DNA of 64,000 nt from Longimicrobiales bacterium. Lineage in GTDB: Bacteria > Gemmatimonadota > Gemmatimonadetes > Longimicrobiales > Gaopeijiaceae. Below are positions 1 to 64,000 of the stretch, piece after piece. Position numbers and translations under genes: made by a program. Numbering within the stretch: position 1 is the stretch's first letter; every line of letters begins with the position of its first letter. The stretch spans positions 576,001 to 640,000 of the forward strand of contig OZ250165.1 of NCBI GenBank assembly GCA_965238005.1, in the 5' to 3' direction. The notes below the pieces were generated by a model. That model ran no database searches. It had not been told where the DNA came from and saw nothing but the letters and a program-made list of their open reading frames with translations.

Positions 1-378
1 GTGTGTACGGAAAACTCGAACAGGAGTCAGATGGCGGAGGCGTTCGCTCGAATCCACGGCCAGGGGACCCTCCAGGCCTACTCGGCCGGCTCCCGACCCT
101 CCGGCAAGGTGAGCCTGCGCGCCGTGCGGGCTATGCGCGAGGTGGGGTACGACCTCTCCATCCATCGATCCAAGTCGGTCTCGGAGGTCCCTTCGGGTCC
201 CTACGACTTCGTGATCACGATGGGATGCGGCGACGACTGCCCCTACATACCCGCAGCCGAGCGGGACGACTGGGACCTAGCCGACCCTCGAGACATGTCG
301 CCGGGCGAGTTCAACGCGGTACGGGACGAGATCGAAGCCCGGGTCGAGAAGCTGTTGGAGAGAGTGACACCACACTAG
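1..378 (+). CDS. arsC: Arsenate reductase ArsC, LMW-PTP type (5' end probably cut by the window edge)
   Basis: P-loop CTENSNRSQMAE (C-x5-R), YSAGS, ITMGCGDDCP and DWDLADP motifs of thioredoxin-dependent ArsC. Confidence 0.85.
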   Translation: MCTENSNRSQMAEAFARIHGQGTLQAYSAGSRPSGKVSLRAVRAMREVGYDLSIHRSKSVSEVPSGPYDFVITMGCGDDCPYIPAAERDDWDLADPRDMSPGEFNAVRDEIEARVEKLLERVTPH

Positions 379-381
379 GCG

Positions 382-1500
382 CTAAGGAACGGCCCATCCC
401 GGTGCCAGCTCACGCACGGAGGCACCGGGACCGTCGGCCGATCCGACGGCGACGATCCCTCCCGGGGGCACCTCCCGGCGAACGTAGCCGAGAGCGATTC
501 CCCCTCCGTAGCGGGGCGAGTCCACGGCGCTCGTCACATGTCCCACCACGGCTCCCTCGTGGAAGAGCTCGGCATCGGTTCCGGGCGCGGGCCCGTCACC
601 CAAGTACAATCCTCGAAGGGTCTTGTTCGTGTGGCCGCGGTCACGAATCCGGATGATCACCTCCTGTCCCGTGTAGCATCCCTTGGAGTGGTCCACTGCC
701 CGGTCGACGATGCCGACCTCCGAGAGGATCTTGGATTCGTCCATGTCCTGGCCGAAGACAGGTCGCCCGGCCTCTACCCGAAGGGTGTCCCACACGCCGG
801 CCCCCACGGGCCTGACCCCTCGGTACAGGAGTTGATTCCACAGCTCCCGAGACCGCTCCTTCGACGTGAAGAGGTCCCACGCCGGAGTGTCGACATCCGA
901 AGTTTTGAGCATGCGCTCCCCTCCCTCCCCACTCACCAGATACTCATACTCTCCCAAGCTCTCCAGGGCGTCCGCCCCGCCATCCGAGGCGAGCAGCACC
1001 TCCCCCAGCACGGCGGCCGCCTCCGGTCCCAGCACCGAGAGAAGTGCCGCATCGTCGGATACGTCCTCGACAGCCGCGAGGCGGGGTGGGACGTAGCGTC
1101 GCAGGTTCGCCAGCAGCGGATCCAAAGCGGAAGCCGGCACATCCAACCAAAGGCTCTCCTCCTCCGGGCTCGGCCCCCACATGGCTCTTAGATCGGCGAC
1201 GACTCTTCCCTTGGGAGTTAGGACCGCCGAGTACTCCGCCATCCCCTTCACGGCACCTCCGGGCGACCCCGCCGGCGCACGGGGCATCCGGCCGGTGAGA
1301 ACGCCACTCAGGGTGTCGACGGGCGCCCGTCCCGTCACCAGGAGGCGAGATCTATGACTACGATCCCGCACGGCGACCCCGCTGACGGCCGAGGTATACT
1401 CCTCGGCCGGATCGCCATAATGTCGCGCGACCTCGACCCCTCGTACTCGGCCGAATAGGGCGCCCGCGTGCTCGTGATCCCCTCGCGAAGGCCCGCTCAT
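382..1500 (-). CDS. YgfZ/GcvT-family folate-binding aminomethyltransferase
   Basis: LTPKGRV, LRVEAGRP and the KGCYTGQE signature of the YgfZ family. Confidence 0.85.
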   Translation of the reverse strand: MSGPSRGDHEHAGALFGRVRGVEVARHYGDPAEEYTSAVSGVAVRDRSHRSRLLVTGRAPVDTLSGVLTGRMPRAPAGSPGGAVKGMAEYSAVLTPKGRVVADLRAMWGPSPEEESLWLDVPASALDPLLANLRRYVPPRLAAVEDVSDDAALLSVLGPEAAAVLGEVLLASDGGADALESLGEYEYLVSGEGGERMLKTSDVDTPAWDLFTSKERSRELWNQLLYRGVRPVGAGVWDTLRVEAGRPVFGQDMDESKILSEVGIVDRAVDHSKGCYTGQEVIIRIRDRGHTNKTLRGLYLGDGPAPGTDAELFHEGAVVGHVTSAVDSPRYGGGIALGYVRREVPPGGIVAVGSADGPGASVRELAPGWAVP

Positions 1501-1507
1501 CGATCGC

Positions 1508-2365
1508 TCACTCCTCGAGCTCGGGCGGTCCAGCGTCGCCCTCTCGCTCGAGCCGTCGCACCAGCGACCGGATGCGCGGCGCGTCGGCGGCCTGCGGAGC
1601 GAACTCCAGGTGCCGCTGGAGCTGCTCCTTCGCCTCGCTCGAACGGCCGAGCTTGACGAGCAGCATGCCGCGGTCGCGCCGCTCGCCGGGGGAGTCCGGG
1701 CGCAACAGCAACAGGCGCTCCACCACCGCCAGAGCTCGTTCGTCGTCGCGGACGTTCACGTACAAGCCCTTGAGGTTTACCAGGAGGCGGTGGATCATGT
1801 CCCGCTTCGTGGCAGATCGAAGGAACGCGTCCTGCATCCGGACCATCCCTCCGTACACCTGGTCCAGAAGCTCCTGAGCCTCGTCCTCGAAACGGATCCG
1901 TCCGTTGTCGAAGGGATCGATGAGGAGGTTCTGCGACGCGCCCCGATATCGGATGAGGAAGTGCCCCGGGAAGTTCACGCCCTCGAGGGGTAGCTCCAGA
2001 CGCCAACCCACCTCCAGGAGGGTGATCCCGAGGGTCAGCGGAATGCCGAGCCGGCGATCCAGAACATCGTTGAGAAAAGAGTTTCGAGGATCGTGGTAGG
2101 CTTCCTTGTTGCCGCGAAAGCCCTCGCGTTCGTACAGGGTGTGAATCAGCTCCCGCAGGACCACCGGACCCGCCGTCTCGTCGTCGAGGCGGTCCTTGGC
2201 GGCTTCCGCCAGGGCATCGAGGCGCATCACGTATCGCTCGACGGGGAGCTGTGGATACTCCTCCTGGGCGATCAGGAGGACCGCTCGGCCGAGCTCGAGG
2301 TCGCGCTCCGACTTCTGGACGGCCTCGTTGAGCAGGCCACGTGCAGATCGGGCTGGGGCACGCAT
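1508..2365 (-). CDS. SirB1/YchA-like transglutaminase-core protein with C-terminal TPR
   Basis: YHDPRNSFLNDVLDRRLGIPLTL and GVNFPGHFL motifs; C-terminal ERRDRGML TPR. Confidence 0.85.
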   Translation of the reverse strand: MRAPARSARGLLNEAVQKSERDLELGRAVLLIAQEEYPQLPVERYVMRLDALAEAAKDRLDDETAGPVVLRELIHTLYEREGFRGNKEAYHDPRNSFLNDVLDRRLGIPLTLGITLLEVGWRLELPLEGVNFPGHFLIRYRGASQNLLIDPFDNGRIRFEDEAQELLDQVYGGMVRMQDAFLRSATKRDMIHRLLVNLKGLYVNVRDDERALAVVERLLLLRPDSPGERRDRGMLLVKLGRSSEAKEQLQRHLEFAPQAADAPRIRSLVRRLEREGDAGPPELEE

Positions 2366-2484
2366 ACACGAATCTACCGTGTTTCCCCTCCAAGCGCCCT
2401 CGTTTACATTGGGCGCACCTTCGATCCGCGGATCGTCCGACGAGACCCTACATCCGGCACGGTGGATGCTAGATGGTGAGGCAG

Positions 2485-3543
2485 ATGTCTGAAGAGCCCA
2501 GGGATGAAAGGCCCAGGATCCGGCTGACCCAGCTGGCTCACGGAGCCGGTTGAGCCAGTAAGCTCGGCATGTCCGAGCTGGCGCAGGTCCTGCGTCACCT
2601 GGTCCCCATCGAGAGCGCTCAAGCGCTGGTGGACAGCTCCACCAGCGACGACGCCGCCGTGTACTCCCTCGGCGACGGTCGTGCCCTTGTGGTCACCGTG
2701 GACTTCTTCACCCCCTTGGTCGACGACCCGTACGACTTCGGGAGGATCGCCGCGGCCAACGCCCTGTCGGACATCTATGCCATGGGGGGGCGACCCCTCT
2801 TCGCGCTGAATCTGCTCGCGTTCCCCCGAGAGCTCCTGGGGGAGGGGGTCGTGGACGAGATCATCCGCGGAGGATCGGACATCGCTCGCGAAGCCGGGAT
2901 CCCCATCATGGGAGGCCACTCCGTGGACGACCCGGAGCCGAAGTACGGCATGGTGGTCGTGGGCGAGGCGCAGGAGGACGCCGTAGTGACGAACGCCGAG
3001 GCCCAGGCCGGTGAGGTCCTGGTGCTCACGAAGGCCATCGGTACCGGGATCGTCGCCACCGCCATCAAGGCCGAGGCGGCTCCACCAGCGGCGGTGAGCG
3101 CCGCCATCGCCAGCATGAGCACCCTCAATCGGGGTGCTGCCGAGGCGATGGTGCGGGCCGGCATCAGAGCCGCGACCGACGTTTCGGGCTACGGCCTCCT
3201 GGGGCACCTGGCCAACCTGCTCACCCAATCCGCTGCCGCCGCTGAAGTCGAGGGCGCCTCGGTTCCCGTCCTTCCGGGAGTCGAAGAGCTCATCGCCCAG
3301 GGGCACGTCCCGGGCGGCACACGGCGGAACCTGCAGGATCTGGGGGATAGCGTCGACTTCGGCGGTAGCGACGAGACCCGGCGCCTCACCCTGGCCGATG
3401 CCCAGACCTCGGGAGGCATGCTGATCTCGGTGCCGGAGGACCGCGTCCAGGAGCTTCTGGACGACCTGCAAGAAGAGGCCCCCGCCGCCACTGTCATCGG
3501 CCGTGTCACTGCAGGGGCTCCGGGGACCATTAAGATCCTCTGA
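2485..3543 (+). CDS. selD: Selenide, water dikinase SelD, selenocysteine form (UGA at 2551-2553)
   Basis: ATG at 2485 reads MSEEPRDERPRIRLTQLAHGAG-TGA-ASKLGMSEL, in frame with ORF 2569..3543 (DDAAVY, TVDFFTP, ANALSDIYAMGG, DAQTSGG). The TGA sits at the catalytic Cys/Sec position. Confidence 0.92.
2554..2582 (+). promoter_or_regulatory. Candidate bacterial SECIS hairpin of selD
   Basis: AGCTCGG (2561-2567) pairs with CCGAGCT (2573-2579) around a CAUGU loop; GCC/GGC extends the lower stem. It starts immediately 3' of the UGA. Confidence 0.7.
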
Positions 3544-3610
3544 GCCGGCCTCGGGGCCCGCGGCCGCCGGAGCGGCGACCTTCGTAGGCCGGACGTCTGC
3601 AGCGCCCTAA

Positions 3611-3659
3611 GGCGCCCCAGCCCTCTTAGTGGCTCGCGAACTTTGGCAACGGAACACTA
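3611..3659 (-). repeat. MITE family A, partial copy (left end); its terminal TAG is the lon stop codon
   Basis: Reverse complement reads TAGTGTTCCGTTGCCAAAGTTCGCGAGCCACTAAGAGGG, matching the copy starting at 11431. Confidence 0.85.
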
Positions 3660-6206
3660 GGTAGTGGCCTTCGCCCTTGCGCGCCGCTTGGTCTTGCCCG
3701 GCTTCTTCGCCGGAGGAGAATCGTCGTCCGTGAAAGCGATGCCGATCACCTGGTCGAGATCCTCCACCAGGTGGATGGTAAGCTTTTCCCTCACCTCGGG
3801 CTGGAGATCCTCGAGGTCGGCCTCGTTGTCGCAGGGCAGGATGATCTCGTTGATCCCCGCACGGATGGCGCCCAGCAGCTTCTCCTTGACCCCTCCGATG
3901 GGGAGAACGCGTCCGGTCAGGGTGAGCTCACCGGTCATGGCCACGTCTCTCCGTATCTTCCGGCCCGAGAGCGCCGACACCAGGGCGCTGGCCATGGTGA
4001 TCCCGGCGGACGGCCCGTCCTTGGGAACCGCGCCGGCCGGAACATGGATATGGAGCTCACGGCCCTTCAGAGCATTCTCGGGGATTCCCAGCCGGTCGTG
4101 GTTGCTCTTGGCGTAGCTCCAGGCGGCCCGGCCCGACTCCTTCATCACGTCGCCTAGCTGGCCGGTGAGAACCAGGCCGCCCTCGCCGGCCATGACGCTG
4201 GCCTCCACGAACATGATGTCGCCCCCCATGGGGGTGTAGAACATGCCAGTGGCCACACCCATTGTGTCGGCGGTGGCCATCTGCTCGGGGTGCACGCGCG
4301 GTCGTCCAATCAGGTCGCGGATCACATCCCGGGTAACACGCAGGCTGTCCACCTCACCGGCAGCGATCTTACGAGCGACCTTGCGCCCGAGCTTGCCCAG
4401 CTCCCTCTCGAGCTGCCGCACACCCGCTTCACGCGTGTACTCCTGGATGATCACTAGAATCGACTTGTCGTCCAGGATCAGCTCGCCGTCCCTGAGGCCG
4501 TTCTCCCGCTCCTGGCGTGGGAGCAGATAACGCTTCGCGATCTCGAGCTTCTCGGCCTCGGTGTAACCGGAGAAGTCCACCTTCTCCATGCGATCATAGA
4601 GAGGAGCCGGAATCCGGTCCGAATAGTTCGCCGTGGCGATGAAGAGCACCTCGGAGAGATCGAAGGAGATCCCCAGGTAGTGATCCGTGAAGCTCGAGTT
4701 CTGGGCCGGATCCAGAACCTCGAGGAGCGCGGCGCTGGGGTCTCCCTGGAAAGACACGCCGAGCTTGTCCACCTCGTCGAGGAGGAAAACAGGGTTCTTC
4801 GACTTCGCCTGTCGCATGCCCTGGATGATCCGCCCGGGCATGGCACCGACATACGTGCGCCTATGCCCTCGGATGTCCGCCTCGTCCCTGGCGCCGCCCA
4901 GAGATATGCGCACGTACTCGCGTCCCAGCGAGCGAGCGATGGACTGGGCGATGCTGGTCTTGCCGACCCCGGGGGGGCCCACGAACAGGAGGATGGGCCC
5001 GCGGCCACCCACCGGCCCATTGTCTGCGTGGGCGGTGCCCTCCTCGGCCTCTTCTGGCTCCGCCGCACCATTGGATCCCTCGACGACCTCGACGTCCGCC
5101 TCGGCTTCGGTCTCCTCGTCTTCAGTGTCTTCAGTCTCCTCGTCTTCGGCCTCCTCGGCGGCGTCCTCTCCGATGCGCTCCAGCTGGAGCTTGCGGACAG
5201 CCAGGAACTCCAGGACGCGATCCTTCACATCCTCTAGGCCGTAGTGGTCGTCGTCGAGGATCTCCTGGGACAGTGCCAGGTCGATCTTGTCCTCCGACCG
5301 GATGTTCCAGGGAAGCTCCGTCACCCACTCCAGAAAGGTCCGGATGACCTGGTACTCCGCGGACTGGGGGCTCGTGCGCTCCAACCTCTTGAGCTCGCGC
5401 TCCACCTCGGTCTGCTGCTCCTCGCTCAGCTCGAGCGCCTCCACCCGCTCCCGGAGGTCCTCCACGTCGTCCCGCTCGTCCTCGTCACCGAGCTCGCGCT
5501 GGATCTGCTTGAGCTGCTCCCTCAGCAGCATCTCGCGCTGCCGCTCACCCAGCTCTTCCTGGACCCTCGCCTGGATCTCCTCTTGGGCGTCGAGGCGAGC
5601 GAGCTCGCGCTCCACGGCCACAAGGGCGGCCCGCATGCGTTCCTCGTCGTCCAGCGTCTCGAGGAGAGCCTGTTTATCCTCGGTGGGGAGCTCGAGATAA
5701 AACGCCACCAGGTCCGCGAAGGCGCCCGGCTCATCCACCCCTTGGATCAGCTGGTTGAGCGCCTCCGCCGGTACCCCCCGCCGGGTCCCGAGCTCTGCGG
5801 CGCGCTCCCGCAGCTCCCGGTTGAGGGCCTGGAAGGCCGGATCTTCCGTGTCGGTATTGGCCTGCCGGTCCATCTCCAGCAGGACCGCCCGTAGCATCTC
5901 CTCACCGTCGGACTGATAGGAGAGGGCCTGCGCTCGGCCCTCACCCTGCACAAGGAGCTGGACGCCGCCTCGGACTCTGTGGGTCTGGATGATCCGCACC
6001 ACCGTCCCGACGGTGTAGAGCACCTCGGGGACGGGGTCGTCCACGTTCTCTCGCTGAGCCACCGCGAAAAGTCGCCGGTCTCCGTCGAGGGCATCCTGTA
6101 CGGCTTCCACCGTACCGGGGCGTCCGGCTGATATCGGGACGGCTACTCCGGGATAGACGACCGTGTCGCGTAGCGCCAGGACCGGAAGTGTGTATCGGTC
6201 ACCCAT
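3657..6206 (-). CDS. lon: ATP-dependent Lon protease (endopeptidase La)
   Basis: N-terminal LON domain, Walker A GPPGVGKT, RRTYVGAMPG, catalytic PKDGPSAG and PIGGVKEK. Confidence 0.97.
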   Translation of the reverse strand: MGDRYTLPVLALRDTVVYPGVAVPISAGRPGTVEAVQDALDGDRRLFAVAQRENVDDPVPEVLYTVGTVVRIIQTHRVRGGVQLLVQGEGRAQALSYQSDGEEMLRAVLLEMDRQANTDTEDPAFQALNRELRERAAELGTRRGVPAEALNQLIQGVDEPGAFADLVAFYLELPTEDKQALLETLDDEERMRAALVAVERELARLDAQEEIQARVQEELGERQREMLLREQLKQIQRELGDEDERDDVEDLRERVEALELSEEQQTEVERELKRLERTSPQSAEYQVIRTFLEWVTELPWNIRSEDKIDLALSQEILDDDHYGLEDVKDRVLEFLAVRKLQLERIGEDAAEEAEDEETEDTEDEETEAEADVEVVEGSNGAAEPEEAEEGTAHADNGPVGGRGPILLFVGPPGVGKTSIAQSIARSLGREYVRISLGGARDEADIRGHRRTYVGAMPGRIIQGMRQAKSKNPVFLLDEVDKLGVSFQGDPSAALLEVLDPAQNSSFTDHYLGISFDLSEVLFIATANYSDRIPAPLYDRMEKVDFSGYTEAEKLEIAKRYLLPRQERENGLRDGELILDDKSILVIIQEYTREAGVRQLERELGKLGRKVARKIAAGEVDSLRVTRDVIRDLIGRPRVHPEQMATADTMGVATGMFYTPMGGDIMFVEASVMAGEGGLVLTGQLGDVMKESGRAAWSYAKSNHDRLGIPENALKGRELHIHVPAGAVPKDGPSAGITMASALVSALSGRKIRRDVAMTGELTLTGRVLPIGGVKEKLLGAIRAGINEIILPCDNEADLEDLQPEVREKLTIHLVEDLDQVIGIAFTDDDSPPAKKPGKTKRRARAKATT

Positions 6207-6349
6207 GATTCCTCACTTCGAACGCCCTCGGACTCCTCGAACAAGCCCGAGGCCGTGAGATCGCACGTAAGTAAATGTCGCCCCGACCCCTCTCCGGGGC
6301 CACTTCCGGGAAGGCGCGGAGCCAAGTTACCTTCAGAATTGACCCCCCT

Positions 6350-6365
6350 TGCACGAATCCTGCCA
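6350..6365 (-). promoter_or_regulatory. Possible sigma-54 (-24/-12) promoter for lon
   Basis: Minus strand TGGCAGGATTCGTGCA has GG-N10-GC spacing, ~145 bp upstream of lon. Confidence 0.4.
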
Positions 6366-6491
6366 GTCCCTGAGCGCGAAAACATGCCGGAGTTGCAGTC
6401 CCCCTGTCATAATGTCTGCCTTTTTTGGCACGACCACAGCGCTTAGGTTTTCCGCACCCCCCTGGTCACGCTTCTCTCCCCGGGTCCGGCA

Positions 6492-7112
6492 ATGCTCGAA
6501 GGCATCACCTGGTTCAGGCAATCGTCGGTTCGGATTCGCCGGGGCGGGATCGAGCTGCACATCGATCCCTGGGGAGTATCGGAACAGAGCGTCGCGGACT
6601 ACATCCTTCTCACCCATCCCCACTACGACAACTTCTCCGAAGACGACATCGCCCGGGTCCGTGGGCCCGGCACCATCGTCATCGCTCCTGCCTCCATGCG
6701 AAAGCAGCTCGCCGACGTGGACCACCTCATTCGGCCGGGCGACATGGTCCATCTGGACAGCATCGAGATCCTGGCCGTTCCGGCGTACAACCGAGTGAAG
6801 AAGTTCCACCCCTCCGAGAACGCCTGGCTGGGATACGTATTCACCCTGGACGGCATTACGTACTATCACTCCGGTGATACGGATTTCCTCGACGCCATGA
6901 ACCAGATCCGGTGCGACGTGGCCTTCCTCCCCTGTGGGGGCCACTATACGATGGGTCCCGAAGACGCGGCCCGGGCCGCCGAGGCGTGCAAGGCGGAGCT
7001 CGTGGTTCCCGTGCACTGGGGAGGTCCCGTCGGAACCCGAGAAGACGCGGATCGCCTGAAGGAGCTCTTCGACGGAGAAGTAGCGATCCTCGAGCCGGGC
7101 ATGCCAAGCTGA
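6492..7112 (+). CDS. MBL-fold metallo-hydrolase (UlaG/beta-lactamase superfamily)
   Basis: THPHYDN, YHSGDT and VVPVHWG motifs. Confidence 0.85.
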   Translation: MLEGITWFRQSSVRIRRGGIELHIDPWGVSEQSVADYILLTHPHYDNFSEDDIARVRGPGTIVIAPASMRKQLADVDHLIRPGDMVHLDSIEILAVPAYNRVKKFHPSENAWLGYVFTLDGITYYHSGDTDFLDAMNQIRCDVAFLPCGGHYTMGPEDAARAAEACKAELVVPVHWGGPVGTREDADRLKELFDGEVAILEPGMPS

Positions 7113-7158
7113 GATATCGGATTCCGCGGCCCAGCGTCATGATCATGGAGGGAACCAC

Positions 7159-8826
7159 ATGGCCCGTGCCGGACCCATTCTCAACATGGGGCTCAGCGCA
7201 GTCCTGGTCGTGGCAAGCTCTGCGAGCGCACAGGTGACACCGACCAGCCTGGCGGGCCGATCCACGGTCTACGCCCCGACAGAGGCCGTGGCCACCAGTC
7301 AGCGACTCGCCAGCAGCGCCGGGCTGGAGATGCTCCAGAAGGGTGGGAACGCCGTCGACGCGGCAGTGGCGGCCGCGGCCGTCCTCAACGTGACCGAGCC
7401 CCATATGACCGGGATCGGCGGGGACATGTTCGCCATCCTGTGGTCGGCCAGAGATCAGGAGCTCGTGGGCCTGGACGCCAGCGGAAGGTCCGGCTCGCTG
7501 CTGACCCACGAGGCTCTCCGTGCCCGAGGGTACGAAGAGATGCCCGTTGACGGGCCGGAGGCGGTGACCGTTCCGGGGGCCTTATCGGGGTGGGTCGCGC
7601 TCCTGGAGCGCTACGGCACCAAGTCCCTGGCCGAGGTGCTGGCGCCGGCGATTCGGATCGCCGAGGAGGGCTACCCGGTAACCCCCATCATCGCCGGCCA
7701 GTGGCGTGGCCAGGAGGACAAGCTCGCCCGGGACGAGGGAGCCAAGGCCACCTTCCTGTATGACGGCGAGCGAGGACCGCAAGCCGGTGAGTGGTTCCGC
7801 AATCCCGGCCTCGCGAACAGCTTCCGCATGCTCGCCGAGCAGGGCCCGGGCGTCTTCTACGGAGGAGAGTTGGGGCGCACCGTCGTCGATGGCCTGGCAG
7901 AGCTCGGTGGTTACCTGACCCTGGACGATCTCCGTGAGCACCAGGCTGTCTGGATCGATCCCATCTCGATCGACTTCCGAGGGTACACGATCTGGGAGCT
8001 TCCCCCAGCGGGTCAGGGAGTCGCGGTCCTCCAGATGATGAAGATGATGGAGCCCTTGGACCTCGAGGGTATGGGCCACAACTCCGCCGCCTACCTCCAC
8101 CACCTCATCGAGGCCAAGAAGGTCGCCTTCGCGGATCTGCAGCGGTACGTGGCGGACCGGGACTACATGGACGTGTCGGTGGAGCGGCTCCTCGACGAGG
8201 ATTACCTGGCCGCGCGCAGGGCCCTCATCGATCCCAACGAAGCGGTGGAGAGGGCGCAGCCCGGTCCCGCGATCACGGACACCGAGACCATCTACCTGTC
8301 GGCCGGCGACTCCGACGGGAACATGATCTCGTTCATCAACAGCGTCTTCGACTCCTTCGGCTCGGGGATCGTCGTCCCCGGCACCGGCTTCGTCCTCCAG
8401 AACCGGGGTGGCGGCTTCACTCTGGAGGACGGGCACCCCAACCAGGCTGGCCCCGGCAAGCGGCCCTTCCACACGTTGATTCCCGGCTTCGTCACCAAGG
8501 AGGGCGCTCCCTGGATGACCTTCGGCCTCATGGGGGGATCGATGCAGCCCCAGGGTCACACCCAGATGCTGCTCAACATCCTCGTGTTCGGGATGGACCT
8601 TCAGGATGCCATCGACGCCACACGCTTCCGCCATCGGTCGGGATACCAGGTCGCCATCGAGAGCCCGATCGGCGAAGAGGTCCGAGCCGGACTCACGGCG
8701 CTGGGTCACGAGCTCACGGTTGAGGGACCCTCGAGCTTCGGCGGAGCCCAGGCCATCATCAGGCTCGACAAGGGCTGGGCCGCCGGCTCCGACCCGAGAA
8801 AGGACGGGATGGCCGTCGGTCGCTGA
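7159..8826 (+). CDS. ggt: Gamma-glutamyltransferase with signal peptide
   Basis: GGNAVDAAVA, TGIGGD, ETIYLS (Thr nucleophile), KRPFHT, GGSMQPQG, SDPRKDG. Confidence 0.93.
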   Translation: MARAGPILNMGLSAVLVVASSASAQVTPTSLAGRSTVYAPTEAVATSQRLASSAGLEMLQKGGNAVDAAVAAAAVLNVTEPHMTGIGGDMFAILWSARDQELVGLDASGRSGSLLTHEALRARGYEEMPVDGPEAVTVPGALSGWVALLERYGTKSLAEVLAPAIRIAEEGYPVTPIIAGQWRGQEDKLARDEGAKATFLYDGERGPQAGEWFRNPGLANSFRMLAEQGPGVFYGGELGRTVVDGLAELGGYLTLDDLREHQAVWIDPISIDFRGYTIWELPPAGQGVAVLQMMKMMEPLDLEGMGHNSAAYLHHLIEAKKVAFADLQRYVADRDYMDVSVERLLDEDYLAARRALIDPNEAVERAQPGPAITDTETIYLSAGDSDGNMISFINSVFDSFGSGIVVPGTGFVLQNRGGGFTLEDGHPNQAGPGKRPFHTLIPGFVTKEGAPWMTFGLMGGSMQPQGHTQMLLNILVFGMDLQDAIDATRFRHRSGYQVAIESPIGEEVRAGLTALGHELTVEGPSSFGGAQAIIRLDKGWAAGSDPRKDGMAVGR

Positions 8827-9681
8827 ATGGACGACTCTGATTTCGTTGTTCCGGAGAACCAACTACCGAGGGGGATCGCCGAGAAGATCGACGATCCCCC
8901 TTTGAGCCCCGCTCCGGCCCGTCCAGCGGCCACGGTGGTTCTCATGCGGGACGCGGCCGAGGGCGTCGAAGTCCTGCTCCTGAAGCGTGTCCACAGCGCG
9001 GGCTTCGTGCCGGGGGCGTACGTTTTCCCCGGCGGACGGGTCGACGCGGAGGACGCGGACGCCGTCGTCATGAGCCGGACGGCAAGGCTCACCATGGAAG
9101 GGGCGGCGGAGCGGATGAGACTCCGCGACGCGAGCCCACCGGCCGCCGCCTACTACCTGGCTGCTCTCAGGGAGGCGTTCGAGGAGACCGGCATTCTGGT
9201 AGGCCGTAGTGCCAGCGGCGACCGGTTGCCCACCGCCGCGGCCTCCTCGAGCGTTCGCGAGGTCCGGGACCGCCTCCTGGATGAGGCATGCTCCTTCGCG
9301 CAGGCTCTGGAGGATCTCGATGCGCTCATCGACGACGCGGTCATGGAATACATCGGCCACTGGATCACTCCGATAGCCGAGCCCCGGCGCTACGACGCAC
9401 GTTTCTTCGCTGCGGCGGTGGCGCCCGGGTCGGAGCCCGCCATCCACACCGCCGAGATGCTGGAAGCGATCTGGATCACCCCTGCGGGGGCGCTGGACCG
9501 GACCAGAGAGGGCTTGCTTCCCATGGTGTTCCCCACCATCAAGACGCTGGAGTCGCTGACGGATTTCGGCACCACCTCCGAGGTCCTGGAAGAGTTCCGC
9601 GGGCGCTCCATACCGAGCGTACTGCCGCGTCTGATCCGTACCCGTGACGGAATTGGTCTGAGGATCCCGGGGACCATCTAG
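8827..9681 (+). CDS. NUDIX hydrolase (NUDT19-like)
   Basis: FPGGRVD, ALREAFEETG, WITP...RRYDARFF. Confidence 0.88.
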   Translation: MDDSDFVVPENQLPRGIAEKIDDPPLSPAPARPAATVVLMRDAAEGVEVLLLKRVHSAGFVPGAYVFPGGRVDAEDADAVVMSRTARLTMEGAAERMRLRDASPPAAAYYLAALREAFEETGILVGRSASGDRLPTAAASSSVREVRDRLLDEACSFAQALEDLDALIDDAVMEYIGHWITPIAEPRRYDARFFAAAVAPGSEPAIHTAEMLEAIWITPAGALDRTREGLLPMVFPTIKTLESLTDFGTTSEVLEEFRGRSIPSVLPRLIRTRDGIGLRIPGTI

Positions 9682-9743
9682 TGTTCCGTTGCACGGATGC
9701 ACCTGCCCTCGACTGGCCGGGACACTTTGGCAGCGGGACACTG
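9679..9743 (+). repeat. MITE family A, internally deleted copy (both ends); supplies the NUDIX stop codon
   Basis: TAGTGTTCCGTTG is joined directly to CACGGATGCACCTGCCCTCGACTGGCCGGGACACTTTGGCAGCGGGACAC, the right arm of 11431..11596. Confidence 0.85.
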
Positions 9744-9777
9744 GGACCCGAGCGACAAGTCGTGGACTCCACCGACG

Positions 9778-11284
9778 CTACATGCGCCTGTAGGCCGGAC
9801 CACTCCCCCCCCTCACGAGCGGTCCATCGGGGACCAAGCACGTCGGTGGCCTTGCAGTCGACGCAGTTGGGGGCGTTGACCCGAAGCTCGTCGCCGTCCC
9901 GCTCGTAGACGCCCGCAGGGCACATGTGCACGTACATCTCGGCTGCTTCTGGGCTCACCTCGCGACCGACGATCAGATGGCTCGGGATGTCGTCGCGGGT
10001 CTGGTTCCCCGCCTTGTAGACCGCGTCGACCTTGCTGAAGGTGAGCTTCCCGTCCGGCTGTACTCCCGGACCCCCGTTGCCGAGGACGCGAGCCTCGCCG
10101 ACGTTTTCGGAGACCGTGATCTTGCCACCCAGGAGCGCACCGCCGGAGACGGTCATGAGGCCGGCTCGCACCGAGCCACCGAAGAAGCCCTTCTTGAAGG
10201 CGAGGCGGATGTTCCGTGTCCTCCGGAGATCCTTCATGATGTAGCTGGCGTCGATGGAGTCGGTGTAGGAGTGCAGCCCGTTCTCCGACACGTCCCCCTC
10301 TCTGAGCGCCTTGAAGATGGCCCGGGCGGCGAGCATGCCCGAGTCCATGGCGTAGTGGATCCCCTTCAGTGACGGGACATCGACGTACCCTGCGGAGTCG
10401 CCGACGATACAGACGCCCGCACCGTGTCGCTGGGACGGCACCGCATAGCATCCGCCTTCGGGAATGGTCTTCGCCCCCCACTCCACCATCTCCCCACCCT
10501 CCAGGTAGGGCTTGAAGAGCGGGTGCAGCTTCATACGCTGAAAGACCTCGTGGACATCGAAGCGCGCATCCCGGTAGTCGAGACCGACCACTAACCCCAG
10601 CGAGACCATCAGGGGCCCCCTTGTGCCCTCCGCGAGAACGGTGACCCGCGCGGTCAGGTCCATGGGAGGCATGTAATCGCTACCCCCGGGCTGTCCGTCC
10701 CGATCTAGTCCCGAGGCCGTCGTGCGCACACCGATGACCTGGTCGCCCTCCACGAGCAGTCCGCCCACGGCGAAGCCGGCAAAGACGTTCACCCCCAACC
10801 CTTCGGCCTTCTCGCCGAGCCAGCGGACGATCTCACAGATCGACGCCACCTGGTTCCCGTAGTTCTTCATCGTGGGGGGTGTGGGTATCCGCACGGACCT
10901 GCTCTCCGTGAGGAAATAGACCGACTCCTTGGTGACCGGTCCCCTCAGGGGGAGCTCGCTCATGTCGAGCTCGGGAAAGAGCTCCCGAAAGGCACGCGGG
11001 TTCACCACCGCTCCCGAAAGGGAATGCTCTCCCAGCCGGCCGGCCTTCTCCAGCACTCCGATCTCGACATCGCCGATCCCCCCGCCTTCGTTCTTGTCCC
11101 TCTCCACGAGACGGGCCAGCTCGATGGCCCCGGCGAGCCCCGCGGGCCCCCCATCGACGAATATGACGTCCATGGGGACAGCCTCGGAGTCGGGCGCTTC
11201 CCGTAGGATCAGCTGATCCACGGGTAGAGGAGGTTGGTACTTCGCCGGCCGCACCGGCCCCGTGAGCTGGCTCCGATCGGACAT
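9778..11284 (-). pseudogene. Electron transfer flavoprotein-quinone oxidoreductase (ETF-QO/FixCX), degenerate
   Basis: SLSGAV, WGAKTIPEGG, GDSAG, KGIHYAM, CPAGVYE and NCVDCK motifs. Lesions: FAD motif reads VDGGPAG, an apparent internal deletion at AEGTRGPL/MVSLG (~10610), and one extra base in the C8 run at 9805-9812 that bypasses the natural stop at 9778-9780. Confidence 0.75.
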
Positions 11285-11430
11285 GCTGGCTCCTTCCATC
11301 GGTCTGACCGCCCGGGTTCGGACGGCCATCGTCATCTCGGGATCCGTTGAATCGACCCCGGTGTATCCAACCGCTCACGTCGGAGCACCAACCCGCCATC
11401 GCAGTGGCACCGGCAGTACGATTCAGGCGT

Positions 11431-11596
11431 TAGTGTTCCGTTGCCGAAGTTCGCGAGTCACCAAGAGGGTCGGGGCGCCGTGGGATCAAGGCGGGACGAC
11501 GCGGCGTAGCACAAGCTACGGTAAGGAGTCCCAACGCCGAGCCCACGGATGCACTGTGCCCTCGACTGGCCGAGACACTTCGGCAACGGGACACTA
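11431..11596. mobile_element. MITE family A, full-length 166 bp copy with 20 bp terminal inverted repeats
   Basis: Left TAGTGTTCCGTTGCCGAAGT vs reverse complement of the right end TAGTGTCCCGTTGCCGAAGT (19/20); TA termini; five further partial copies in the window. Confidence 0.85.
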
Positions 11597-11676
11597 TGTT
11601 AGCGATTCCGACTCGACGCCGCATCGGACGTACGGGTCCTCCGTCTCACAACGCCACCCACGGACGAGAACCTGGC

Positions 11677-13146
11677 ATGACATCGAGCCGACCCCGCACC
11701 GTCGGAGAGCTGAAAGCGGCGGGCTACGAGCCCCGGAGCGTGAAGGACGAGCTACGACGCAACCTGATCGCGAAGCTCAAGGCCAGAGAGCCGCTCTTCC
11801 CGGGCATCGTCGGCTTCGACGACAGTGTGATCCCCCAGATCGTGAACGCGATCCTGGCCCGGCACGACTTCATCCTCCTCGGTCTCCGTGGCCAGGCGAA
11901 GAGCCGCATCCTCAGGCAGCTCGTTGACCTCCTGGATCCCGACATGCCGATCCTGGAGGGCAGCGAGATCAACGACGATCCGCTCCGGCCCATCTCCAAG
12001 CACGCGCGCATCCTGCTCGAGACCGAGGGGGACGGCGCTCCGGTGGCGTGGGTCACCCGTGACTACCGTTTCGTGGAGAAGCTCGCCACCCCCGACGTGA
12101 CTATCGCAGACATCGTAGGAGACGTGGATCCCATCAAGGCCGCGCGCGGCGGTCACATCCTGGCCGACGAGCTGACCATCCACTATGGGCTCCTCCCCAG
12201 AGCCAATCGGGGAATCTTCGCGCTCAACGAGCTACCGGATCTGGCAGGAAAGATCCAGGTGGGGCTCTTCAACATCCTCCAGGAGGGTGACGTGCAGGTG
12301 AAGGGCTATCCCGTTCGCCTGCCCCTGGACGTCTTCCTGGTGTTCACCGCCAACCCGGAGGACTACACGGCCCGGGGAAAGATCATCACGCCCCTGAAGG
12401 ACCGCATCGGTGCCGAGATCCAGACCCACTATCCCCTCGAAGTGTCGGTGGGCATGGACATCACGAATCAGGAAGCCTGGCTGGATCGGAGCTGCGTCGA
12501 GATCGAGGTTCCAGACTTCGTCGCCGAGGTCGTGGAGCGGATCGCCTTCCTCGGGCGGAAGGACAAGCGCATCGACCAGCGCTCCGGCGTGAGCCAGCGC
12601 ATGCCCATCGCCGTGCTGGAGAGCGTTGTCTCCTCAGCCGAGCAGAGGGCGCTCACGCTGAAGGAGGAGAGGGCCGTGCCACGTCTCGGCGACATCTACG
12701 GATCCCTCCCGGCTATCACCGGAAAGCTGGAGCTCGAGTACGAGGGTGAGCTGCACGGCTCGGACCGCATCGCCCGAGAGCTCATCAGCGCGGCGGCCAA
12801 CGAGGTCTTCCAGGCCAGGGCCGGCGGGGCGGACGTCGAGGAGATCGTCGAGTACTTCGAGATGGGAGGCGCGCTACAAGTGGGCGCCGACAGCTCGGCG
12901 GAGGCATGTGTTGAGGGATTCGAGCTGGTGCCCAGCCTCCTCCAGCTCGTGGAGCACGTCGGACTGGCGCCGAAGTCCTGCTCCGACGGATGCCGGGCCG
13001 GGGCCTGTGAGCTCGTCCTCGAGGCTCTGGTGGCAGAGAGGCGGATCAGCCGCTCCATGAGCGGCGGCTACGTGCGGGCTCGCCACGAACCTTCTCCCGG
13101 AAAGGGCTATAAGGGCTTCGATCCCTTTGGGGGCATCAGCGCGTAG
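11677..13146 (+). CDS. Mg-chelatase ChlI-like / MoxR-type AAA+ ATPase
   Basis: Walker A variant GLRGQAKS, LLPRANRGIF, NELPDL, TANPEDYTARG. ATG at 11677; the upstream extension in the ORF track begins at the MITE end. Confidence 0.85.
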   Translation: MTSSRPRTVGELKAAGYEPRSVKDELRRNLIAKLKAREPLFPGIVGFDDSVIPQIVNAILARHDFILLGLRGQAKSRILRQLVDLLDPDMPILEGSEINDDPLRPISKHARILLETEGDGAPVAWVTRDYRFVEKLATPDVTIADIVGDVDPIKAARGGHILADELTIHYGLLPRANRGIFALNELPDLAGKIQVGLFNILQEGDVQVKGYPVRLPLDVFLVFTANPEDYTARGKIITPLKDRIGAEIQTHYPLEVSVGMDITNQEAWLDRSCVEIEVPDFVAEVVERIAFLGRKDKRIDQRSGVSQRMPIAVLESVVSSAEQRALTLKEERAVPRLGDIYGSLPAITGKLELEYEGELHGSDRIARELISAAANEVFQARAGGADVEEIVEYFEMGGALQVGADSSAEACVEGFELVPSLLQLVEHVGLAPKSCSDGCRAGACELVLEALVAERRISRSMSGGYVRARHEPSPGKGYKGFDPFGGISA

Positions 13147-14278
13147 CGCTGGACTCCGCGCACAGCCCGGCCAACTCCCCAAGGGCCAGCCCGAGGACTT
13201 TCCTCTGCGCCACCGATATCGGCAGCGTCGCTAAATGATGGGGCTTGGCCCAGCGCCACGGGCGATCGGCGGCCACGGTCTCACCACCCGGACTCTCATG
13301 GACGTCACCCGCCGGGCCTCCGGATGTGTCGCACACTAGCACGGGTCGGTACACGGCTTTCAGATGGCTGAAGACATGTCTCACGTGTTGGAGAGGCCTC
13401 CACTGCGGCCCCGGCGGCGGCAGCTCGACACTCCAGGTGTCCGCCACCGTTCGGCAGGCCTCCTCCAGGTCGTCGGGGATCTCGAGCTCCACCGATGGGA
13501 ATTCCCAGAGCCCACCCAGGAGTCCGTCCGACGGCCGCCTCGTCAGAAGAAGCTCCGCTGCACCGCTCGCGGCCACCAGCACCGCGAACGACGCTTCTCG
13601 AACGCGGGGCCGCTGCTTCGCCAGGGGTCTCACCTCCTGCGTCCCCAATGCCCGGGCCCGGCAGTGCTCCGCGATGGGGCACTCCTGACACAGTGGCGAC
13701 CTGGGAAGACAGATAGTGGCGCCCAGCTCCATTATCGCCTGATTCCAGTTGCCCGGTCGGCGCCCGTCGAGGATCTCCTCAGCCCTCTCTCGAAGCTCGG
13801 CGGGCGAGGGCTTGGCCAGATCGAAGAGGCGGGAGATCACACGCCGGGCGTTGCCGTCCACCGCCGGCCTCGCCTCGCCGTAGGCGATGCTGGCGATGGC
13901 GCCGGCGCTGTACTCACCGATGCCCGGAAGCTCCCGCAAGCCACAGGCGTTGTCCGGAAGCACACCGTTCAGGTGCTCCCTCACGATGAGCGCAGAGCGA
14001 TGAAGGTTACGAGCTCGGGAGTAGTATCCCAGGCCTTCCCAGGCCTTCAGCACAGCCTCCTCATCCGCGTCCGCCAGCTTCGTCACGGACGGGAAGAGGT
14101 CCATCCAGCGCAGGTAGTACGGAGCGGCGGTCTCCACGCGCGTCTGCTGCAGCATGATCTCCGAGACCCACACCCGATACGGATCCCGGCTCTTCCTCCA
14201 CGGCAGCTCCCGCCGATGAGCGTCGAAGTGCTCCAGCAGCTGACGGCGCATGGATGCGAGGTCGGGCATCGTGCTCAT
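13136..14278 (-). CDS. mutY: A/G-specific adenine glycosylase MutY
   Basis: VSEIMLQQT, WEGLGYYSRA, LPGIGEYSA, VDGN, FeS motif C-x6-C-x2-C-x5-C, C-terminal NUDIX-like GLWEFP. Confidence 0.95.
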   Translation of the reverse strand: MSTMPDLASMRRQLLEHFDAHRRELPWRKSRDPYRVWVSEIMLQQTRVETAAPYYLRWMDLFPSVTKLADADEEAVLKAWEGLGYYSRARNLHRSALIVREHLNGVLPDNACGLRELPGIGEYSAGAIASIAYGEARPAVDGNARRVISRLFDLAKPSPAELRERAEEILDGRRPGNWNQAIMELGATICLPRSPLCQECPIAEHCRARALGTQEVRPLAKQRPRVREASFAVLVAASGAAELLLTRRPSDGLLGGLWEFPSVELEIPDDLEEACRTVADTWSVELPPPGPQWRPLQHVRHVFSHLKAVYRPVLVCDTSGGPAGDVHESPGGETVAADRPWRWAKPHHLATLPISVAQRKVLGLALGELAGLCAESSATR

Positions 14279-14424
14279 GGCGGGTAACGTAAGCAGGCTC
14301 CCATGAGCCAGCCACGGTGGTGAGCCGAACCCCGCGGCGTATTGGGCAGGTCGTGGCCGGCCCAGTGAGGCCCATTGGCCACCCGATCATCCCTACACTA
14401 CTCTTCATGGAGGGTAGGAGGTCT

Positions 14425-14640
14425 CTGGAAGGCTGTTGAAGAGGTACAGTGGGTCGCGCACAGGGTGCTTGCGCGCGTTCAGACAAGGAACGACGACGAG
14501 TCGTAGCCGAGCTACGGCGAGGAGGAGAGACGTAGGATCAACCGCGCAACCACCCTGTGCCCAACAGAATAGTTGATATGAAACACGTGTTCGTGGGTTG
14601 CGGTGGCACGGCCCGCTGTACCTCTTCAACAGCCTTCTAG
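14425..14640. mobile_element. MITE family B, full-length ~216 bp copy with ~29 bp terminal inverted repeats
   Basis: Left CTGGAAGGCTGTTGAAGAGGTACAGTGGG vs reverse complement of the right end CTAGAAGGCTGTTGAAGAGGTACAGCGGG (27/29); solo ends at 53876 and 60619. Confidence 0.82.
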
Positions 14641-14652
14641 CCGTCGGTGACT

Positions 14653-15945
14653 ATGCGTTTCACGACCTACACCAAGTATCGGGGCCGCTGGCTCGACGCC
14701 CTGAACCTCGAGAACCTCATGGAGTTCCTGTCGGACTTCTTGATGAGCGGGGGGTTCGCGGGTGGACCCAACTACCATCCCTATTGGGGATGGTCCGGGC
14801 TCGAGGACACCGATTCCATGGAGTCGCTCAAGAACGCGCTTCTGAAGGCGCTCATGGAGAGTGGCCAGCTCACGCCCGAGATGATCAACGAGCTCCGGGG
14901 TGATGGCGCGGGCGACGAGGCCGTTCAGCAGCAGATCGCGGATCTTCTCGACGACCTCATCCAGCGCATGGTGGACGAGGGATACATTACGCTGGAGAAC
15001 GGGGCCCCGACCATGCCGGGAACGGTGCAGGACGTCACCGGAATGGGGGAGGTCGACGAGGCGCGGGAGGCGGCCCAGCACGTGCAGTTCAACCTCACGC
15101 AAAAGGGGATGGACTTCCTGGGATACCGAGCGCTAAGGAATCTCCTCTCGGCGCTGGGTCAGTCCAGTCTCGGTTCTCACGAGACGCCTCACCTCGCCAC
15201 GGGCGTGGAGGCGGACGCTGCGAGCAAGCCCTACGAGTTCGGCGACACCCTCAACCTCGACGTGCCGGCCACACTGAAGAACGCCATCGAGCGGGAGGGA
15301 ATCAGGGTGCCGCTCGAGCTGGATTACAAGGACCTCATGGTGCACCAGGCCGAGTATCGGTCGTCGTGCGCCACGGTGCTCATGCTGGATATTTCCCACT
15401 CAATGATCCTCTACGGCGAGGATCGCTTCACGCCGGCCAAGCGGGTGGCGCTGGCCCTCTCACACCTCATTCGTACGCAGTTCCCGGGTGACTCCTTGAG
15501 CGTGGTCACCTTCGGAGACGTGGCTGAGGAGATTCCCCTGAGCCAGCTGGCCAAGGCCCAGGTGGGCCCATTCCACACCAATACGGCAGGAGGGCTGCTG
15601 CTGGCTCGGAACATCTTGAAGGCGCAGAAGAAGGACATGCGCCAGATCATCATGATCACCGACGGGAAGCCCAGCGCCATCACAATGCCCGACGGGCAAA
15701 TCTACAAGAACTCCGGCGGAATGGACCAGAATATCCTGCGGGAGACGTTCCGCGAGGTCTCGGCGTGCCGCCGGGCCGGGATCCTGATCAACACGTTCAT
15801 GCTGGCCCAGGACCCGTACCTCGTGCAGTTCATCCAGAAGGTGTCCGAGATCGCCCGGGGGAAGGCATACTTCACTTCGACCCAGACCCTCGGGCAGTAC
15901 ATCATGATGGACTTCATGCGGCGGAAGCGGCGGAATATCGCCTAG
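14653..15945 (+). CDS. VWA-domain protein, likely partner of the AAA ATPase at 11677
   Basis: MIDAS motif DISHS, TNT and ITDGKPS; PYEFGDTLNLD motif. Confidence 0.88.
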   Translation: MRFTTYTKYRGRWLDALNLENLMEFLSDFLMSGGFAGGPNYHPYWGWSGLEDTDSMESLKNALLKALMESGQLTPEMINELRGDGAGDEAVQQQIADLLDDLIQRMVDEGYITLENGAPTMPGTVQDVTGMGEVDEAREAAQHVQFNLTQKGMDFLGYRALRNLLSALGQSSLGSHETPHLATGVEADAASKPYEFGDTLNLDVPATLKNAIEREGIRVPLELDYKDLMVHQAEYRSSCATVLMLDISHSMILYGEDRFTPAKRVALALSHLIRTQFPGDSLSVVTFGDVAEEIPLSQLAKAQVGPFHTNTAGGLLLARNILKAQKKDMRQIIMITDGKPSAITMPDGQIYKNSGGMDQNILRETFREVSACRRAGILINTFMLAQDPYLVQFIQKVSEIARGKAYFTSTQTLGQYIMMDFMRRKRRNIA

Positions 15946-16016
15946 TGTTCCGTTGCCGAAGTTCGCGAGCCACCAAGAGGGTCGGAGCGCCGTGGGATCA
16001 AGGCGGGACGACGCGG
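15943..16016 (+). repeat. MITE family A, left half; supplies the VWA gene stop codon
   Basis: Near-identical to 11431..11504. Confidence 0.88.
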
Positions 16017-16032
16017 GTCTAGGAGCTGGCCC

Positions 16033-16911
16033 GTGTCCAAGTTGGTCGGACTCCCTTACCACCAGGTCGACGCCTTCACGGACACGCCCTATCAAGGAAA
16101 CCCCGCCGCCGTCTGCCTCGTCGAACGGCCTTTGAGCCCTCACGCCATGCAGGCGGTGGCCTCGGAGATGAACCTCTCCGAGACCGCCTTCGTCGAGGCT
16201 CCCGATGACTCCGGCGTACGTCGACTCCGCTGGTTCACTCCGACGACGGAGGTTCCCCTCTGCGGCCACGCCACCCTTGCCAGCGGACACGTCCTCCAGT
16301 CGTTGGGCCACACCCCTCCCTACCGCTTCAGCTCCGCAAGTGGTCCTGTGATCGTCCACGTCGACCCGGACAGGGCCCTACGCCTCGACTTTCCGTCGGA
16401 CGAGTGCACGGTGGTCGAGCCCCGCGACGACGTGCTGGCGGCGCTTGGACTCACGGAGGCGGTGACGTGTCTGTCGGGCTCCCTCAACTACATCGTCCGG
16501 GTCGCGAGCCGGGACGTCGTCGTCGGGCTAGCACCGAACTTCTCGGCGCTGGGCGGAATCGACCTGGGTGAGGATGTGATCGTGTTGTCCGTCACGGCCC
16601 CGGGCGAGGCGGCCGGTGGCGCCGGAGAAGCAGGTGCTAGAGCGGCTGCGGTCACCGACGAGGTAGATGTGGCATCACGCGTCTTCGCACCGTGGGCCGG
16701 TGTCGATGAGGATCCCGTGACCGGGGTAGCCCACACGGCGCTGGGACCCTACTGGTCCGCAGTGCTCGGAAGAGCCGAGTTCACGGCCCGACAGGGCGGC
16801 CGCCGCCGTGGACGGCTGCGAGTGCGGGTTGCGGGTGAGCGGGTCCATCTCATCGGACACGCCGTGACGGTGGCGGAGGGCACCCTGGTGCTGCCGCCCG
16901 GAGAGGCCTGA
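16033..16911 (+). CDS. PhzF-family isomerase/epimerase
   Basis: QVDAFT..GNPAAV, EMNLSETAF, EVPLCGHATLA, EDPVTG. Confidence 0.92.
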   Translation: MSKLVGLPYHQVDAFTDTPYQGNPAAVCLVERPLSPHAMQAVASEMNLSETAFVEAPDDSGVRRLRWFTPTTEVPLCGHATLASGHVLQSLGHTPPYRFSSASGPVIVHVDPDRALRLDFPSDECTVVEPRDDVLAALGLTEAVTCLSGSLNYIVRVASRDVVVGLAPNFSALGGIDLGEDVIVLSVTAPGEAAGGAGEAGARAAAVTDEVDVASRVFAPWAGVDEDPVTGVAHTALGPYWSAVLGRAEFTARQGGRRRGRLRVRVAGERVHLIGHAVTVAEGTLVLPPGEA

Positions 16912-16936
16912 CCGGCGGCCGGCCGAGCCGAGCCGG

Positions 16937-17682
16937 TCAGAACGTGCCGACCAGTCCGAAAAAGAGCTGACCGTCGTTGTTGGATCGGGCACCGCGGTCG
17001 ACGGCCTCGGTATCGAACGCGTCCACAAAGGAGAGCTGCACGGCGATCCGTTCGTTGAGCTGGAGCGCGAAGCTGTTGCGGGACGTCAGCGTATAGACGG
17101 AGAGGTCCGACGCCTCGGGCTCATACGCGGTGTCGCTCTCGAATCGTAGGCGACCCCCGCCGGCACCCCTGACGAGCTTGAACCGGGCAGACCACTTCGC
17201 CACCACGCCCTCCTCTTCGCCGGCACCTTCACGCGGAATCGTCTTCTCGGCGATCACGGCGAGGCTCAGCTCGGCCTGCGTGTCATCGCCGGATCCGAAC
17301 TGGTACCGCACACCGGCACCGGCGTTGTAACGGAGGTCGATCTTCTTCTCGAAGATCGATTCGATCTTCCCCCGCACGAAGCCGTTCAGGGCGCTGCCCC
17401 GATCGAAGTTCACGTCCAGAGCCGCGTCCCACGCCCGCTTGTTCACGAAGTTGTCACCCTCCGCGGTGCTGGCCTCCCCATACGTGAAGTTGGTCCGGCC
17501 GGCCAGACCGAGACTGCCCCGCTCCAGAGTCCCCGAGAGGGAGGTGGTGAACAGCGCACCTGATGGTTGCCGAAGAAGACATTCGCCCCCAGCTCGGTCT
17601 TGGCCGACCAGCTCTTCTCCTGCCCATGAGCGGGAACGGCGATCAGGATGAGGCCCGTGAGACCGAGGATCACACCTCTCAT
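16937..17682 (-). pseudogene. DUF481-like outer-membrane beta-barrel protein, frameshifted near 17560
   Basis: Signal peptide MRGVILGLTGLILIAVPAHG plus ELGANVFFGN in one frame; the barrel body continues in another frame and ends in a terminal Phe. Confidence 0.65.
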
Positions 17683-17940
17683 GTGCGACTCTCCGTAACG
17701 AAACGTGTCCGCCCATCTCGGACTTGCACCCGTGATCAGCCGCGCACCCGCACCAGGTGTTCTGGAACGGCCACGGACTACCCCGCCACAGTATGGGTGT
17801 TCGCATCCCGAGGCCCGCACGGAGATGAGTGATGCTCACCCGTTGCTCACCCCTTGCCCGCCCCGCTCGCTCCGAACACGTTAACCCCCCTTATCACCCC
17901 GACGAGCAGATCCCTCATCTCATCTTTCGCTGAAGCGGAA

Positions 17941-18186
17941 TTGGGCAACATTTCCGAGCTTTCTCTCGCGGGTCTCACGATCCGGATCGAGCGGGACCTG
18001 TGCGTGGGGTTCGGCGACTGCATCGATGTCGCCCCGGACGTATTCGAGCTCGACGACGAAGGCATCGCCGTGTTCAAGACGGGCGATCCCGCCGTGGACC
18101 GGGAGGTGCTGCTCGACGCCTGCTCGTCCTGCCCGGTCGACGCTCTGACGGCCTTGGACGAGGAGGGAGCGCAGCTCGTCCCGTAG
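17941..18186 (+). CDS. Monocluster ferredoxin ([3Fe-4S]-type motif)
   Basis: IERDLCVGFGDC...APDVFELD...CPVDAL; probable TTG start at 17941. Confidence 0.88.
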   Translation: MGNISELSLAGLTIRIERDLCVGFGDCIDVAPDVFELDDEGIAVFKTGDPAVDREVLLDACSSCPVDALTALDEEGAQLVP

Positions 18187-18208
18187 CCGGTGACTGTTGC
18201 CAATCGAG

Positions 18209-19108
18209 ATGCGGAAGATCCGGACGTACCAGGAGGTCACCCACGAGACGGGATCGCAGCTCCTCGAGCAGGTACTCGAGCAGAACCAGCGACTGGCGGA
18301 CCGCCTCTCCCGGGTAGGGTCGGTGGTCGCCGTCGCCAGCGGCAAGGGTGGGGTGGGAAAGAGCGCCGTCACCGCGAACCTGGCCGCCGCCCTGGCCCAA
18401 CGGGGACTGGAGGTCGGGGCGGCGGACGCGGACCTCAACGGCCCCTCCCTGGGCCGGATGCTGGGGGTTTCCGGTGCCCGCTTCGTCGATCGATCAGATG
18501 GTGTGGAGCCGGCCCTGAGCCCCACCGGCGTCCGGGTCATGTCGATGGAGCTGCTCCAGCAGGACGAGGATGCACCGCTTCGCTGGCGCGAGCCGTCCAC
18601 CGGTCGGTTCATATGGCAGAGCGCCATGGAGACCGGCGCTCTCAGGGAGTTTCTGGGCGACGTGGCCTGGGGTGACCTGGACGTTCTGCTGGTGGACGTA
18701 CCGCCCGGAACGGACAAGATTGCGCGGCTCCTCGAGCTGGTCCCGGGCCTCCACCAGATGCTCCTCGTGACGACGCCGTCGGAGGCGGCCCGCTTCGTCG
18801 TGTCGAAGTCGGTGCGGATGGCGCGCGAGGCGGAAGTCTCGACGGTGGCCCTCGTGGCGAATATGACGGAGCACGCCTGCTCGTCGTGCGGTCACACGTC
18901 TCAGCTGTTCGGCGGGGACGGGGCACGACGCCTCGCCGAGGAGTCAGGCGTGCCGCTCTGGGCCGACATTCCGTTCGACGCACGCCTTGGGGCCTCCACC
19001 GACCTGGGTTCGCCTCTGGTGCTGGAAGATCCGGAGGCGGCCTCCAGCCGCGCCCTCCTCGCCCTAGCGGACAGGGTCGCCGCCAAGATGGAGGAGAGCG
19101 CCCGATGA
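18209..19108 (+). CDS. Mrp/ApbC (NBP35-like) Fe-S carrier P-loop ATPase
   Basis: SGKGGVGKS deviant Walker A, DADLNGPS, DVPPGT, C-terminal CSSC, IPFD. Confidence 0.9.
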   Translation: MRKIRTYQEVTHETGSQLLEQVLEQNQRLADRLSRVGSVVAVASGKGGVGKSAVTANLAAALAQRGLEVGAADADLNGPSLGRMLGVSGARFVDRSDGVEPALSPTGVRVMSMELLQQDEDAPLRWREPSTGRFIWQSAMETGALREFLGDVAWGDLDVLLVDVPPGTDKIARLLELVPGLHQMLLVTTPSEAARFVVSKSVRMAREAEVSTVALVANMTEHACSSCGHTSQLFGGDGARRLAEESGVPLWADIPFDARLGASTDLGSPLVLEDPEAASSRALLALADRVAAKMEESAR

Positions 19109-19575
19109 AGTTCCTTTGCATCGAGTGTGACAACGTCATGGACTTCGCCGAGCGGCAGCTTCCTGGTGACGGCACCCTGGCCGCAGTGTTCTCCTGCGGC
19201 TCGTGCGGGAGGGAGGTGGCCATGCTCACGAACCCCATGGAGACCCAGCTCGTGTCCAGCCTGGGGATAAAGATCGGTGGGCGAGAGGTGCCCGCTCAAC
19301 CCCTCGAGATGGTTCGCAGCTCTCTGGAGGGGGGGAGAGAGGAGGCCTTCGCTATATCGGAGGACATCCCCAGACAACCGGCCGGGCAAGCCTCCCAGGC
19401 CGGTTCGGTCCTCTGGAGTCCCGAGGCGACCGAGCGGATGCAGAAGGTCCCCAGCTTCGTGCGGGGGATGGTGAAGCGGATCTACGTCGACTGGGCCAAG
19501 GAGCACGCGGTAGCCGAGATAACGCCCGAGGTCATGGACCGGGCTCGGACGGAGTTGGGCCTGGAGGGCATGTAG
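19105..19575 (+). CDS. Small protein with N-terminal CxxC...CxxC motifs and a C-terminal PCP_red-like domain
   Basis: MKFLCIECD...CGSCG; C-terminal WSPEATERMQKVPSFVRGMVKR...ITPEVMDRAR; ATGA overlap with the Mrp stop. Confidence 0.8.
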   Translation: MKFLCIECDNVMDFAERQLPGDGTLAAVFSCGSCGREVAMLTNPMETQLVSSLGIKIGGREVPAQPLEMVRSSLEGGREEAFAISEDIPRQPAGQASQAGSVLWSPEATERMQKVPSFVRGMVKRIYVDWAKEHAVAEITPEVMDRARTELGLEGM

Positions 19576-19751
19576 GCTGGGGGCCTCGGCGGGATCGGTC
19601 GACACCGGGCCTCCTCTTGCCGGCGTTGGTTCTCTTCGGCGGACTGCTCGTCACGGGGGGTCTGGGACGATATTGGACCGTGCGTGCAGGGGCCTGATGC
19701 CGTGATTAACATGGGGATTTCCCACACGGTATCAGTGCCCCCTCGCATTTA

Positions 19752-19781
19752 TTGACAGGTCTCAGAAAGGCCGGGTATACT
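19752..19781 (+). promoter_or_regulatory. Near-consensus sigma-70 promoter upstream of the USP/radical SAM/bd-like/cox operon
   Basis: TTGACA (19752-19757), 18 bp spacer, TATACT (19776-19781), in an intergenic region. Confidence 0.7.
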
Positions 19782-20060
19782 GGCCCCCGGTAGGATCCCT
19801 GACATCCTCGAGACTGAGAAGCACGTCACCATACATCGGGTCGCGGGGGGTCTGCCGGCCCCTTTATGACCCTGGTTGCAACGCGAATCGTTGCCCGAGC
19901 GCCAGACATCTAGCTGGATCAGTACAGCCTAGATCGATGATCGATCTTCCCATTCCGAAGCTGAGGAGTGGGGACGCTCCGGTAAGTCTCCGGAGGATGG
20001 AGAGCTTTGTGCTGCTGGCGGGAGGATGCGCTCGGCTAGAGGGCTATGCCCGAGGTATTT

Positions 20061-22202
20061 ATGTACCGTGAAGTCTTCGTACCAGTAGACAACTCCCAAC
20101 ATTCCTATTGGGCCGTGGACCGGGCCATCGAGGTCTGTTCCCACTTCGACGGACGGATCACCGGGAACCACGTCTATGCGGCCCGCCTGCACGACGTTCG
20201 CTTTCGGCAGCTGGAAACCGGCCTCCCGGCCCAGTTCCAGACCGCCCAGGAGATCAAGCGACAGAGGAAGATCCATGACAAGCTGATCGAGAAGGGCCTC
20301 CAGCTCATCTCAGATTCTTTCCTCGACCAGACGGCGAAGGCGTGCGACTCCGCAGGCGTCCTCCTTACCAGGCAGCTCCTCGAAGGAATCAATTACGAGG
20401 AGGTAATCCGTGAAGCCAACGGTGGCAGCGGACGACTGCCAAGTCTCATCGGCTTCGACCCGAACATCGCCGACAAGTACGACGGGGGCGCGACGGTTCG
20501 GAGCGATGTGAAGATAGGCGAGGACGGCCGAATCGTGGCCGAAGATGAAGAGCAGGATGAGAAGCTTGCCGGCTCGAGTGGTCGCCAATACGACCTGTTG
20601 GTCATCGGAGCCCACGGCATCGGCAAACAGCCGTACTCCCAGTTGGGCGGGATGGTCTCTCGGGTAATCCGCGAGGTCGAGAAGGACACCCTCCTCATCA
20701 GAGACGAGAGGCCGCTGCAGAACGGCAATTGGATCGTCTGCGTCGACGGTTCGTCGTACTCCTACAAGGCCATGCGCCTGGCGCTCGAGATGGCCCGGGA
20801 GTTCGGTGCGAAGCTCCACGTCTGCTCCGCCTTCGACGTCGAGTACCACCACGCCGTCTTCGGCAACATCAAGGACATCCTCTCGGCGCAGGCCTCGAAG
20901 GTGTTCAAGTTCGAGGAACAGGAGGAGCTCCACAACAACATCATCGACAAGGGCCTCCTGAAGCTCGCCCAGGCCAACCTCAAGCGCGCTCAGGTCATGG
21001 CCGACGAGTTCCCCGACGTGGACGTGGAGACACAAATCCTCGTCGGAAAGCCCTTCCAGTGCATCCTCCAGTGGATCGAAGAGATCGAGCCGAGCCTCCT
21101 GGTCCTGGCACGTCACGGCGGGCACCGTATCGAGGACACCGACATGGGCTCGCAGGCGGACAACCTGTGCAGGCTCGCCCCCGGTAACATCCTTCTCGTT
21201 GGCACTCTGGACGTCCGTCCGGACGACATCCCGTGGATCGAAGAGGACGGCGAAACGGGCCTGGAGTGGTCGCCCGACGCGGAGGTCCGGATCCTGCGCG
21301 TGCCTCCCTTCGCACTCGGCATCGCGCGCAAGGCCGTGGAGGAGTACGTCCTCGACAACTACGGACCCGGGGCCAACGGCACGTATCGGGAAGACCCACT
21401 CACGCCAGCGCGTGGCAGCGCCTCGAACGGTGCCGGGTCGAGCGGCGTGTCCGGGCCGAGCGACGCGGCCGGGACCGACACCCCCACCGAGCCGGGCACC
21501 GCCGTGCCTCCCCTAGGAGCCGACGGCCTCCCCATGGTGACCAGTGCGCGGCTGGACGAGGCCATCCAGAAACTCCTGCCTACGCATATGCAGCTGATCA
21601 TGGGCATCGGCACCGCGGAAGAGCTCGCCCTCGCCGAGGTAAAGGCCGAAGAGGCGATGAAGCGCACGGTGGTAGAGGGTCTGGACGCGGACCCGCTGCC
21701 GGAGGTCGCCATGGTCTCGGCTAAGTGTCCTTACACGGGACACGTCGAGAGCCGCGAGCGAGCGGCCAAGGATCCCATCCAGTGGACCCAGGAGGCCTTC
21801 GAACGACTGAGGCTCGTTCCTCTCATCGCCCGGCCCCTGGCCCGCAACACCGTGGAGCGCTTCGCCCGTGAGCACGACTTCTGGCGTGTGACGACGCTGG
21901 TCATGGACGAGAACAAGCAGGCCATGATCGAGGCGGACGAGTTCGACATGGACACCATGCTGGTCATGTTCCGCGAGCTCCAGACCAAGCAGATCAGGGC
22001 GGAGGCGGAAGGGGTCGACGGCCTCACCCCCGAGATGCGGAGGTTCATCGAGGAAGCCAAGGCCAGCGGCGTGACACGCTGCCCCATCCGCGATGTGGCG
22101 GAAGCGGCGGACCAGTGTCCGGTGGATTTCAAGACCGTCTCGCCCGAGGACGCCAAGGCCGCCATCGAGCAGTTCATGAGCAAAGAGGCCGGCGAAGCGT
22201 GA
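20061..22202 (+). CDS. Tandem universal stress protein (2 USP domains) with two C-terminal PCP_red-like domains
   Basis: VFVPVDNS...LLVIGAHG and IVCVDGSSYS...LLVLARHG USP domains; WSPDAEVRILRVPPFAL and WTQEAFERLRLVPLIARP motifs. Confidence 0.82.
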   Translation: MYREVFVPVDNSQHSYWAVDRAIEVCSHFDGRITGNHVYAARLHDVRFRQLETGLPAQFQTAQEIKRQRKIHDKLIEKGLQLISDSFLDQTAKACDSAGVLLTRQLLEGINYEEVIREANGGSGRLPSLIGFDPNIADKYDGGATVRSDVKIGEDGRIVAEDEEQDEKLAGSSGRQYDLLVIGAHGIGKQPYSQLGGMVSRVIREVEKDTLLIRDERPLQNGNWIVCVDGSSYSYKAMRLALEMAREFGAKLHVCSAFDVEYHHAVFGNIKDILSAQASKVFKFEEQEELHNNIIDKGLLKLAQANLKRAQVMADEFPDVDVETQILVGKPFQCILQWIEEIEPSLLVLARHGGHRIEDTDMGSQADNLCRLAPGNILLVGTLDVRPDDIPWIEEDGETGLEWSPDAEVRILRVPPFALGIARKAVEEYVLDNYGPGANGTYREDPLTPARGSASNGAGSSGVSGPSDAAGTDTPTEPGTAVPPLGADGLPMVTSARLDEAIQKLLPTHMQLIMGIGTAEELALAEVKAEEAMKRTVVEGLDADPLPEVAMVSAKCPYTGHVESRERAAKDPIQWTQEAFERLRLVPLIARPLARNTVERFAREHDFWRVTTLVMDENKQAMIEADEFDMDTMLVMFRELQTKQIRAEAEGVDGLTPEMRRFIEEAKASGVTRCPIRDVAEAADQCPVDFKTVSPEDAKAAIEQFMSKEAGEA

Positions 22203-23578
22203 TCCGCGGCCTGGACCGTACGCGCTCCTCGGCGGCGACACTGCCACGGCCGGCCCCGGTCGGTCGGGAAGAGCCTCGGCTCGGAGGCGAGGGGGAGAGC
22301 TACGTCCCCCACATTGTCGCCTGGAACTTGACGAAACGCTGCAACCTCGAGTGCGCGCACTGCTACATCTCCGCCGGATCTTGGCACCTTGCCTCCGAAG
22401 AGCTCTCCACGGAGCAGTGCTTCCGGATCATGGACGAGATCCTCGAGGTCAATCCCAACCCCATGCTGATCCTGACCGGTGGGGAGCCCCTGGTTCGGGA
22501 CGATCTGGAGGCTCTCGCCGAGAGAGCCACGTCCCTTGGCGCGACCGTGGTCGTCGGGACCAACGGCATCGGGCTCACCGACGAGCGCATCGAGTCCTTG
22601 ATGGCGGCGGGAATCAAGGGCGTCGCGGTGAGTATCGACTCGCTTCGGCCCGAATATCACGATCGCTTTCGCCACGGGGGCGGCGCACTGGCCGATACCA
22701 TGGCCGCCGTCGAGCGTTGTGCCCGCCATGAGCTCGATTTCGTCATCCAGACCACGGTGACCACCGGGAACCGTCATGAGATCGCCGAGGTGGCGCGCTG
22801 GTCTGCGGCGGCGGGAGCCGTCTCCTTCAACGTCTACTTCGTGGTTCCCACCGGAAGAGCCGAGCACATGCGCGGGATGTCGCCGTCCGAGAACGACGAC
22901 GTCTTGAAGGAGCTGCTCGAGCTGGAGAGGACCTACCGCGGCCGGATGATGGTCCGCTCCAAGTGTCAGCCACAGCTCATGCGCCATGTGCTGCAGGGGG
23001 ATCCGGATTCGCCCCTGCTCAACTACGAGACCCGGTGCCCATGCGGCGTGCACTACGTGCGCATCACTCCCGAAGGGAAGGTGACTCCCTGCCCATACAT
23101 GCCCGTCGTGGCCGGCGACCTCATGACGGACAGCTTCCAGACGATCTGGAGAACGTCTGAGGTCTTCACAGAGCTCCGATCCGGTAGCCTCTCGGGGCGC
23201 TGCGGCCGGTGCGAGTATCGCGAGGTGTGCGGCGGTTGCCGTGCCCGCGCTTACGCCGACGGCGGCGATTTCATGGGCCCGGACGACTCGTGCGTGTACG
23301 AGCCTACGGGCGAGGCGCCCCTGGTGATTCCGGGGGATCGTGTCTCATACGGTCAGCCCGTCACGTCTGAATTGTCTTGGTCTCCGGAGGCTCGAGCCCG
23401 CCTGGAGCGAGTGCCAAGCTTCGTCCGTGGGGTAGTGACGGCCCGCGTGGAAAAATTTGCCCTCGAGAAGGGATATGCCCGCGTAGATACCGAGGTCATG
23501 GCCGAGGTCCGTAAGAGCCTTCCGGTGGACTTCTCGAAAAAGCTTCCGTTCTTCCTCGGCAGGGGAGGATCAGCGTGA
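22199..23578 (+). CDS. Radical SAM/SPASM protein (AhbD/NirJ-like) with C-terminal PCP_red-like domain
   Basis: WNLTKRCNLECAHCY, TGGEPL, SPASM CPCG...PCPY...CGRCEYREVCGGCRARAY...C; C-terminal WSPEARARLERVPSFVRG; GTGA overlap with the USP gene. Confidence 0.88.
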   Translation: MIRGLDRTRSSAATLPRPAPVGREEPRLGGEGESYVPHIVAWNLTKRCNLECAHCYISAGSWHLASEELSTEQCFRIMDEILEVNPNPMLILTGGEPLVRDDLEALAERATSLGATVVVGTNGIGLTDERIESLMAAGIKGVAVSIDSLRPEYHDRFRHGGGALADTMAAVERCARHELDFVIQTTVTTGNRHEIAEVARWSAAAGAVSFNVYFVVPTGRAEHMRGMSPSENDDVLKELLELERTYRGRMMVRSKCQPQLMRHVLQGDPDSPLLNYETRCPCGVHYVRITPEGKVTPCPYMPVVAGDLMTDSFQTIWRTSEVFTELRSGSLSGRCGRCEYREVCGGCRARAYADGGDFMGPDDSCVYEPTGEAPLVIPGDRVSYGQPVTSELSWSPEARARLERVPSFVRGVVTARVEKFALEKGYARVDTEVMAEVRKSLPVDFSKKLPFFLGRGGSA

Positions 23579-25377
23579 GCCCGACGGCTCGGCGCGGCGG
23601 TATGGCTTTGAAGCTCCTGGGAGCCCTGGGCCTGATGGGCCTGGCCTTCCACATCTTCCCGGACGTCGCCTGGGCCCAGGACGCGGCCGTTGCCCGCGAG
23701 TACGGTGACTTCCCACTGGTCGGGAGTCGGATCGCGATCTGGGTGTCGGCACAGGTGCACCTTCTCTTCGCCGCCTTCGTGCTCGGCGTTCCCATGTTCG
23801 CCGTGGTGGTCGAGGCCATCGGCATCTTCGGGGGCGAGGAGAAGTACGACAAGCTCGCCAAGGAGTTCACCCGGCTCCTCCTTGTGGCCTACTCCGCCAC
23901 GGCCATCTGGGGAGCGATCCTGGTCTTCCTGCTCATCACGCTTTATCCCAAGCTCTGGCTGTACCTGGCGGAGATCTTCGATGCCTCCATGTGGGTGTAC
24001 GTGGGCCTGTTCTTCTTGGAGTCGTTCACGCTCTACCTCTACTACTATGGCTGGGATCGCTGGAAGAAGGGGCGTGCCAAGCTGGTCCACTGGTCTCTGG
24101 GCATCATGCTCAACGTCTGGGGCACCATGGTCATGTTCATCGCCAATTCCTGGCTCACATACATGATGAGTCCCCCCGCCGATGTCGGTCCCGACACGGC
24201 ACCCGCCATGGTCCAGTTCTGGAGCGCCTTCGCGAACGCGACCTGGATGCCCATTAACATCCACAGGTTCATCGCCAACGTGGTCTTCGGGGGAGCCATC
24301 GTGGGGGCGTACTCGGCGTATCGTTTCCTCATGGCCAAGACGGACGAGGAGCGGGCCCACTACGATTGGATGGGCTACGTGGGCAACCTCGTCGCCATCG
24401 GGGCACTCATCGTCTTGCCCTTCGCCGGCTACTACCTGGGCCGGGAGATCTACGAGTTCAACCAGCAGATGGGCATCACCATGATGGGTGGCTTCATGAG
24501 CTGGCTGTGGATCATCCAGGCCTTCCTCATCGGCGTGCTCTTCCTGACTGGCAACTACTACCTGTGGGTGGGTATGGGGCGCATTCCCGGAGCCGAGCGC
24601 TTCACCCCTTACACGAAGTACATGCTGTTCGTCCTGGTCATTGGCGTGATCGTGTGGGCGACGCCCCACACCATGATCGCCAACCGCGAAGAGATCGCGG
24701 CCATGGGAGGTACTCACCACCCCTTCCTGGGCGTCCTGGGCGTCATGAGCGCCAAGAACACAGCGGTGAACATCATGATCCTGACGACGTTCCTTTCGTT
24801 CCTTCTCTACCGGCGGGCGAACATGCGCCCGACGGTCAGCTGGGCGCGAACAGGAACCATGGTGCAGGGCGCGCTGTTCGTGATCTCGGCCGGGATCGTG
24901 ATCTTCTACGGGATCTACGGATACTTCGTCAGCGCCATCGTCAGGATCGGATTCTCGGTCTATCAGGTGCTTGCGGTCCTGTTCACCATCGGGGCCGTGG
25001 TCGGCATCGACCTCTTCCTGAGCCGGGGCGCTGAGTCCCGGGGGGCCATCCGGTGGGGCCAGATGCCCCCCCGGTCGCAGTACGCCCTCTTTGTCCTCGC
25101 CGTCACCTTCACGTGGCTGATGGGTCTCATGGGCTTCGCTCGCAGCGGAATCCGCCAGCACTGGCACGTGTGGGAGGTGATGCGCGACACGAGTGAGTGG
25201 GCGGCTACGCCTGCGTTGGGGTATGCCTCGATAGTCATCTCGGCGTGTGTGCTGATCTTCCTGACGCTGGTGGCCTTCATCTTCTGGCTCGGCGGGCTGG
25301 CCGAGAAACCGGTGGTCTCGAGTGTGGGGGCCGGGGCGCAGTCGGGACCGGAGCTGGCTCCGGTGGCGGGCGACTGA
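23575..25377 (+). CDS. Cytochrome bd-like (CydA-homologous) integral membrane subunit, atypical
   Basis: AQVHLLF, FFLESFTLYLYYYGWDR, IANSW...MMSP, NIHRFIAN and RQHWHVWEVMRDT correspond to CydA motifs; many TM helices; no Q-loop QPxK motif seen. Confidence 0.85.
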   Translation: MSPTARRGGMALKLLGALGLMGLAFHIFPDVAWAQDAAVAREYGDFPLVGSRIAIWVSAQVHLLFAAFVLGVPMFAVVVEAIGIFGGEEKYDKLAKEFTRLLLVAYSATAIWGAILVFLLITLYPKLWLYLAEIFDASMWVYVGLFFLESFTLYLYYYGWDRWKKGRAKLVHWSLGIMLNVWGTMVMFIANSWLTYMMSPPADVGPDTAPAMVQFWSAFANATWMPINIHRFIANVVFGGAIVGAYSAYRFLMAKTDEERAHYDWMGYVGNLVAIGALIVLPFAGYYLGREIYEFNQQMGITMMGGFMSWLWIIQAFLIGVLFLTGNYYLWVGMGRIPGAERFTPYTKYMLFVLVIGVIVWATPHTMIANREEIAAMGGTHHPFLGVLGVMSAKNTAVNIMILTTFLSFLLYRRANMRPTVSWARTGTMVQGALFVISAGIVIFYGIYGYFVSAIVRIGFSVYQVLAVLFTIGAVVGIDLFLSRGAESRGAIRWGQMPPRSQYALFVLAVTFTWLMGLMGFARSGIRQHWHVWEVMRDTSEWAATPALGYASIVISACVLIFLTLVAFIFWLGGLAEKPVVSSVGAGAQSGPELAPVAGD

Positions 25378-25438
25378 TGCGCAGAATCGGCACTCGCGGC
25401 TTTAGCCCGACTTCTGACCCAGGAGACTGAGACACGCG

Positions 25439-26236
25439 ATGCTTGCAGAGAATCTGAGGATCCTGTCAGTCGTCATCGGGACGCTGGCCGTCTTCACCCT
25501 CGTTGCGAACTCCATCCCTCAGGTTCAGTCCGAGGTGCCCCAGGAGCTGACCTTCGGAGCCAACGTCACGGAGGCCGAGCTGGTATCGTCGGGAGAAGTC
25601 TTGTACAACGGTGCGGGCGGCTGTGTGGCCTGTCACGGACTCGGGACTCGCGCCCCGAATCTACTCACGGACCAGGGCGGCGTTGGCACCATCGGAGTCC
25701 GTTGCGGCAACCGGGTGAGCGGTCAGGACTGCAAGGCCTACCTGTACGCGTCCATGACCGATCCCAGCGACTACCTCGTGGAGGGCTTTAACCCGATCAT
25801 GCCGGACATGCGGCGATCGCTGTCCAATGCGCAGATCTGGTCCGTGGTGGCCTTCCTCCAGGCCCAGGGTGGCGAGGTGACGGTCACGGGCGCCGACGTG
25901 GCCGACGACGGGGGAGGGTCCGAGTCCACCGCTGCGGCAGCGTCGGCCACGGCGGCTCCGGCGACCGCGTCTCTCGACCCGCTCGAGATCATGCGTGCCA
26001 ACACCTGCCTGGTATGCCACCAGTTCAACGGTGAGGGCGTCCCCATGGGACCGGCCTTCGACGGGATCGGCGGACGTGTGGACGCAGACTATATTCGGCA
26101 ATCGATCCTGGATCCTTCGGCCGGCGCGTCGGAGGGGTTCGAAGTGTTCTTGGGCGTCATGCCCCAGATTTTCGGAGCGCAGCTGACGGCCGCCCAGCTG
26201 GAAGCCGTCGTTCAGTTCTTGGCCAGCCAACGGTAA
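25439..26236 (+). CDS. Membrane-anchored diheme cytochrome c
   Basis: N-terminal TM helix; CVACH and CLVCH, each with a downstream MP (Met ligand) motif. Confidence 0.9.
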   Translation: MLAENLRILSVVIGTLAVFTLVANSIPQVQSEVPQELTFGANVTEAELVSSGEVLYNGAGGCVACHGLGTRAPNLLTDQGGVGTIGVRCGNRVSGQDCKAYLYASMTDPSDYLVEGFNPIMPDMRRSLSNAQIWSVVAFLQAQGGEVTVTGADVADDGGGSESTAAAASATAAPATASLDPLEIMRANTCLVCHQFNGEGVPMGPAFDGIGGRVDADYIRQSILDPSAGASEGFEVFLGVMPQIFGAQLTAAQLEAVVQFLASQR

Positions 26237-26253
26237 GGGGAGGCGGAACACGA

Positions 26254-27051
26254 ATGGGCAAGCACTTCAAGCATCCGTTCGGTCAGGCGGTGGCGGTTCT
26301 GGTGCTGTCGTACGTGTTGCTGGACTACGGCATCGTGTATCTCCCCCCTCTGGTTGGCATCGCCAGCGCGCCGGTCCCGAACTCCGTCGTTCTTCAGTTC
26401 ATGCTGACGGCCGCAGTGGGGGTTCTGCTCTGGGTGAGCGACAACGAGGAGCGTTGGACGGAGTTCAAGGCGCCGATCCACCGGACGATGGTGGATCCGG
26501 AGCGCAAGACGGTGCGAGGCGTCTTCATGGTGGCCATTCCGTTCCTGGTAGCCTTCGGCACGTTCAACCAGGTCCGCCCCTCGGTAGCCGCGCCTCTGAC
26601 CCTCAGGTCCATCCATCCGGCGCCTCCCGGCCAGATCGACTTCCAGGGCGAGACCATGCGGCTCTCCGGGCTCGAGAATCCTCTGAGGACAACCGGTTCT
26701 CTGGAGGATCACTACGAGGAGGGCAAGCGGGTCTACTACCAGAATTGTCTCGCCTGTCACGGCGACGGGCTCAGCGGGCAGGGGCACTACGCAGCAGCGT
26801 TCAACCCGACTCCGGCCAGCTTCGAGGACGTGGGCACTATCGCGCAGCTCACCGAGAGCTTCGTGTTCTGGCGGATCGCCAAGGGCGGCCCGGGGCTTCC
26901 CAACGAGGGCGCGCCCTGGAACTCGGCCATGCCGGCCTGGGAGGACTTCCTCACCGCGGACGAGATCTGGTCCGTGATCATCTTCCTGTACGAACAGGCA
27001 GGGCACGAGCCCCGAACCTGGGAGGAAGCCGAGGAAGGGGAAGAGCAGTGA
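26254..27051 (+). CDS. Monoheme cytochrome c with ~3 N-terminal TM helices
   Basis: CLACH and NSAMPAW; hydrophobic N-terminal half. Confidence 0.88.
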   Translation: MGKHFKHPFGQAVAVLVLSYVLLDYGIVYLPPLVGIASAPVPNSVVLQFMLTAAVGVLLWVSDNEERWTEFKAPIHRTMVDPERKTVRGVFMVAIPFLVAFGTFNQVRPSVAAPLTLRSIHPAPPGQIDFQGETMRLSGLENPLRTTGSLEDHYEEGKRVYYQNCLACHGDGLSGQGHYAAAFNPTPASFEDVGTIAQLTESFVFWRIAKGGPGLPNEGAPWNSAMPAWEDFLTADEIWSVIIFLYEQAGHEPRTWEEAEEGEEQ

Positions 27052-28892
27052 TGCACGCCGTGACCGGGGGCACGGTGAAGAGCCGGTGGGTTGGATCCCT
27101 TCAAATACTAGTGGGTGGGACCCGTCGCGTGTTCTCTTTTTCGCTCGCGGGCGGGGCCCTTCGAGGATTCCCCTCTACGCTCCAGCAATCTGCGATTGAA
27201 CGTCGCTTCGAGGGGAATTCCGCGGCGGGCCCTCGGCAAGGGGTGCTAGAGAACACGGAGGCGGGCCCCCGGACGTGTGGGACAAGGGATCCTCGCATCG
27301 GCCCGGTCTCGCGGCCGACGGTGGCGGCATCTGTGCTCTTCTTGGTGGGCGGCCTGGGGGCGGGAGGCTTGGCGGCTCAGGAGGGGGATGATCTCGGGAA
27401 GGCCACTTACGAGAGGTGGTGTGCGGGGTGCCACGGGGTCGACGGGACGGGTCAGGGCCCGGGCGCCGAGATGATGCTCCCTCGCCCGCGCGACTTCACT
27501 CAGGCCCTCTACCAGATCCGGTCGACGGCCAGCGGGGAGCTCCCGACGGACGAGGACATGCTCAACGTCATCGACCTCGGGATGCCCGGTACGACTATGC
27601 CGGGTTGGGAGGATCTGCTGTCGCGGCAGGAGCGCGATGCCCTGGTTCAATACCTCAAGGGCTTCTCGCGTTTCTTCTCGCCCGACGAAGTCCCCGAGCC
27701 CCTCGACTTCGGCCGCCCCACGCGGGTGTCGGACGAAGTGCTCGCCGAGGGCAGGGCCCAATACGACGCCATCGAGTGCTGGAAGTGTCATGGCGACCAA
27801 GGTCGTGGGGAGGGGCAGTCCTCGCCCACCCTTGGCGACGACAGCGACTTCCCGATCCGAGCGGCCGATCTCACGGAGAACTGGCTGTTCAACGGTGGTG
27901 GCACGGTGGAGGACATCTATCGCCGCCTTCGAACGGGCCTGGACGGGACCCCCATGCCCAACTTCTCGGACCTGATCGACGCCCAGGTCATGACCGACGA
28001 CCAGCTCTGGGCCCTGGCGCATTACGTCCGGAGCTTCTCCCCCGAGGAAGAGCCCGGCATCAACGAGGTCGTGCGGGCCGCACTGCTGGAGGACGTGCCG
28101 CTTCCCACGTCCGTGGACGACCCCTTGTGGGACACGGCCGAGCCGGCCTATATCCCGCTGGCGGGACAGATCATCGTGAAGCCCCGCTGGTTCGACCCTC
28201 GTGTGGACGGCATGTGGGTCCAGGCTCTTCACGACGGCCAGGAGGTCGCCGTGCGGGTCCGCTGGAGCGACCCCAGCCTGAGCCCCGATCCCGACTGGGC
28301 CGACTGGAAGTCGCAGGTTATCTCGTTCATGGGCCCCAAAGAGGGAGACCCACCGGAGTCGGGACCCACACCGGACCAGCTCCTTCTCCAGTTTCCCATG
28401 CAGATGCCGCAGGGGATGGAGCGCCCGTACTTCATGCGGGGCGACAACCGTCGACCGGTCTACCTCTGGCAGTGGCAGAGCGACCGAAGCACGGCCCTCG
28501 AGGGCGAGGCCCGGGGGATCGGCACGGAGAGCTACCCGTCGGACGGACAGGATCTCGCGGTGAGCGCCTCCCACGAGGACGGGCAGTGGCAGGTTATGTT
28601 CACTCGCACCCTGCTCACCGAGGACGAGGGCGATCTGGACTTCGTCACAGGCGAGGCCATTCCGGTGGCGTTCTTCGCCTGGGACGGGGACAACGGAGAA
28701 TCGGGCACGCGTAGCTCCGTGAGCTCGTGGTACTTCTTGTTCCTCCAGGAGCCCACTCCCAACACGGTGTTCGTCGCTCCCGTAGTGGCTATGATGCTCA
28801 CGGCGGGACTGGGGATTCTCGTGGTCGGTAGGGCGCAGAAGCGAGAGCGTGAAGGCGAGATCGTGGAAGAGACCGAATCAACACAAGGCTGA
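27051..28892 (+). CDS. Diheme cytochrome c fused to an EB_dh/DOMON-like (ethylbenzene dehydrogenase gamma-type) domain, with C-terminal anchor
   Basis: CAGCH, CWKCH, PRPRDFT, GTTMPGW, GTPMP; then VRWSDP, RPYFMRGD..PVYLWQW, AFFAWDG; C-terminal TM helix. Start is 27051 (TGATG overlap) or GTG 27321. Confidence 0.87.
   Translation: MHAVTGGTVKSRWVGSLQILVGGTRRVFSFSLAGGALRGFPSTLQQSAIERRFEGNSAAGPRQGVLENTEAGPRTCGTRDPRIGPVSRPTVAASVLFLVGGLGAGGLAAQEGDDLGKATYERWCAGCHGVDGTGQGPGAEMMLPRPRDFTQALYQIRSTASGELPTDEDMLNVIDLGMPGTTMPGWEDLLSRQERDALVQYLKGFSRFFSPDEVPEPLDFGRPTRVSDEVLAEGRAQYDAIECWKCHGDQGRGEGQSSPTLGDDSDFPIRAADLTENWLFNGGGTVEDIYRRLRTGLDGTPMPNFSDLIDAQVMTDDQLWALAHYVRSFSPEEEPGINEVVRAALLEDVPLPTSVDDPLWDTAEPAYIPLAGQIIVKPRWFDPRVDGMWVQALHDGQEVAVRVRWSDPSLSPDPDWADWKSQVISFMGPKEGDPPESGPTPDQLLLQFPMQMPQGMERPYFMRGDNRRPVYLWQWQSDRSTALEGEARGIGTESYPSDGQDLAVSASHEDGQWQVMFTRTLLTEDEGDLDFVTGEAIPVAFFAWDGDNGESGTRSSVSSWYFLFLQEPTPNTVFVAPVVAMMLTAGLGILVVGRAQKREREGEIVEETESTQG
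27093..27292. repeat. ~200 bp nested palindromic element within the 5' end of the cytochrome c gene
   Basis: Pairs GGATCCCTT 27093-27101/AAGGGATCC 27284-27292, CGTGTTCTCT 27128-27137/AGAGAACACG 27248-27257, ATTCCCCTC 27167-27175/GAGGGGAAT 27210-27218; inner CAATC/GATTG. Confidence 0.75.
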
Positions 28893-28916
28893 ACCATTCA
28901 CAGTATCGGAGGATGT

Positions 28917-29768
28917 ATGTCGGATCGAACTGCACTGCGCTGGGTGATGACCCCCGCGCTTGTGACACTCTTGGCCGTGGGTTGTGGTGGGGGTGACGGC
29001 GGTGGAAGCGGCTCCGGGGACTCCGGTGGCGGAGCCGCGGTGGAGAACCCTGTCGATGCGGCCACCGCGGGCAACATCGCCGGGACCGTCGTCTTCGAGG
29101 GTGACGCTCCCGCGATGGACGCCATCGACATGAGCGACGAGCAGGTGTGCGCGGACAAGCACGCCTCCACGCCCATGGCCGAAGAGGTCGTGGTGAACGA
29201 CGGCTCTCTCGCCAATGTGTTCGTCTACGTGAAGCAGGGGCTGGAGAGCCTCCAGTTCCCGACGCCAGGCCCGGCACTCCTGGACCAGGACGGATGCACG
29301 TACATTCCGCACGTTCTGGGGGTCATGACGGGCCAGGACATCACCATCCGCAACAGCGACGGTCTTCTGCACAACATCAACGCGTCGCCGACGGAGCAGC
29401 GCGGCTTCAACACGAGCCAGCCCATGAACATGGAGAGCACCCGCAGCTTCCGCACGGTCGAGGTCATGGTGCCGGTGCGCTGTGACGTGCACGGGTGGAT
29501 GAACGCATACATCGGGGTTCTCGATCACCCGTATCACTCGGTGTCCGGCTCCGACGGAAGCTTCGACCTGTCCACGCTGCCCCCGGGTGACTATGTCATC
29601 GAGGCGTGGCACGAGCGCTACGGCACCCAGACGCAAAACGTCACCGTGGCTACTGGCGAAACGGCAGAGATCACGTTCACATTCAGCGCTTCCATGGCCA
29701 GCGCCGTGGTGCCGTTGGGTGAGGCTGTCGATCTCCACGACCACGGCGTGGCCGTCGACAGAGACTAG
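28917..29768 (+). CDS. Lipoprotein with cupredoxin-like and carboxypeptidase-regulatory-like domains
   Basis: Lipobox LAVGC plus Gly linker; LDQDGCTYIPHV, LLHNIN, CDVHGWM. Confidence 0.8.
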   Translation: MSDRTALRWVMTPALVTLLAVGCGGGDGGGSGSGDSGGGAAVENPVDAATAGNIAGTVVFEGDAPAMDAIDMSDEQVCADKHASTPMAEEVVVNDGSLANVFVYVKQGLESLQFPTPGPALLDQDGCTYIPHVLGVMTGQDITIRNSDGLLHNINASPTEQRGFNTSQPMNMESTRSFRTVEVMVPVRCDVHGWMNAYIGVLDHPYHSVSGSDGSFDLSTLPPGDYVIEAWHERYGTQTQNVTVATGETAEITFTFSASMASAVVPLGEAVDLHDHGVAVDRD

Positions 29769-29857
29769 AAGGTGCCGGGTCCGTCGGTCAGCGTCGGCCA
29801 ACGGGCCCGACCCGTCGTGACTGTGAGAGTCAACCTCAAGCTCGGGAGACCAGTGGG

Positions 29858-30541
29858 ATGAACTTTTCCTGGCTCATGCCGGAGACCGTTTCCACCTTCG
29901 GGCCGGCCTTGGACAACCTCTACTACGTGATCCTGTGGATCACGGGAATCGTGTTCTTCATCACGGAGATCACGCTGGTTGTCTTCCTCGTGAAGTACCG
30001 CCACAGGGAAGGTCGCAAGGCGGAGTACATCCACGGGAGCAACAAGGCGGAGGTCGTTTGGACCGTCATACCGTTCATCATCGTCATGGGGCTGGCCATC
30101 TACTCCAAGGGGATCTGGGACGAGATTCGGGATCCGGCGCGCATTCCGCCCGACGCCTACCAGATCGATATTATGGCGAAGCAGTTCGAGTGGAACGCCA
30201 CCTACGCCGGTGCGGACGGCCAGCTCGGCACTTCGGACGACTTCGTATCTCGCAACGCACTGCACATCCCGGTGGATCGGCCGGTGCGGATCAACCTCCG
30301 CGCCGAGGACGTGATCCACTCCTTCTTCCTTCCCCAGTTCCGGGTGAAGCAGGACGCGGTCCCCGGCCACATGACACCGGTCTGGTTCGAGGCGACCCGC
30401 ACGGGTGAGTTCACCCTCGCTTGCGCAGAGTTGTGTGGACTCGGACACTATCGCATGAAGGGGACGGTCACGGTCCATTCGCAGGCCGACTTCCAAGCCT
30501 GGCTTGCCGGCCAGCAAGCCGAGGAGGAGGACGACCGATGA
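29858..30541 (+). CDS. coxB: Cytochrome c oxidase subunit II (CuA; no fused cytochrome c)
   Basis: Two TM helices, DVIHSFF, CAELCGLGHYRM CuA ligands. Confidence 0.95.
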   Translation: MNFSWLMPETVSTFGPALDNLYYVILWITGIVFFITEITLVVFLVKYRHREGRKAEYIHGSNKAEVVWTVIPFIIVMGLAIYSKGIWDEIRDPARIPPDAYQIDIMAKQFEWNATYAGADGQLGTSDDFVSRNALHIPVDRPVRINLRAEDVIHSFFLPQFRVKQDAVPGHMTPVWFEATRTGEFTLACAELCGLGHYRMKGTVTVHSQADFQAWLAGQQAEEEDDR

Positions 30542-32331
30542 CCACTACCGCTGTAGCCGAGACGCACACCGGCCACGCTGAGGGGCACCACGACCTGGGC
30601 TTCATCAGGACGTACGTGTTCTCCACCGATCACAAGATGATCGCCCGGCAGTTCCTCTTCGCCGCCCTGTTCTTCCTGCTGGTGGGAGGCATCCTGGCCG
30701 GGATGGTCCGCTGGCAGCTCGGGTTCCCCGGTCAACCGATGCCCCTCGGCCGCTTCTTGCCGGACACGATGGCTCCGGGCGGGATCATCCTCCCGGAGTT
30801 CTACAACTCGCTGGTGACGATGCACGCCACCTTCATGGTGTTCTTCGCGCTCATGCCCATGCTTGCGGGTGTCTTCGGCAATCTGCTGATCCCCCTCCAG
30901 ATCGGCGCCGACGACATGGCGTTCCCTCGCCTCAACATGGCGTCCTTCTGGATCGTGCCGGTCGCCGGTGTGGTCATGCTGGCCAGCTTCTTCGTGGAGG
31001 GGGGAGCGGCCGGGGCCGGTTGGACGTCCTACGCGCCCCTGAGCGCATCGGGCGAGTGGACCGGCGTCTACCTGGGACAGCAGCTCTGGCTTGTCAGCCT
31101 CATCATCGTGGGCTTCTCGTCCATCACGGGCGCCATCAACTACGTCTCCACGGTGATCAACATGCGGGCGCCGGGGATGACCTGGTTCCGGATTCCCCTT
31201 GCCACCTGGGCAATCTTCATCACGGCTTGGCTGCTCCTCCTGGCCGTGCCGATCCTGACGGGTGGACTCATCCTGCTGCTGTTCGACCAGACCATCGGGA
31301 CCGCCTTCTTCCGACCCGAGGGGAGCGGCGAGCCGCTATTGTGGCAGCACATCTTCTGGTTCTTCGGCCACCCCGAGGTGTACATCCTGATCCTTCCGGC
31401 TATGGGGTTGGTGTCGGACATAATCTCCTGCAGGTCACGGAAACCGATCTTCGGGTACCACTCCATGGTCCTGGCCCTCGTCTCCATCGCGTTCCTGGGG
31501 TGGATCGTCTGGGGGCACCACATGTTCCAGAGCGGCATGAACCCGCTCCTGGGCATGACGTTCGTGGTCACCACGGTGGTCATCGCCGTGCCGTCGGCCA
31601 TCAAGGTGTTCAATTGGATGGGGACGTTGTGGCGCGGGAACATCCACTTCGACACGCCGCTTCTCCACGCCGTCTCCTTCGTGTCGCTCTTCATCATCGG
31701 CGGCCTGTCGGGAATCTTCATGGCGTCGGCGCCGGTGGACATCTACATCCACGACACGTACTTCATCGTGGCGCATCTCCACTACGTCCTCGTGGGCGGC
31801 ACCCTGTTCGGGATCTTCGCCGGCATCACGTTCTGGTTCCCGAAGCTGTTCGGGCGGATGATGCACGAAGGCCTGGGCAAAGTGCACTGGGTCCTGTCGT
31901 TCATCTTCTACAACTTGACCTTCTTCCCCATGCACAACCTGGGCGTCCAGGGGATGATGCGCCGAATCTACGACCCCAATCAGTACGAGTTCCTGCAGGC
32001 TCTTCAGCCGATGAACACGTTCATCACCATCAACATGTTCATATTCGCCAGCGCACAGGCCATCTTCGCCTTCAACTTCCTGTGGAGCCTGTTCAAGGGT
32101 AAGAAGGCCGGCAACAACCCCTGGGAGTGCAATACGCTCGAGTGGTCCGTTCCGTCTCCTCCGCCCCACGGAAACTTCCCGGAGATCCCCATCGTGTACC
32201 GCGGGCCGTACGAGTACAGCCACCCCGACAGGGAGGAGGACTTCTATCCGCAAGACGTGCCGCCACCCACGAGCGACGTCGGAGGACAGAGCGTTCAAGC
32301 GCCCACCCCTGAACCCGTTCCCGGAGACTGA
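30538..32331 (+). CDS. coxA: Heme-copper oxidase subunit I, A1 type, intact
   Basis: TDHK, TMHA, WFFGHPEVY, WGHHMF, AHLHYV, GMMRR; ATG at 30538. Confidence 0.96.
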   Translation: MTTTAVAETHTGHAEGHHDLGFIRTYVFSTDHKMIARQFLFAALFFLLVGGILAGMVRWQLGFPGQPMPLGRFLPDTMAPGGIILPEFYNSLVTMHATFMVFFALMPMLAGVFGNLLIPLQIGADDMAFPRLNMASFWIVPVAGVVMLASFFVEGGAAGAGWTSYAPLSASGEWTGVYLGQQLWLVSLIIVGFSSITGAINYVSTVINMRAPGMTWFRIPLATWAIFITAWLLLLAVPILTGGLILLLFDQTIGTAFFRPEGSGEPLLWQHIFWFFGHPEVYILILPAMGLVSDIISCRSRKPIFGYHSMVLALVSIAFLGWIVWGHHMFQSGMNPLLGMTFVVTTVVIAVPSAIKVFNWMGTLWRGNIHFDTPLLHAVSFVSLFIIGGLSGIFMASAPVDIYIHDTYFIVAHLHYVLVGGTLFGIFAGITFWFPKLFGRMMHEGLGKVHWVLSFIFYNLTFFPMHNLGVQGMMRRIYDPNQYEFLQALQPMNTFITINMFIFASAQAIFAFNFLWSLFKGKKAGNNPWECNTLEWSVPSPPPHGNFPEIPIVYRGPYEYSHPDREEDFYPQDVPPPTSDVGGQSVQAPTPEPVPGD

Positions 32332-32334
32332 CCT

Positions 32335-32991
32335 GTGAGCCAGGCTGCAACCGCGACGATGGACCGTAGGCCCATGCCCGGGATGATGGTCTACAACAAC
32401 AAGCTTGGCATGTGGGTGTTCCTGCTCAGCGAGGTGATGTTCTTCACTTCGCTGATCGGTTCATACGTCATCCTGCGCTTCGCGCATCCGGACCATTGGA
32501 CGGATCCGGGCGTGATCCTGAACGTTCCCCTCACGGCCCTGAACACCTTCTTCCTGATCTGCTCGTCGGTGACGATGGTGAAGGCCTTCGCGGCCATCCA
32601 GCATGGAGATCAGAAGGGCTTGAAGCTTTGGCTCCTGGCGACAATCCTCATCGGAACGCTCTTCGTGGGCATTCAGGCGGTGGAGTACAACGTGTTGTCG
32701 GCAGAAGGATTCGTCCCCATGCTCGACGCGTATCACGCGCTGGGCCGGGGGAATCCACACGAGGGTCCGGCCCTCGGTGGACCCCTCTACGGGGCGACCT
32801 TCTACGCCATGACCGGCTTCCATGGAGCACACGTGACCCTGGGAGTGCTGGCCCTCTGGTTCGTATTCGGAAAGGCACTCCGTGGAGGCTATACCAGGGA
32901 GAATCACCAGGGCGTTGAAGTCATCGGCCTATACTGGCACTTCGTGGATCTGGTGTGGATTCTTCTCTTCACCGTCGTCTACCTGATATGA
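32335..32991 (+). CDS. coxC: Cytochrome c oxidase subunit III
   Basis: FLLSEVMFF, TGFHGAHV, GLYWHFVDLVW. Confidence 0.95.
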   Translation: MSQAATATMDRRPMPGMMVYNNKLGMWVFLLSEVMFFTSLIGSYVILRFAHPDHWTDPGVILNVPLTALNTFFLICSSVTMVKAFAAIQHGDQKGLKLWLLATILIGTLFVGIQAVEYNVLSAEGFVPMLDAYHALGRGNPHEGPALGGPLYGATFYAMTGFHGAHVTLGVLALWFVFGKALRGGYTRENHQGVEVIGLYWHFVDLVWILLFTVVYLI

Positions 32992-33013
32992 GCGAGTACC
33001 TGATATGAGCGAG
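32980..33013. repeat. 17 bp tandem duplication spanning the coxC stop codon
   Basis: TACCTGATATGAGCGAG at 32980-32996 and 32997-33013. Confidence 0.85.
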
Positions 33014-33018
33014 GAGGA

Positions 33019-33285
33019 ATGATGGAAGAGCATCCGCAACCCCGTTATATCCTGATCTGGGTCGTCCTCCTCGTGCTGACGATGGCCGAGGTCGGATACG
33101 CGTTCATGGATCTCCCGAAGGTCTGGCTCGCCACGGGATTGATCATCATGGCGCTGTGGAAGGCACTGCTGGTGGCGATGTACTTCATGCATCTCCGCTA
33201 CGAGCCTCGACGGCTCTGGGTGTTGGCCGCTTCTCCGCTTCCACTGGCGGTGATTCTGGTGCTGGCCGTCATTACAGAATTCTAG
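33019..33285 (+). CDS. Cytochrome c oxidase subunit IV family protein
   Basis: LLVLTMAEV...KALLVAMYFMHLRYE; three TM helices. Confidence 0.9.
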   Translation: MMEEHPQPRYILIWVVLLVLTMAEVGYAFMDLPKVWLATGLIIMALWKALLVAMYFMHLRYEPRRLWVLAASPLPLAVILVLAVITEF

Positions 33286-33327
33286 TGTTCCGTTTCCGAA
33301 GTTCGCGAGCCACCAAGAGGGTCGGGG
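33283..33327 (+). repeat. MITE family A, left end; supplies the subunit IV stop codon
   Basis: TAGTGTTCCGTTTCCGAAGTTCGCGAGCCACCAAGAGGGTCGGGG. Confidence 0.85.
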
Positions 33328-33371
33328 GGTCATGATCGCCGGGCGGCGACTACTCCAGATGGAGCGGTAGG

Positions 33372-33533
33372 TTGGACAACGAGGGTCTGCGACTTGGGCT
33401 GTTTCTCGGTGGCGTCATAATGGCCGCCGTACCGGTCTCCGTGGGCGTAGGGTTCGGCATCTTCCTCTTCAAGCAGTTCAAGAAGGAGCGCCTGCACGGC
33501 GAGGGGGCACACGAGCAAAGGGGGGCGCCATGA
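33372..33533 (+). CDS. 53 aa single-span membrane protein (not in the ORF track)
   Basis: TTG start after GGAG; MDNEGLRLGLFLGGVIMAAVPVSVGVGFGIFLFKQFKKERLHGEGAHEQRGAP*; ATGA overlap with the next gene. Confidence 0.65.
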   Translation: MDNEGLRLGLFLGGVIMAAVPVSVGVGFGIFLFKQFKKERLHGEGAHEQRGAP

Positions 33534-34492
33534 GGGAGCGCTTCCGCGGGGTGGTTCCTCGGGGTGTCGTGGCCGGATTCCTCGGCGCCACGGCCATGGC
33601 CTTCTGGTTCCTGATCGTCGACGGTTCCCAGGGGGAGCCGTTTAGAACTCCGGCGTTCCTGGCCGGAGCCATTCTCGGCACCGGGGACATCGAGCGGAGC
33701 CTGGGCCCTGTCTTCCTCTACACGCTCATCCACTACGTCGCATTCATCACGGTCGGCCTCCTCGTGTCGTGGACGCTGTCGAAGATCTATACGGCACCCA
33801 ATGTCTTCCTGGGGCTCGTACTCGGATTCGCCCTCTTCGACATCGTCTTCTACACGAGCGTCTCGGTCACAGGCGTAGACGTCGTGGCAGAGCTCGGCTG
33901 GCCCGCGGTTGTGGCCGGCAATCTCATCGCGGGCGTGACCTTGATGGGCTTCCTCCACCTCACGGGCGCCACGCCACCGGTATCGTGGTGGGCCCTCCTA
34001 GGAGAGCACCGGATGTTCAAAGAGGGACTGGTGTCGGGGCTCATCGGTGCCGGTGTGGTGGCCCTCTGGTTCCTCATCATCGATATGGGGCGTGGGCAAC
34101 CCTTCTTCACTCCAGGAGCTCTGGGGTCCGCGCTCTTCCTGGGCTCCAGCGATCTGGCCGCCGTCAGCGTGTCGAGCGCGACCGTGATGGGATACACCAT
34201 CGTCCACATCGGTGCGTTCATCGCTACCGGTTTCGTCGCCGCAGCCATCGCGTGCTACGCCGAGGACACGCCTCCCCTCATCCTGGCGGGGGTAATGCTC
34301 TTCGTGGCCTTCGAGGCGTTCTTCATGGGCCTCATGGCGCTGGCCGCCGAGTTCCTCCTGGGTCCCCTGGCGTGGTGGGCCATCGCCGTGGGCAACGTGC
34401 TGGCCTCGGTTGCCATGGCGTACTACCTGTGGGTCAAGCACCCGAAGCTGCGGAGGGTCTTGGCCGAGAACCCCTGGGACAAGACGGACTGA
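33530..34492 (+). CDS. Uncharacterised polytopic membrane protein with an internal duplication
   Basis: Repeats GVVAGFLGATAMAFWFLIVD..GEPFRTP...YTLIH and GLVSGLIGAGVVALWFLIID..GQPFFTP...YTIVH. Confidence 0.8.
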   Translation: MRERFRGVVPRGVVAGFLGATAMAFWFLIVDGSQGEPFRTPAFLAGAILGTGDIERSLGPVFLYTLIHYVAFITVGLLVSWTLSKIYTAPNVFLGLVLGFALFDIVFYTSVSVTGVDVVAELGWPAVVAGNLIAGVTLMGFLHLTGATPPVSWWALLGEHRMFKEGLVSGLIGAGVVALWFLIIDMGRGQPFFTPGALGSALFLGSSDLAAVSVSSATVMGYTIVHIGAFIATGFVAAAIACYAEDTPPLILAGVMLFVAFEAFFMGLMALAAEFLLGPLAWWAIAVGNVLASVAMAYYLWVKHPKLRRVLAENPWDKTD

Positions 34493-34610
34493 GCAACGCC
34501 GGGCTGAGATCGTCCGTCAGGATGGACGCCCCGGGCCCAGGTCCGGGGCGTTTGCAGTTACGCCGATTCGCAGCCGATGACCCTGCTCCCGGGAGCCTGC
34601 CAAGGATATC

Positions 34611-37600
34611 ATGACCAAGGCAATGCCGATGCTGACCACCGCCGTGCTGGTGACCCTCCCCTCCCTGTCCACCCCGATCTCGGGCCAGAACACCCCTGGG
34701 TCTGCGGTGGGCACCACCTCCACGCAGGAAGCTTCATGGGACGTCGACCAGTCCCTCGGACCCACGACCGCGCTCTCCTTCGAGACGGACGAAGGGACCT
34801 GGATGAACGTGGACGTCAGCGACGACGGGCAGGCTCTCGTGTTCGACCTGCTGGGCGACCTCTACACCATGCCCTTCACTGGCGGACTGGCTGCACGCAT
34901 CTCGTCAGGGCAGGCGTTCGACATGCAGCCCCGCTTCAGCCCGGACGGATCGAGCATCGCCTTCATCAGCGACCGGGACGGCAACTTCAATCTGTGGCTC
35001 ATGGACCCGGATGGATCGAACACCCGCCAGGTGTCGAAGGAGGGAGACCGGGAGGTGAGCAGCCCGGCGTGGGCCCCGGGCGGCCAGTACGTCTACGTCC
35101 GGAAGCACTTCGTCGAAGAGCGGTCACTCGGGGCCGGTGAAGTGTGGATGTACCACGTGAGCGGCGGGGCGGGCCTGCAGGTCACCGAGAGGGACAGCTG
35201 GCAGAAGGACCAAGGGGAGCCGGCGGCCTCCGGCGACGGGCGCTACCTCTACTACAGCCGCAACGTCTACCCGGGTCAGACATTCCAGTACAACAAGAAC
35301 GTCTACCAGACCATCTACGCCATCCTCCGTCGCGACCTCACCACGGGCGAGGAGCGGACCGTGGTGCGCCGGCCTGGCGGATCCATCACGCCGAGGCCCT
35401 CTCCCGACGGGACCAAGCTGGCGTTCATCAGGAGGGTTCGCCTCAACTCCGTGCTCTTCCTCCACGATCTGGCGACGGGGGAGGAGTGGCCGCTCTTCGA
35501 CGGCCTCGACCGCGACATGCAGGAGGCCTGGGCGATCCACGGCGTCTACACCCAATACGACTGGACGCCTGACGGCAGCTCCATCGTGATCTGGGGTCAG
35601 GGCAAGATATGGCGCGTCGACGTGGCCACCGGCGAGGCCAACATCATCCCGTTCACGGCGCGGGTGGAGCAGACGATCCACGAAGCCCTACGCTTCCAGC
35701 AGGAGGTGGCTCCCGAGAGCTTCGACGTACGGATGCTCCGTGACGTCACGACCTCTCCGGCAGGGCGATTCGTAGCCTATTCGGCTCTGGGCAAGCTCTA
35801 CCTCAAGGAGCTGCCCCTGGAGACGCCCCGCCGCCTGACCCGAGGCGACGCCATGGAGTTCGCGCCAGCTTTCTCGCCAGACGACCAGTGGATCGCCTAC
35901 GCGACCTGGACCGACGCCGACAGAGGACGCATCAGGGTCGTCCGGACTGACGGGAGCGGCGGGAGGGAGGTGGTGACGACCCCGGGGCATCATACCGAGC
36001 CCTCCTTTGCACCCGACGGGAGCTGGATCGTCTATCGCTCCACTGAAGGCGATCAGGTCCGTGGCCCGACCCACGGGCAGAACCCAGGGATCTTCATCGT
36101 CCCGGTGGACGGCTCGGAGGAGCCGCGAAGGGTCCGCCGGAGCGGGACGAGACCCGGGTTCGACCACACGGGGGAGCGGATATTCGTGAACGAGACCGCC
36201 GACGGGAGCCACCAGCTGGTGAGCGTCGACCTGCATGGCACGGACGAGGTCGTCCACTTCCAATCCGAGAACGCCACGCAGATCGTTCCATCCCCCGACG
36301 GAGAGTGGGTGGCATTCACCGAGCGCTATCGCACCTACCTGGCCACCTTCCCCCGCTCCGGCAGAACGGTCACCCTCGGACCCGACGAAGAGGGTTTCCC
36401 GGTGGCCCGGGTGTCCGAGAACACGGGCGAATACCTGCATTGGTCCGGAGACGGGAGATCCCTCCACTGGAGCCTAGGGCCCGAGTACTTCACCCGGGAT
36501 CTCACGGAGACGTTCTCCTTCATCCGAGGTGGCACCAGTGAGGCGGCCGATCCCGAGGCCAGTGGGCTCGACATCGGATTCTCCCGGGCCAGCGACGTGC
36601 CGTCGGGCGTGGTGGCTCTCGTGGACGCACGCATCATCCCACTCGGAGCCGACTCCGATGAGGGCGGCGGCGTCATCGAGCGCGGCACCATCGTGGTGAC
36701 CGGCAACCGGATCACAGCCCTCGGTCCCACGAACAGGGTGGCCGTGCCCACCGAAGCTCACCGGGTGGACGTCACGGGGAAGACCATCATCCCCGGCATC
36801 GTCGACGTGCACGCGCACGTGCGTGGTGCATCGAACGGCATACTCGCGCAGGCCAGCTGGTCCTTCCTGGCCAACCTCGCCTACGGCGTGACCACGTCCC
36901 ACGATCCCTCGAGCAGCACCTCTACCGTCTTCACGAACTCGGAGATGATCCGGGCCGGCATGAAGGTCGGGCCACGCCTCTTCTCCACGGGGACGATCCT
37001 GTACGGCGCGGAGAGCGACGCCAAGGCCGTGGTGACCAGCGACGAGGACGCCCGGCGCCACGTGGCTCGCATGAAGGCCGTCGGCGCCTTCAGCGTGAAG
37101 AGCTACAACCAGCGACGGCGCGACGCTCGCCAACGGATCATCAAGGCCGGTCGAGAGCTCCAGATGATGGTCGTCCCCGAGGGCGGCTCGCTGGTCTACA
37201 ACAACATGACCATGGTCCACGACGGCCACACCGGCGTAGAACATTCCCTCCCCGTACCCGTGGTCTATGACGACCTGGCTCAGCTCTTCGGACAGAGCTC
37301 TACCGGATACACGCCCACCTTGGTGGTGGGCTACGGTGGGCTCGCGGGCGAGAATTACTGGTACGAGCGCACCAACGTCTGGGAGAACGAGCGTCTTCTC
37401 CGCTTCGTGCCCCGGGACGTGGTGGACCCACGCTCACGACGGCGGGTCATGGCGGCCGGCGACGAGGACTTCAACCACGTCGCCATCGCACGGGGAGCCA
37501 AGACCATCCAGGACGCGGGCGGCCTGGTCGCGCTGGGAGCCCACGGGCAACTCCAGGGCCTGGGGGCTCACTGGGAGCTCTGGATGTTCGTGCAAGGTGG

Positions 37601-37910
37601 AATGAGCGAAGTGGAGGCATTGAGGGTCGCCACCATCAACGGCGCACGCTACCTCGGCCTCGACGCCGACCTGGGCTCACTGGAGATCGGTAAGCTGGCG
37701 GATCTCGTCGTGCTCGACCAGAACCCCCTGGACTCCATCCAGCACAGCGAGTCCGTAAACATGGTCATGGTGAACGGCAGGCTCTACGACGAGGACCTGA
37801 ACGAGATCGGGAACCACCCCAGAGAGCGGATGCCGCTCTACTGGGAGCGGAGACCGGCCGGAGCGCCTGCGCCCCCTCCTCCACCGCCGCCGGGCGGGAA
37901 CGGAGGATGA
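34611..37910 (+). CDS. Secreted PD40/TolB beta-propeller plus amidohydrolase
   Basis: Repeated PRFSPDG/PAFSPD motifs; PGIVDVHAH, GAHGQLQG, GSLEIGKLADLVVL. Confidence 0.9.
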   Translation: MTKAMPMLTTAVLVTLPSLSTPISGQNTPGSAVGTTSTQEASWDVDQSLGPTTALSFETDEGTWMNVDVSDDGQALVFDLLGDLYTMPFTGGLAARISSGQAFDMQPRFSPDGSSIAFISDRDGNFNLWLMDPDGSNTRQVSKEGDREVSSPAWAPGGQYVYVRKHFVEERSLGAGEVWMYHVSGGAGLQVTERDSWQKDQGEPAASGDGRYLYYSRNVYPGQTFQYNKNVYQTIYAILRRDLTTGEERTVVRRPGGSITPRPSPDGTKLAFIRRVRLNSVLFLHDLATGEEWPLFDGLDRDMQEAWAIHGVYTQYDWTPDGSSIVIWGQGKIWRVDVATGEANIIPFTARVEQTIHEALRFQQEVAPESFDVRMLRDVTTSPAGRFVAYSALGKLYLKELPLETPRRLTRGDAMEFAPAFSPDDQWIAYATWTDADRGRIRVVRTDGSGGREVVTTPGHHTEPSFAPDGSWIVYRSTEGDQVRGPTHGQNPGIFIVPVDGSEEPRRVRRSGTRPGFDHTGERIFVNETADGSHQLVSVDLHGTDEVVHFQSENATQIVPSPDGEWVAFTERYRTYLATFPRSGRTVTLGPDEEGFPVARVSENTGEYLHWSGDGRSLHWSLGPEYFTRDLTETFSFIRGGTSEAADPEASGLDIGFSRASDVPSGVVALVDARIIPLGADSDEGGGVIERGTIVVTGNRITALGPTNRVAVPTEAHRVDVTGKTIIPGIVDVHAHVRGASNGILAQASWSFLANLAYGVTTSHDPSSSTSTVFTNSEMIRAGMKVGPRLFSTGTILYGAESDAKAVVTSDEDARRHVARMKAVGAFSVKSYNQRRRDARQRIIKAGRELQMMVVPEGGSLVYNNMTMVHDGHTGVEHSLPVPVVYDDLAQLFGQSSTGYTPTLVVGYGGLAGENYWYERTNVWENERLLRFVPRDVVDPRSRRRVMAAGDEDFNHVAIARGAKTIQDAGGLVALGAHGQLQGLGAHWELWMFVQGGMSEVEALRVATINGARYLGLDADLGSLEIGKLADLVVLDQNPLDSIQHSESVNMVMVNGRLYDEDLNEIGNHPRERMPLYWERRPAGAPAPPPPPPPGGNGG

Positions 37911-37952
37911 TCTTCCGAGGGTGACCTCGGGCGGTGTAGTCCTCCGTGCCGC

Positions 37953-38153
37953 CTATTCCTCGTAGCCGAGGAAGCGGTTGAGGCGCCAGAGGTAGTACGA
38001 GAGGCCGGCGGCCAGGATCAGGAAGATGCCCCCCATGACGAGGGCACCGGTGCCCCCATCCTTCGAGAACCCTACGAGCTCGTAGCCGCCGTAGCCGGCG
38101 CAGAAGAGGATGGCGGCTGCGATGAGAACCCGATGGAAGGCAACGAGGGACAC
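37953..38153 (-). CDS. Small two-TM membrane protein
   Basis: MSLVAFHRVLIAAAILFC...LSYYLWRLNRFLG; GGAGA Shine-Dalgarno-like sequence upstream. Confidence 0.7.
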   Translation of the reverse strand: MSLVAFHRVLIAAAILFCAGYGGYELVGFSKDGGTGALVMGGIFLILAAGLSYYLWRLNRFLGYEE

Positions 38154-38190
38154 GTGCTTCTCCGTACGATGAGACGGTGACGCACCAATC

Positions 38191-38251
38191 TAGCGTCCCG
38201 TTACCAAAGTGTCTCGGCCAGTCGAGGGCACGGTGCATCCGTGGGCTCGGC
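38191..38251 (-). repeat. MITE family A, right arm
   Basis: TAGCGTCCCGTTACCAAAGTGTCTCGGCCAGTCGAGGGCACGGTGCATCCGTGGGCTCGGC matches the reverse complement of the right arm of 11431..11596. Confidence 0.85.
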
Positions 38252-38268
38252 TCATTACCCGCCTCAGC

Positions 38269-39159
38269 TCACGGCTTCCACTCGGATGCCGGAGCTCCCG
38301 CCAGCTCCTCAGCCTCCGCCTTCCAGCTCCGGTACTCGTCTTTCGTCCAGCGGAAGAAGACGATGGAGATGGCGACCCAGAAGATGAGCATCCCGGGAAT
38401 CCACATGATCAGACCGCCGAGACGCTGGTCCTCCAACGGAGTGAGGGCCGTCACCCGCGGAGCCAGCTCGTACAAGGGATAGAGCATCTTGTCCGAGAGC
38501 GTGATGAACGCCGAGACCGCAGTGGACGGGATACCGAACGCGAAGACGTACATCATGAGCAGTGGCCCCGTGGGGATCCTCTCCAGCTCCGGCACCGGGT
38601 TGACCACGGCCCACCACATCATGGTGGCCACGGAGATGAACATGAGATGCTGTAGGATGTGGACGTCGTGGTTGGCCAGGGCGGCGTTGTAGATGGGAGG
38701 TAGGTGCCACCCGATGAAGACTACGTTGTAGGCGGCGAACGCCACCGCGGGATGGGTCAGCATGCGGCCCGCCTTCAGCACGGCCGGCCGCTCAAGGGCT
38801 TTGCTGATCAGCCAAGGCGGAACCCCCAGGATCAACAGCGGCGGCATGATGAGCATTAGCAGCATGTGCTGCACCATGTGGGCCGCGAACAGGTACTCGT
38901 CGCTGAGCGCGTGGAGGGGACCGTTCAGCGAAAAGAAGATGATCCCCACCCCACCCAGGTATGCCGCCATCCTCCACGGGCTCGCGCCCGTATCAGACCA
39001 TCCGAAATGCCTCCAAGCCGGCCCCACGGCTATGAGGTATATAGCCGCGAGGCAGACGCAGCCCACCAGAACGCTGACGTGGACCTCGAATCCGAAGATG
39101 ACGAAGTCGTCCCATCCTTCGCTCAGGAGGACGAGGCTCGGTAGAGTGGAAAGTGTCAC
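38269..39159 (-). CDS. ctaG: Cytochrome c oxidase assembly protein, Caa3_CtaG family
   Basis: YLFAAHMVQHMLL, WHLP, HILQHL, DQRLGGLIMWIPG. Confidence 0.9.
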   Translation of the reverse strand: MTLSTLPSLVLLSEGWDDFVIFGFEVHVSVLVGCVCLAAIYLIAVGPAWRHFGWSDTGASPWRMAAYLGGVGIIFFSLNGPLHALSDEYLFAAHMVQHMLLMLIMPPLLILGVPPWLISKALERPAVLKAGRMLTHPAVAFAAYNVVFIGWHLPPIYNAALANHDVHILQHLMFISVATMMWWAVVNPVPELERIPTGPLLMMYVFAFGIPSTAVSAFITLSDKMLYPLYELAPRVTALTPLEDQRLGGLIMWIPGMLIFWVAISIVFFRWTKDEYRSWKAEAEELAGAPASEWKP

Positions 39160-40451
39160 GCACGATCTGCTTGGGTGGGCATCAGCCTGGCATCGCGCCT
39201 GCCTACCTGATGCGGGTCACGAGGATCCTTCTCCAACGAGGTGCGAAGAGCTGCTACCGCCGCAGACGCTGCGGCCGCGAGCACCAGGGGCTCGGAGGCC
39301 GTCACCCGGTCGAGAGCGGCGCTCAGATCGGCCACGAGGTCCTCCGCGGCCTCGATCCCCACGGAAAGTCGCACCAGGCTGTCCCCGACGCCGGCGACGG
39401 CCCTCGCCTCCTCGTCCATGGCGGCATGGGTCATGGTCGCCGGATGACAGACCAGGCTCTCGACGCCACCCAGCGACTCCGCCAGGGTGAACAGCTCCAG
39501 GCCGTCCAGGAAGGCCTTCACCTGCTCCCTTCCGCCCTCCAGCTCGAAGCTGACCATCCCGCCGAAGCCGGATTGCTGGGATGCCGCGATGCCGTGCCCC
39601 GGGTGGTCCTCGAGGCTGGGGTGATAGACGCGGCTCACGGCCGGATGCTCCTTCAAGGCACCCACGATGGCACGGCCGTTGGTCTCATGCAGCCGCATAC
39701 GGGCGTGCAGGGTCCTGATTCCCCTCATGGTGAGAAACGAGTCGAAGGGCGAACCGGTCACGCCCAGGGCGTTGGCCCACCACGCCACCTCCTCGGCCAG
39801 GTCCGCCGTCCGGGCGATCACGGCGCCACCGACGACGTCCGAGTGCCCGTTCAGGTACTTGGTCGTCGAGTGGACGACCAGGTCGGCCCCCAGCTCGATG
39901 GGCCGCTGCAGCACCGGCGAGAGGAAGGTATTGTCGACCACCACCAGGGCGTCCACGGTGCGGGCCCGCCGAACGATGTCCGCGATGTCGACCACTCGAA
40001 GCAAAGGATTGCTCGGCGTCTCCACCCAGATCATGCTCGGCTCGTCCGCGAAGGCCTCGTCCAGCCGGCTCGGGTCGGTCTGATCGATAAGCTCCAGCCG
40101 GAACTGGCCCTTCCGCGCCAAGCTCGTCAGGAGCCGGTGGGTCCCTCCGTAACAGTCGTGGGGCGCCAGGATGAGGTCGTCCGGTCCCAACAGCTGCAGG
40201 ACCGTCGTCACCGCCGCCATGCCCGAGGCGGTCACCACGGCGCCGTGACCGCCCTCGAGATCGGCCAGCGCCTCTCCCAGGATGTCCCGCGTGGGATTCC
40301 CCGAGCGGGTGTAGTCGTACCGGCGCTGTTCTCCCAGTCCCACGAAGGAGAAGGTGGACGAGAGATGGATGGGCGGGATCACGGCTCCGTGTTCCCGGTC
40401 CACGGCCACTCCCGCACAAGCGGCACGGGTCTCGCTGCGGCGCTCAGGCAT
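39156..40451 (-). CDS. metB: Cystathionine gamma-synthase
   Basis: YDYTRSGNPTR, ETPSNP, DNTF, HSTTKYLNGHSD (PLP Lys), AESLGGVESL. Confidence 0.92.
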   Translation of the reverse strand: MPERRSETRAACAGVAVDREHGAVIPPIHLSSTFSFVGLGEQRRYDYTRSGNPTRDILGEALADLEGGHGAVVTASGMAAVTTVLQLLGPDDLILAPHDCYGGTHRLLTSLARKGQFRLELIDQTDPSRLDEAFADEPSMIWVETPSNPLLRVVDIADIVRRARTVDALVVVDNTFLSPVLQRPIELGADLVVHSTTKYLNGHSDVVGGAVIARTADLAEEVAWWANALGVTGSPFDSFLTMRGIRTLHARMRLHETNGRAIVGALKEHPAVSRVYHPSLEDHPGHGIAASQQSGFGGMVSFELEGGREQVKAFLDGLELFTLAESLGGVESLVCHPATMTHAAMDEEARAVAGVGDSLVRLSVGIEAAEDLVADLSAALDRVTASEPLVLAAAASAAVAALRTSLEKDPRDPHQVGRRDARLMPTQADRA

Positions 40452-41424
40452 GATGAGCCTCCACGTCGAGGACGTTACGGACCAGACGGCTCACCACCTG
40501 GTGCTCCTTGAGGAATGCGTCGTGACCGAAGTGGGATGCGATCCTGATGGCCCGGCCCGAGCTCGGCAGTCTTCGCGCCAGCTCGGCCACCAGCCAGGGC
40601 GGTACGAGCGTGTCGGAGTCCACCGAAACGACGGTCGTGGCAACGGTGATGTCCTCAGGCTCCACCCGATGAAGGTCGAGTGACTGGGACAGGATCCCGA
40701 AGGCGTTCGCGTCGAAGCGACGGCTGAATCTCTCGCCCTGGACGTCGAGGTACTCCTCCACGGCGAATCGCGGGAGGCCATCCTCCCAGCTGGGTGAGGA
40801 CACGAAGCGCTGCTCGAACTCCTCCGGAGTCCGATAGGTCGTCATGGCCAGGGCCCTGGCCAGAGCCAGTCCCTCCGTCTCCCGGCCCGCCTCCGCGGAG
40901 AGAGCGACGATACGGCGCTGGAGCACCCGGAGGCCCACGGCCATGGGATGCGAGCGGTGGGCCGCACAGAGCATCAGAAGTCGTTCGACCCGCTCCGGGT
41001 AGAGCACACCCAGGGCCAACCCCACCATTCCTCCGTACGACGCGCCCACGAAGCCGTGGAGCTTCTCGATCTCCAGGTGGTCGAGCACGGCGGCCACGGC
41101 CCGGGCCTGATCCTCCGTGGTCACGACGGGGACGCCGGACTCGATGGGAGAGGGGCCGCCGGAGTCCCCCGCACCGCCGAGCCAATCGATGCCCACGATG
41201 CGGTACCGCTCCGGATCCAGAGCGACGCCCGCACCTACCACGCCCGGCCACCAGCCCTCGGTCCCGTCCGGCTTGCCGCAGACGAAACGATGGGCCGAGA
41301 TGCCACCGAGCACGAAGACGGCAGCAGCCTCTTCCGGGCCGTACGAGGCGTAGGCCACCATGTCTCCCGCAGCGGAGCCGTGGAGGGCCACCGTCCCCAA
41401 CGGCGGCGCCGCCACGGCCCTCAT
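40444..41424 (-). CDS. metX: Homoserine O-acyltransferase, MetX family (succinyl or acetyl)
   Basis: LGGISA, GWWPG, GASYGG nucleophile motif, FGHDAFLKE; ATG at 41424. Confidence 0.85.
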   Translation of the reverse strand: MRAVAAPPLGTVALHGSAAGDMVAYASYGPEEAAAVFVLGGISAHRFVCGKPDGTEGWWPGVVGAGVALDPERYRIVGIDWLGGAGDSGGPSPIESGVPVVTTEDQARAVAAVLDHLEIEKLHGFVGASYGGMVGLALGVLYPERVERLLMLCAAHRSHPMAVGLRVLQRRIVALSAEAGRETEGLALARALAMTTYRTPEEFEQRFVSSPSWEDGLPRFAVEEYLDVQGERFSRRFDANAFGILSQSLDLHRVEPEDITVATTVVSVDSDTLVPPWLVAELARRLPSSGRAIRIASHFGHDAFLKEHQVVSRLVRNVLDVEAHHA

Positions 41425-41621
41425 GACGGCCTCCCCGAGCCCACGGGGAAGTCGGTCACGCCTGCGAGCGTGTGGCCCGTGTGGCCGAGGAGGCCCAAGA
41501 AGGCGCACCCTACGCGACCTGGTCCGAGCAGGTGAACGGTGGGCGAAGGTCCGGTGGTCCGGTAGGCGTCGAGGGTCGCTGTCGACAAGCGACGGCCCGA
41601 GACGCCGATCTGCTGGCTCAT
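41421..41621 (-). pseudogene. Truncated homoserine dehydrogenase-like N-terminus (66 aa)
   Basis: Rossmann start VHLLGPGRVGCAFL...LAGVTD, then immediate end; first gene behind the SAM riboswitch with a strong AGGAG SD. Confidence 0.55.
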
Positions 41622-41725
41622 GCTTCTCACTCCTGTTCCATGACCGTGGGGAACGAGGAGCGCTGGCGGATGATCCGATCGCACCGGAAGCCACGACCAG
41701 GGAAGGTCGGGGACTCGGACGCGAG

Positions 41726-41842
41726 TTCATCTTTCGGTGAACCTTGGTTCCCGCAGGACTTGGCACCGTTTCGAGGGCTGCGTAATCCCCCGAAGGTTGC
41801 CCCGGCGTCGTAGGGCCTGCCCCTCAGCCGGTCTCGATGATG
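41726..41842 (-). ncRNA. SAM-I (S-box) riboswitch
   Basis: Minus strand ATCGAGA..GAGGG CAGGCCC..GAC..GCAACC..GGTGCCAAGTCC..GAAAGATGA matches SAM-I core motifs; upstream of metX-metB. Confidence 0.9.
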
Positions 41843-41962
41843 ACCCGGAGGATATACGACGTGCTGGGATGGGTCAATGGGGACGAACCGAGCGGAGGTC
41901 TCGGAGGACTGCTTCGTCGCGTCGCGACCGACCCGGCCGCACCCCACTACTCGGACAGGCTC

Positions 41963-42304
41963 CTACACGCCCACCACGTCGAAGCGGGGCAGGAACTGGT
42001 ACAGGACGATCATCATCACCACCACGAACACCGCCAAGGAGAGTCCCGCGAGGAAGAGTACCGAGAACACCTTGCTGTCGGACTTCAGGTGCATGAAGAA
42101 CATGACGACCATGGCGAACTTGGCCGTGGACAGCACCAGGAGAATGGGGACCAGGACGGGAGCCAAAGCCTCGATGTAGAAGATTGCCACCTCGACCGCC
42201 GTGATGACCGTCAGTATCCCCGCGATCAGCCAGTAGAAGCCGATGGAGCCGTGTCTACCCTCGTGCGGATCGTGTACCGTGGCCGTGGCTTCAGCGCTGC
42301 TCAT
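41963..42304 (-). CDS. caa3-type cytochrome c oxidase subunit IV
   Basis: LTVITAVEV...KFAMVVMFFMHLKSD. Confidence 0.9.
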   Translation of the reverse strand: MSSAEATATVHDPHEGRHGSIGFYWLIAGILTVITAVEVAIFYIEALAPVLVPILLVLSTAKFAMVVMFFMHLKSDSKVFSVLFLAGLSLAVFVVVMMIVLYQFLPRFDVVGV

Positions 42305-42335
42305 GACTCTCTCTGCTCCAAGTAGGCTGCTGATT

Positions 42336-42929
42336 CTACTGAATCAGGTAAACGAGGGTGAAGATCACGATCCAGACGATGTCCACGAAGTGCCAGTACA
42401 ACCCCGCGATCTCGACCTGGAGTGCCTTGGCCGGCGGCAGCTCGTTCATGAGCGACCGGATGAAGAGTGTCGCAATCCAGATCACGCCCACCGTGACATG
42501 CGCCCCGTGGAAGCCCGTGAGCACGAAGAACGACGATCCGAACACGTTCTGCTGTATCGTGAGCCCCTCGTGGACGAAGTGGGTGAACTCGTAGACCTGG
42601 AATCCCAGAAAAATGGAGCCCAAGACGATCACGCCCGCCAGCGAGATGAGGGTGTTCCTCTTGTTGCCCTTCCGCACCTGGTCCAGGGCCAGCACCATGG
42701 CCGTGGAGCTCATGAGGAGCACGAAGGTGCTGATGCTCGTGAGCGGGATGTTGAGGATCTCTCCCGGGAAGGGCCCGCTGACGCTGGCGCCCTTGTATAC
42801 CATGTACGTGGTGATCAGCGTCCCGAAAAACAGACACTCCGAGCCCATGAACGCCCAGAAGCCGACCTTCCAACTGTCCAGGCCCGTGGACGTGTAGTAG
42901 TGGTCCTGCACGGCAACCGCCTCGGCCAT
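42336..42929 (-). CDS. coxC: Cytochrome c oxidase subunit III (caa3 operon)
   Basis: FMGSECLFF, TGFHGAHV, GLYWHFVDIVW. Confidence 0.93.
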   Translation of the reverse strand: MAEAVAVQDHYYTSTGLDSWKVGFWAFMGSECLFFGTLITTYMVYKGASVSGPFPGEILNIPLTSISTFVLLMSSTAMVLALDQVRKGNKRNTLISLAGVIVLGSIFLGFQVYEFTHFVHEGLTIQQNVFGSSFFVLTGFHGAHVTVGVIWIATLFIRSLMNELPPAKALQVEIAGLYWHFVDIVWIVIFTLVYLIQ

Positions 42930-42937
42930 CTATCGAA

Positions 42938-44739
42938 TCATCCCTTCTGGGCGAACGGGTCTTCGAACGCCCAGTTGAATACGCAGAACATCGTGTACGC
43001 CAATCCGGCCAGGGGCGCCCACCAGAACCCCGTCAGGAGAACTCCCCAGGTCACGGCCACACCCAGAGCCGTCAGGATCGGCCAGTACGACCCGTTGGGC
43101 ATGACCGGCTCGACGTCGGGGATCTGCGTGACCACCGCCTCGAGCTCTCTCTTTTCGTCTTCGTGCCAGAGCGGCTCCCGGCTCTGGATGGTGGGGAGCA
43201 CGGGGAAGTTGTAGTGGTGCGGGGGCGACGGGATCGACCACTCCAGCGTCGACGCACCCCAGGGATTCGGTCCGGCGTCGGCGCCCTTCACGGCGCTCCA
43301 TACGATGTTCCACACCATGACCAGGGCGCTGAACGCGAATACGAAGGCCCCGATGGTCGAGAGCTCGTTGAACCCCTCGATGTTGAGCTCGGCGGCCTAG
43401 GTCCAGGTACGCCGTGGCATCCCGTACATCCCGCTCAGGTGCATGGGGAAGAAGGTGAGGTTGAACCCGATGAAGTAGGTCCAGAAGCTCAGCCGTCCCA
43501 GCGCCACGCTCATCATCCGCCCCGTCACCTTGGGGAACCAGTAGTGGATCCCCGCGAACATCCCCGCCAGGACCCCGCCGGCTATCACGTAGTGGAAGTG
43601 TGCCACCACGAAGTAGGTGTCGTGCTGCTGAAGATCGACGGGAGCCGAGGCGTGCATGATGCCGCTCAGCCCGCCCACCGTGAAGATGGCGATGAGGCCG
43701 ATGCAGTAGAGCATAGGCGTCGTGAACCGGATCTGGCCGCCCCACATGGTCGCGATCCAGTTGAAGATCTTCACCGCCGTAGGAATGGCGATGATCATGG
43801 TGGAGGCGACGAAGAAGGCGTCGGCGATGGGGCCGAGGCCCGTCGTGAACATGTGGTGGCTCCACACGCCCCAGCCGATGAATCCGATGAGGATTCCGGC
43901 GTAGACCACCACCGGGTAGCCGAACAGGGGCTTTCTGGAGAAGGTCGGAATGACGTCGGAGACGATCCCGAAGGACGGGAGGATCAGGAGGTAGACCTCC
44001 GGGTGTCCGAAGAGCCAGAAGAGGTGCTGCCAGAGGACCGGGTCGCCGCCCGCCGTGGGAACGTAGAAGTTGGCCCCGAAGAACCGGTCGAAGAGCAGGA
44101 GGATCAGGGCCACCGCGATGACGGGAAGAGCGGTCACGATGATGAAGCTGGTGACCAGGGTCATCCACGTCATCAAGGGCATGCGCATGAGGTTCATGCC
44201 GGGCGCCCTGAGGTTGACGATCGTGGTGATGAAGTTCACCCCGCCCATGATCGAGCTCACACCCAGAATCGAGAGGCCCAACATCCAGAAATCCACGTTG
44301 TGGCCAGGCGAGAATTGGCTCGACGTCAGGTTCGCGTACCCGACCCAGCTCGTGTTGGGAGCCATCCCGAAGAGCCAGCTCGAGTTCAGGAAAATCCCTC
44401 CGAAGAGGAACACCCAGAACGAGAGGGCGTTCATGCGTGGAAAAGCGACGTCCCGAGCCCCGATCTGGAGCGGGACCACGTAGTTGAAGAACGCCACAGC
44501 GAGCGGCATGGCCACCAGGAAGATCATGGTGGTACCCCATGCATCGTGAACAGTTGGTTGTACGTCTCCGGCGTGACGAAGTCGTTCTCCGGCCGCCAGA
44601 GCTGAATCCGGATCATGATCGCCTCGATCCCTCCGATGATCAGGAAGACTAGGGAGGCGACGAAGTACATCACGCCGATCCGCTTGTGATCGACGGTGGT
44701 GATCCAGCTCCAGATGCCGGTGCTATGAGCTTCCGACAT
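42938..44739 (-). pseudogene. coxA: Cytochrome c oxidase subunit I (caa3), disrupted by a frameshift and a nonsense codon
   Basis: An extra base in the run at 44535-44538 breaks TMHG-TTMIF; in-frame TAG at 43397-43399 after GMPRRTWT; the reading frame continues to 42938. GHPEVY, WSHHMF and AHFHY are retained. Confidence 0.88.
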
Positions 44740-44762
44740 CTCTATTCGGTCTCACCCGTCAT

Positions 44763-45917
44763 CTACCGGAGGCTGCTCAAGTAGGCTGCGATGGCCCGGA
44801 CCTGATCCTCCGACAGGTTCGTGGCGGGGAAGCCTCCCCCGCCCACCTGCGCTCCGGGCATCCGTGCGCCGGGCTTCACTTCATGGGGTGCGCTGATCCA
44901 CCGGAAGAGATTCTCCGGGGTGTTCACGAGGAGCCCGGCGCCGATGGTGCTCCGGCTGCCGAGGCGCGTCAGGTTGGGCCCGATGATGCCCTGGGCCGGC
45001 GTCCCCTGGATCGAGTGACACGCGATGCAGGTGGACTGGAAGAAGAAGACGGTCCGGCCCTCGGTCACCAAAGGATCCTCTTGGACCACGGGCTGACCCG
45101 TGGCGGAGTCTACGGCCGGCGCGTTAGCCGTGGGACCGGGGGTCTGCCAGGTGTCGACCCAGGCGTCGAAGTCGGCCAGGGACTCGGCCACCACACGGGT
45201 TCGCATGAGCGAGTGGGCCTCGCCGCAGAACTCGGCGCACTGCCTCAGGAAGGTGCCTTCTTCATTGATGGTGAAGTACAGCCAGTTGTACCGGGCTTCC
45301 CGGCCCTCGGGCACCCTGCGCAGGGGGTTCACGTCCCGCTTGCCGCCCAGCTGCGGCACCCAGAACGAGTGGATGACGTCAACCGAGGACATCTTGAGGG
45401 TGATGGGCTGGCCCACCGGGAGGTGCATCTCGTTCGCGGTCGTCACCCCCAGCTCGGGATACCGGAACTCCCACCAGTACTGATGCCCCACGACCTCCAC
45501 CACGAGAGCGCCCTCGTCGGCGGCATGAGGAGTCTGCGTGCGGAATACGGCTTGGATGGTGGGTATGGCGATGGCCACGACGATAAGGGCGGGCGCGATG
45601 GTCCAGGCGATCTCCATGCCCAGATGGCCGTGAATCTGCCTCGGATGCGGCCGGTCCGGGTTCTCCCGGAACTTGACCACCACGTACGCGAGAACCGACC
45701 AGACCACCGCCAGGATGATCATGGTCCACCAGAACACGCTCACGTATAGCGAGTGGATCGTATCCGCGAAGTCGGTCTTCGGATCGAGGGTAGACTGGGG
45801 GTACTCGCCCTGGCACGCGGCGGCGAGAAGCACCGCCATCAGGACCAGGGCATAGCCGGCCCTGGGGGGGCTCAGCGCGGTCCTCAGTGCGGACCGAGCC
45901 GATGTTGGGAACCTCAT
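44763..45917 (-). CDS. coxB: caa3-type cytochrome c oxidase subunit II with fused cytochrome c (lipoprotein)
   Basis: Lipobox LAAAC, DVIHSFW, CAEFCGEAHSLM, C-terminal CIACH. Confidence 0.92.
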   Translation of the reverse strand: MRFPTSARSALRTALSPPRAGYALVLMAVLLAAACQGEYPQSTLDPKTDFADTIHSLYVSVFWWTMIILAVVWSVLAYVVVKFRENPDRPHPRQIHGHLGMEIAWTIAPALIVVAIAIPTIQAVFRTQTPHAADEGALVVEVVGHQYWWEFRYPELGVTTANEMHLPVGQPITLKMSSVDVIHSFWVPQLGGKRDVNPLRRVPEGREARYNWLYFTINEEGTFLRQCAEFCGEAHSLMRTRVVAESLADFDAWVDTWQTPGPTANAPAVDSATGQPVVQEDPLVTEGRTVFFFQSTCIACHSIQGTPAQGIIGPNLTRLGSRSTIGAGLLVNTPENLFRWISAPHEVKPGARMPGAQVGGGGFPATNLSEDQVRAIAAYLSSLR

Positions 45918-45961
45918 CTCGATGTCTTGGCTAGCTGGTACTCGTCCAAGGCGGTAGAGCG

Positions 45962-46219
45962 TCAAGGAAGGTGATCGACCTCGATGGCCTCGTCGATGAG
46001 CATGATAGGAATGTCTTCGCGGACCGGGTAAAGCACCTTCCCGTCCTCGCGGACCAAGCCCTCGTCTACCGGATCTTCGACCGCATCGCCGCCACGGTTG
46101 GCCACCTGACCGGACCGGATGGCTGCGTTGAGCCGCTCCAGCAGGTCGGCATCCGCGGGCCTCACCGGCTGCCGCGTCTCCGGGCAGACCAGGATCTCCA
46201 GCAGCTCAGGATCAACCAT
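45962..46219 (-). CDS. Trm112-family protein
   Basis: MVDPELLEILVCPE...YPVREDIPIMLIDEA. Confidence 0.9.
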   Translation of the reverse strand: MVDPELLEILVCPETRQPVRPADADLLERLNAAIRSGQVANRGGDAVEDPVDEGLVREDGKVLYPVREDIPIMLIDEAIEVDHLP

Positions 46220-46336
46220 GGGAACGCCTTTGTTAAGCACCGGTATTGAATGCGGACCGCTCAGCGATTGGTATGCAGTCCGGAAAACTATCAGCATCGG
46301 CCTTGATGGGGGAGTCGGTTCACAACGTGGAGTGAC

Positions 46337-46861
46337 ATGAGAGCGTTCACGATCATGCTTGGCGCAGCGGCGTGGACGCTCCCTCCGGCGTCGGGCTCGA
46401 GTTCTGGGGCGGGCGGGTTCTCACCGGCGGACGTGCTCTCGACGGCGCAGCGGGTCGCGACCGCAGCGATCGACCCACGGCCGGACGTCGCCCTCATCGT
46501 CTTCGACGCCGACACCGTTCTGGCCGAGGTGATGGATACCCCTACCGAGCGCAGTGACGGCCTCAAGTTCCGCGACGAGCTGCCGGACGGGAGGGGCATG
46601 CTCTTCGTGTACGAGAGCGAGGAGTATCGCTCCTTCTGGATGAAGGACACATACATCGCTCTCGACATCGCCTTCCTTGATGTGAGCTTCCGGATCGTGG
46701 ATATCCAGCAGATGGAGCCGCAGACGGAGGACCTCCACAACAGCACCGCACCCGCCATGTTCGCCCTCGAGGTCCGGAAGGGGTGGTTCGCGGAGAGGGG
46801 CATCCAGGTGGGAGAGCAAGCGAAGGTGGTCTTCGACCCGCCCGGCGTGAGGATCAATTAG
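46337..46861 (+). CDS. DUF192 domain protein
   Basis: GLKFR..LP..GMLFVY..FWMKDT..LDIAF..ALEV. Confidence 0.9.
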   Translation: MRAFTIMLGAAAWTLPPASGSSSGAGGFSPADVLSTAQRVATAAIDPRPDVALIVFDADTVLAEVMDTPTERSDGLKFRDELPDGRGMLFVYESEEYRSFWMKDTYIALDIAFLDVSFRIVDIQQMEPQTEDLHNSTAPAMFALEVRKGWFAERGIQVGEQAKVVFDPPGVRIN

Positions 46862-47165
46862 GCGACCGCCAGGGCTTATCGGCCCCGACCCCGAGTCGGG
46901 GACGGCGGGTCCGTGATCCGTCGGGCAGCTCTCAGTCTGGCTGCGACTGATCGAACTCAAGGGCACTGCGCGAAGCGTGGTCGGGAATGGGTTCCGGAAC
47001 GGCGGGGTCGAACCCATCGGTCTGATCGAACCCGAAGATGCCCTGGGGCGGCGCCCGAGCCGGAGACAGTGGAGAGGATCGCGTGCCAGCATTGCACCCC
47101 GGTTCTTCGTGGAACTCGCCCGATTCTGCCGGGACCCGCAGGACCACCTCGAGAAGCTGGTCCAG

Positions 47166-47308
47166 TCCCCCGTCGCCTGCTCCGGACTCACATAGGCGGC
47201 TGTTCCGAGGCTGAGTCCTGCTTCGGTGAGCCTGGACCTACCTGCGGTCGTGACTGCCAGCGCGATCCCGAAGTCCGCGACGAGTGCGCGACCGTCCTGC
47301 AATAGGAT
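47166..47308 (-). pseudogene. Ser/Thr protein kinase remnant (activation segment only)
   Basis: LQDGRALVADFGIALA...RLTEAGLSLGTAAYVSPEQATG, with no flanking kinase subdomains. Confidence 0.75.
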
Positions 47309-47405
47309 GTGTTGAGGCGTGCGACGGCGTCAGACAGGGCGGACAAGATGCGTCAAAGGCGTATGCGGCGGCAAGCTTCCTAGGACGCCCGCCCCCGGCG
47401 CCCGT

Positions 47406-48305
47406 TCAATGCCGGTCGATTCGCACTCGGTATTCGTCACCCATATCTTCGATCACTTCCACAGTGACACCCGAGCTCCTGAACACGGATATACGGTCGT
47501 CCCCAAGGCCGTACGAGCCTTCGTAGAGCGGGCCGCAGGCTCCGCCAAAAACCAACGTCGGATCTCTGTCAGGGCGGGCCGATTGGACTATGATGGGGCC
47601 GCGGCCGCTCTCGATGTCCGCGTCTACCGAGTAAACGAGCACCCCCTCTTCGCAAATGCGAGAGTCGAACCCACGAGCCCGTCGCAGCTCCACCACCAGT
47701 GCGCTTGTCAAGCTCGTGGGGAGAACGAGGGACTGCGTTCCACTGGCGGCATCGAAAGGGAAGACGGTGCGCTCGACGCTCGCCGCTGGGAGGCAATCGA
47801 TCCGGTCGGTATCCAGCCATGTGAGCTTCCGTTTATGCCAACTGACGAAGTGGGTACCGAGACCCTGCCACGCCATCGGGTCCCACATACCCGCTGCCGC
47901 GTGTGAGGCCAGCCAGTTGGGCTGCTGGTACAGGTAGAGATCAGGCAGCCCGAGCATGTGTCCGGTCTCGTGGACGGTGGTGAACGCACCGTAGTCCGGA
48001 GGACTCGTGTTACGGATATCCGCTCCGAAGGTAACGCCGGAACGGATCTCGACGCCGTCCAGCACGACCCCGTCGCCTCGGAAATTACGGAAGGTGGGCG
48101 AGACCTCCTGGTTGGCGCCACGACTGGCGACGATGAAGACAGCGTCGTACGGACTGAAATCGACGGTCGGGTCTGCGAGATCGGTGACCTGCGATATGTA
48201 GAGGCGGTGACCGGTAAAGGTGCTCCAGTCGTAGGACCCGGAGGGCTGCGGCGCACGGAACCATTGGTCGACGCGGTCCACCGACAACGAAAACCTCCCG
48301 GTGGA
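47406..48305 (-). pseudogene. M6-family metalloprotease domain, N-terminally truncated
   Basis: HETGHMLGLPDLY, WDPM, WHKRKLTWL; no signal peptide; directly abuts a rhodanese fragment. Confidence 0.7.
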
Positions 48306-48631
48306 AGGGACCACACGAGCCGGGCAGACGGCAGACCCCAGTGGTCGTCGTACGCGACCACGACATCCCGATTGGAAATACCGAGTCGGGACATGGCGCG
48401 CTCGAATTCTGCCGGCGGTAACACCATGTTGTCACACCCGTCCCGACCGCCGCCGAGGTGCTCGAGGTCGAGTTGGGCGGCGGCGGGAATGTGCCCGGCG
48501 TCATACGCTTCGCGATCCCGGAGATCTACTGCACGCACCAGCGGATCGTGGATGCGCTCCCCCATCCAACCCGGGTCGACGAGAAGGTCCGGTACGGCTG
48601 TCCGACGTCCATCGTCTGGATTCACTACCAT
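48306..48631 (-). pseudogene. Sulfurtransferase (rhodanese) N-terminal fragment
   Basis: LLVDPGW...VDLR..YDAGHIPAA...LGISN..VVAYDD...ARLVWSL, then homology ends. Confidence 0.72.
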
Positions 48632-48685
48632 AGATTGTCGCCTGGGCCGAGTCGGTCCGGATACGGGCGGCCTAACGGTAAGACT

Positions 48686-49531
48686 TTGCGTTACTCCTCG
48701 GGAGTCGAGGCCCATATCCTAAATACCTTCCGACGCTTCCAGGCTAGCGTGGCTCGCAAGCTTTCCCGCGCCAGATTCGGTGAAGACTGGAGCGACCGGC
48801 TCAAGCTACTGGGTCCGTTGGTGTGGCATCATCGTCCGCGTCGCCCCGTGACCGTCGCGGTCCGCGTCTCGGGGGGACCCCTGCTGTTGGAGTTACGGAA
48901 CCGATCGGACTTCGGCGCCTTCGACGAGGTCTTCGTCCTGCGCGAGTACGCCGTAGAGCTGGCGGAGCCACCCCTGGTGATCCTCGACCTGGGTGCCTAC
49001 GTCGGCATGGCCTCACTCTATTTCGCCCTGCGTTATCCTCAGGCGCAGATCTATGCTGTGGAGGCCTCTCCCAGCAACTACAAGCAGCTGGTGAAGAACA
49101 CGTCTAGCCAGCCCCGCATCCATCCCGTCCACCTGGCGGTCTCCGACGAGGACGGCGTCTGTGACTTCTTTCCGGCCCCCAACAGTCCGGCCAGTAGCTC
49201 ATTGACACGCCGCTCTGCTGGACAACGACCTCAGCGAGTACCCTGCCGTTCGTACCGCTCTCTGTGTCGCGAGCTGGGCCTGGAGGCGGTGGATTTGTTG
49301 AAACTCGACGTAGAGGGTGCCGAAGAGCGCCTCTTCTCCGACATGGATGGCCTACGCCACACGAGGCACATCGTCGGAGAGATGCACTACGACTTGACGT
49401 CCCTCTCTCGAGAGGATTGCATGGAACACCTAACGGCCTGGGACTGTCGCTTCCGGCCCTTGAGCCCACAGCGAGACCTCCTGTTCGCCGTCCGAACGCC
49501 TGCCCCGCACTTGGACACCCCCGGTGACTGA
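48686..49531 (+). CDS. FkbM-family methyltransferase (start uncertain)
   Basis: ILDLGAYVG, YAVEAS, DLLKLDVEGAE, GEMH. Confidence 0.82.
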   Translation: MRYSSGVEAHILNTFRRFQASVARKLSRARFGEDWSDRLKLLGPLVWHHRPRRPVTVAVRVSGGPLLLELRNRSDFGAFDEVFVLREYAVELAEPPLVILDLGAYVGMASLYFALRYPQAQIYAVEASPSNYKQLVKNTSSQPRIHPVHLAVSDEDGVCDFFPAPNSPASSSLTRRSAGQRPQRVPCRSYRSLCRELGLEAVDLLKLDVEGAEERLFSDMDGLRHTRHIVGEMHYDLTSLSREDCMEHLTAWDCRFRPLSPQRDLLFAVRTPAPHLDTPGD

Positions 49532-49609
49532 GCGGCCAGGACCCCGACGTGACGGCAGGATGCTACACCACGCGGGTACCGACATACCTCGAGGAGACTC
49601 GGATCATCA

Positions 49610-49837
49610 TTGATGAGGCCCACAATGCAATCACGTCGTGAGAGGCTCGCCACCCTGCCGCCCCTGTTGCCAGCAGCCATCAGAGAGGCAATAGCCAGCG
49701 AGGACACCGACCAGCTGCATGAGCTCGTTGATGGTGTCGCAGAACACGACGCTGAGGCGGCGGAATACCTGCGCGACCTCGTCGAAGAGTTCGCGTACGA
49801 TTCCCTTGCGGACTTGTTTGCTGTCCGGGGGCGCTGA
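49610..49837 (+). pseudogene. Probable C-terminal helical remnant of a hybrid kinase/response regulator
   Basis: LATLP...AEYLRDLVEEFAYDSL resembles the tails of such proteins; no receiver domain upstream. Confidence 0.4.
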
Positions 49838-49983
49838 CTAGTCAGGGCTAGGGACGGCCCGCGTTACCCTTCGGACCAGGATCTCTCCCTCTCTATCACT
49901 CCTGGCGAACGGACCAACTGGACATGTTGAGCGTGGGACTCACCCGGAGCTCCACCACGTCTCCCGGCACGGCAGAAATGTGT

Positions 49984-50217
49984 TCACTCAGATACGCGGC
50001 ACGTGATCCGATTGCGCTCACCAACACGCGGAACCCTCCTGCCCCCACCGACAAGCGGGGCGGGACCTCCAGAGTTGTACGTGTTGAACGGGCTGTCGCC
50101 GATCTCGAGCTCCACCGCGTCCTTCCCCGTCGCCTGAAGCTCCTTCGCGATGGCCAGAACGGTGAACGCGGTCTCGGCGGTAAGGGACTTCGCGAACGAG
50201 CTGAGCTCAACGGTCAC
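49984..50217 (-). pseudogene. N-terminal fragment of a class I/II PLP aminotransferase
   Basis: AETAFTVLAIAKEL..GKDAVELEIGDSPFNT, then homology is lost after ~46 aa. Confidence 0.7.
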
Positions 50218-50807
50218 GGCTGTGTTTCCTCAGTGGTGCACATGAATGCGAGGCCATAGGTGCCGTCGGCGTGAGCCCAGCCGGTGCCGGTATGGGTGAT
50301 CGGCTGGCCCATCATGTCCATGCCCATACCCATTCCGTCCGAGCCCAGCACCATGGCCTCCGTAACCGACTCGCCACCCAGGGGGATACCGTGTCGCCGG
50401 AGGTCGAAGGGCATTCCGAAGGGATCCGTCATGCCACCACCGACGTGAACGGTGTACTCGGTCCCGGGCAAGAGCGCCATCATCGGCGCGAATCCAAGCC
50501 CCATCTGATCCGACGTGAGCGACCAGATGCCGACGACGACGGGCCCGGGACAGTCGCCTTCGTGCAACGCGATGAAGGTCCGCATCGTCGTTGGAACTCC
50601 GTGGTCGAACCGGACCTCGATGTCCGTGGTGACGCTGACGTCGACCGCTCCTGCAGCGGGCTCGACTGAGAGCAGCAATGTCGGTTCGTTCGTCGCGGTT
50701 GGATCGTCCACGGTGGGGGAGCCGGAGCACGCACCGGCCATGGCAGCACCGATCACGATGATGAGTCGGTGGGGAAGGGCCCTCGCGCGCGTGGATCTCG
50801 CGCCCAT
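50214..50807 (-). CDS. Ig-like (Big_5-type) domain lipoprotein with a Met-rich C-terminus
   Basis: Lipobox MAGAC; SVEPAAGAVDV..IEVRFD; LLPGTEYTVHVGGGMTD; GMGMGMDMMG. Confidence 0.7.
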   Translation of the reverse strand: MGARSTRARALPHRLIIVIGAAMAGACSGSPTVDDPTATNEPTLLLSVEPAAGAVDVSVTTDIEVRFDHGVPTTMRTFIALHEGDCPGPVVVGIWSLTSDQMGLGFAPMMALLPGTEYTVHVGGGMTDPFGMPFDLRRHGIPLGGESVTEAMVLGSDGMGMGMDMMGQPITHTGTGWAHADGTYGLAFMCTTEETQP

Positions 50808-51019
50808 GATGTCTCCCTCCGAGATACAGGACATCAACCATACGTTGTCGTCTACGGCGACCAAGATGCGGTCCCACACCGATCCCCGCTATCGGCGACC
50901 GACCCGGCTGCCCCGGGGAGATCGCTGGATGGCTTTGAACTCGCGTCTCCGGACCCGTATCACGAATGCCCGGCCATGGTCAAGGGAAAATGTATCCGTC
51001 GCAACGTCACGATGCGACA

Positions 51020-51259
51020 TCACAACGCGACGAAGAGGCCCATAGCGTACATGATCATGAGGCCCGCCATGAGACCACCGGCGATCAACGGCGTCCAGAC
51101 GGTGTCGGGGCTTTGCCTCGCGACCATCCTGTGTAAGGCGACTACGACCTGCACGATCGCTCCGATGCCGATGCTCAAGAATAGTACGCCGCCGTCAGCG
51201 CTGCGCCCGAAGGCGATGACGGGGTCGCCGAGCCGGAATCCGCCGAGGTGGAGCCGCAC
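51020..51259 (-). pseudogene. C-terminal fragment of a ZIP-like metal transporter
   Basis: LFLSIGIGAIVQVV...GLMAGLMIMYAMGLFV; only the last TM helices are present. Confidence 0.5.
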
Positions 51260-51638
51260 ATCCAGGAAAACCAGCTCATCGAGGAGTTCGACAAGCTGGA
51301 GCAGGAGAGCTAGGACAGGCAGCTAGGAGAGGCACTCCCTCTCGGTATTCAGCTTCGACCGTCTAGAGCCCTAGGGACTCCCACGGCCGGAATCCTTCGG
51401 CCTATCTCGTGAACGCGTTGAACGTGTCGATGTGAAGGTGTCGCGGAGAGTATAGCGGTATTGTGGCCCACGGCTTCGCGCGAGCACAGCAAAATGGTAT
51501 GGCTACGGCTCGGTCATTTCTTCAACACCATCGTCACCGCGGCTACCGTCATCACGATGTAGCATTCCGTTCCCGTTGACACCTACGGTGGGACGCCTCA
51601 GACTGTCCCGCAGGTTCGATCGGAAAGGAGATCTAATC

Positions 51639-53042
51639 ATGAGTAACAGAAGGAAATTCCTCAAAAGCTCGGGCGCATTCGCGCTCGGAGCGACTATGAG
51701 CTCTGCCTGTGATTCAGGCGCCCAGGAAGGTGTGGGAGGGCGGGCAGTGTCTGGGAGCTCGGCGAGCATGCTGGCCAAGAGACCGGACCACCCCGAACCG
51801 GCCACCTACGACCGGCTACCCCTCGAGTGGTACCATGCGACCGTCAAGCGCCTCCAGGAAAAGCTAAAAGAACGGGGCCTGGACGGCATCCTCATCCAGG
51901 ACCGCTGGAACATCATTTACTTCACCGGACTCTTCCATTCCACTACCGAGCGGCCATTCGCCTGCTTTATCCCTGCCAATGAGCTGGCCGTCTATTGGTG
52001 GCACCCCGGGCTCGACCTGGAAATAGTCGGGAGCTGGTGGTCTACCGAATCAGACTACTTCTTTGACTATCCACATGCTGACGGAGGCTACCCGGACCAG
52101 GGAAAGGTGGTCAAAGGACAGCCGGTGGATCTGCTGGAGTGGACGCTCAAAGGAGTCGCAAAGCATGGCTTTGGCGACAAGAAGATTGGGTTCAGTCGAC
52201 CGCCCACGGTCGGGGACCTGAAGCGAATGAACGAGGTCCTTCCCAAGGCTAGCTTCCAGAACGTGGACGACATCTGTATCAAGATGCGACGAGTCAAGAC
52301 GCCAGAGGAGATCGCCTTGATTCAACGGACTTATGAGTACTGGAGCAAGATCCACGCTTTCGGGCGGGATTACATCCTCGAGCGCGGCACCGATGCAACG
52401 GACTTCGAAGTCCAGATGGCGACCACGGAGTACGGCACCAATCTGATCATGAAGGACATCAAGCGCGATGGCCACCCTCACACCGCGGTCGGGATCAGCG
52501 TAGGCGTCGGCTGCCGAACCGGCATGGGGACCGCCTACCCTCACCCCAATCAATTCCACCTTAACCAGATCAAGAAGGGGGACTCCATTCAGATAGCTCT
52601 GTGGGGCGGTATCGGTGGCTACGGCGGCGAGCTGTACTCTCCCTTCCAGATAGAACCTTGGCCTGAGGGTGGCGAAAAGATGTGGGAGGTCATGGCGGAA
52701 GGTTCCAGGATGCAGATCGAGATGTCCAAGGCCGGAACACCCTGTCAGGATATCGCCTTGGCTATCCACCAAATGCAAGTGAAGAACGGTATGGAGAAGT
52801 ACCTTTACCAGCGGGTAGCCCACGGAGAAGGCATGGAAGGGCACCAGGAACCCTTCATCGCACTGGGCGAGACGACGGTCCTCGAAGAGGGCATGACTTT
52901 TTCCATGGAGCCGGGGCTCTTCTACCCGGAGGGAGGTTACGGCTACAACCCCTCCGACGGCGTGCTGGTGGCCAAGGATGCCGGCATCAACCAGGGAAGC
53001 GTTCCCAACTTGACGAAGGAGTGGGCTCTTTTGAAACTGTAA
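51639..53042 (+). CDS. Tat-exported Xaa-Pro/M24-family peptidase
   Basis: Tat motif NRRKFLK; creatinase-like N-domain; RRVKTPEEI, HGEGMEGHQEP, GMTFSMEPG. Confidence 0.85.
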   Translation: MSNRRKFLKSSGAFALGATMSSACDSGAQEGVGGRAVSGSSASMLAKRPDHPEPATYDRLPLEWYHATVKRLQEKLKERGLDGILIQDRWNIIYFTGLFHSTTERPFACFIPANELAVYWWHPGLDLEIVGSWWSTESDYFFDYPHADGGYPDQGKVVKGQPVDLLEWTLKGVAKHGFGDKKIGFSRPPTVGDLKRMNEVLPKASFQNVDDICIKMRRVKTPEEIALIQRTYEYWSKIHAFGRDYILERGTDATDFEVQMATTEYGTNLIMKDIKRDGHPHTAVGISVGVGCRTGMGTAYPHPNQFHLNQIKKGDSIQIALWGGIGGYGGELYSPFQIEPWPEGGEKMWEVMAEGSRMQIEMSKAGTPCQDIALAIHQMQVKNGMEKYLYQRVAHGEGMEGHQEPFIALGETTVLEEGMTFSMEPGLFYPEGGYGYNPSDGVLVAKDAGINQGSVPNLTKEWALLKL

Positions 53043-53062
53043 CAACTTAAGGATAGGAAGAC

Positions 53063-53362
53063 TTCTACTTCGAAAAGGTGGCGGACAGGGGTAGTTGGGA
53101 CTTCCCGCTCGTCAACGTCGCCGCCCCTCTCAGGCTAGAGGGAGACCGGATCGCCGACGCGCGTATCGTCGTGGGCGCCGTACAATGCATCCCGCGGCGC
53201 CTTGCGGACGTGGAGGACCTCGTGAGAGACCGCGTCATGAGCGAAGAGACCGCCGCCATGGCGGGCGCGGTGGCGATCGAGGGAGCGGAGCCCTTGCGGT
53301 ACAACGACTTCAAGGTGCCGCTCAGGGAGAACATCGTGAAGAGGACGGTGCGCGACGCCTGA
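53063..53362 (+). pseudogene. C-terminal fragment of a xanthine dehydrogenase-family FAD subunit (YagS-like)
   Basis: FYFEKVADRGSWDFPLVNVA...ARIVVGAV..PRR...PLRYNDFKV; the FAD-binding N-terminus is absent. Confidence 0.72.
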
Positions 53363-53486
53363 AGGCAGTGCGCGAGGCTGAGGGCAGTGCGTGAGGCCTA
53401 GTGGAAAAGGTTCCCGCCGCGGCAGGCCCGCAGGGGACCCGCGGCCCGCAACGTGTGGCCCCACTCGGCCGTGGCTTGGCCTGCAA

Positions 53487-53855
53487 CTAAGCCGAGGACT
53501 CCAACCAGGTCGTGTCCTCCCCCGCGTTGATCGCGAGGTGCTCACCGGCCAGCCCCGGGGCCGCGCCATGCCAGTGCTCTTCGTCGGGGTCGATCACGAC
53601 CACGTCGCCCGAGTGGAGCCGGAGCTCGTTGCCCTCGCGGTCGACGGCGACGCACGTACCGCTGAGTCCGTAGAGCACCTGGACGTCGTCGTGTTTATGC
53701 CAGTTGGTACGGGCACCCTCACCAAAAGTGACGCGGTAGACGCGTACGGGCAGCCTGTCGGCACGGCCGAGTAGGGGCTGCATCAGCGCGGGGAGCTCGA
53801 AGTGCTGTTCGTCGGCACCGCCATGGGGCCGACTCGCGTGATCGATGACTTTCAT
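53487..53855 (-). CDS. Cupin domain protein
   Basis: GARTNWHKH..Q; GDVVVIDPDEEHWHGA. Confidence 0.85.
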   Translation of the reverse strand: MKVIDHASRPHGGADEQHFELPALMQPLLGRADRLPVRVYRVTFGEGARTNWHKHDDVQVLYGLSGTCVAVDREGNELRLHSGDVVVIDPDEEHWHGAAPGLAGEHLAINAGEDTTWLESSA

Positions 53856-53875
53856 TTTCGGCCGTCGTGAAAAGG

Positions 53876-53898
53876 CTAGAAGGCTGTTGAAGAAGTAG
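53876..53898 (+). repeat. MITE family B solo terminal repeat
   Basis: CTAGAAGGCTGTTGAAGAAGTA matches the family B TIR. Confidence 0.7.
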
Positions 53899-54038
53899 AT
53901 CGCCACGATGTCGCGCTGGCATGTTGACGGCAAGGCCACGATCCCCGGCACTCAGCTTGACGCGTGCCAGTCCAATGCATACCTGTCCATGGCGTCGTCG
54001 CCGAAATTTGCCGATGTAGCCGACCACGGGCCAAGCCA

Positions 54039-55010
54039 ATGGACTTCACCAGTCTCGCACGGAAAGCCATCGAGGAGGACCGCCTCACTGCCGAGGAGTG
54101 TCGGGCCGTCTTGTACGCCCCAGACGAGGACGTCCTGGAGTTGCTCTCGGCAGCCTACCGCGTGAGGAAGACCTTCTGTGGCAACAAGGTGCACATTCAC
54201 GTCCTGATGAACGCCAAGAGCGGCCTGTGCCCCGAGGACTGTGGTTACTGCTCCCAATCCAAGCTTTCCACGGCTGATATCTCCAAGTATGCGATGGTGA
54301 GCCGAGATCGACTCCTCGAAGCAGCGAGGGCTGCGAAGGAGGCGAAAGCCAAACGTTTTTGCATCGTGACGAGCGGCAGAGGCGCCACTTGGAGAGAAGT
54401 CGAAAACCTCAGTGAGGCCGTCCGTAGCATTCGGGACGAGGTTGGCATCAAGGTTTGCTGTAGCGTCGGGCTATTAGACGAACCCAAGGCGAAGGCCCTC
54501 AAGGACGCCGGCGTCGATCAACTCAACCACAATCTCAATACCAGCGAAGAGTTCTATTCGGAAATCTGCACCTCGCACACGTACCAAGACCGGTTGGATA
54601 CCCTACGAGCAGCCCGGTCCGCGGGACTGAATCTCTGCAGCGGTGCCATCTTCGGGATGGGCGAGTCCGACGACGACGTGATCGACACGCTCATGGCTCT
54701 ACGGGACCTCGCCCCGCAATCGATCCCGATCAATTTCCTCATCCCCATCGAGGGCACGCCCCTACAGGACGTGCATCGCCTGACCCCATATCAGTGCCTG
54801 AGGATTCTATGCTTGGCAAGATTCCTGAACCCGAGACAAGAGATCAGGATCTCAGGCGGCAGGGAATTCCACCTGAGGTCTCTCCAGGCCATGGCGCTCT
54901 ATCCGGCCAACTCCCTTTTCGTGGACGGGTATCTGACCACACCGGGACAGTCACCCAAAGATGCCTGGCGGCTGATCGAGGACATGGGGTTCGAAATCCA
55001 GCTAGATTGA
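54039..55010 (+). CDS. bioB: Biotin synthase
   Basis: NAKSGLCPEDCGYCSQS, NHNLNTS, IPINFL, RISGGRE, ANSLF..YLTT. Confidence 0.96.
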   Translation: MDFTSLARKAIEEDRLTAEECRAVLYAPDEDVLELLSAAYRVRKTFCGNKVHIHVLMNAKSGLCPEDCGYCSQSKLSTADISKYAMVSRDRLLEAARAAKEAKAKRFCIVTSGRGATWREVENLSEAVRSIRDEVGIKVCCSVGLLDEPKAKALKDAGVDQLNHNLNTSEEFYSEICTSHTYQDRLDTLRAARSAGLNLCSGAIFGMGESDDDVIDTLMALRDLAPQSIPINFLIPIEGTPLQDVHRLTPYQCLRILCLARFLNPRQEIRISGGREFHLRSLQAMALYPANSLFVDGYLTTPGQSPKDAWRLIEDMGFEIQLD

Positions 55011-55069
55011 CCGTCCTTATTGACCGTCATTGACCGTCCTCTGGAGAGAGGCCTCGAGCCTGCTGTAGC

Positions 55070-56416
55070 ATGGCACATCCCTATCGGATATGGCATCCCT
55101 TTACGCAGATGGCCCGCTTCGACGCCGAGCCGAAGCTCGTGGTGGAGCGGGCTGAAGGGAACCGCCTGATCGACCGCGACGGTCGGGAATACATAGACGC
55201 GGTGGCATCGCTCTGGTCGGTCATCCACGGCCATGGGCATCCGCAAATCGTCGAAGCCATCCAGGCGCAGGCCGCGAAGCTGCAACACAGCACGTTGCTG
55301 GGCATCAGCCATCCGTCGGCCATCGAATTCGCGGAGTCCCTCGTACGCCATCTGCCTCAAGGCCTCTCGCGGGTGTACTACAGCTCGGACGGGGCTAGCG
55401 CCGTCGAAGTGGCGCTGAAGATGGCGATCCAATACTGGGTCAATCGCGGTCATCCCGAGCGCAAGCGGATCGTCGCGTTGGACATGGCCTATCACGGAGA
55501 TACGCTCGGAGCCAGTAGCCTTGGGGGGGCCGGACCCTTTCGGGATCCGTACGAGCCGCTGCTCTTCGAGCCGTTGCGGATTCCAAACGGCTATCGGTAC
55601 CGCTGCCGGTGGTGCGCGGACGGCCTCGAGTGCGACTCCTCGTGCGTCAACGCACTGCGCGACCTCCTCGAGGCCCGGGGGAGTGAGATCGCGGCGGTGA
55701 TCGTCGAGCCCCGCGTGCAAGGGGCGGCCGGGATGATCGTCGCGCCCGAAGGAAATCTTTCGAGCATCCGACGGCTATGCGACGACCATGATGTCTTGCT
55801 CATCGCCGATGAGGTGGCAACCGGCTTCGGAAGGACCGGCGAAATGTTCGCCTGTGACCTGGAAGGGGTGGTGCCCGACATCATGACGCTGGGGAAGGGC
55901 ATCACCGGCGGGTACCTTCCACTCTCGGCCACCGTTGCCACCGAGCGGGTCTACGACGCTTTTTACGACGTGTCTGATCGTAACAAGACGCTCTTTCACG
56001 GGCATACCTTCGCCGGGAACCCCATCTGTTGCGCCGCCGCCATGGCGAGCTTGAGGATCTTCGAGGCCGAGCCGGTCTTGGAGCGCGTACGCCGGCGAGC
56101 CGCTTTTCTTGGATCGCTTCTGAGCGAGCTCTTCGGCGATCATCCTTGGGTCGGAGAGATCCGGCAGCAGGGCCTCATGGTCGGCCTCGAGCTGGTTCGG
56201 GACCGAATGACACGAGAGTCCTTTCCTCCGGCCGACGCCATCGGTTGGCGAGTCTGCATGGGCGCCCGCGATCAGGGCGTCTTCATTCGTCCTTTGGGCG
56301 ATGTCGTGGTCATGATGCCTCCTCTCTCCATAGAAGAGGACGAGCTCGTTCAGATCGCCGAGGCGGTGCGGGATGGCCTTCGCGAAGTCGGGAGCGGCCA
56401 TGACGCCGTGGACTAA
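55070..56416 (+). CDS. bioA: DAPA aminotransferase
   Basis: IWHPFTQM, AYHGDT, DEVATGFGRTG, GKGITGGYLP, HGHTFAGNP. Confidence 0.95.
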   Translation: MAHPYRIWHPFTQMARFDAEPKLVVERAEGNRLIDRDGREYIDAVASLWSVIHGHGHPQIVEAIQAQAAKLQHSTLLGISHPSAIEFAESLVRHLPQGLSRVYYSSDGASAVEVALKMAIQYWVNRGHPERKRIVALDMAYHGDTLGASSLGGAGPFRDPYEPLLFEPLRIPNGYRYRCRWCADGLECDSSCVNALRDLLEARGSEIAAVIVEPRVQGAAGMIVAPEGNLSSIRRLCDDHDVLLIADEVATGFGRTGEMFACDLEGVVPDIMTLGKGITGGYLPLSATVATERVYDAFYDVSDRNKTLFHGHTFAGNPICCAAAMASLRIFEAEPVLERVRRRAAFLGSLLSELFGDHPWVGEIRQQGLMVGLELVRDRMTRESFPPADAIGWRVCMGARDQGVFIRPLGDVVVMMPPLSIEEDELVQIAEAVRDGLREVGSGHDAVD

Positions 56417-56467
56417 TGGTCTAGAGGCCATGACGCCGTGGACCAGCGATCTGGAGTGCGAGAGGCC

Positions 56468-57631
56468 ATGACGCCCTGGGCCAGCGATCTGGAGAGTGAC
56501 CTGCGGCAGGCAGACGAGCTCTCGCTCCGGCGCAGTATCGTCACGCTGGAGACTGGACAGGAACCTCACGTTCTCATGAAGGGGCGCCGATACACCCTGT
56601 TCACGTCCAACAACTACCTCGGATTGAGCACTCACCCCGAGGTCATCGAGGCGTCCATCGAGGCGACTCGCGCCTATGGGACCAGCGTCTCGGCCTCGCG
56701 GCTGCTATGCGGGTCCACCCCGCTCCACGAGGAGCTCGAGGCCAGGTTGGCCGCGTTGAAGTCACGTGAAGCGTGTTTGCTGTTCAGCTCCGGATACTTG
56801 GCGAACCTGGGATTGATGACCGCCTTCCTGGATTCAGACGACGTGATCTTCAGCGACCGTCTGAATCACGCCTCCATCGTCGATGGCAGTCGGCTCTCGG
56901 CAGCGAAGGTGGTGCTCTACGACCACTGCGATCCCAACCACTTGGAGGTCCTTCTGTCCGAGACGCCCGCGAAGCGCCGGCTGATCGTGTCGGAATCGGT
57001 GTTCAGCATGGACGGAGACCTGGCCCCTGTCCCGGAATTGCTCGCGCTGGCCGAGCGTTTCGGAGCGCTCTTGGTCCTGGATGAGGCACATGCTACCGGA
57101 CTGTTGGGTGAAGACGGCGCGGGCGTCCTCAGCCTATTCGGCATTTCCGACGGCCCCATCGTGATCGTGGGCACGCTCTCGAAGGCCCTGGGGTCCATGG
57201 GCGGCTTCGTGGCGGCGGACCAGACGTTGATCTCGGTGCTGGTGAGCCGAGCCCGCTCCTTCATTTTCAACACCGCTCTCCCCGCCGCTGCGGCGGGCGC
57301 CGCCCTCGCGTCCATCAAGCTGCTGGAGACCGAGCCGTGGCGCCGGGAGCAGTCACTCTCTCTGGCGCGTTCTCTTCGCGATGGAATCCTCCAACGGGAG
57401 TTTCCCCCCTCGAACTCCGTCACCCAGATCGTCCCTCTCATGATCGGCAACGTCGAAGCGGCGCTGGCCCTCGAGTCACGGTTTCGCGAGGCCGGTGTGT
57501 TAGCTCGAGCCATAAGACCACCGACGGTACCGGAAGGAACCTCGCGTATCAGGTTCAACGTGATGGCGACCCATACGCAAGAGGACATCAACCACGTATT
57601 GGGCCTCCTCGAGCCAGGCCTCCCTTCCTGA
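56468..57631 (+). CDS. bioF: 8-amino-7-oxononanoate synthase (start 56468 or 56438)
   Basis: SNNYLGL, SGYLAN, DRLNHASIVDG, FSMDGD, DEAH, GTLSKA, IRPPTVP. Confidence 0.95.
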   Translation: MTPWASDLESDLRQADELSLRRSIVTLETGQEPHVLMKGRRYTLFTSNNYLGLSTHPEVIEASIEATRAYGTSVSASRLLCGSTPLHEELEARLAALKSREACLLFSSGYLANLGLMTAFLDSDDVIFSDRLNHASIVDGSRLSAAKVVLYDHCDPNHLEVLLSETPAKRRLIVSESVFSMDGDLAPVPELLALAERFGALLVLDEAHATGLLGEDGAGVLSLFGISDGPIVIVGTLSKALGSMGGFVAADQTLISVLVSRARSFIFNTALPAAAAGAALASIKLLETEPWRREQSLSLARSLRDGILQREFPPSNSVTQIVPLMIGNVEAALALESRFREAGVLARAIRPPTVPEGTSRIRFNVMATHTQEDINHVLGLLEPGLPS

Positions 57632-57637
57632 TCGCGT

Positions 57638-58354
57638 ATGGGTCGCATCGTACTGGTGACCGGCACGGATACGGGGGTCGGCAAGACCATCGTCGCCGCC
57701 TGGTTGGCGTCGCTCACTTCGCGGTCCCAACGAGTGGCGTTGGTCAAAGCCGCTCAGACGGGGGCAGACCCTGCCGTTGACGGCGACGAGGCGTTCTACA
57801 GAGCGGCCCTCGTCGGTCATCCCGTTACGATGACGACATTGGCCACGTTTCCCGAGCCCCTGGCCCCAGCGATCGCGGCGAGGAGGTCAGGCGAAAGCGT
57901 TCGTGCGCAGGACATTGCGCGGTCCTGCATTCAGATTGCCCAGGCTCACGATCTAACCATCGTCGAAGGCTCAGGAGGCCTAATGGTGCCTGTCGATGAA
58001 GAATCGAGCTTCGCGGACCTTGCCGGAGCTCTGAGCGCCAACCTGGTTCTGGTGATCCGGCCCGGGCTCGGGACGCTGAATCACACGACGCTCACGCTGG
58101 AGGCCGCGTCCAGACGAAACCTTCTCGTCGAGATGCTGGTGTGTAACGGGTTGGTCGCCAAGCCTGGGCTCGTTGAAATCGAGAACCTTCGATTCCTTCG
58201 AAGCCGTTATCCGGAGATACCTTTGATTGCGCTCCGCCGCCTGCGCCAGGAGAGCCTGCACCGTCTGGCTCTACTCCGGCCGCAGATCCTCGGCGACCCG
58301 CCGACTTTGATGCAGGGCTCGCCCCTGCAGCCATTGGAGCTTCCACAGCCATAG
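57638..58354 (+). CDS. bioD: Dethiobiotin synthase
   Basis: VTGTDTGVGKT, QTG, EGSGG, LGTLNHT. Confidence 0.95.
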   Translation: MGRIVLVTGTDTGVGKTIVAAWLASLTSRSQRVALVKAAQTGADPAVDGDEAFYRAALVGHPVTMTTLATFPEPLAPAIAARRSGESVRAQDIARSCIQIAQAHDLTIVEGSGGLMVPVDEESSFADLAGALSANLVLVIRPGLGTLNHTTLTLEAASRRNLLVEMLVCNGLVAKPGLVEIENLRFLRSRYPEIPLIALRRLRQESLHRLALLRPQILGDPPTLMQGSPLQPLELPQP

Positions 58355-58469
58355 TACCCACTAAGTGGTTGCGGTTCCACACGTTGAGTCCGAACTCGAG
58401 CTGCGGATTGCACCTCTTGGTGATGCCGTCAAAGCTCACGGTCCAGATCCTTGTTTCTCCGTACCCAAT

Positions 58470-58790
58470 GGCGCGCAGATGCGTCTGGATTTCCTGGTCG
58501 AAAAGGCCTGCTACCGTGCCATACGCCGTGTTGCGGACGTGTAGTTCGTTCGCCCAGTCCTTTTTCGCGATATGCGGTCTCAGGTCGATGTAGTGCACGT
58601 TGGTATTGGCGGCGGCCACGTTCTGGATCACCGTGTTCAGCCGGCTCATGATCTCGATCATGATCGCCCGGATGCGGCGCTTTCGCGCGACGGAAACGAG
58701 AGCCTTCTTTTCCTTCCCCTCCGGCATGTGCCAGAGGTCCTTCTTGATCTGCTGCACCTGCTCGTGAGAGTGCTCCACACCACTCCTCCT
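58470..58790 (-). pseudogene. C-terminal remnant resembling an SGNH/GDSL-type hydrolase
   Basis: NVHYIDLR...WANELH...VAGLF pattern; different codon style from neighbours; no N-terminus. Confidence 0.4.
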
Positions 58791-58822
58791 GGGATATGAG
58801 CCTAGCGGCCGTTCACCGCCGC

Positions 58823-59464
58823 TCAGAGCTCCGCGGTAAGGTGCCCCAAGCCGATCGAGCGGAGGAAACCCGGGAAGCGCGGGTCGCCGGGCCAGCCCAC
58901 CAGCCTGGGGGCGACGAAGGCGAGCAGGATGTTGCCGTCCCGGTCGTCCCGGGCGCTCTCGAGCAACGAGCAAGCAGCATCGAGGTCGCCGAGCGCGGCG
59001 TGTACGACTGCAAGCCAGAACCGGGAGACGTGGCCCTCTTGGGACCGCGCTTCGAGATCGAGCAGCACGTCACGCGCCACGCCGACTCCGCCTTGCGCAG
59101 CATGGAAGAGCCCTCGGATGGCGGTCCAGCCCACGACCGGCGATAGCTCGACCGCCTTCTCGATCGCCACGACGGCCTCATCGAGCCTGCCAGATCTGCC
59201 GAGCACATCCGCGTGCGCCACGTGGAGGATGGCCGCCTCGGGCCCCTCGGGTGCGGTGACGAGCAGCGGCGCGAGAAACGCTTCGGCCTCGGCGTAGTCG
59301 CCAAAGATGAGTCGGACCGTCGCCTCTCTTATGCGGAGACCCAAGTCCATGGGGCCCAATTGGAGGGCGCGCGCGTTCGCCGCCCACGCCGCCTCGTAGT
59401 CGTTCTCCACGTACGTGTTGTAGAACTCCCGCCACAAGTGGACGCGCGCCACGTTCGGGCCCAA
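58823..59464 (-). pseudogene. C-terminal TPR region of a kinase/TolB-TPR-type regulator, truncated
   Basis: TPR helices ending LGDLDAACSLLESA...DPRFPGFLRSIGL; N-terminal domains are missing. Confidence 0.55.
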
Positions 59465-59551
59465 CTCCTCCGCTCGGTCGAGGGACGCCTTCGCACGATC
59501 ACGAGCGAGCCGACACTGGAATGATCAAGAACGAACAAATTCGAATAGACA

Positions 59552-60607
59552 TTAGACACTCTCCCTCAGTGGCCCACATCCTGCATACTTCCTGTCCGCC
59601 ACCCCAAGCGTCCGACTCTTCGCCCCCCAACCCGCTGAATTGTGGAAATTCGCCACCATGCCGCCCGGCGGAACCAGCTCGTCGCATGCCCGCCGCGCGT
59701 CGTCGCTCAACCGCATGTCGCCCACGGGCAGGAGATCGTCGAGGTGGCTAAGTGTACGGGGACCGATGATAGGCGCCGTAATGCCAGGCTGGTCCTTCAC
59801 CCAGAGAACAGCGAGCTGGATCGGCGGGATTCCTGTCTCCTTCGCGAGAGCCACGAACTGGTTGCCCACATCGATCCCGGGTTCGTTGATCCGTTCCGCA
59901 TAGATCCCACCTCTGAAAGCTGCCCTTGACCCCTCCGGAAAAGCCATGGCATTCGCGTAGCGGCCGGTGAGCACACCTTGGGCGGTGGGAGACCATGTCA
60001 TGAGGCCCAGACCGTGCTCGACGCAGAGCGGTACCAGCTCGTTCTCAATGCGCCTGTCCAGCAGGTTGTAGGGAGGCTGTTCGCAACAGTACCGCGCGTA
60101 CCCCCGGCGATCGCTGATGGCCAGAGCCTCCATCACCCGCCAGGCGGGGTGTGTGGAGCACGCCACGTAGCGGACCTTGCCGGAACGAACCAGATCGTCG
60201 AGCGCAGCCAGCGTCTCCTCCTGATGGGTATCAGGATCGAATCGGTGGATGAAGTAGAAGTCGATGTAGTCCGTCTGCAGCCGATCCAGAGAGTCCTCGC
60301 AGGCCCGCACAATGTGCAGCCTCGAATTGCCACGGTCGTTGGGCCCGGGTCCAGTCGGTGGAAACACCTTCGTGGTAAGCAGCACTTGTTTGCGCAACCC
60401 GCTGCCTTTCAGAGCCCGACCGATGATCCGTTCGGCCTCCCCCTCTGCGTAGCTGTCACCGGTGTCGATCAGGTTTATGCCAGCGTCGACCGCACGCCCC
60501 AGGATCTGCTTCGCTTCGTCTTCCGGGGTCGGGTAGGCGAAGTTTGCCGTACCCAGGGCAACCGCGGATACCCTCACGCCAGTTCGGCCGAGTACTCTGT
60601 ATTCCAT
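59552..60607 (-). CDS. Aldo/keto reductase
   Basis: [41 protein letters not shown]. Confidence 0.92.
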
Positions 60608-60618
60608 TGTCGAGTCCT

Positions 60619-60646
60619 CTAGAAGTCTGTTGAGGAAGTACAGCGG
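60619..60646 (+). repeat. MITE family B solo terminal repeat (degenerate)
   Basis: CTAGAAGTCTGTTGAGGAAGTACAGCGG. Confidence 0.65.
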
Positions 60647-60653
60647 CCTCTCG

Positions 60654-61640
60654 TCATCTCACCGGCTCCGATTCACCCAGGCCCAGGATCGCTTCGATCC
60701 TTTCCATCCCACCCACTCGATCGGCCCATTCTTCATACACACTGCGGGCCGCGGCTCGAAAGGGCGCCCTGTCAGGACTGCTGATCCTCACGCCCGCCTC
60801 CCGCAGCCGCTCGAGGGCCGAATCAGCCTCGGCGCGATACCAGGCCCTCTGCTGCAGGATCATTGCACGGGCCGCCCGGTCTATCACCGCACGGTCTTGC
60901 GCGGAAAGGCTGTCATAGAACGACCGACTCATCACCACGTATTCGATCAGCCTGATCCAACCGACTCGTGCCCAAAAAGGGGCCGGCTCGTAGAACCGTT
61001 TGGCAAGGTAGTTGGGGTCTGCCGCCTCCGCGCCGTCGATGACCCCCTGTTCCAACGCCGTGTACAGCTCGCCGTACGCCATCGGCAGCGGGTTCGCACC
61101 GAACGCCTTGAAGGTGGCCAGGTGCAACCGGTTCTCCATCGTGCGAATCTTGAGCCCGCTCAAATCCTTCAGGCGCTCGACCGGGCGCTCGGTGGTCATG
61201 ATGTGACGCTCGCCCGCGTCGAAGTAACCCAGCAGGTGAAACCCGCGGCGCTCGAACGCAGGCGCAAGGGTCTGCCCTATCGACGAGTCCATCACGGCAT
61301 CGAAGTGCTCCGGCCCGTCGAACAGGAACGGCAGCTCGAAGAGGTTGGTCTCGGGGACGAAGCTGGCCATCACGCTCGCGATGTTGGCCAGCTCGACACT
61401 GCCCATCTGCAATCCTTCGACCACATCCCGCTGATTGCCCAACTGGTTGTTGGGGTAGACCTGGACGCGAATGCGGCCTTCCGTGCCTTCGGAGACCATC
61501 TCCGCAAACAGCTCGACCGCACGCACCTGCGGCTCCGACGGGTTCTGGGAGAGTGCAGCTTTCAGGATGGTGACACGCTCTCCTGAGCCGCATCCTGCGA
61601 TCAGCAGGGAGGCAGCCGCGACTACAATCCGGCCGTTCAC
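60654..61640 (-). CDS. dctP: TRAP transporter substrate-binding lipoprotein
   Basis: Lipobox [39 protein letters not shown]. Confidence 0.92.
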
Positions 61641-62917
61641 TGGGCGGCCAGGCGCGGGAGCCACAGCACGGTGTCGGGCCAGTAGGTCACGACGACGAGC
61701 ACCAGAAGCATGGCGATCAATATCGGCACCACCTGCGCACTCACGGCTCGCACGCTCTGCTCTGCAATGCCACAGGCGACGAACAATGTGGCTCCGTACG
61801 GCGGTGTGATGTATCCGATGGCCAGATTCACCGTGGCCAGAATCCCGAAGTGAAGGGGATCGATCCCGAAATCGAGGGCCAACGGAAACAAGATCGGCAC
61901 GAACACGATCACCGCTGAGAAGCTCTCGAGGAACATCCCTAACAGGAGCAAGACCAGGTTTAGGAACATCAAGAACAAGATGCGGTCGCTGATGTGGGCC
62001 TGTAACAGAGCCCCCAAAGCCTGCGGCACCTGGTGCGCCGCCACTAGCCAGGCAAACAGCATCGCCGCCGCCGCGATGAACAGCACCACGCACGATCTCT
62101 CGGCCGCCTCGAGGACGATGGACGGGAGATCTCGCCAGCCGATCTCGCGATAGAGGAAGAGCCCAACCGCGAGACCATATACGACCGCCGCGGCTGCCGC
62201 CTCGGTCGCGGTGAATACCCCCGCCAAAATCCCGAACACGATCAGCACCGGCAGTCCCAACGCCGGGAGCGCCTTCACTCCGGTGGCCAGGGTTTTCCGC
62301 GCATCGAACGGCACAGGCGCATCGAAGTCCGGTCCCTCCTTGAGTGCTTGCCGATAGGCAACCACCATGAGGCCGAGGCCGATCAGCACCCCCGGCACGA
62401 CACCCGCCAGGAACAATTGGGCCACAGAGGTTCCGGTCACGTATCCGATCACGATCATCAGGATACTCGGCGGTATGACCGGGCCGATCGCTCCCGCGGC
62501 CGCCTGCAGTGCGGCGGCGAAACGCATGTCGTAACCTCTGCTCCGCATCGCCGGCAGCATGATCGAGCCCACGGCCGCCGTGTCCGCGGTCGACGATCCC
62601 GAAATGCCCGCGAACACCATGCTGGCCATCACCGTCACCATCCCCAGGCTCCCCCGCACGAAGCACAAACAGGCGGAAGCAAACTCCACGATGCGCCGCG
62701 ACATGCCTCCCTTGTCCATCAATCCCCCGGCCAGCATGAACAACGGCACCGCCATGATCGGCCACGAATCGAGTGCGGTGAACATGCGCTGCGGTACCAG
62801 GGTGATCGGAAGACTCGGCTCGGCCAGGAGGGCGCCCAGGGCGCCCACACCGAGGGCGAACGCCACTGGCATGCCGATGATGATCAGCACGAGCATGATC
62901 AGCACCAGCGGGATCAC
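61637..62917 (-). CDS. dctM: TRAP transporter large permease
   Basis: AVPLFMLAG, GISGSSTADTAA, IPPSI, FTATEA, ITPPYG. Confidence 0.93.
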   Translation of the reverse strand: MIPLVLIMLVLIIIGMPVAFALGVGALGALLAEPSLPITLVPQRMFTALDSWPIMAVPLFMLAGGLMDKGGMSRRIVEFASACLCFVRGSLGMVTVMASMVFAGISGSSTADTAAVGSIMLPAMRSRGYDMRFAAALQAAAGAIGPVIPPSILMIVIGYVTGTSVAQLFLAGVVPGVLIGLGLMVVAYRQALKEGPDFDAPVPFDARKTLATGVKALPALGLPVLIVFGILAGVFTATEAAAAAVVYGLAVGLFLYREIGWRDLPSIVLEAAERSCVVLFIAAAAMLFAWLVAAHQVPQALGALLQAHISDRILFLMFLNLVLLLLGMFLESFSAVIVFVPILFPLALDFGIDPLHFGILATVNLAIGYITPPYGATLFVACGIAEQSVRAVSAQVVPILIAMLLVLVVVTYWPDTVLWLPRLAAQ

Positions 62918-63402
62918 GATCCCTCCAACTCTCGAGCGCGTTGCCGCGTCGCCAGGATCGACTCCAGCAGCATCAGCCCGCCGGAGACGGGAAACACCAG
63001 GTACACCAACCCCATGTTCAGCTGCATGGCGGGAGACGTCTGCACCCACCCGATCAGCATGAGCCGCACGCCCCAGACCACCACCACCGCCGAGTAGATC
63101 GCGATCAGACCACCTGTGATCACTGCAACCGCTCTTCGCACTCCCGGGGCCAGTGTCGGCCCCAGATAGTCGACGGCCAGGTGGCTGCCTTTACGCAAAC
63201 AGATGGAGGAGGTGAGAAGGATTATCCACACCTGGCAGAAGCGGGCGAGTTCTTCGGTCCAGGTGGGGGGTTGGTCGAACACGTACCGTGCGACGACCTG
63301 TGCGAACACGGCGATCGTCAGCACGGCAAAGAGGGTTACGATCGTTATCTCGACCGATCGACGGATCGGCCGCAAGAACCGGTCAGTTGCTCCAGTCGAC
63401 AA
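62914..63402 (-). CDS. dctQ: TRAP transporter small permease
   Basis: QVVARYVF..WTEELARF, HLAVD, SPAMQL. Confidence 0.9.
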   Translation of the reverse strand: MSTGATDRFLRPIRRSVEITIVTLFAVLTIAVFAQVVARYVFDQPPTWTEELARFCQVWIILLTSSICLRKGSHLAVDYLGPTLAPGVRRAVAVITGGLIAIYSAVVVVWGVRLMLIGWVQTSPAMQLNMGLVYLVFPVSGGLMLLESILATRQRARELEGS

Positions 63403-63722
63403 TGATCTGGGCGCAGATTTTGATCGCACGGATGTAGTCCTCGACATCCACCCACTCGTCATGCCCGCCGGCCTGCGTGAGATCTCCAGCCAAGGGACCG
63501 ATACCGACCGAAGGGATATTGCTGAAGAGCTTGGGGTTCCTGATATCGCTCTCCGAGTGCAGTGGGTTCACCTCCGGCTCGACACCCGTAACCTCGACGA
63601 CCGCCTGATACACCGTCCGGTACAGAGGATGGTCACTCGGTACCTCGACGCCTTGGGTGCCGGCCAACCACTCGACCACCGGCAGCTGCTCCGCCAGCCA
63701 CTCGTCACCTTGTAAACCCCGC
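63383..63722 (-). pseudogene. C-terminal fragment of an ArgE/DapE (M20) peptidase
   Basis: DHPL...SDIR...PSVGIGP...HDEWVDVEDY; the zinc-binding N-terminus is absent. Confidence 0.65.
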
Positions 63723-63920
63723 TGAAGGATGGGCGGCAGATAAGCTATCCGATCGTCCTGGGGCCTGCAAAGCGGGCGTCTCACCGGGACGCGCGCCAAC
63801 CACGCCCCTTTTCCCAGCCGAATCTCCGGGTTGGCAGCCTGCGGCCCCGAGGCCCAGGGTCGCCAGCACCACGAGGGCGGCGCGGGCAGTGGGGGGTTGG
63901 CTGGCGTCACTCGCGATCAT
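63705..63920 (-). pseudogene. Lipoprotein N-terminal fragment abutting the M20 remnant
   Basis: Hydrophobic stretch plus GAAGC lipobox; the ORF ends after 71 aa. Confidence 0.35.
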
Positions 63921-64000
63921 GGTCCGGTCGCTGGCTGGGCGGGTCGATGAACCGCGGCCGACCGATCCAACCGAGCCGGCTTCGCATTGAATTTCGACAA

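What the first reader, a model, noticed from the sequence alone, without database searches (positions are those of the whole stretch)
17941..34492. Candidate new respiratory system: a CydB-less bd-like subunit plus a five-heme cytochrome c wire, co-operonic with an A1 heme-copper oxidase
Seen: one co-oriented run, with several overlapping stop/start codons. Order: ferredoxin, Mrp, PCP_red protein, USP, radical SAM, CydA-like subunit, three cytochromes c (2+1+2 CxxCH, one with an EB_dh/DOMON domain), cupredoxin-like lipoprotein, CoxII/I/III/IV, two membrane proteins. No cydB, Rieske/cyt b or ACIII subunit is in the window. Known: CydA homologues lacking the quinol-binding loop and linked to cytochromes c occur in Nitrospirota ('bd-like oxidases') and remain functionally unresolved; ACIII or bc genes commonly precede cox operons in this position. 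Inference: the bd-like module is not the O2 reductase here. It may be an electron-input complex (a complex III substitute) forming a supercomplex with the aa3-type oxidase, or the two may form a dual-oxidase assembly.
Basis: partly seen in the sequence, partly recalled or inferred. Interest (0 to 1): 0.9.

Follow-up and report, generated by a model that had tools for sequence, protein, structure and literature searches.

The report
bd-like oxidase module joined to aa3
An uncultured Gemmatimonadota bacterium carries a strongly conserved gene cluster that joins a known but never purified "cytochrome bd-like" membrane enzyme, its cytochromes c, a blue-copper protein, haem-maturation genes and an ordinary aa3 oxidase, and it probably receives electrons from alternative complex III instead of replacing it.

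Summary
Window 17854-34492 (+) encodes Fdx, Mrp, a small PCP_red protein, USP-PCP_red, an AhbD/NirJ-like radical SAM-SPASM-PCP_red enzyme, a Q-loop-less CydA-like protein, three cytochromes c (2+1+2 CxxCH, the last with EB_dh), a type-1 copper lipoprotein, CoxII/I/III/IV and one membrane protein.

The bd-like part is not new. It is the published OR-N / Nitrospira "bd-like oxidase" module, which resembles Manganitrophus TO_1. This scan has met it in at least nine other Gemmatimonadota genomes.

The link to cox is real:
- 37 of 37 ortholog loci from seven families keep the order.
- 86 of 301 genomes of the phylum carry the cluster.

The reading as a complex III substitute fails:
- This genome has a full ACIII and a cytochrome b.
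- 5 of 5 closed carrier genomes have ACIII.
- In three genomes ActD is fused to the first cytochrome of the cluster.
- Each half also occurs alone.

Most likely ACIII feeds a shared cytochrome c/cupredoxin pool that serves two O2 reductases, with a dedicated haem-maturation set. I found neither the cox linkage nor the radical SAM set in print. This is a new variant of a known kind, and its function is still untested.

The parts
   Evidence: Pfam Fer4_13/Fer4_15, E 3e-10. Found upstream of the cluster in most ortholog loci, in variable order.
18197..19108 (+). Mrp/ApbC/NUBPL-type Fe-S cluster carrier ATPase
   Evidence: Pfam ParA (NUBPL), 234.6 bits. NCBIfam MrpORP/ApbC, below the equivalog cut-offs.
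19105..19575 (+). small protein with CxxC...CxxC and a PCP_red domain (C-terminal domain of BchB)
   Evidence: Pfam PCP_red, E 1.3e-11. Start at ATG 19105, overlapping the Mrp stop. 52-67% identical in the orthologs.
19752..19781 (+). sigma-70-like promoter match (TTGACA-18-TATACT) in the 470-nt gap before USP
   Evidence: 11 of 12 hexamer positions match. It is the only match in 16800-35000. Shuffles give 2.3 on average, so the count alone is not significant.
20046..22202 (+). 718-aa USP protein with PCP_red domains
   Evidence: Pfam Usp, E 4e-26, and PCP_red in two stretches. 62-83% identical in the orthologs. The Atlas lists the Usp+PCP_red architecture in Gemmatimonadota and also, at score 0.89 (a lead only), in Nitrospirota.
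22199..23578 (+). AhbD/NirJ-like radical SAM-SPASM enzyme with a C-terminal PCP_red domain
   Evidence: Pfam Radical_SAM, SPASM and PCP_red. Best NCBIfam hits are NirJ2 at 281.6 bits and AhbD at 270.8 bits, both below the 500-bit cut-offs. The ortholog is in 86 of 86 carriers.
23575..25377 (+). CydA-like (bd-like, OR-N type) membrane haem protein, 600 aa, with no Q-loop and no CxxCH
   Evidence: Pfam Cyt_bd_oxida_I, 73 bits, profile positions 2-248 of 418. H62, E149 and H230 align with E. coli H19, E107 and H186, and E99 is Tyr142. The AF2 model has pLDDT 84.4 and 13 TM helices plus an N-terminal helix. The top Foldseek hits are CydA chains.
25439..26236 (+). Cc2: membrane-anchored diheme cytochrome c
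   Evidence: CxxCH at residues 62 and 190, one TM helix. Fused to the C-terminus of CydA-like in P0122, P0124 and P0132. In one frame with CydA in L017, L021 and L037. Fused behind ActD in L011, L052 and L062.
26254..27051 (+). Cc1: monoheme cytochrome c with about three N-terminal TM helices
   Evidence: CxxCH at residue 165. Invariant C165, C168, H169, M226 and an R118..H121-P122 motif in 30 sequences. Predicted to bind CydA-like helices 7-8: ipSAE 0.71, best control 0.00.
27243..28892 (+). CcEB: diheme cytochrome c + EB_dh/DOMON-like domain + C-terminal TM anchor (start uncertain, 27051-27321)
   Evidence: Pfam Cytochrom_C x2 and EB_dh, E 1.4e-19. CxxCH at residues 60 and 179. The position aligned with the Lys of EbdC and NxrC is Ser here and is never Lys in 47 sequences.
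28917..29768 (+). CuLp: lipoprotein with an amicyanin-like type-1 copper domain and a CarboxypepD_reg domain
   Evidence: H152-N153, C189, H192 and M195 are invariant in 45 of 45 sequences. AF2 pLDDT 87.0. The top Foldseek hits are pseudoazurin, plastocyanin and amicyanin, E 2.5e-5 and up.
29858..30541 (+). CoxII with a CuA site and no cytochrome c domain
   Evidence: NCBIfam CoxB, 171.8 bits against a cut-off of 147.7. The motif H...CxExCxxxHxxM is visible in the translation.
30538..32331 (+). CoxI of an A-type haem-copper oxidase (GHPEV motif)
   Evidence: Pfam COX1, 498.9 bits. NCBIfam CtaD_CoxA, 639.6 bits, just under the 670.75 cut-off. The translation shows WFFGHPEV.
32335..32991 (+). 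CoxIII
   Evidence: Pfam COX3, E 6.5e-25.
33019..33285 (+). CoxIV (prokaryotic)
   Evidence: Pfam COX4_pro, E 2.4e-15. NCBIfam caa3_sub_IV, above its cut-off.
33530..34492 (+). 320-aa internally duplicated membrane protein of no known family; a loosely attached member
   Evidence: No Pfam or NCBIfam hit. About 8 hydrophobic segments and two alike halves. It lies after cox in some loci and elsewhere or on the other strand in others.

Best explanation
The cluster encodes the terminal segment of an aerobic chain that is fed by alternative complex III.

The proposed electron path:
1. ACIII, encoded 32 kb upstream, oxidises menaquinol.
2. It hands electrons to the membrane-anchored cytochromes c of the cluster. 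Cc2 comes first, and it is physically tethered to ActD in some relatives.
3. From that pool, which includes the lipid-anchored blue-copper protein, electrons reach two O2 reductases made from one transcription unit.

The two O2 reductases:
- An OR-N-type 'bd-like' enzyme. Its core is the 13-14-helix CydA-like protein plus Cc2 and Cc1 as membrane subunits, with CcEB attached.
- A conventional proton-pumping aa3-type oxidase. Its CoxII lacks its own cytochrome c domain, so it needs these carriers.

The five upstream genes (ferredoxin, Mrp, two PCP_red proteins and the AhbD-like radical SAM enzyme) are a dedicated haem finishing or tailoring and delivery set for this haem-rich machinery. They are made with it.

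What is shown and what is inferred:
- Shown: gene content, conservation, co-occurrence, the fusions, retained haem ligands, loss of the Q-loop, and the predicted CydA-Cc1 interface.
- Inferred: O2 reduction by the bd-like enzyme, the order of electron transfer, the role of the radical SAM set, and co-transcription.
For: Family identity:
- The fold is CydA.
- The H19, H186 and E107 equivalents are kept and no Q-loop is present.
- No CydB is found in the complete genome.
- The preprint's main text says OR-N enzymes lack the quinol site, share the four helices of the O2 site, and that N1/N2 have 14 helices (passages).
- Three cultivated Nitrospirales carry no oxygen reductase other than OR-N enzymes (passage).

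ACIII as the input:
- actABCDEF is in the own genome.
- ActD and ActC are in 5 of 5 closed carriers, while cytochrome b is in only 1 of 5.
- An ActD-Cc2 single ORF lies directly after CydA in 3 loci of the 178 scanned.
- In G224 the act operon itself lacks ActD.

Composition of the module:
- CydA-Cc2 fusions occur in other lineages, and CydA and Cc2 share one open frame in 3 of 37 Gemmatimonadota loci.
- CydA plus Cc1 complex prediction: ipSAE 0.71 (median of 3 runs), best control 0.00. This mark was reached by 116 of 157 solved complexes and 2 of 215 mismatched pairs. The runs share at least 61% of their contacts, and the partner pLDDT is at least 77. My own alignments were used, so these counts hold only roughly.

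Position in other lineages:
- The bd-like genes follow Rieske and cytochrome b.
- Of the 79 metagenome loci, only the two closest to the window's own type carry window-cluster genes. L185 has the cox genes. L187, a 3.6-kb contig at 73% CydA identity, has a 58% radical SAM hit and ends before cox would appear.

The cluster as a unit:
- 37 of 37 loci are syntenic.
- The radical SAM ortholog is in 86 of 86 carriers. Among the 215 non-carriers there are only two partial hits.
- In family f1, 15 of 17 carriers have this CoxI as their only COX1 match, and the non-carriers have a different one at 46-48% identity.

Carrier proteins: the type-1 Cu ligands are invariant in 45 of 45 sequences and the fold is a cupredoxin. 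CoxII has CuA and no haem c.

Haem set:
- The best family hits of the radical SAM enzyme are AhbD and NirJ2.
- The genome has ChdC, so coproheme is an intermediate.

Expression hint: contigs of RNA libraries from two studies, 90-99% alike, lie on genes of both halves. They bridge Fdx/Mrp, Cc2/Cc1, CcEB/CuLp and CoxIII/IV, and one covers the whole CuLp-CoxII spacer.
Against: - No member of the OR-N family has been purified or assayed, so O2 reduction is an inference.
- The residue aligned with E. coli E99 is an invariant Tyr.
- The ligands of the third haem and the partner of H230 could not be located.
- The EB_dh domain lacks the Lys that aligns with EbdC and NxrC, so 'periplasmic cytochrome b' may not apply here.
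- It is unexplained why an organism would always co-express two oxidases from one operon. The gene order (module, cupredoxin, then CoxII) would equally fit a linear relay into aa3.
- The ActD fusion is seen in only three close relatives, and the window's own genome keeps ActD in the act operon.
- The genome also has ChdC and CtaA, so the radical SAM set is not needed for ordinary haem b or haem a.
- RNA contigs cannot prove a single transcript, and DNA can be present in RNA libraries.
Confidence: 0.5

Rival explanations
1. Relay or adapter reading, the softened form of the first reader's idea. The bd-like module does not reduce O2. It is a membrane-bound haem b/c hub that takes electrons from ACIII and passes them, through CcEB and the blue-copper lipoprotein, to the CuA site of the haem-c-less aa3 oxidase. 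It does the job that the fused cytochrome c domain does in caa3 enzymes, possibly inside an ACIII-module-aa3 supercomplex.
For: - The gene order is module, then cupredoxin, then CoxII, and it is invariant in 37 of 37 loci.
- CoxII has no cytochrome c domain.
- In family f1 the cluster and the caa3 type are nearly mutually exclusive.
- In this genome the caa3 CoxI carries a frameshift and an in-frame TAG.
- The ActD-Cc2 fusion ties the module to ACIII.
- The E99 equivalent is lost.
Against: - A 600-aa protein kept at 72-88% identity, with the O2-site helices and haem ligands conserved, is an expensive wire.
- The same aa3 operon works without the module in family f8. It is found in 3 of 3 f8 genomes, and in the one locus whose flanks were annotated (L193) it is followed by ctaA-ctaB.
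- The paralogous module and the relatives in other lineages have no cox beside them.
- Aerobic Nitrospirales with only OR-N enzymes exist.
Confidence: 0.22
2. The bd-like module is a quinol:cytochrome c oxidoreductase that substitutes for complex III in organisms that lack bc1 and ACIII.
For: - No bc or ACIII gene lies inside the window.
- Canonical CydA oxidises quinol.
- A published survey found ACIII annotated in fewer than 10% and petB in 23% of 326 Gemmatimonadota genomes (passages). It raised the possibility of novel complex III modules.
Against: - A full act operon and a cytochrome b are in this genome.
- ActD and ActC are in 5 of 5 closed carriers.
- There is no Q-loop.
- Relatives sit downstream of Rieske and cytochrome b.
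Confidence: 0.04
3. The bd-like enzyme reduces or detoxifies another small molecule, such as NO, nitrite or peroxide. Alternatively, it takes up electrons from a high-potential periplasmic donor through its DOMON-like domain, and the aa3 oxidase is the only O2 reductase of the cluster.
For: - The family's chemistry is untested.
- Family members are prominent in nitrite and Mn(II) oxidisers.
- The DOMON/EB_dh domain here lacks the usual Lys, so it may bind something other than haem.
- A USP-domain protein heads the operon.
Against: - No substrate-specific enzyme, such as a molybdoenzyme or a multicopper oxidase, is linked in the 37 loci.
- The O2-site helices are the conserved part of the family.
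Confidence: 0.1

Closest known systems
OR-N family of the cytochrome bd superfamily (Murali, Gennis & Hemp 2021 preprint, main text read in passages). This is the NIDE0901-type 'bd-like oxidase' of Nitrospira.
   Same: - CydA fold with the first four helices and the haem ligands kept.
- No quinol-binding loop and no CydB.
- About 14 helices.
- Encoded with c-type cytochromes.
- A Nitrospira/Manganitrophaceae protein (P0141/P0271) is 36-40% identical.
   Different: - It forms its own tight Gemmatimonadota clade, with 100% SH-aLRT on a quick tree.
- It is always followed by aa3 genes and preceded by an AhbD-like set.
- I could not run the authors' subfamily HMMs because the supplements are closed. 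The label N2 therefore comes from earlier notes of this scan, not from a test here.
Terminal oxidase cluster TO_1 of Candidatus Manganitrophus (bd-like clade I + two cytochromes c + periplasmic cytochrome b). TO_3 and TO_4 add ACIII or complex III.
   Same: The same four-part module, and a genetic association of bd-like genes with ACIII or bc complexes. The association is also seen in L121 and, through the ActD fusion, here.
   Different: - The EB_dh domain here is fused to a diheme cytochrome c and lacks the Lys aligned with EbdC and NxrC.
- A type-1 copper lipoprotein and an aa3 oxidase are part of the unit.
- The hosts appear to be heterotrophs of another phylum.
ACIII-caa3/aa3 supercomplexes of Rhodothermus marinus and Flavobacterium johnsoniae (recalled; PDB 6BTM appeared)
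   Same: ACIII is genetically and, through the ActD fusion, probably physically coupled to the terminal oxidase segment.
   Different: - The act genes here are 32 kb away.
- The oxidase has no fused cytochrome c.
- A bd-like enzyme with three cytochromes and a cupredoxin lies between them.
AhbD (radical SAM haem b synthase) and NirJ
   Same: - Radical SAM CxxxCxxC motif plus a SPASM domain.
- The best NCBIfam hits are NirJ2 and AhbD.
- Databases name the homologues 'heme b synthase'.
   Different: - Its scores are far below the equivalog cut-offs.
- It has an extra C-terminal PCP_red domain, shared with two neighbouring proteins.
- It occurs only in genomes that carry the cluster.
- The host already has ChdC.

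Membership tests
Cytochrome bd superfamily (CydA fold) | Sequence and fold of subunit I | tested here: met
   Pfam PF01654, 73 bits against a cut-off of 26.2. The ten best Foldseek PDB hits are all CydA chains, E 3e-9 to 2e-6.
Canonical quinol-oxidising cytochrome bd (qOR) | Periplasmic Q-loop between helices 6 and 7 | tested here: not met
   The Pfam match stops at profile position 248 of 418. In the model, helices 257-295 and 309-336 are joined by a 13-residue loop.
Canonical quinol-oxidising cytochrome bd (qOR) | CydB partner subunit | tested here: not met
   There is no PF02322 match at E<=1 in the single-contig genome (95.85% complete). The control search matched in 11 of 14 genomes.
Canonical quinol-oxidising cytochrome bd (qOR) | Haem ligands and channel residues H19, H186, E99, E107 (E. 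coli numbering; their roles are recalled) | tested here: inconclusive
   H62=H19, H230=H186 and E149=E107 are kept. E99 aligns with Tyr142, which is invariant in alignment A2. The equivalents of M393 and E445 could not be aligned.
OR-N family (Murali et al.) | No quinol site; no CxxCH in CydA (unlike OR-C); about 14 helices for N1/N2; cytochromes c in the operon | tested here: met
   There are 0 CxxCH motifs in the CydA-like protein. The model has 13 TM helices plus an N-terminal helix. Three cytochrome c genes follow.
OR-N2 subfamily specifically | Classification by the authors' subfamily HMMs or conserved-residue table | not testable with these tools
   The bioRxiv supplements are closed, and the PMC version is not held.
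Manganitrophus TO_1-type module | Periplasmic cytochrome b (EB_dh domain with haem b ligands; Met/Lys is recalled from EbdC) | tested here: inconclusive
   The EB_dh domain is present, E 1.4e-19. The Met position is Met in 24 of 47 sequences, and the window has a Met one residue earlier. The position aligned with the Lys of EbdC and NxrC is Gly, Met, Ser or Ala and never Lys.
A1-type haem-copper cytochrome c oxidase | CuA site in subunit II; GHPEV glutamate motif in subunit I (the type definition is recalled) | tested here: met
   The translation shows CAELCGLGHYRM with an upstream His, and WFFGHPEV. CoxB scores above its cut-off, and CtaD_CoxA scores 639.6 against a cut-off of 670.75.
AhbD / NirJ equivalogs | Score above the NCBIfam equivalog cut-off | tested here: not met
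   NirJ2 scores 281.6 and AhbD 270.8, against cut-offs of 500. The protein resembles them but is not a member of either.
Type-1 (blue) copper cupredoxin | His, Cys, His, Met ligand set on a cupredoxin fold | tested here: met
   H152(N153), C189, H192 and M195 are present in 45 of 45 sequences. The model has pLDDT 87.0, and its top hits are pseudoazurin, plastocyanin and amicyanin. Pfam itself gave no cupredoxin hit.
   The own genome has actABCDEF and a cytochrome b. ActD and ActC are found in 5 of 5 closed carriers.

The most novel reading that the evidence does not exclude
The cluster encodes one physical respiratory megacomplex in which three parts are held together:
- ACIII, through ActD.
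- The bd-like enzyme, made of CydA-like, Cc2, Cc1 and CcEB.
- The aa3 oxidase.

A lipid-anchored blue-copper protein acts as the internal shuttle.

The bd-like active site would carry a tailor-made haem produced by the AhbD-like radical SAM enzyme and delivered by the PCP_red-domain proteins. That would be a first biosynthetic route to the special haem of a bd-family oxidase.
Probability: 0.12. Interest if true: 0.85.

Novelty: new variant of a known kind. Interest (0 to 1): 0.55.

Why it matters
The bd-like (OR-N) enzymes have been proposed as terminal oxidases of nitrite and manganese oxidisers for more than a decade, and none has been purified.

What Gemmatimonadota add:
- The phylum is abundant in soils and sediments, and here the same module is among the most conserved proteins of the genome.
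- It is locked into one cluster with an ordinary aa3 oxidase and a private haem-maturation set.
- Natural fusions (ActD-Cc2 and CydA-Cc2) tell which proteins touch.

These features yield concrete, expressible constructs and testable partners for an open question.

There is also a practical consequence. A published survey counted 'cytochrome bd oxidase' in 53% of Gemmatimonadota genomes and treated it as a quinol oxidase that bypasses complex III. The carriers found here, 86 of 301 genomes, hold a CydB-less, Q-loop-less enzyme that cannot be read that way. ACIII also seems under-called in that survey.

Tried and rejected
- Radical SAM set as an O2-independent replacement for haem A synthase. 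The idea came from L185, where CtaA stands in its place. I rejected it as a necessity because the genome has CtaA and UbiA-family genes.
- Weak 'radical SAM' hits beside bd-like genes of other lineages. In the one locus annotated (L121) this is a DUF3463 (HpnH-type) enzyme, so it is unrelated.
- Rfam search of 16000-36000 at E<=0.1 gave nothing.
- Terminator-like sites: 9 were found against 8.1 expected, so they are uninformative.
- The first attempt to scan genome contigs with a 20-sequence alignment failed for lack of a conserved stretch. The narrower alignment returned only Gemmatimonadota MAGs, so no named cultured carrier was found.
- RNA contigs leave several bins uncovered (for example 18922-19482 and 27337-27897 in most runs). 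This says nothing either way.
- The careful phylogeny did not finish in 300 s, so only the quick tree is used.
- I could not read residue-level structural superpositions. The partners of H230 and the third haem site therefore stay unassigned.
- Literature searches for 'Gemmatimonad' + 'bd-like' and for 'bd-like' + 'radical SAM' each returned 0 papers. The PCP_red/PF08369 search gave nothing relevant.

Full report
**What is there.**

The window is G000:C1:576001-640000 of a single-contig 4.84-Mb genome with about 65% G+C. Source names of the closest homologues place it in Gemmatimonadota, near Longimicrobiales MAGs.

- ferredoxin
- Mrp
- a small Cys4 + PCP_red protein
- a 718-aa USP protein with PCP_red domains
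- a radical SAM-SPASM-PCP_red enzyme
- a 600-aa CydA-like protein
- a diheme cytochrome c (Cc2)
- a monoheme cytochrome c with about three TM helices (Cc1)
- a diheme cytochrome c with an EB_dh domain and a C-terminal anchor (CcEB)
- a lipoprotein (CuLp)
- CoxII, CoxI, CoxIII and CoxIV
- one 320-aa membrane protein

Four gene pairs overlap by 4 nt, and most other gaps are 3-89 nt. The larger gaps are 470 nt before USP, about 190 nt before CcEB and 244 nt before the last gene. The 470-nt gap holds the only strong sigma-70-like match of the region, at 19752-19781 with 11 of 12 positions. No CydB, Rieske, cytochrome b or ACIII gene is in the window.

**The individual proteins.**

*CydA-like protein.*
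- Pfam matches only profile positions 2-248 of 418.
- Against E. coli and Geobacillus CydA, H62, E149 and H230 align with H19, E107 and H186. E99 aligns with Tyr142, which is invariant among ten diverse homologues. H172 is invariant as well.
- The AlphaFold model (pLDDT 84.4, pTM 0.83) has an N-terminal signal-like helix and 13 TM helices. Only a 13-residue loop stands where the Q-loop would be.
- Its ten best PDB matches are CydA chains.
- It has no CxxCH motif.

*CuLp.* H152-N153, C189, H192 and M195 are invariant in 45 of 45 sequences. The model (pLDDT 87.0) matches pseudoazurin, plastocyanin and amicyanin.

*Cox subunits.* CoxII has a CuA motif and no haem c. CoxI has GHPEV.

*EB_dh domain.* It aligns with EbdC and NxrC, but the position of their Lys is Ser here and is never Lys in 47 sequences. 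That this Lys is the haem ligand is recalled, not tested.

*Radical SAM enzyme.* It scores best against NirJ2 and AhbD, at 281.6 and 270.8 bits against cut-offs of 500. Some databases name its homologues 'heme b synthase'.

**Is the arrangement conserved?**

In 301 genomes sampled from the phylum, 86 carry an ortholog of the CydA-like protein at 72-82% identity. The distribution is patchy: f1 17/47, f4 39/125, f5 1/69, f7 22/23 (the tally includes the unpublished G182).

I fetched 37 ortholog loci from 37 genomes of seven families. All 37 keep rSAM, CydA, Cc2, Cc1, CcEB, CuLp and CoxII-I-III-IV in this order and on one strand. USP is present in the 36 whose contig reaches that far.

A second set of 59 named MAG loci overlaps the first in part:
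- 38 of 38 loci that extend 8.5 kb downstream have CoxI.
- 51 of 52 loci with 1.6 kb upstream show the radical SAM gene. L056 does not.
- L081 shows no CuLp.

The radical SAM ortholog is in 86 of 86 carriers. Among the 215 non-carriers it appears only as two partial hits, in G180 and G052.

**The two halves are separable.**
- The same genome has a paralogous module at about 50% identity: two CuLp-like genes, CydA-like, Cc2, Cc1 and CcEB, with no cox and no radical SAM gene. The same is seen in G060, G127 and G290.
- The three genomes of family f8 have the orthologous aa3 operon (CoxI 65-66%) with no module. In the one locus whose flanks were annotated (L193) it is followed by ctaA and ctaB.
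- In family f1, 15 of 17 carriers have this CoxI as their only COX1 match, and the non-carriers have a 46-48% identical caa3 type.
- In this genome the caa3 CoxI carries a frameshift and an in-frame TAG.

**What feeds it?**

The genome has actA-F at G000 554-561.5 kb and a cytochrome b elsewhere. ActD and ActC orthologs are in 5 of 5 closed carrier genomes. Cytochrome b is in 1 of 5.

I could not tell from earlier notes of this scan whether the following point had been worked out. In G224, L052 and L062 the gene directly after CydA-like is one ORF that encodes a full ActD, a linker and Cc2. The ActD part is 80-84% identical to this genome's ActD. In G224 the act operon runs ActA-B-C-E-F with no ActD. 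This natural fusion ties Cc2 to ACIII.

Cc2 is in turn tied to the CydA-like protein:
- It is fused to the C-terminus of CydA-like in other lineages.
- It lies in one frame with CydA-like in three Gemmatimonadota loci.

A complex prediction of CydA-like with Cc1 supports binding. The ipSAE is 0.71 and the best control is 0.00. The mark was reached by 116 of 157 solved complexes and 2 of 215 mismatches. The runs share at least 61% of their contacts, and the partner pLDDT is at least 77. My own alignments were used. The interface joins CydA helices 7-8 to the TM part of Cc1. I know of no solved complex with a Cc1-like subunit, but this rests on recall.

**Comparison with other lineages and with print.**

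The nearest non-Gemmatimonadota homologues, about 50% identical and found in 79 metagenome loci, show a different cluster. In the one locus annotated in full (L121) it holds two CydA-likes, cytochromes c, Rieske, cytochrome b, Cc1, EB_dh and a diheme cytochrome.

Only the two loci closest to the window's own type carry window-cluster genes:
- L185 has cox, with CtaA upstream in place of the radical SAM set.
- L187, a 3.6-kb contig at 73% CydA identity, has a 58% radical SAM hit and ends before cox would appear.

What the papers say (passages read):
- The Murali et al. preprint defines OR-N enzymes as Q-site-less CydA homologues that share the O2-site helices. N1 and N2 have 14 helices.
- The Manganitrophaceae preprint describes TO_1 as a bd-like protein, two cytochromes c and a periplasmic cytochrome b. 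TO_3 and TO_4 are linked to ACIII or complex III.
- The Nitrospirales paper says that ACIII is nearly always followed by an OR-N5 enzyme. It also says that three cultivated species have no other oxygen reductase.

These points favour an oxidase role for the family, with complex III or ACIII as the donor.

A quick tree puts the Gemmatimonadota proteins in one clade (100% SH-aLRT), apart from the Nitrospira type.

I found no paper that joins Gemmatimonad* with 'bd-like', or 'bd-like' with 'radical SAM'. A Gemmatimonadota survey counts 'cytochrome bd oxidase' in 53% of genomes as a quinol oxidase, and finds ACIII in under 10%. The supplements of the Murali paper may list Gemmatimonadota, but I could not see them (the bioRxiv supplements are closed).

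**Expression.** Contigs from metatranscriptome libraries of two studies, 90-99% alike, lie on USP, rSAM, CydA, Cc2, Cc1, CcEB, CuLp and the cox genes. They bridge four gene junctions, and one covers the whole CuLp-CoxII spacer. This is a hint only. Contigs show no single transcript, and DNA may be present in such libraries.

**Earlier notes of this scan.** At least nine earlier findings in other Gemmatimonadota genomes describe the same module, mostly filed as OR-N2. One of them suggested that the module supplies a quinol-to-cytochrome c step that the phylum lacks. My ACIII results speak against that.

**Verdict.**

The bd-like module is a member of a known, untested family. What is new is the variant:
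- a fixed union with aa3
- a private AhbD-like/PCP_red set
- a blue-copper lipoprotein
- fusions that point to ACIII as the donor

My confidence in the readings:
- 0.5: ACIII feeds a shared carrier pool that serves two O2 reductases.
- 0.22: the module is a relay into aa3.
- 0.04: complex III substitute.
- 0.1: other chemistry.

Noticed in passing
window 41963-45965 (-), lesions near 44530-44560 and at 43399: A second, caa3-type cox operon (CoxII with a fused cytochrome c). Its CoxI is split by a frameshift just after the ...FTMHG motif and by an in-frame TAG. It is either a pseudogene or a long-read assembly error. If the lesions are real, the aa3 of the cluster is the only intact haem-copper oxidase of the genome.
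   Followed up: partly
L011:9756-11201 (-), L052 about 11794-13323 (+), L062 about 11743-13179 (+); L195 for the act operon of G224: ActD of alternative complex III is fused to the diheme cytochrome Cc2 right after the CydA-like gene in three Longimicrobiales genomes. In G224 the act operon lacks ActD.
   Followed up: yes
L008:7638-15123 (= G000:C1 about 971.6-979.1 kb): A paralogous bd-like module (two CuLp-like genes, a 680-aa CydA-like with an insertion, Cc2, Cc1 and CcEB) with no cox or radical SAM genes. A transposase (rve) gene lies just downstream.
   Followed up: partly
window 26254-27051 (Cc1), residues R118, H121, P122: An invariant R-x-x-H-P motif lies in the linker between the TM part and the haem domain of Cc1. 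It is kept even in the distant relatives, 30 of 30 sequences. It may be an extra ligand or a contact residue.
   Followed up: no
window 27052-27242: An unusually long spacer, about 190 nt or more, before the CcEB gene. In most orthologs CcEB starts at or near the Cc1 stop. The true start in the window is uncertain.
   Followed up: partly
L192-L194 (family f8 genomes G069, G155, G128): The orthologous aa3 operon stands alone with no bd-like module. In the one locus whose flanks were annotated (L193), ctaA-ctaB follow and unrelated genes lie upstream on the other strand.
   Followed up: yes
L045:17313-19984 (G060): An ActA/ActB-like pair (33% and 27% identity) lies about 4 kb downstream of the paralogous bd-like module. 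A PCP_red-like hit follows its CcEB.
   Followed up: no
window 9539-11335 (-) and 34611-37910 (+): An ETF-QO-like gene lies upstream. A 1099-aa PD40-repeat/amidohydrolase protein lies directly downstream of the cluster and is also adjacent in the closest relatives L011, L051 and L062.
   Followed up: no
G000:C1:4085147-4086835 (L196, L190): ChdC (coproheme decarboxylase family) lies directly upstream of a UbiA-family gene. This indicates the coproporphyrin-dependent haem pathway in this organism.
   Followed up: partly
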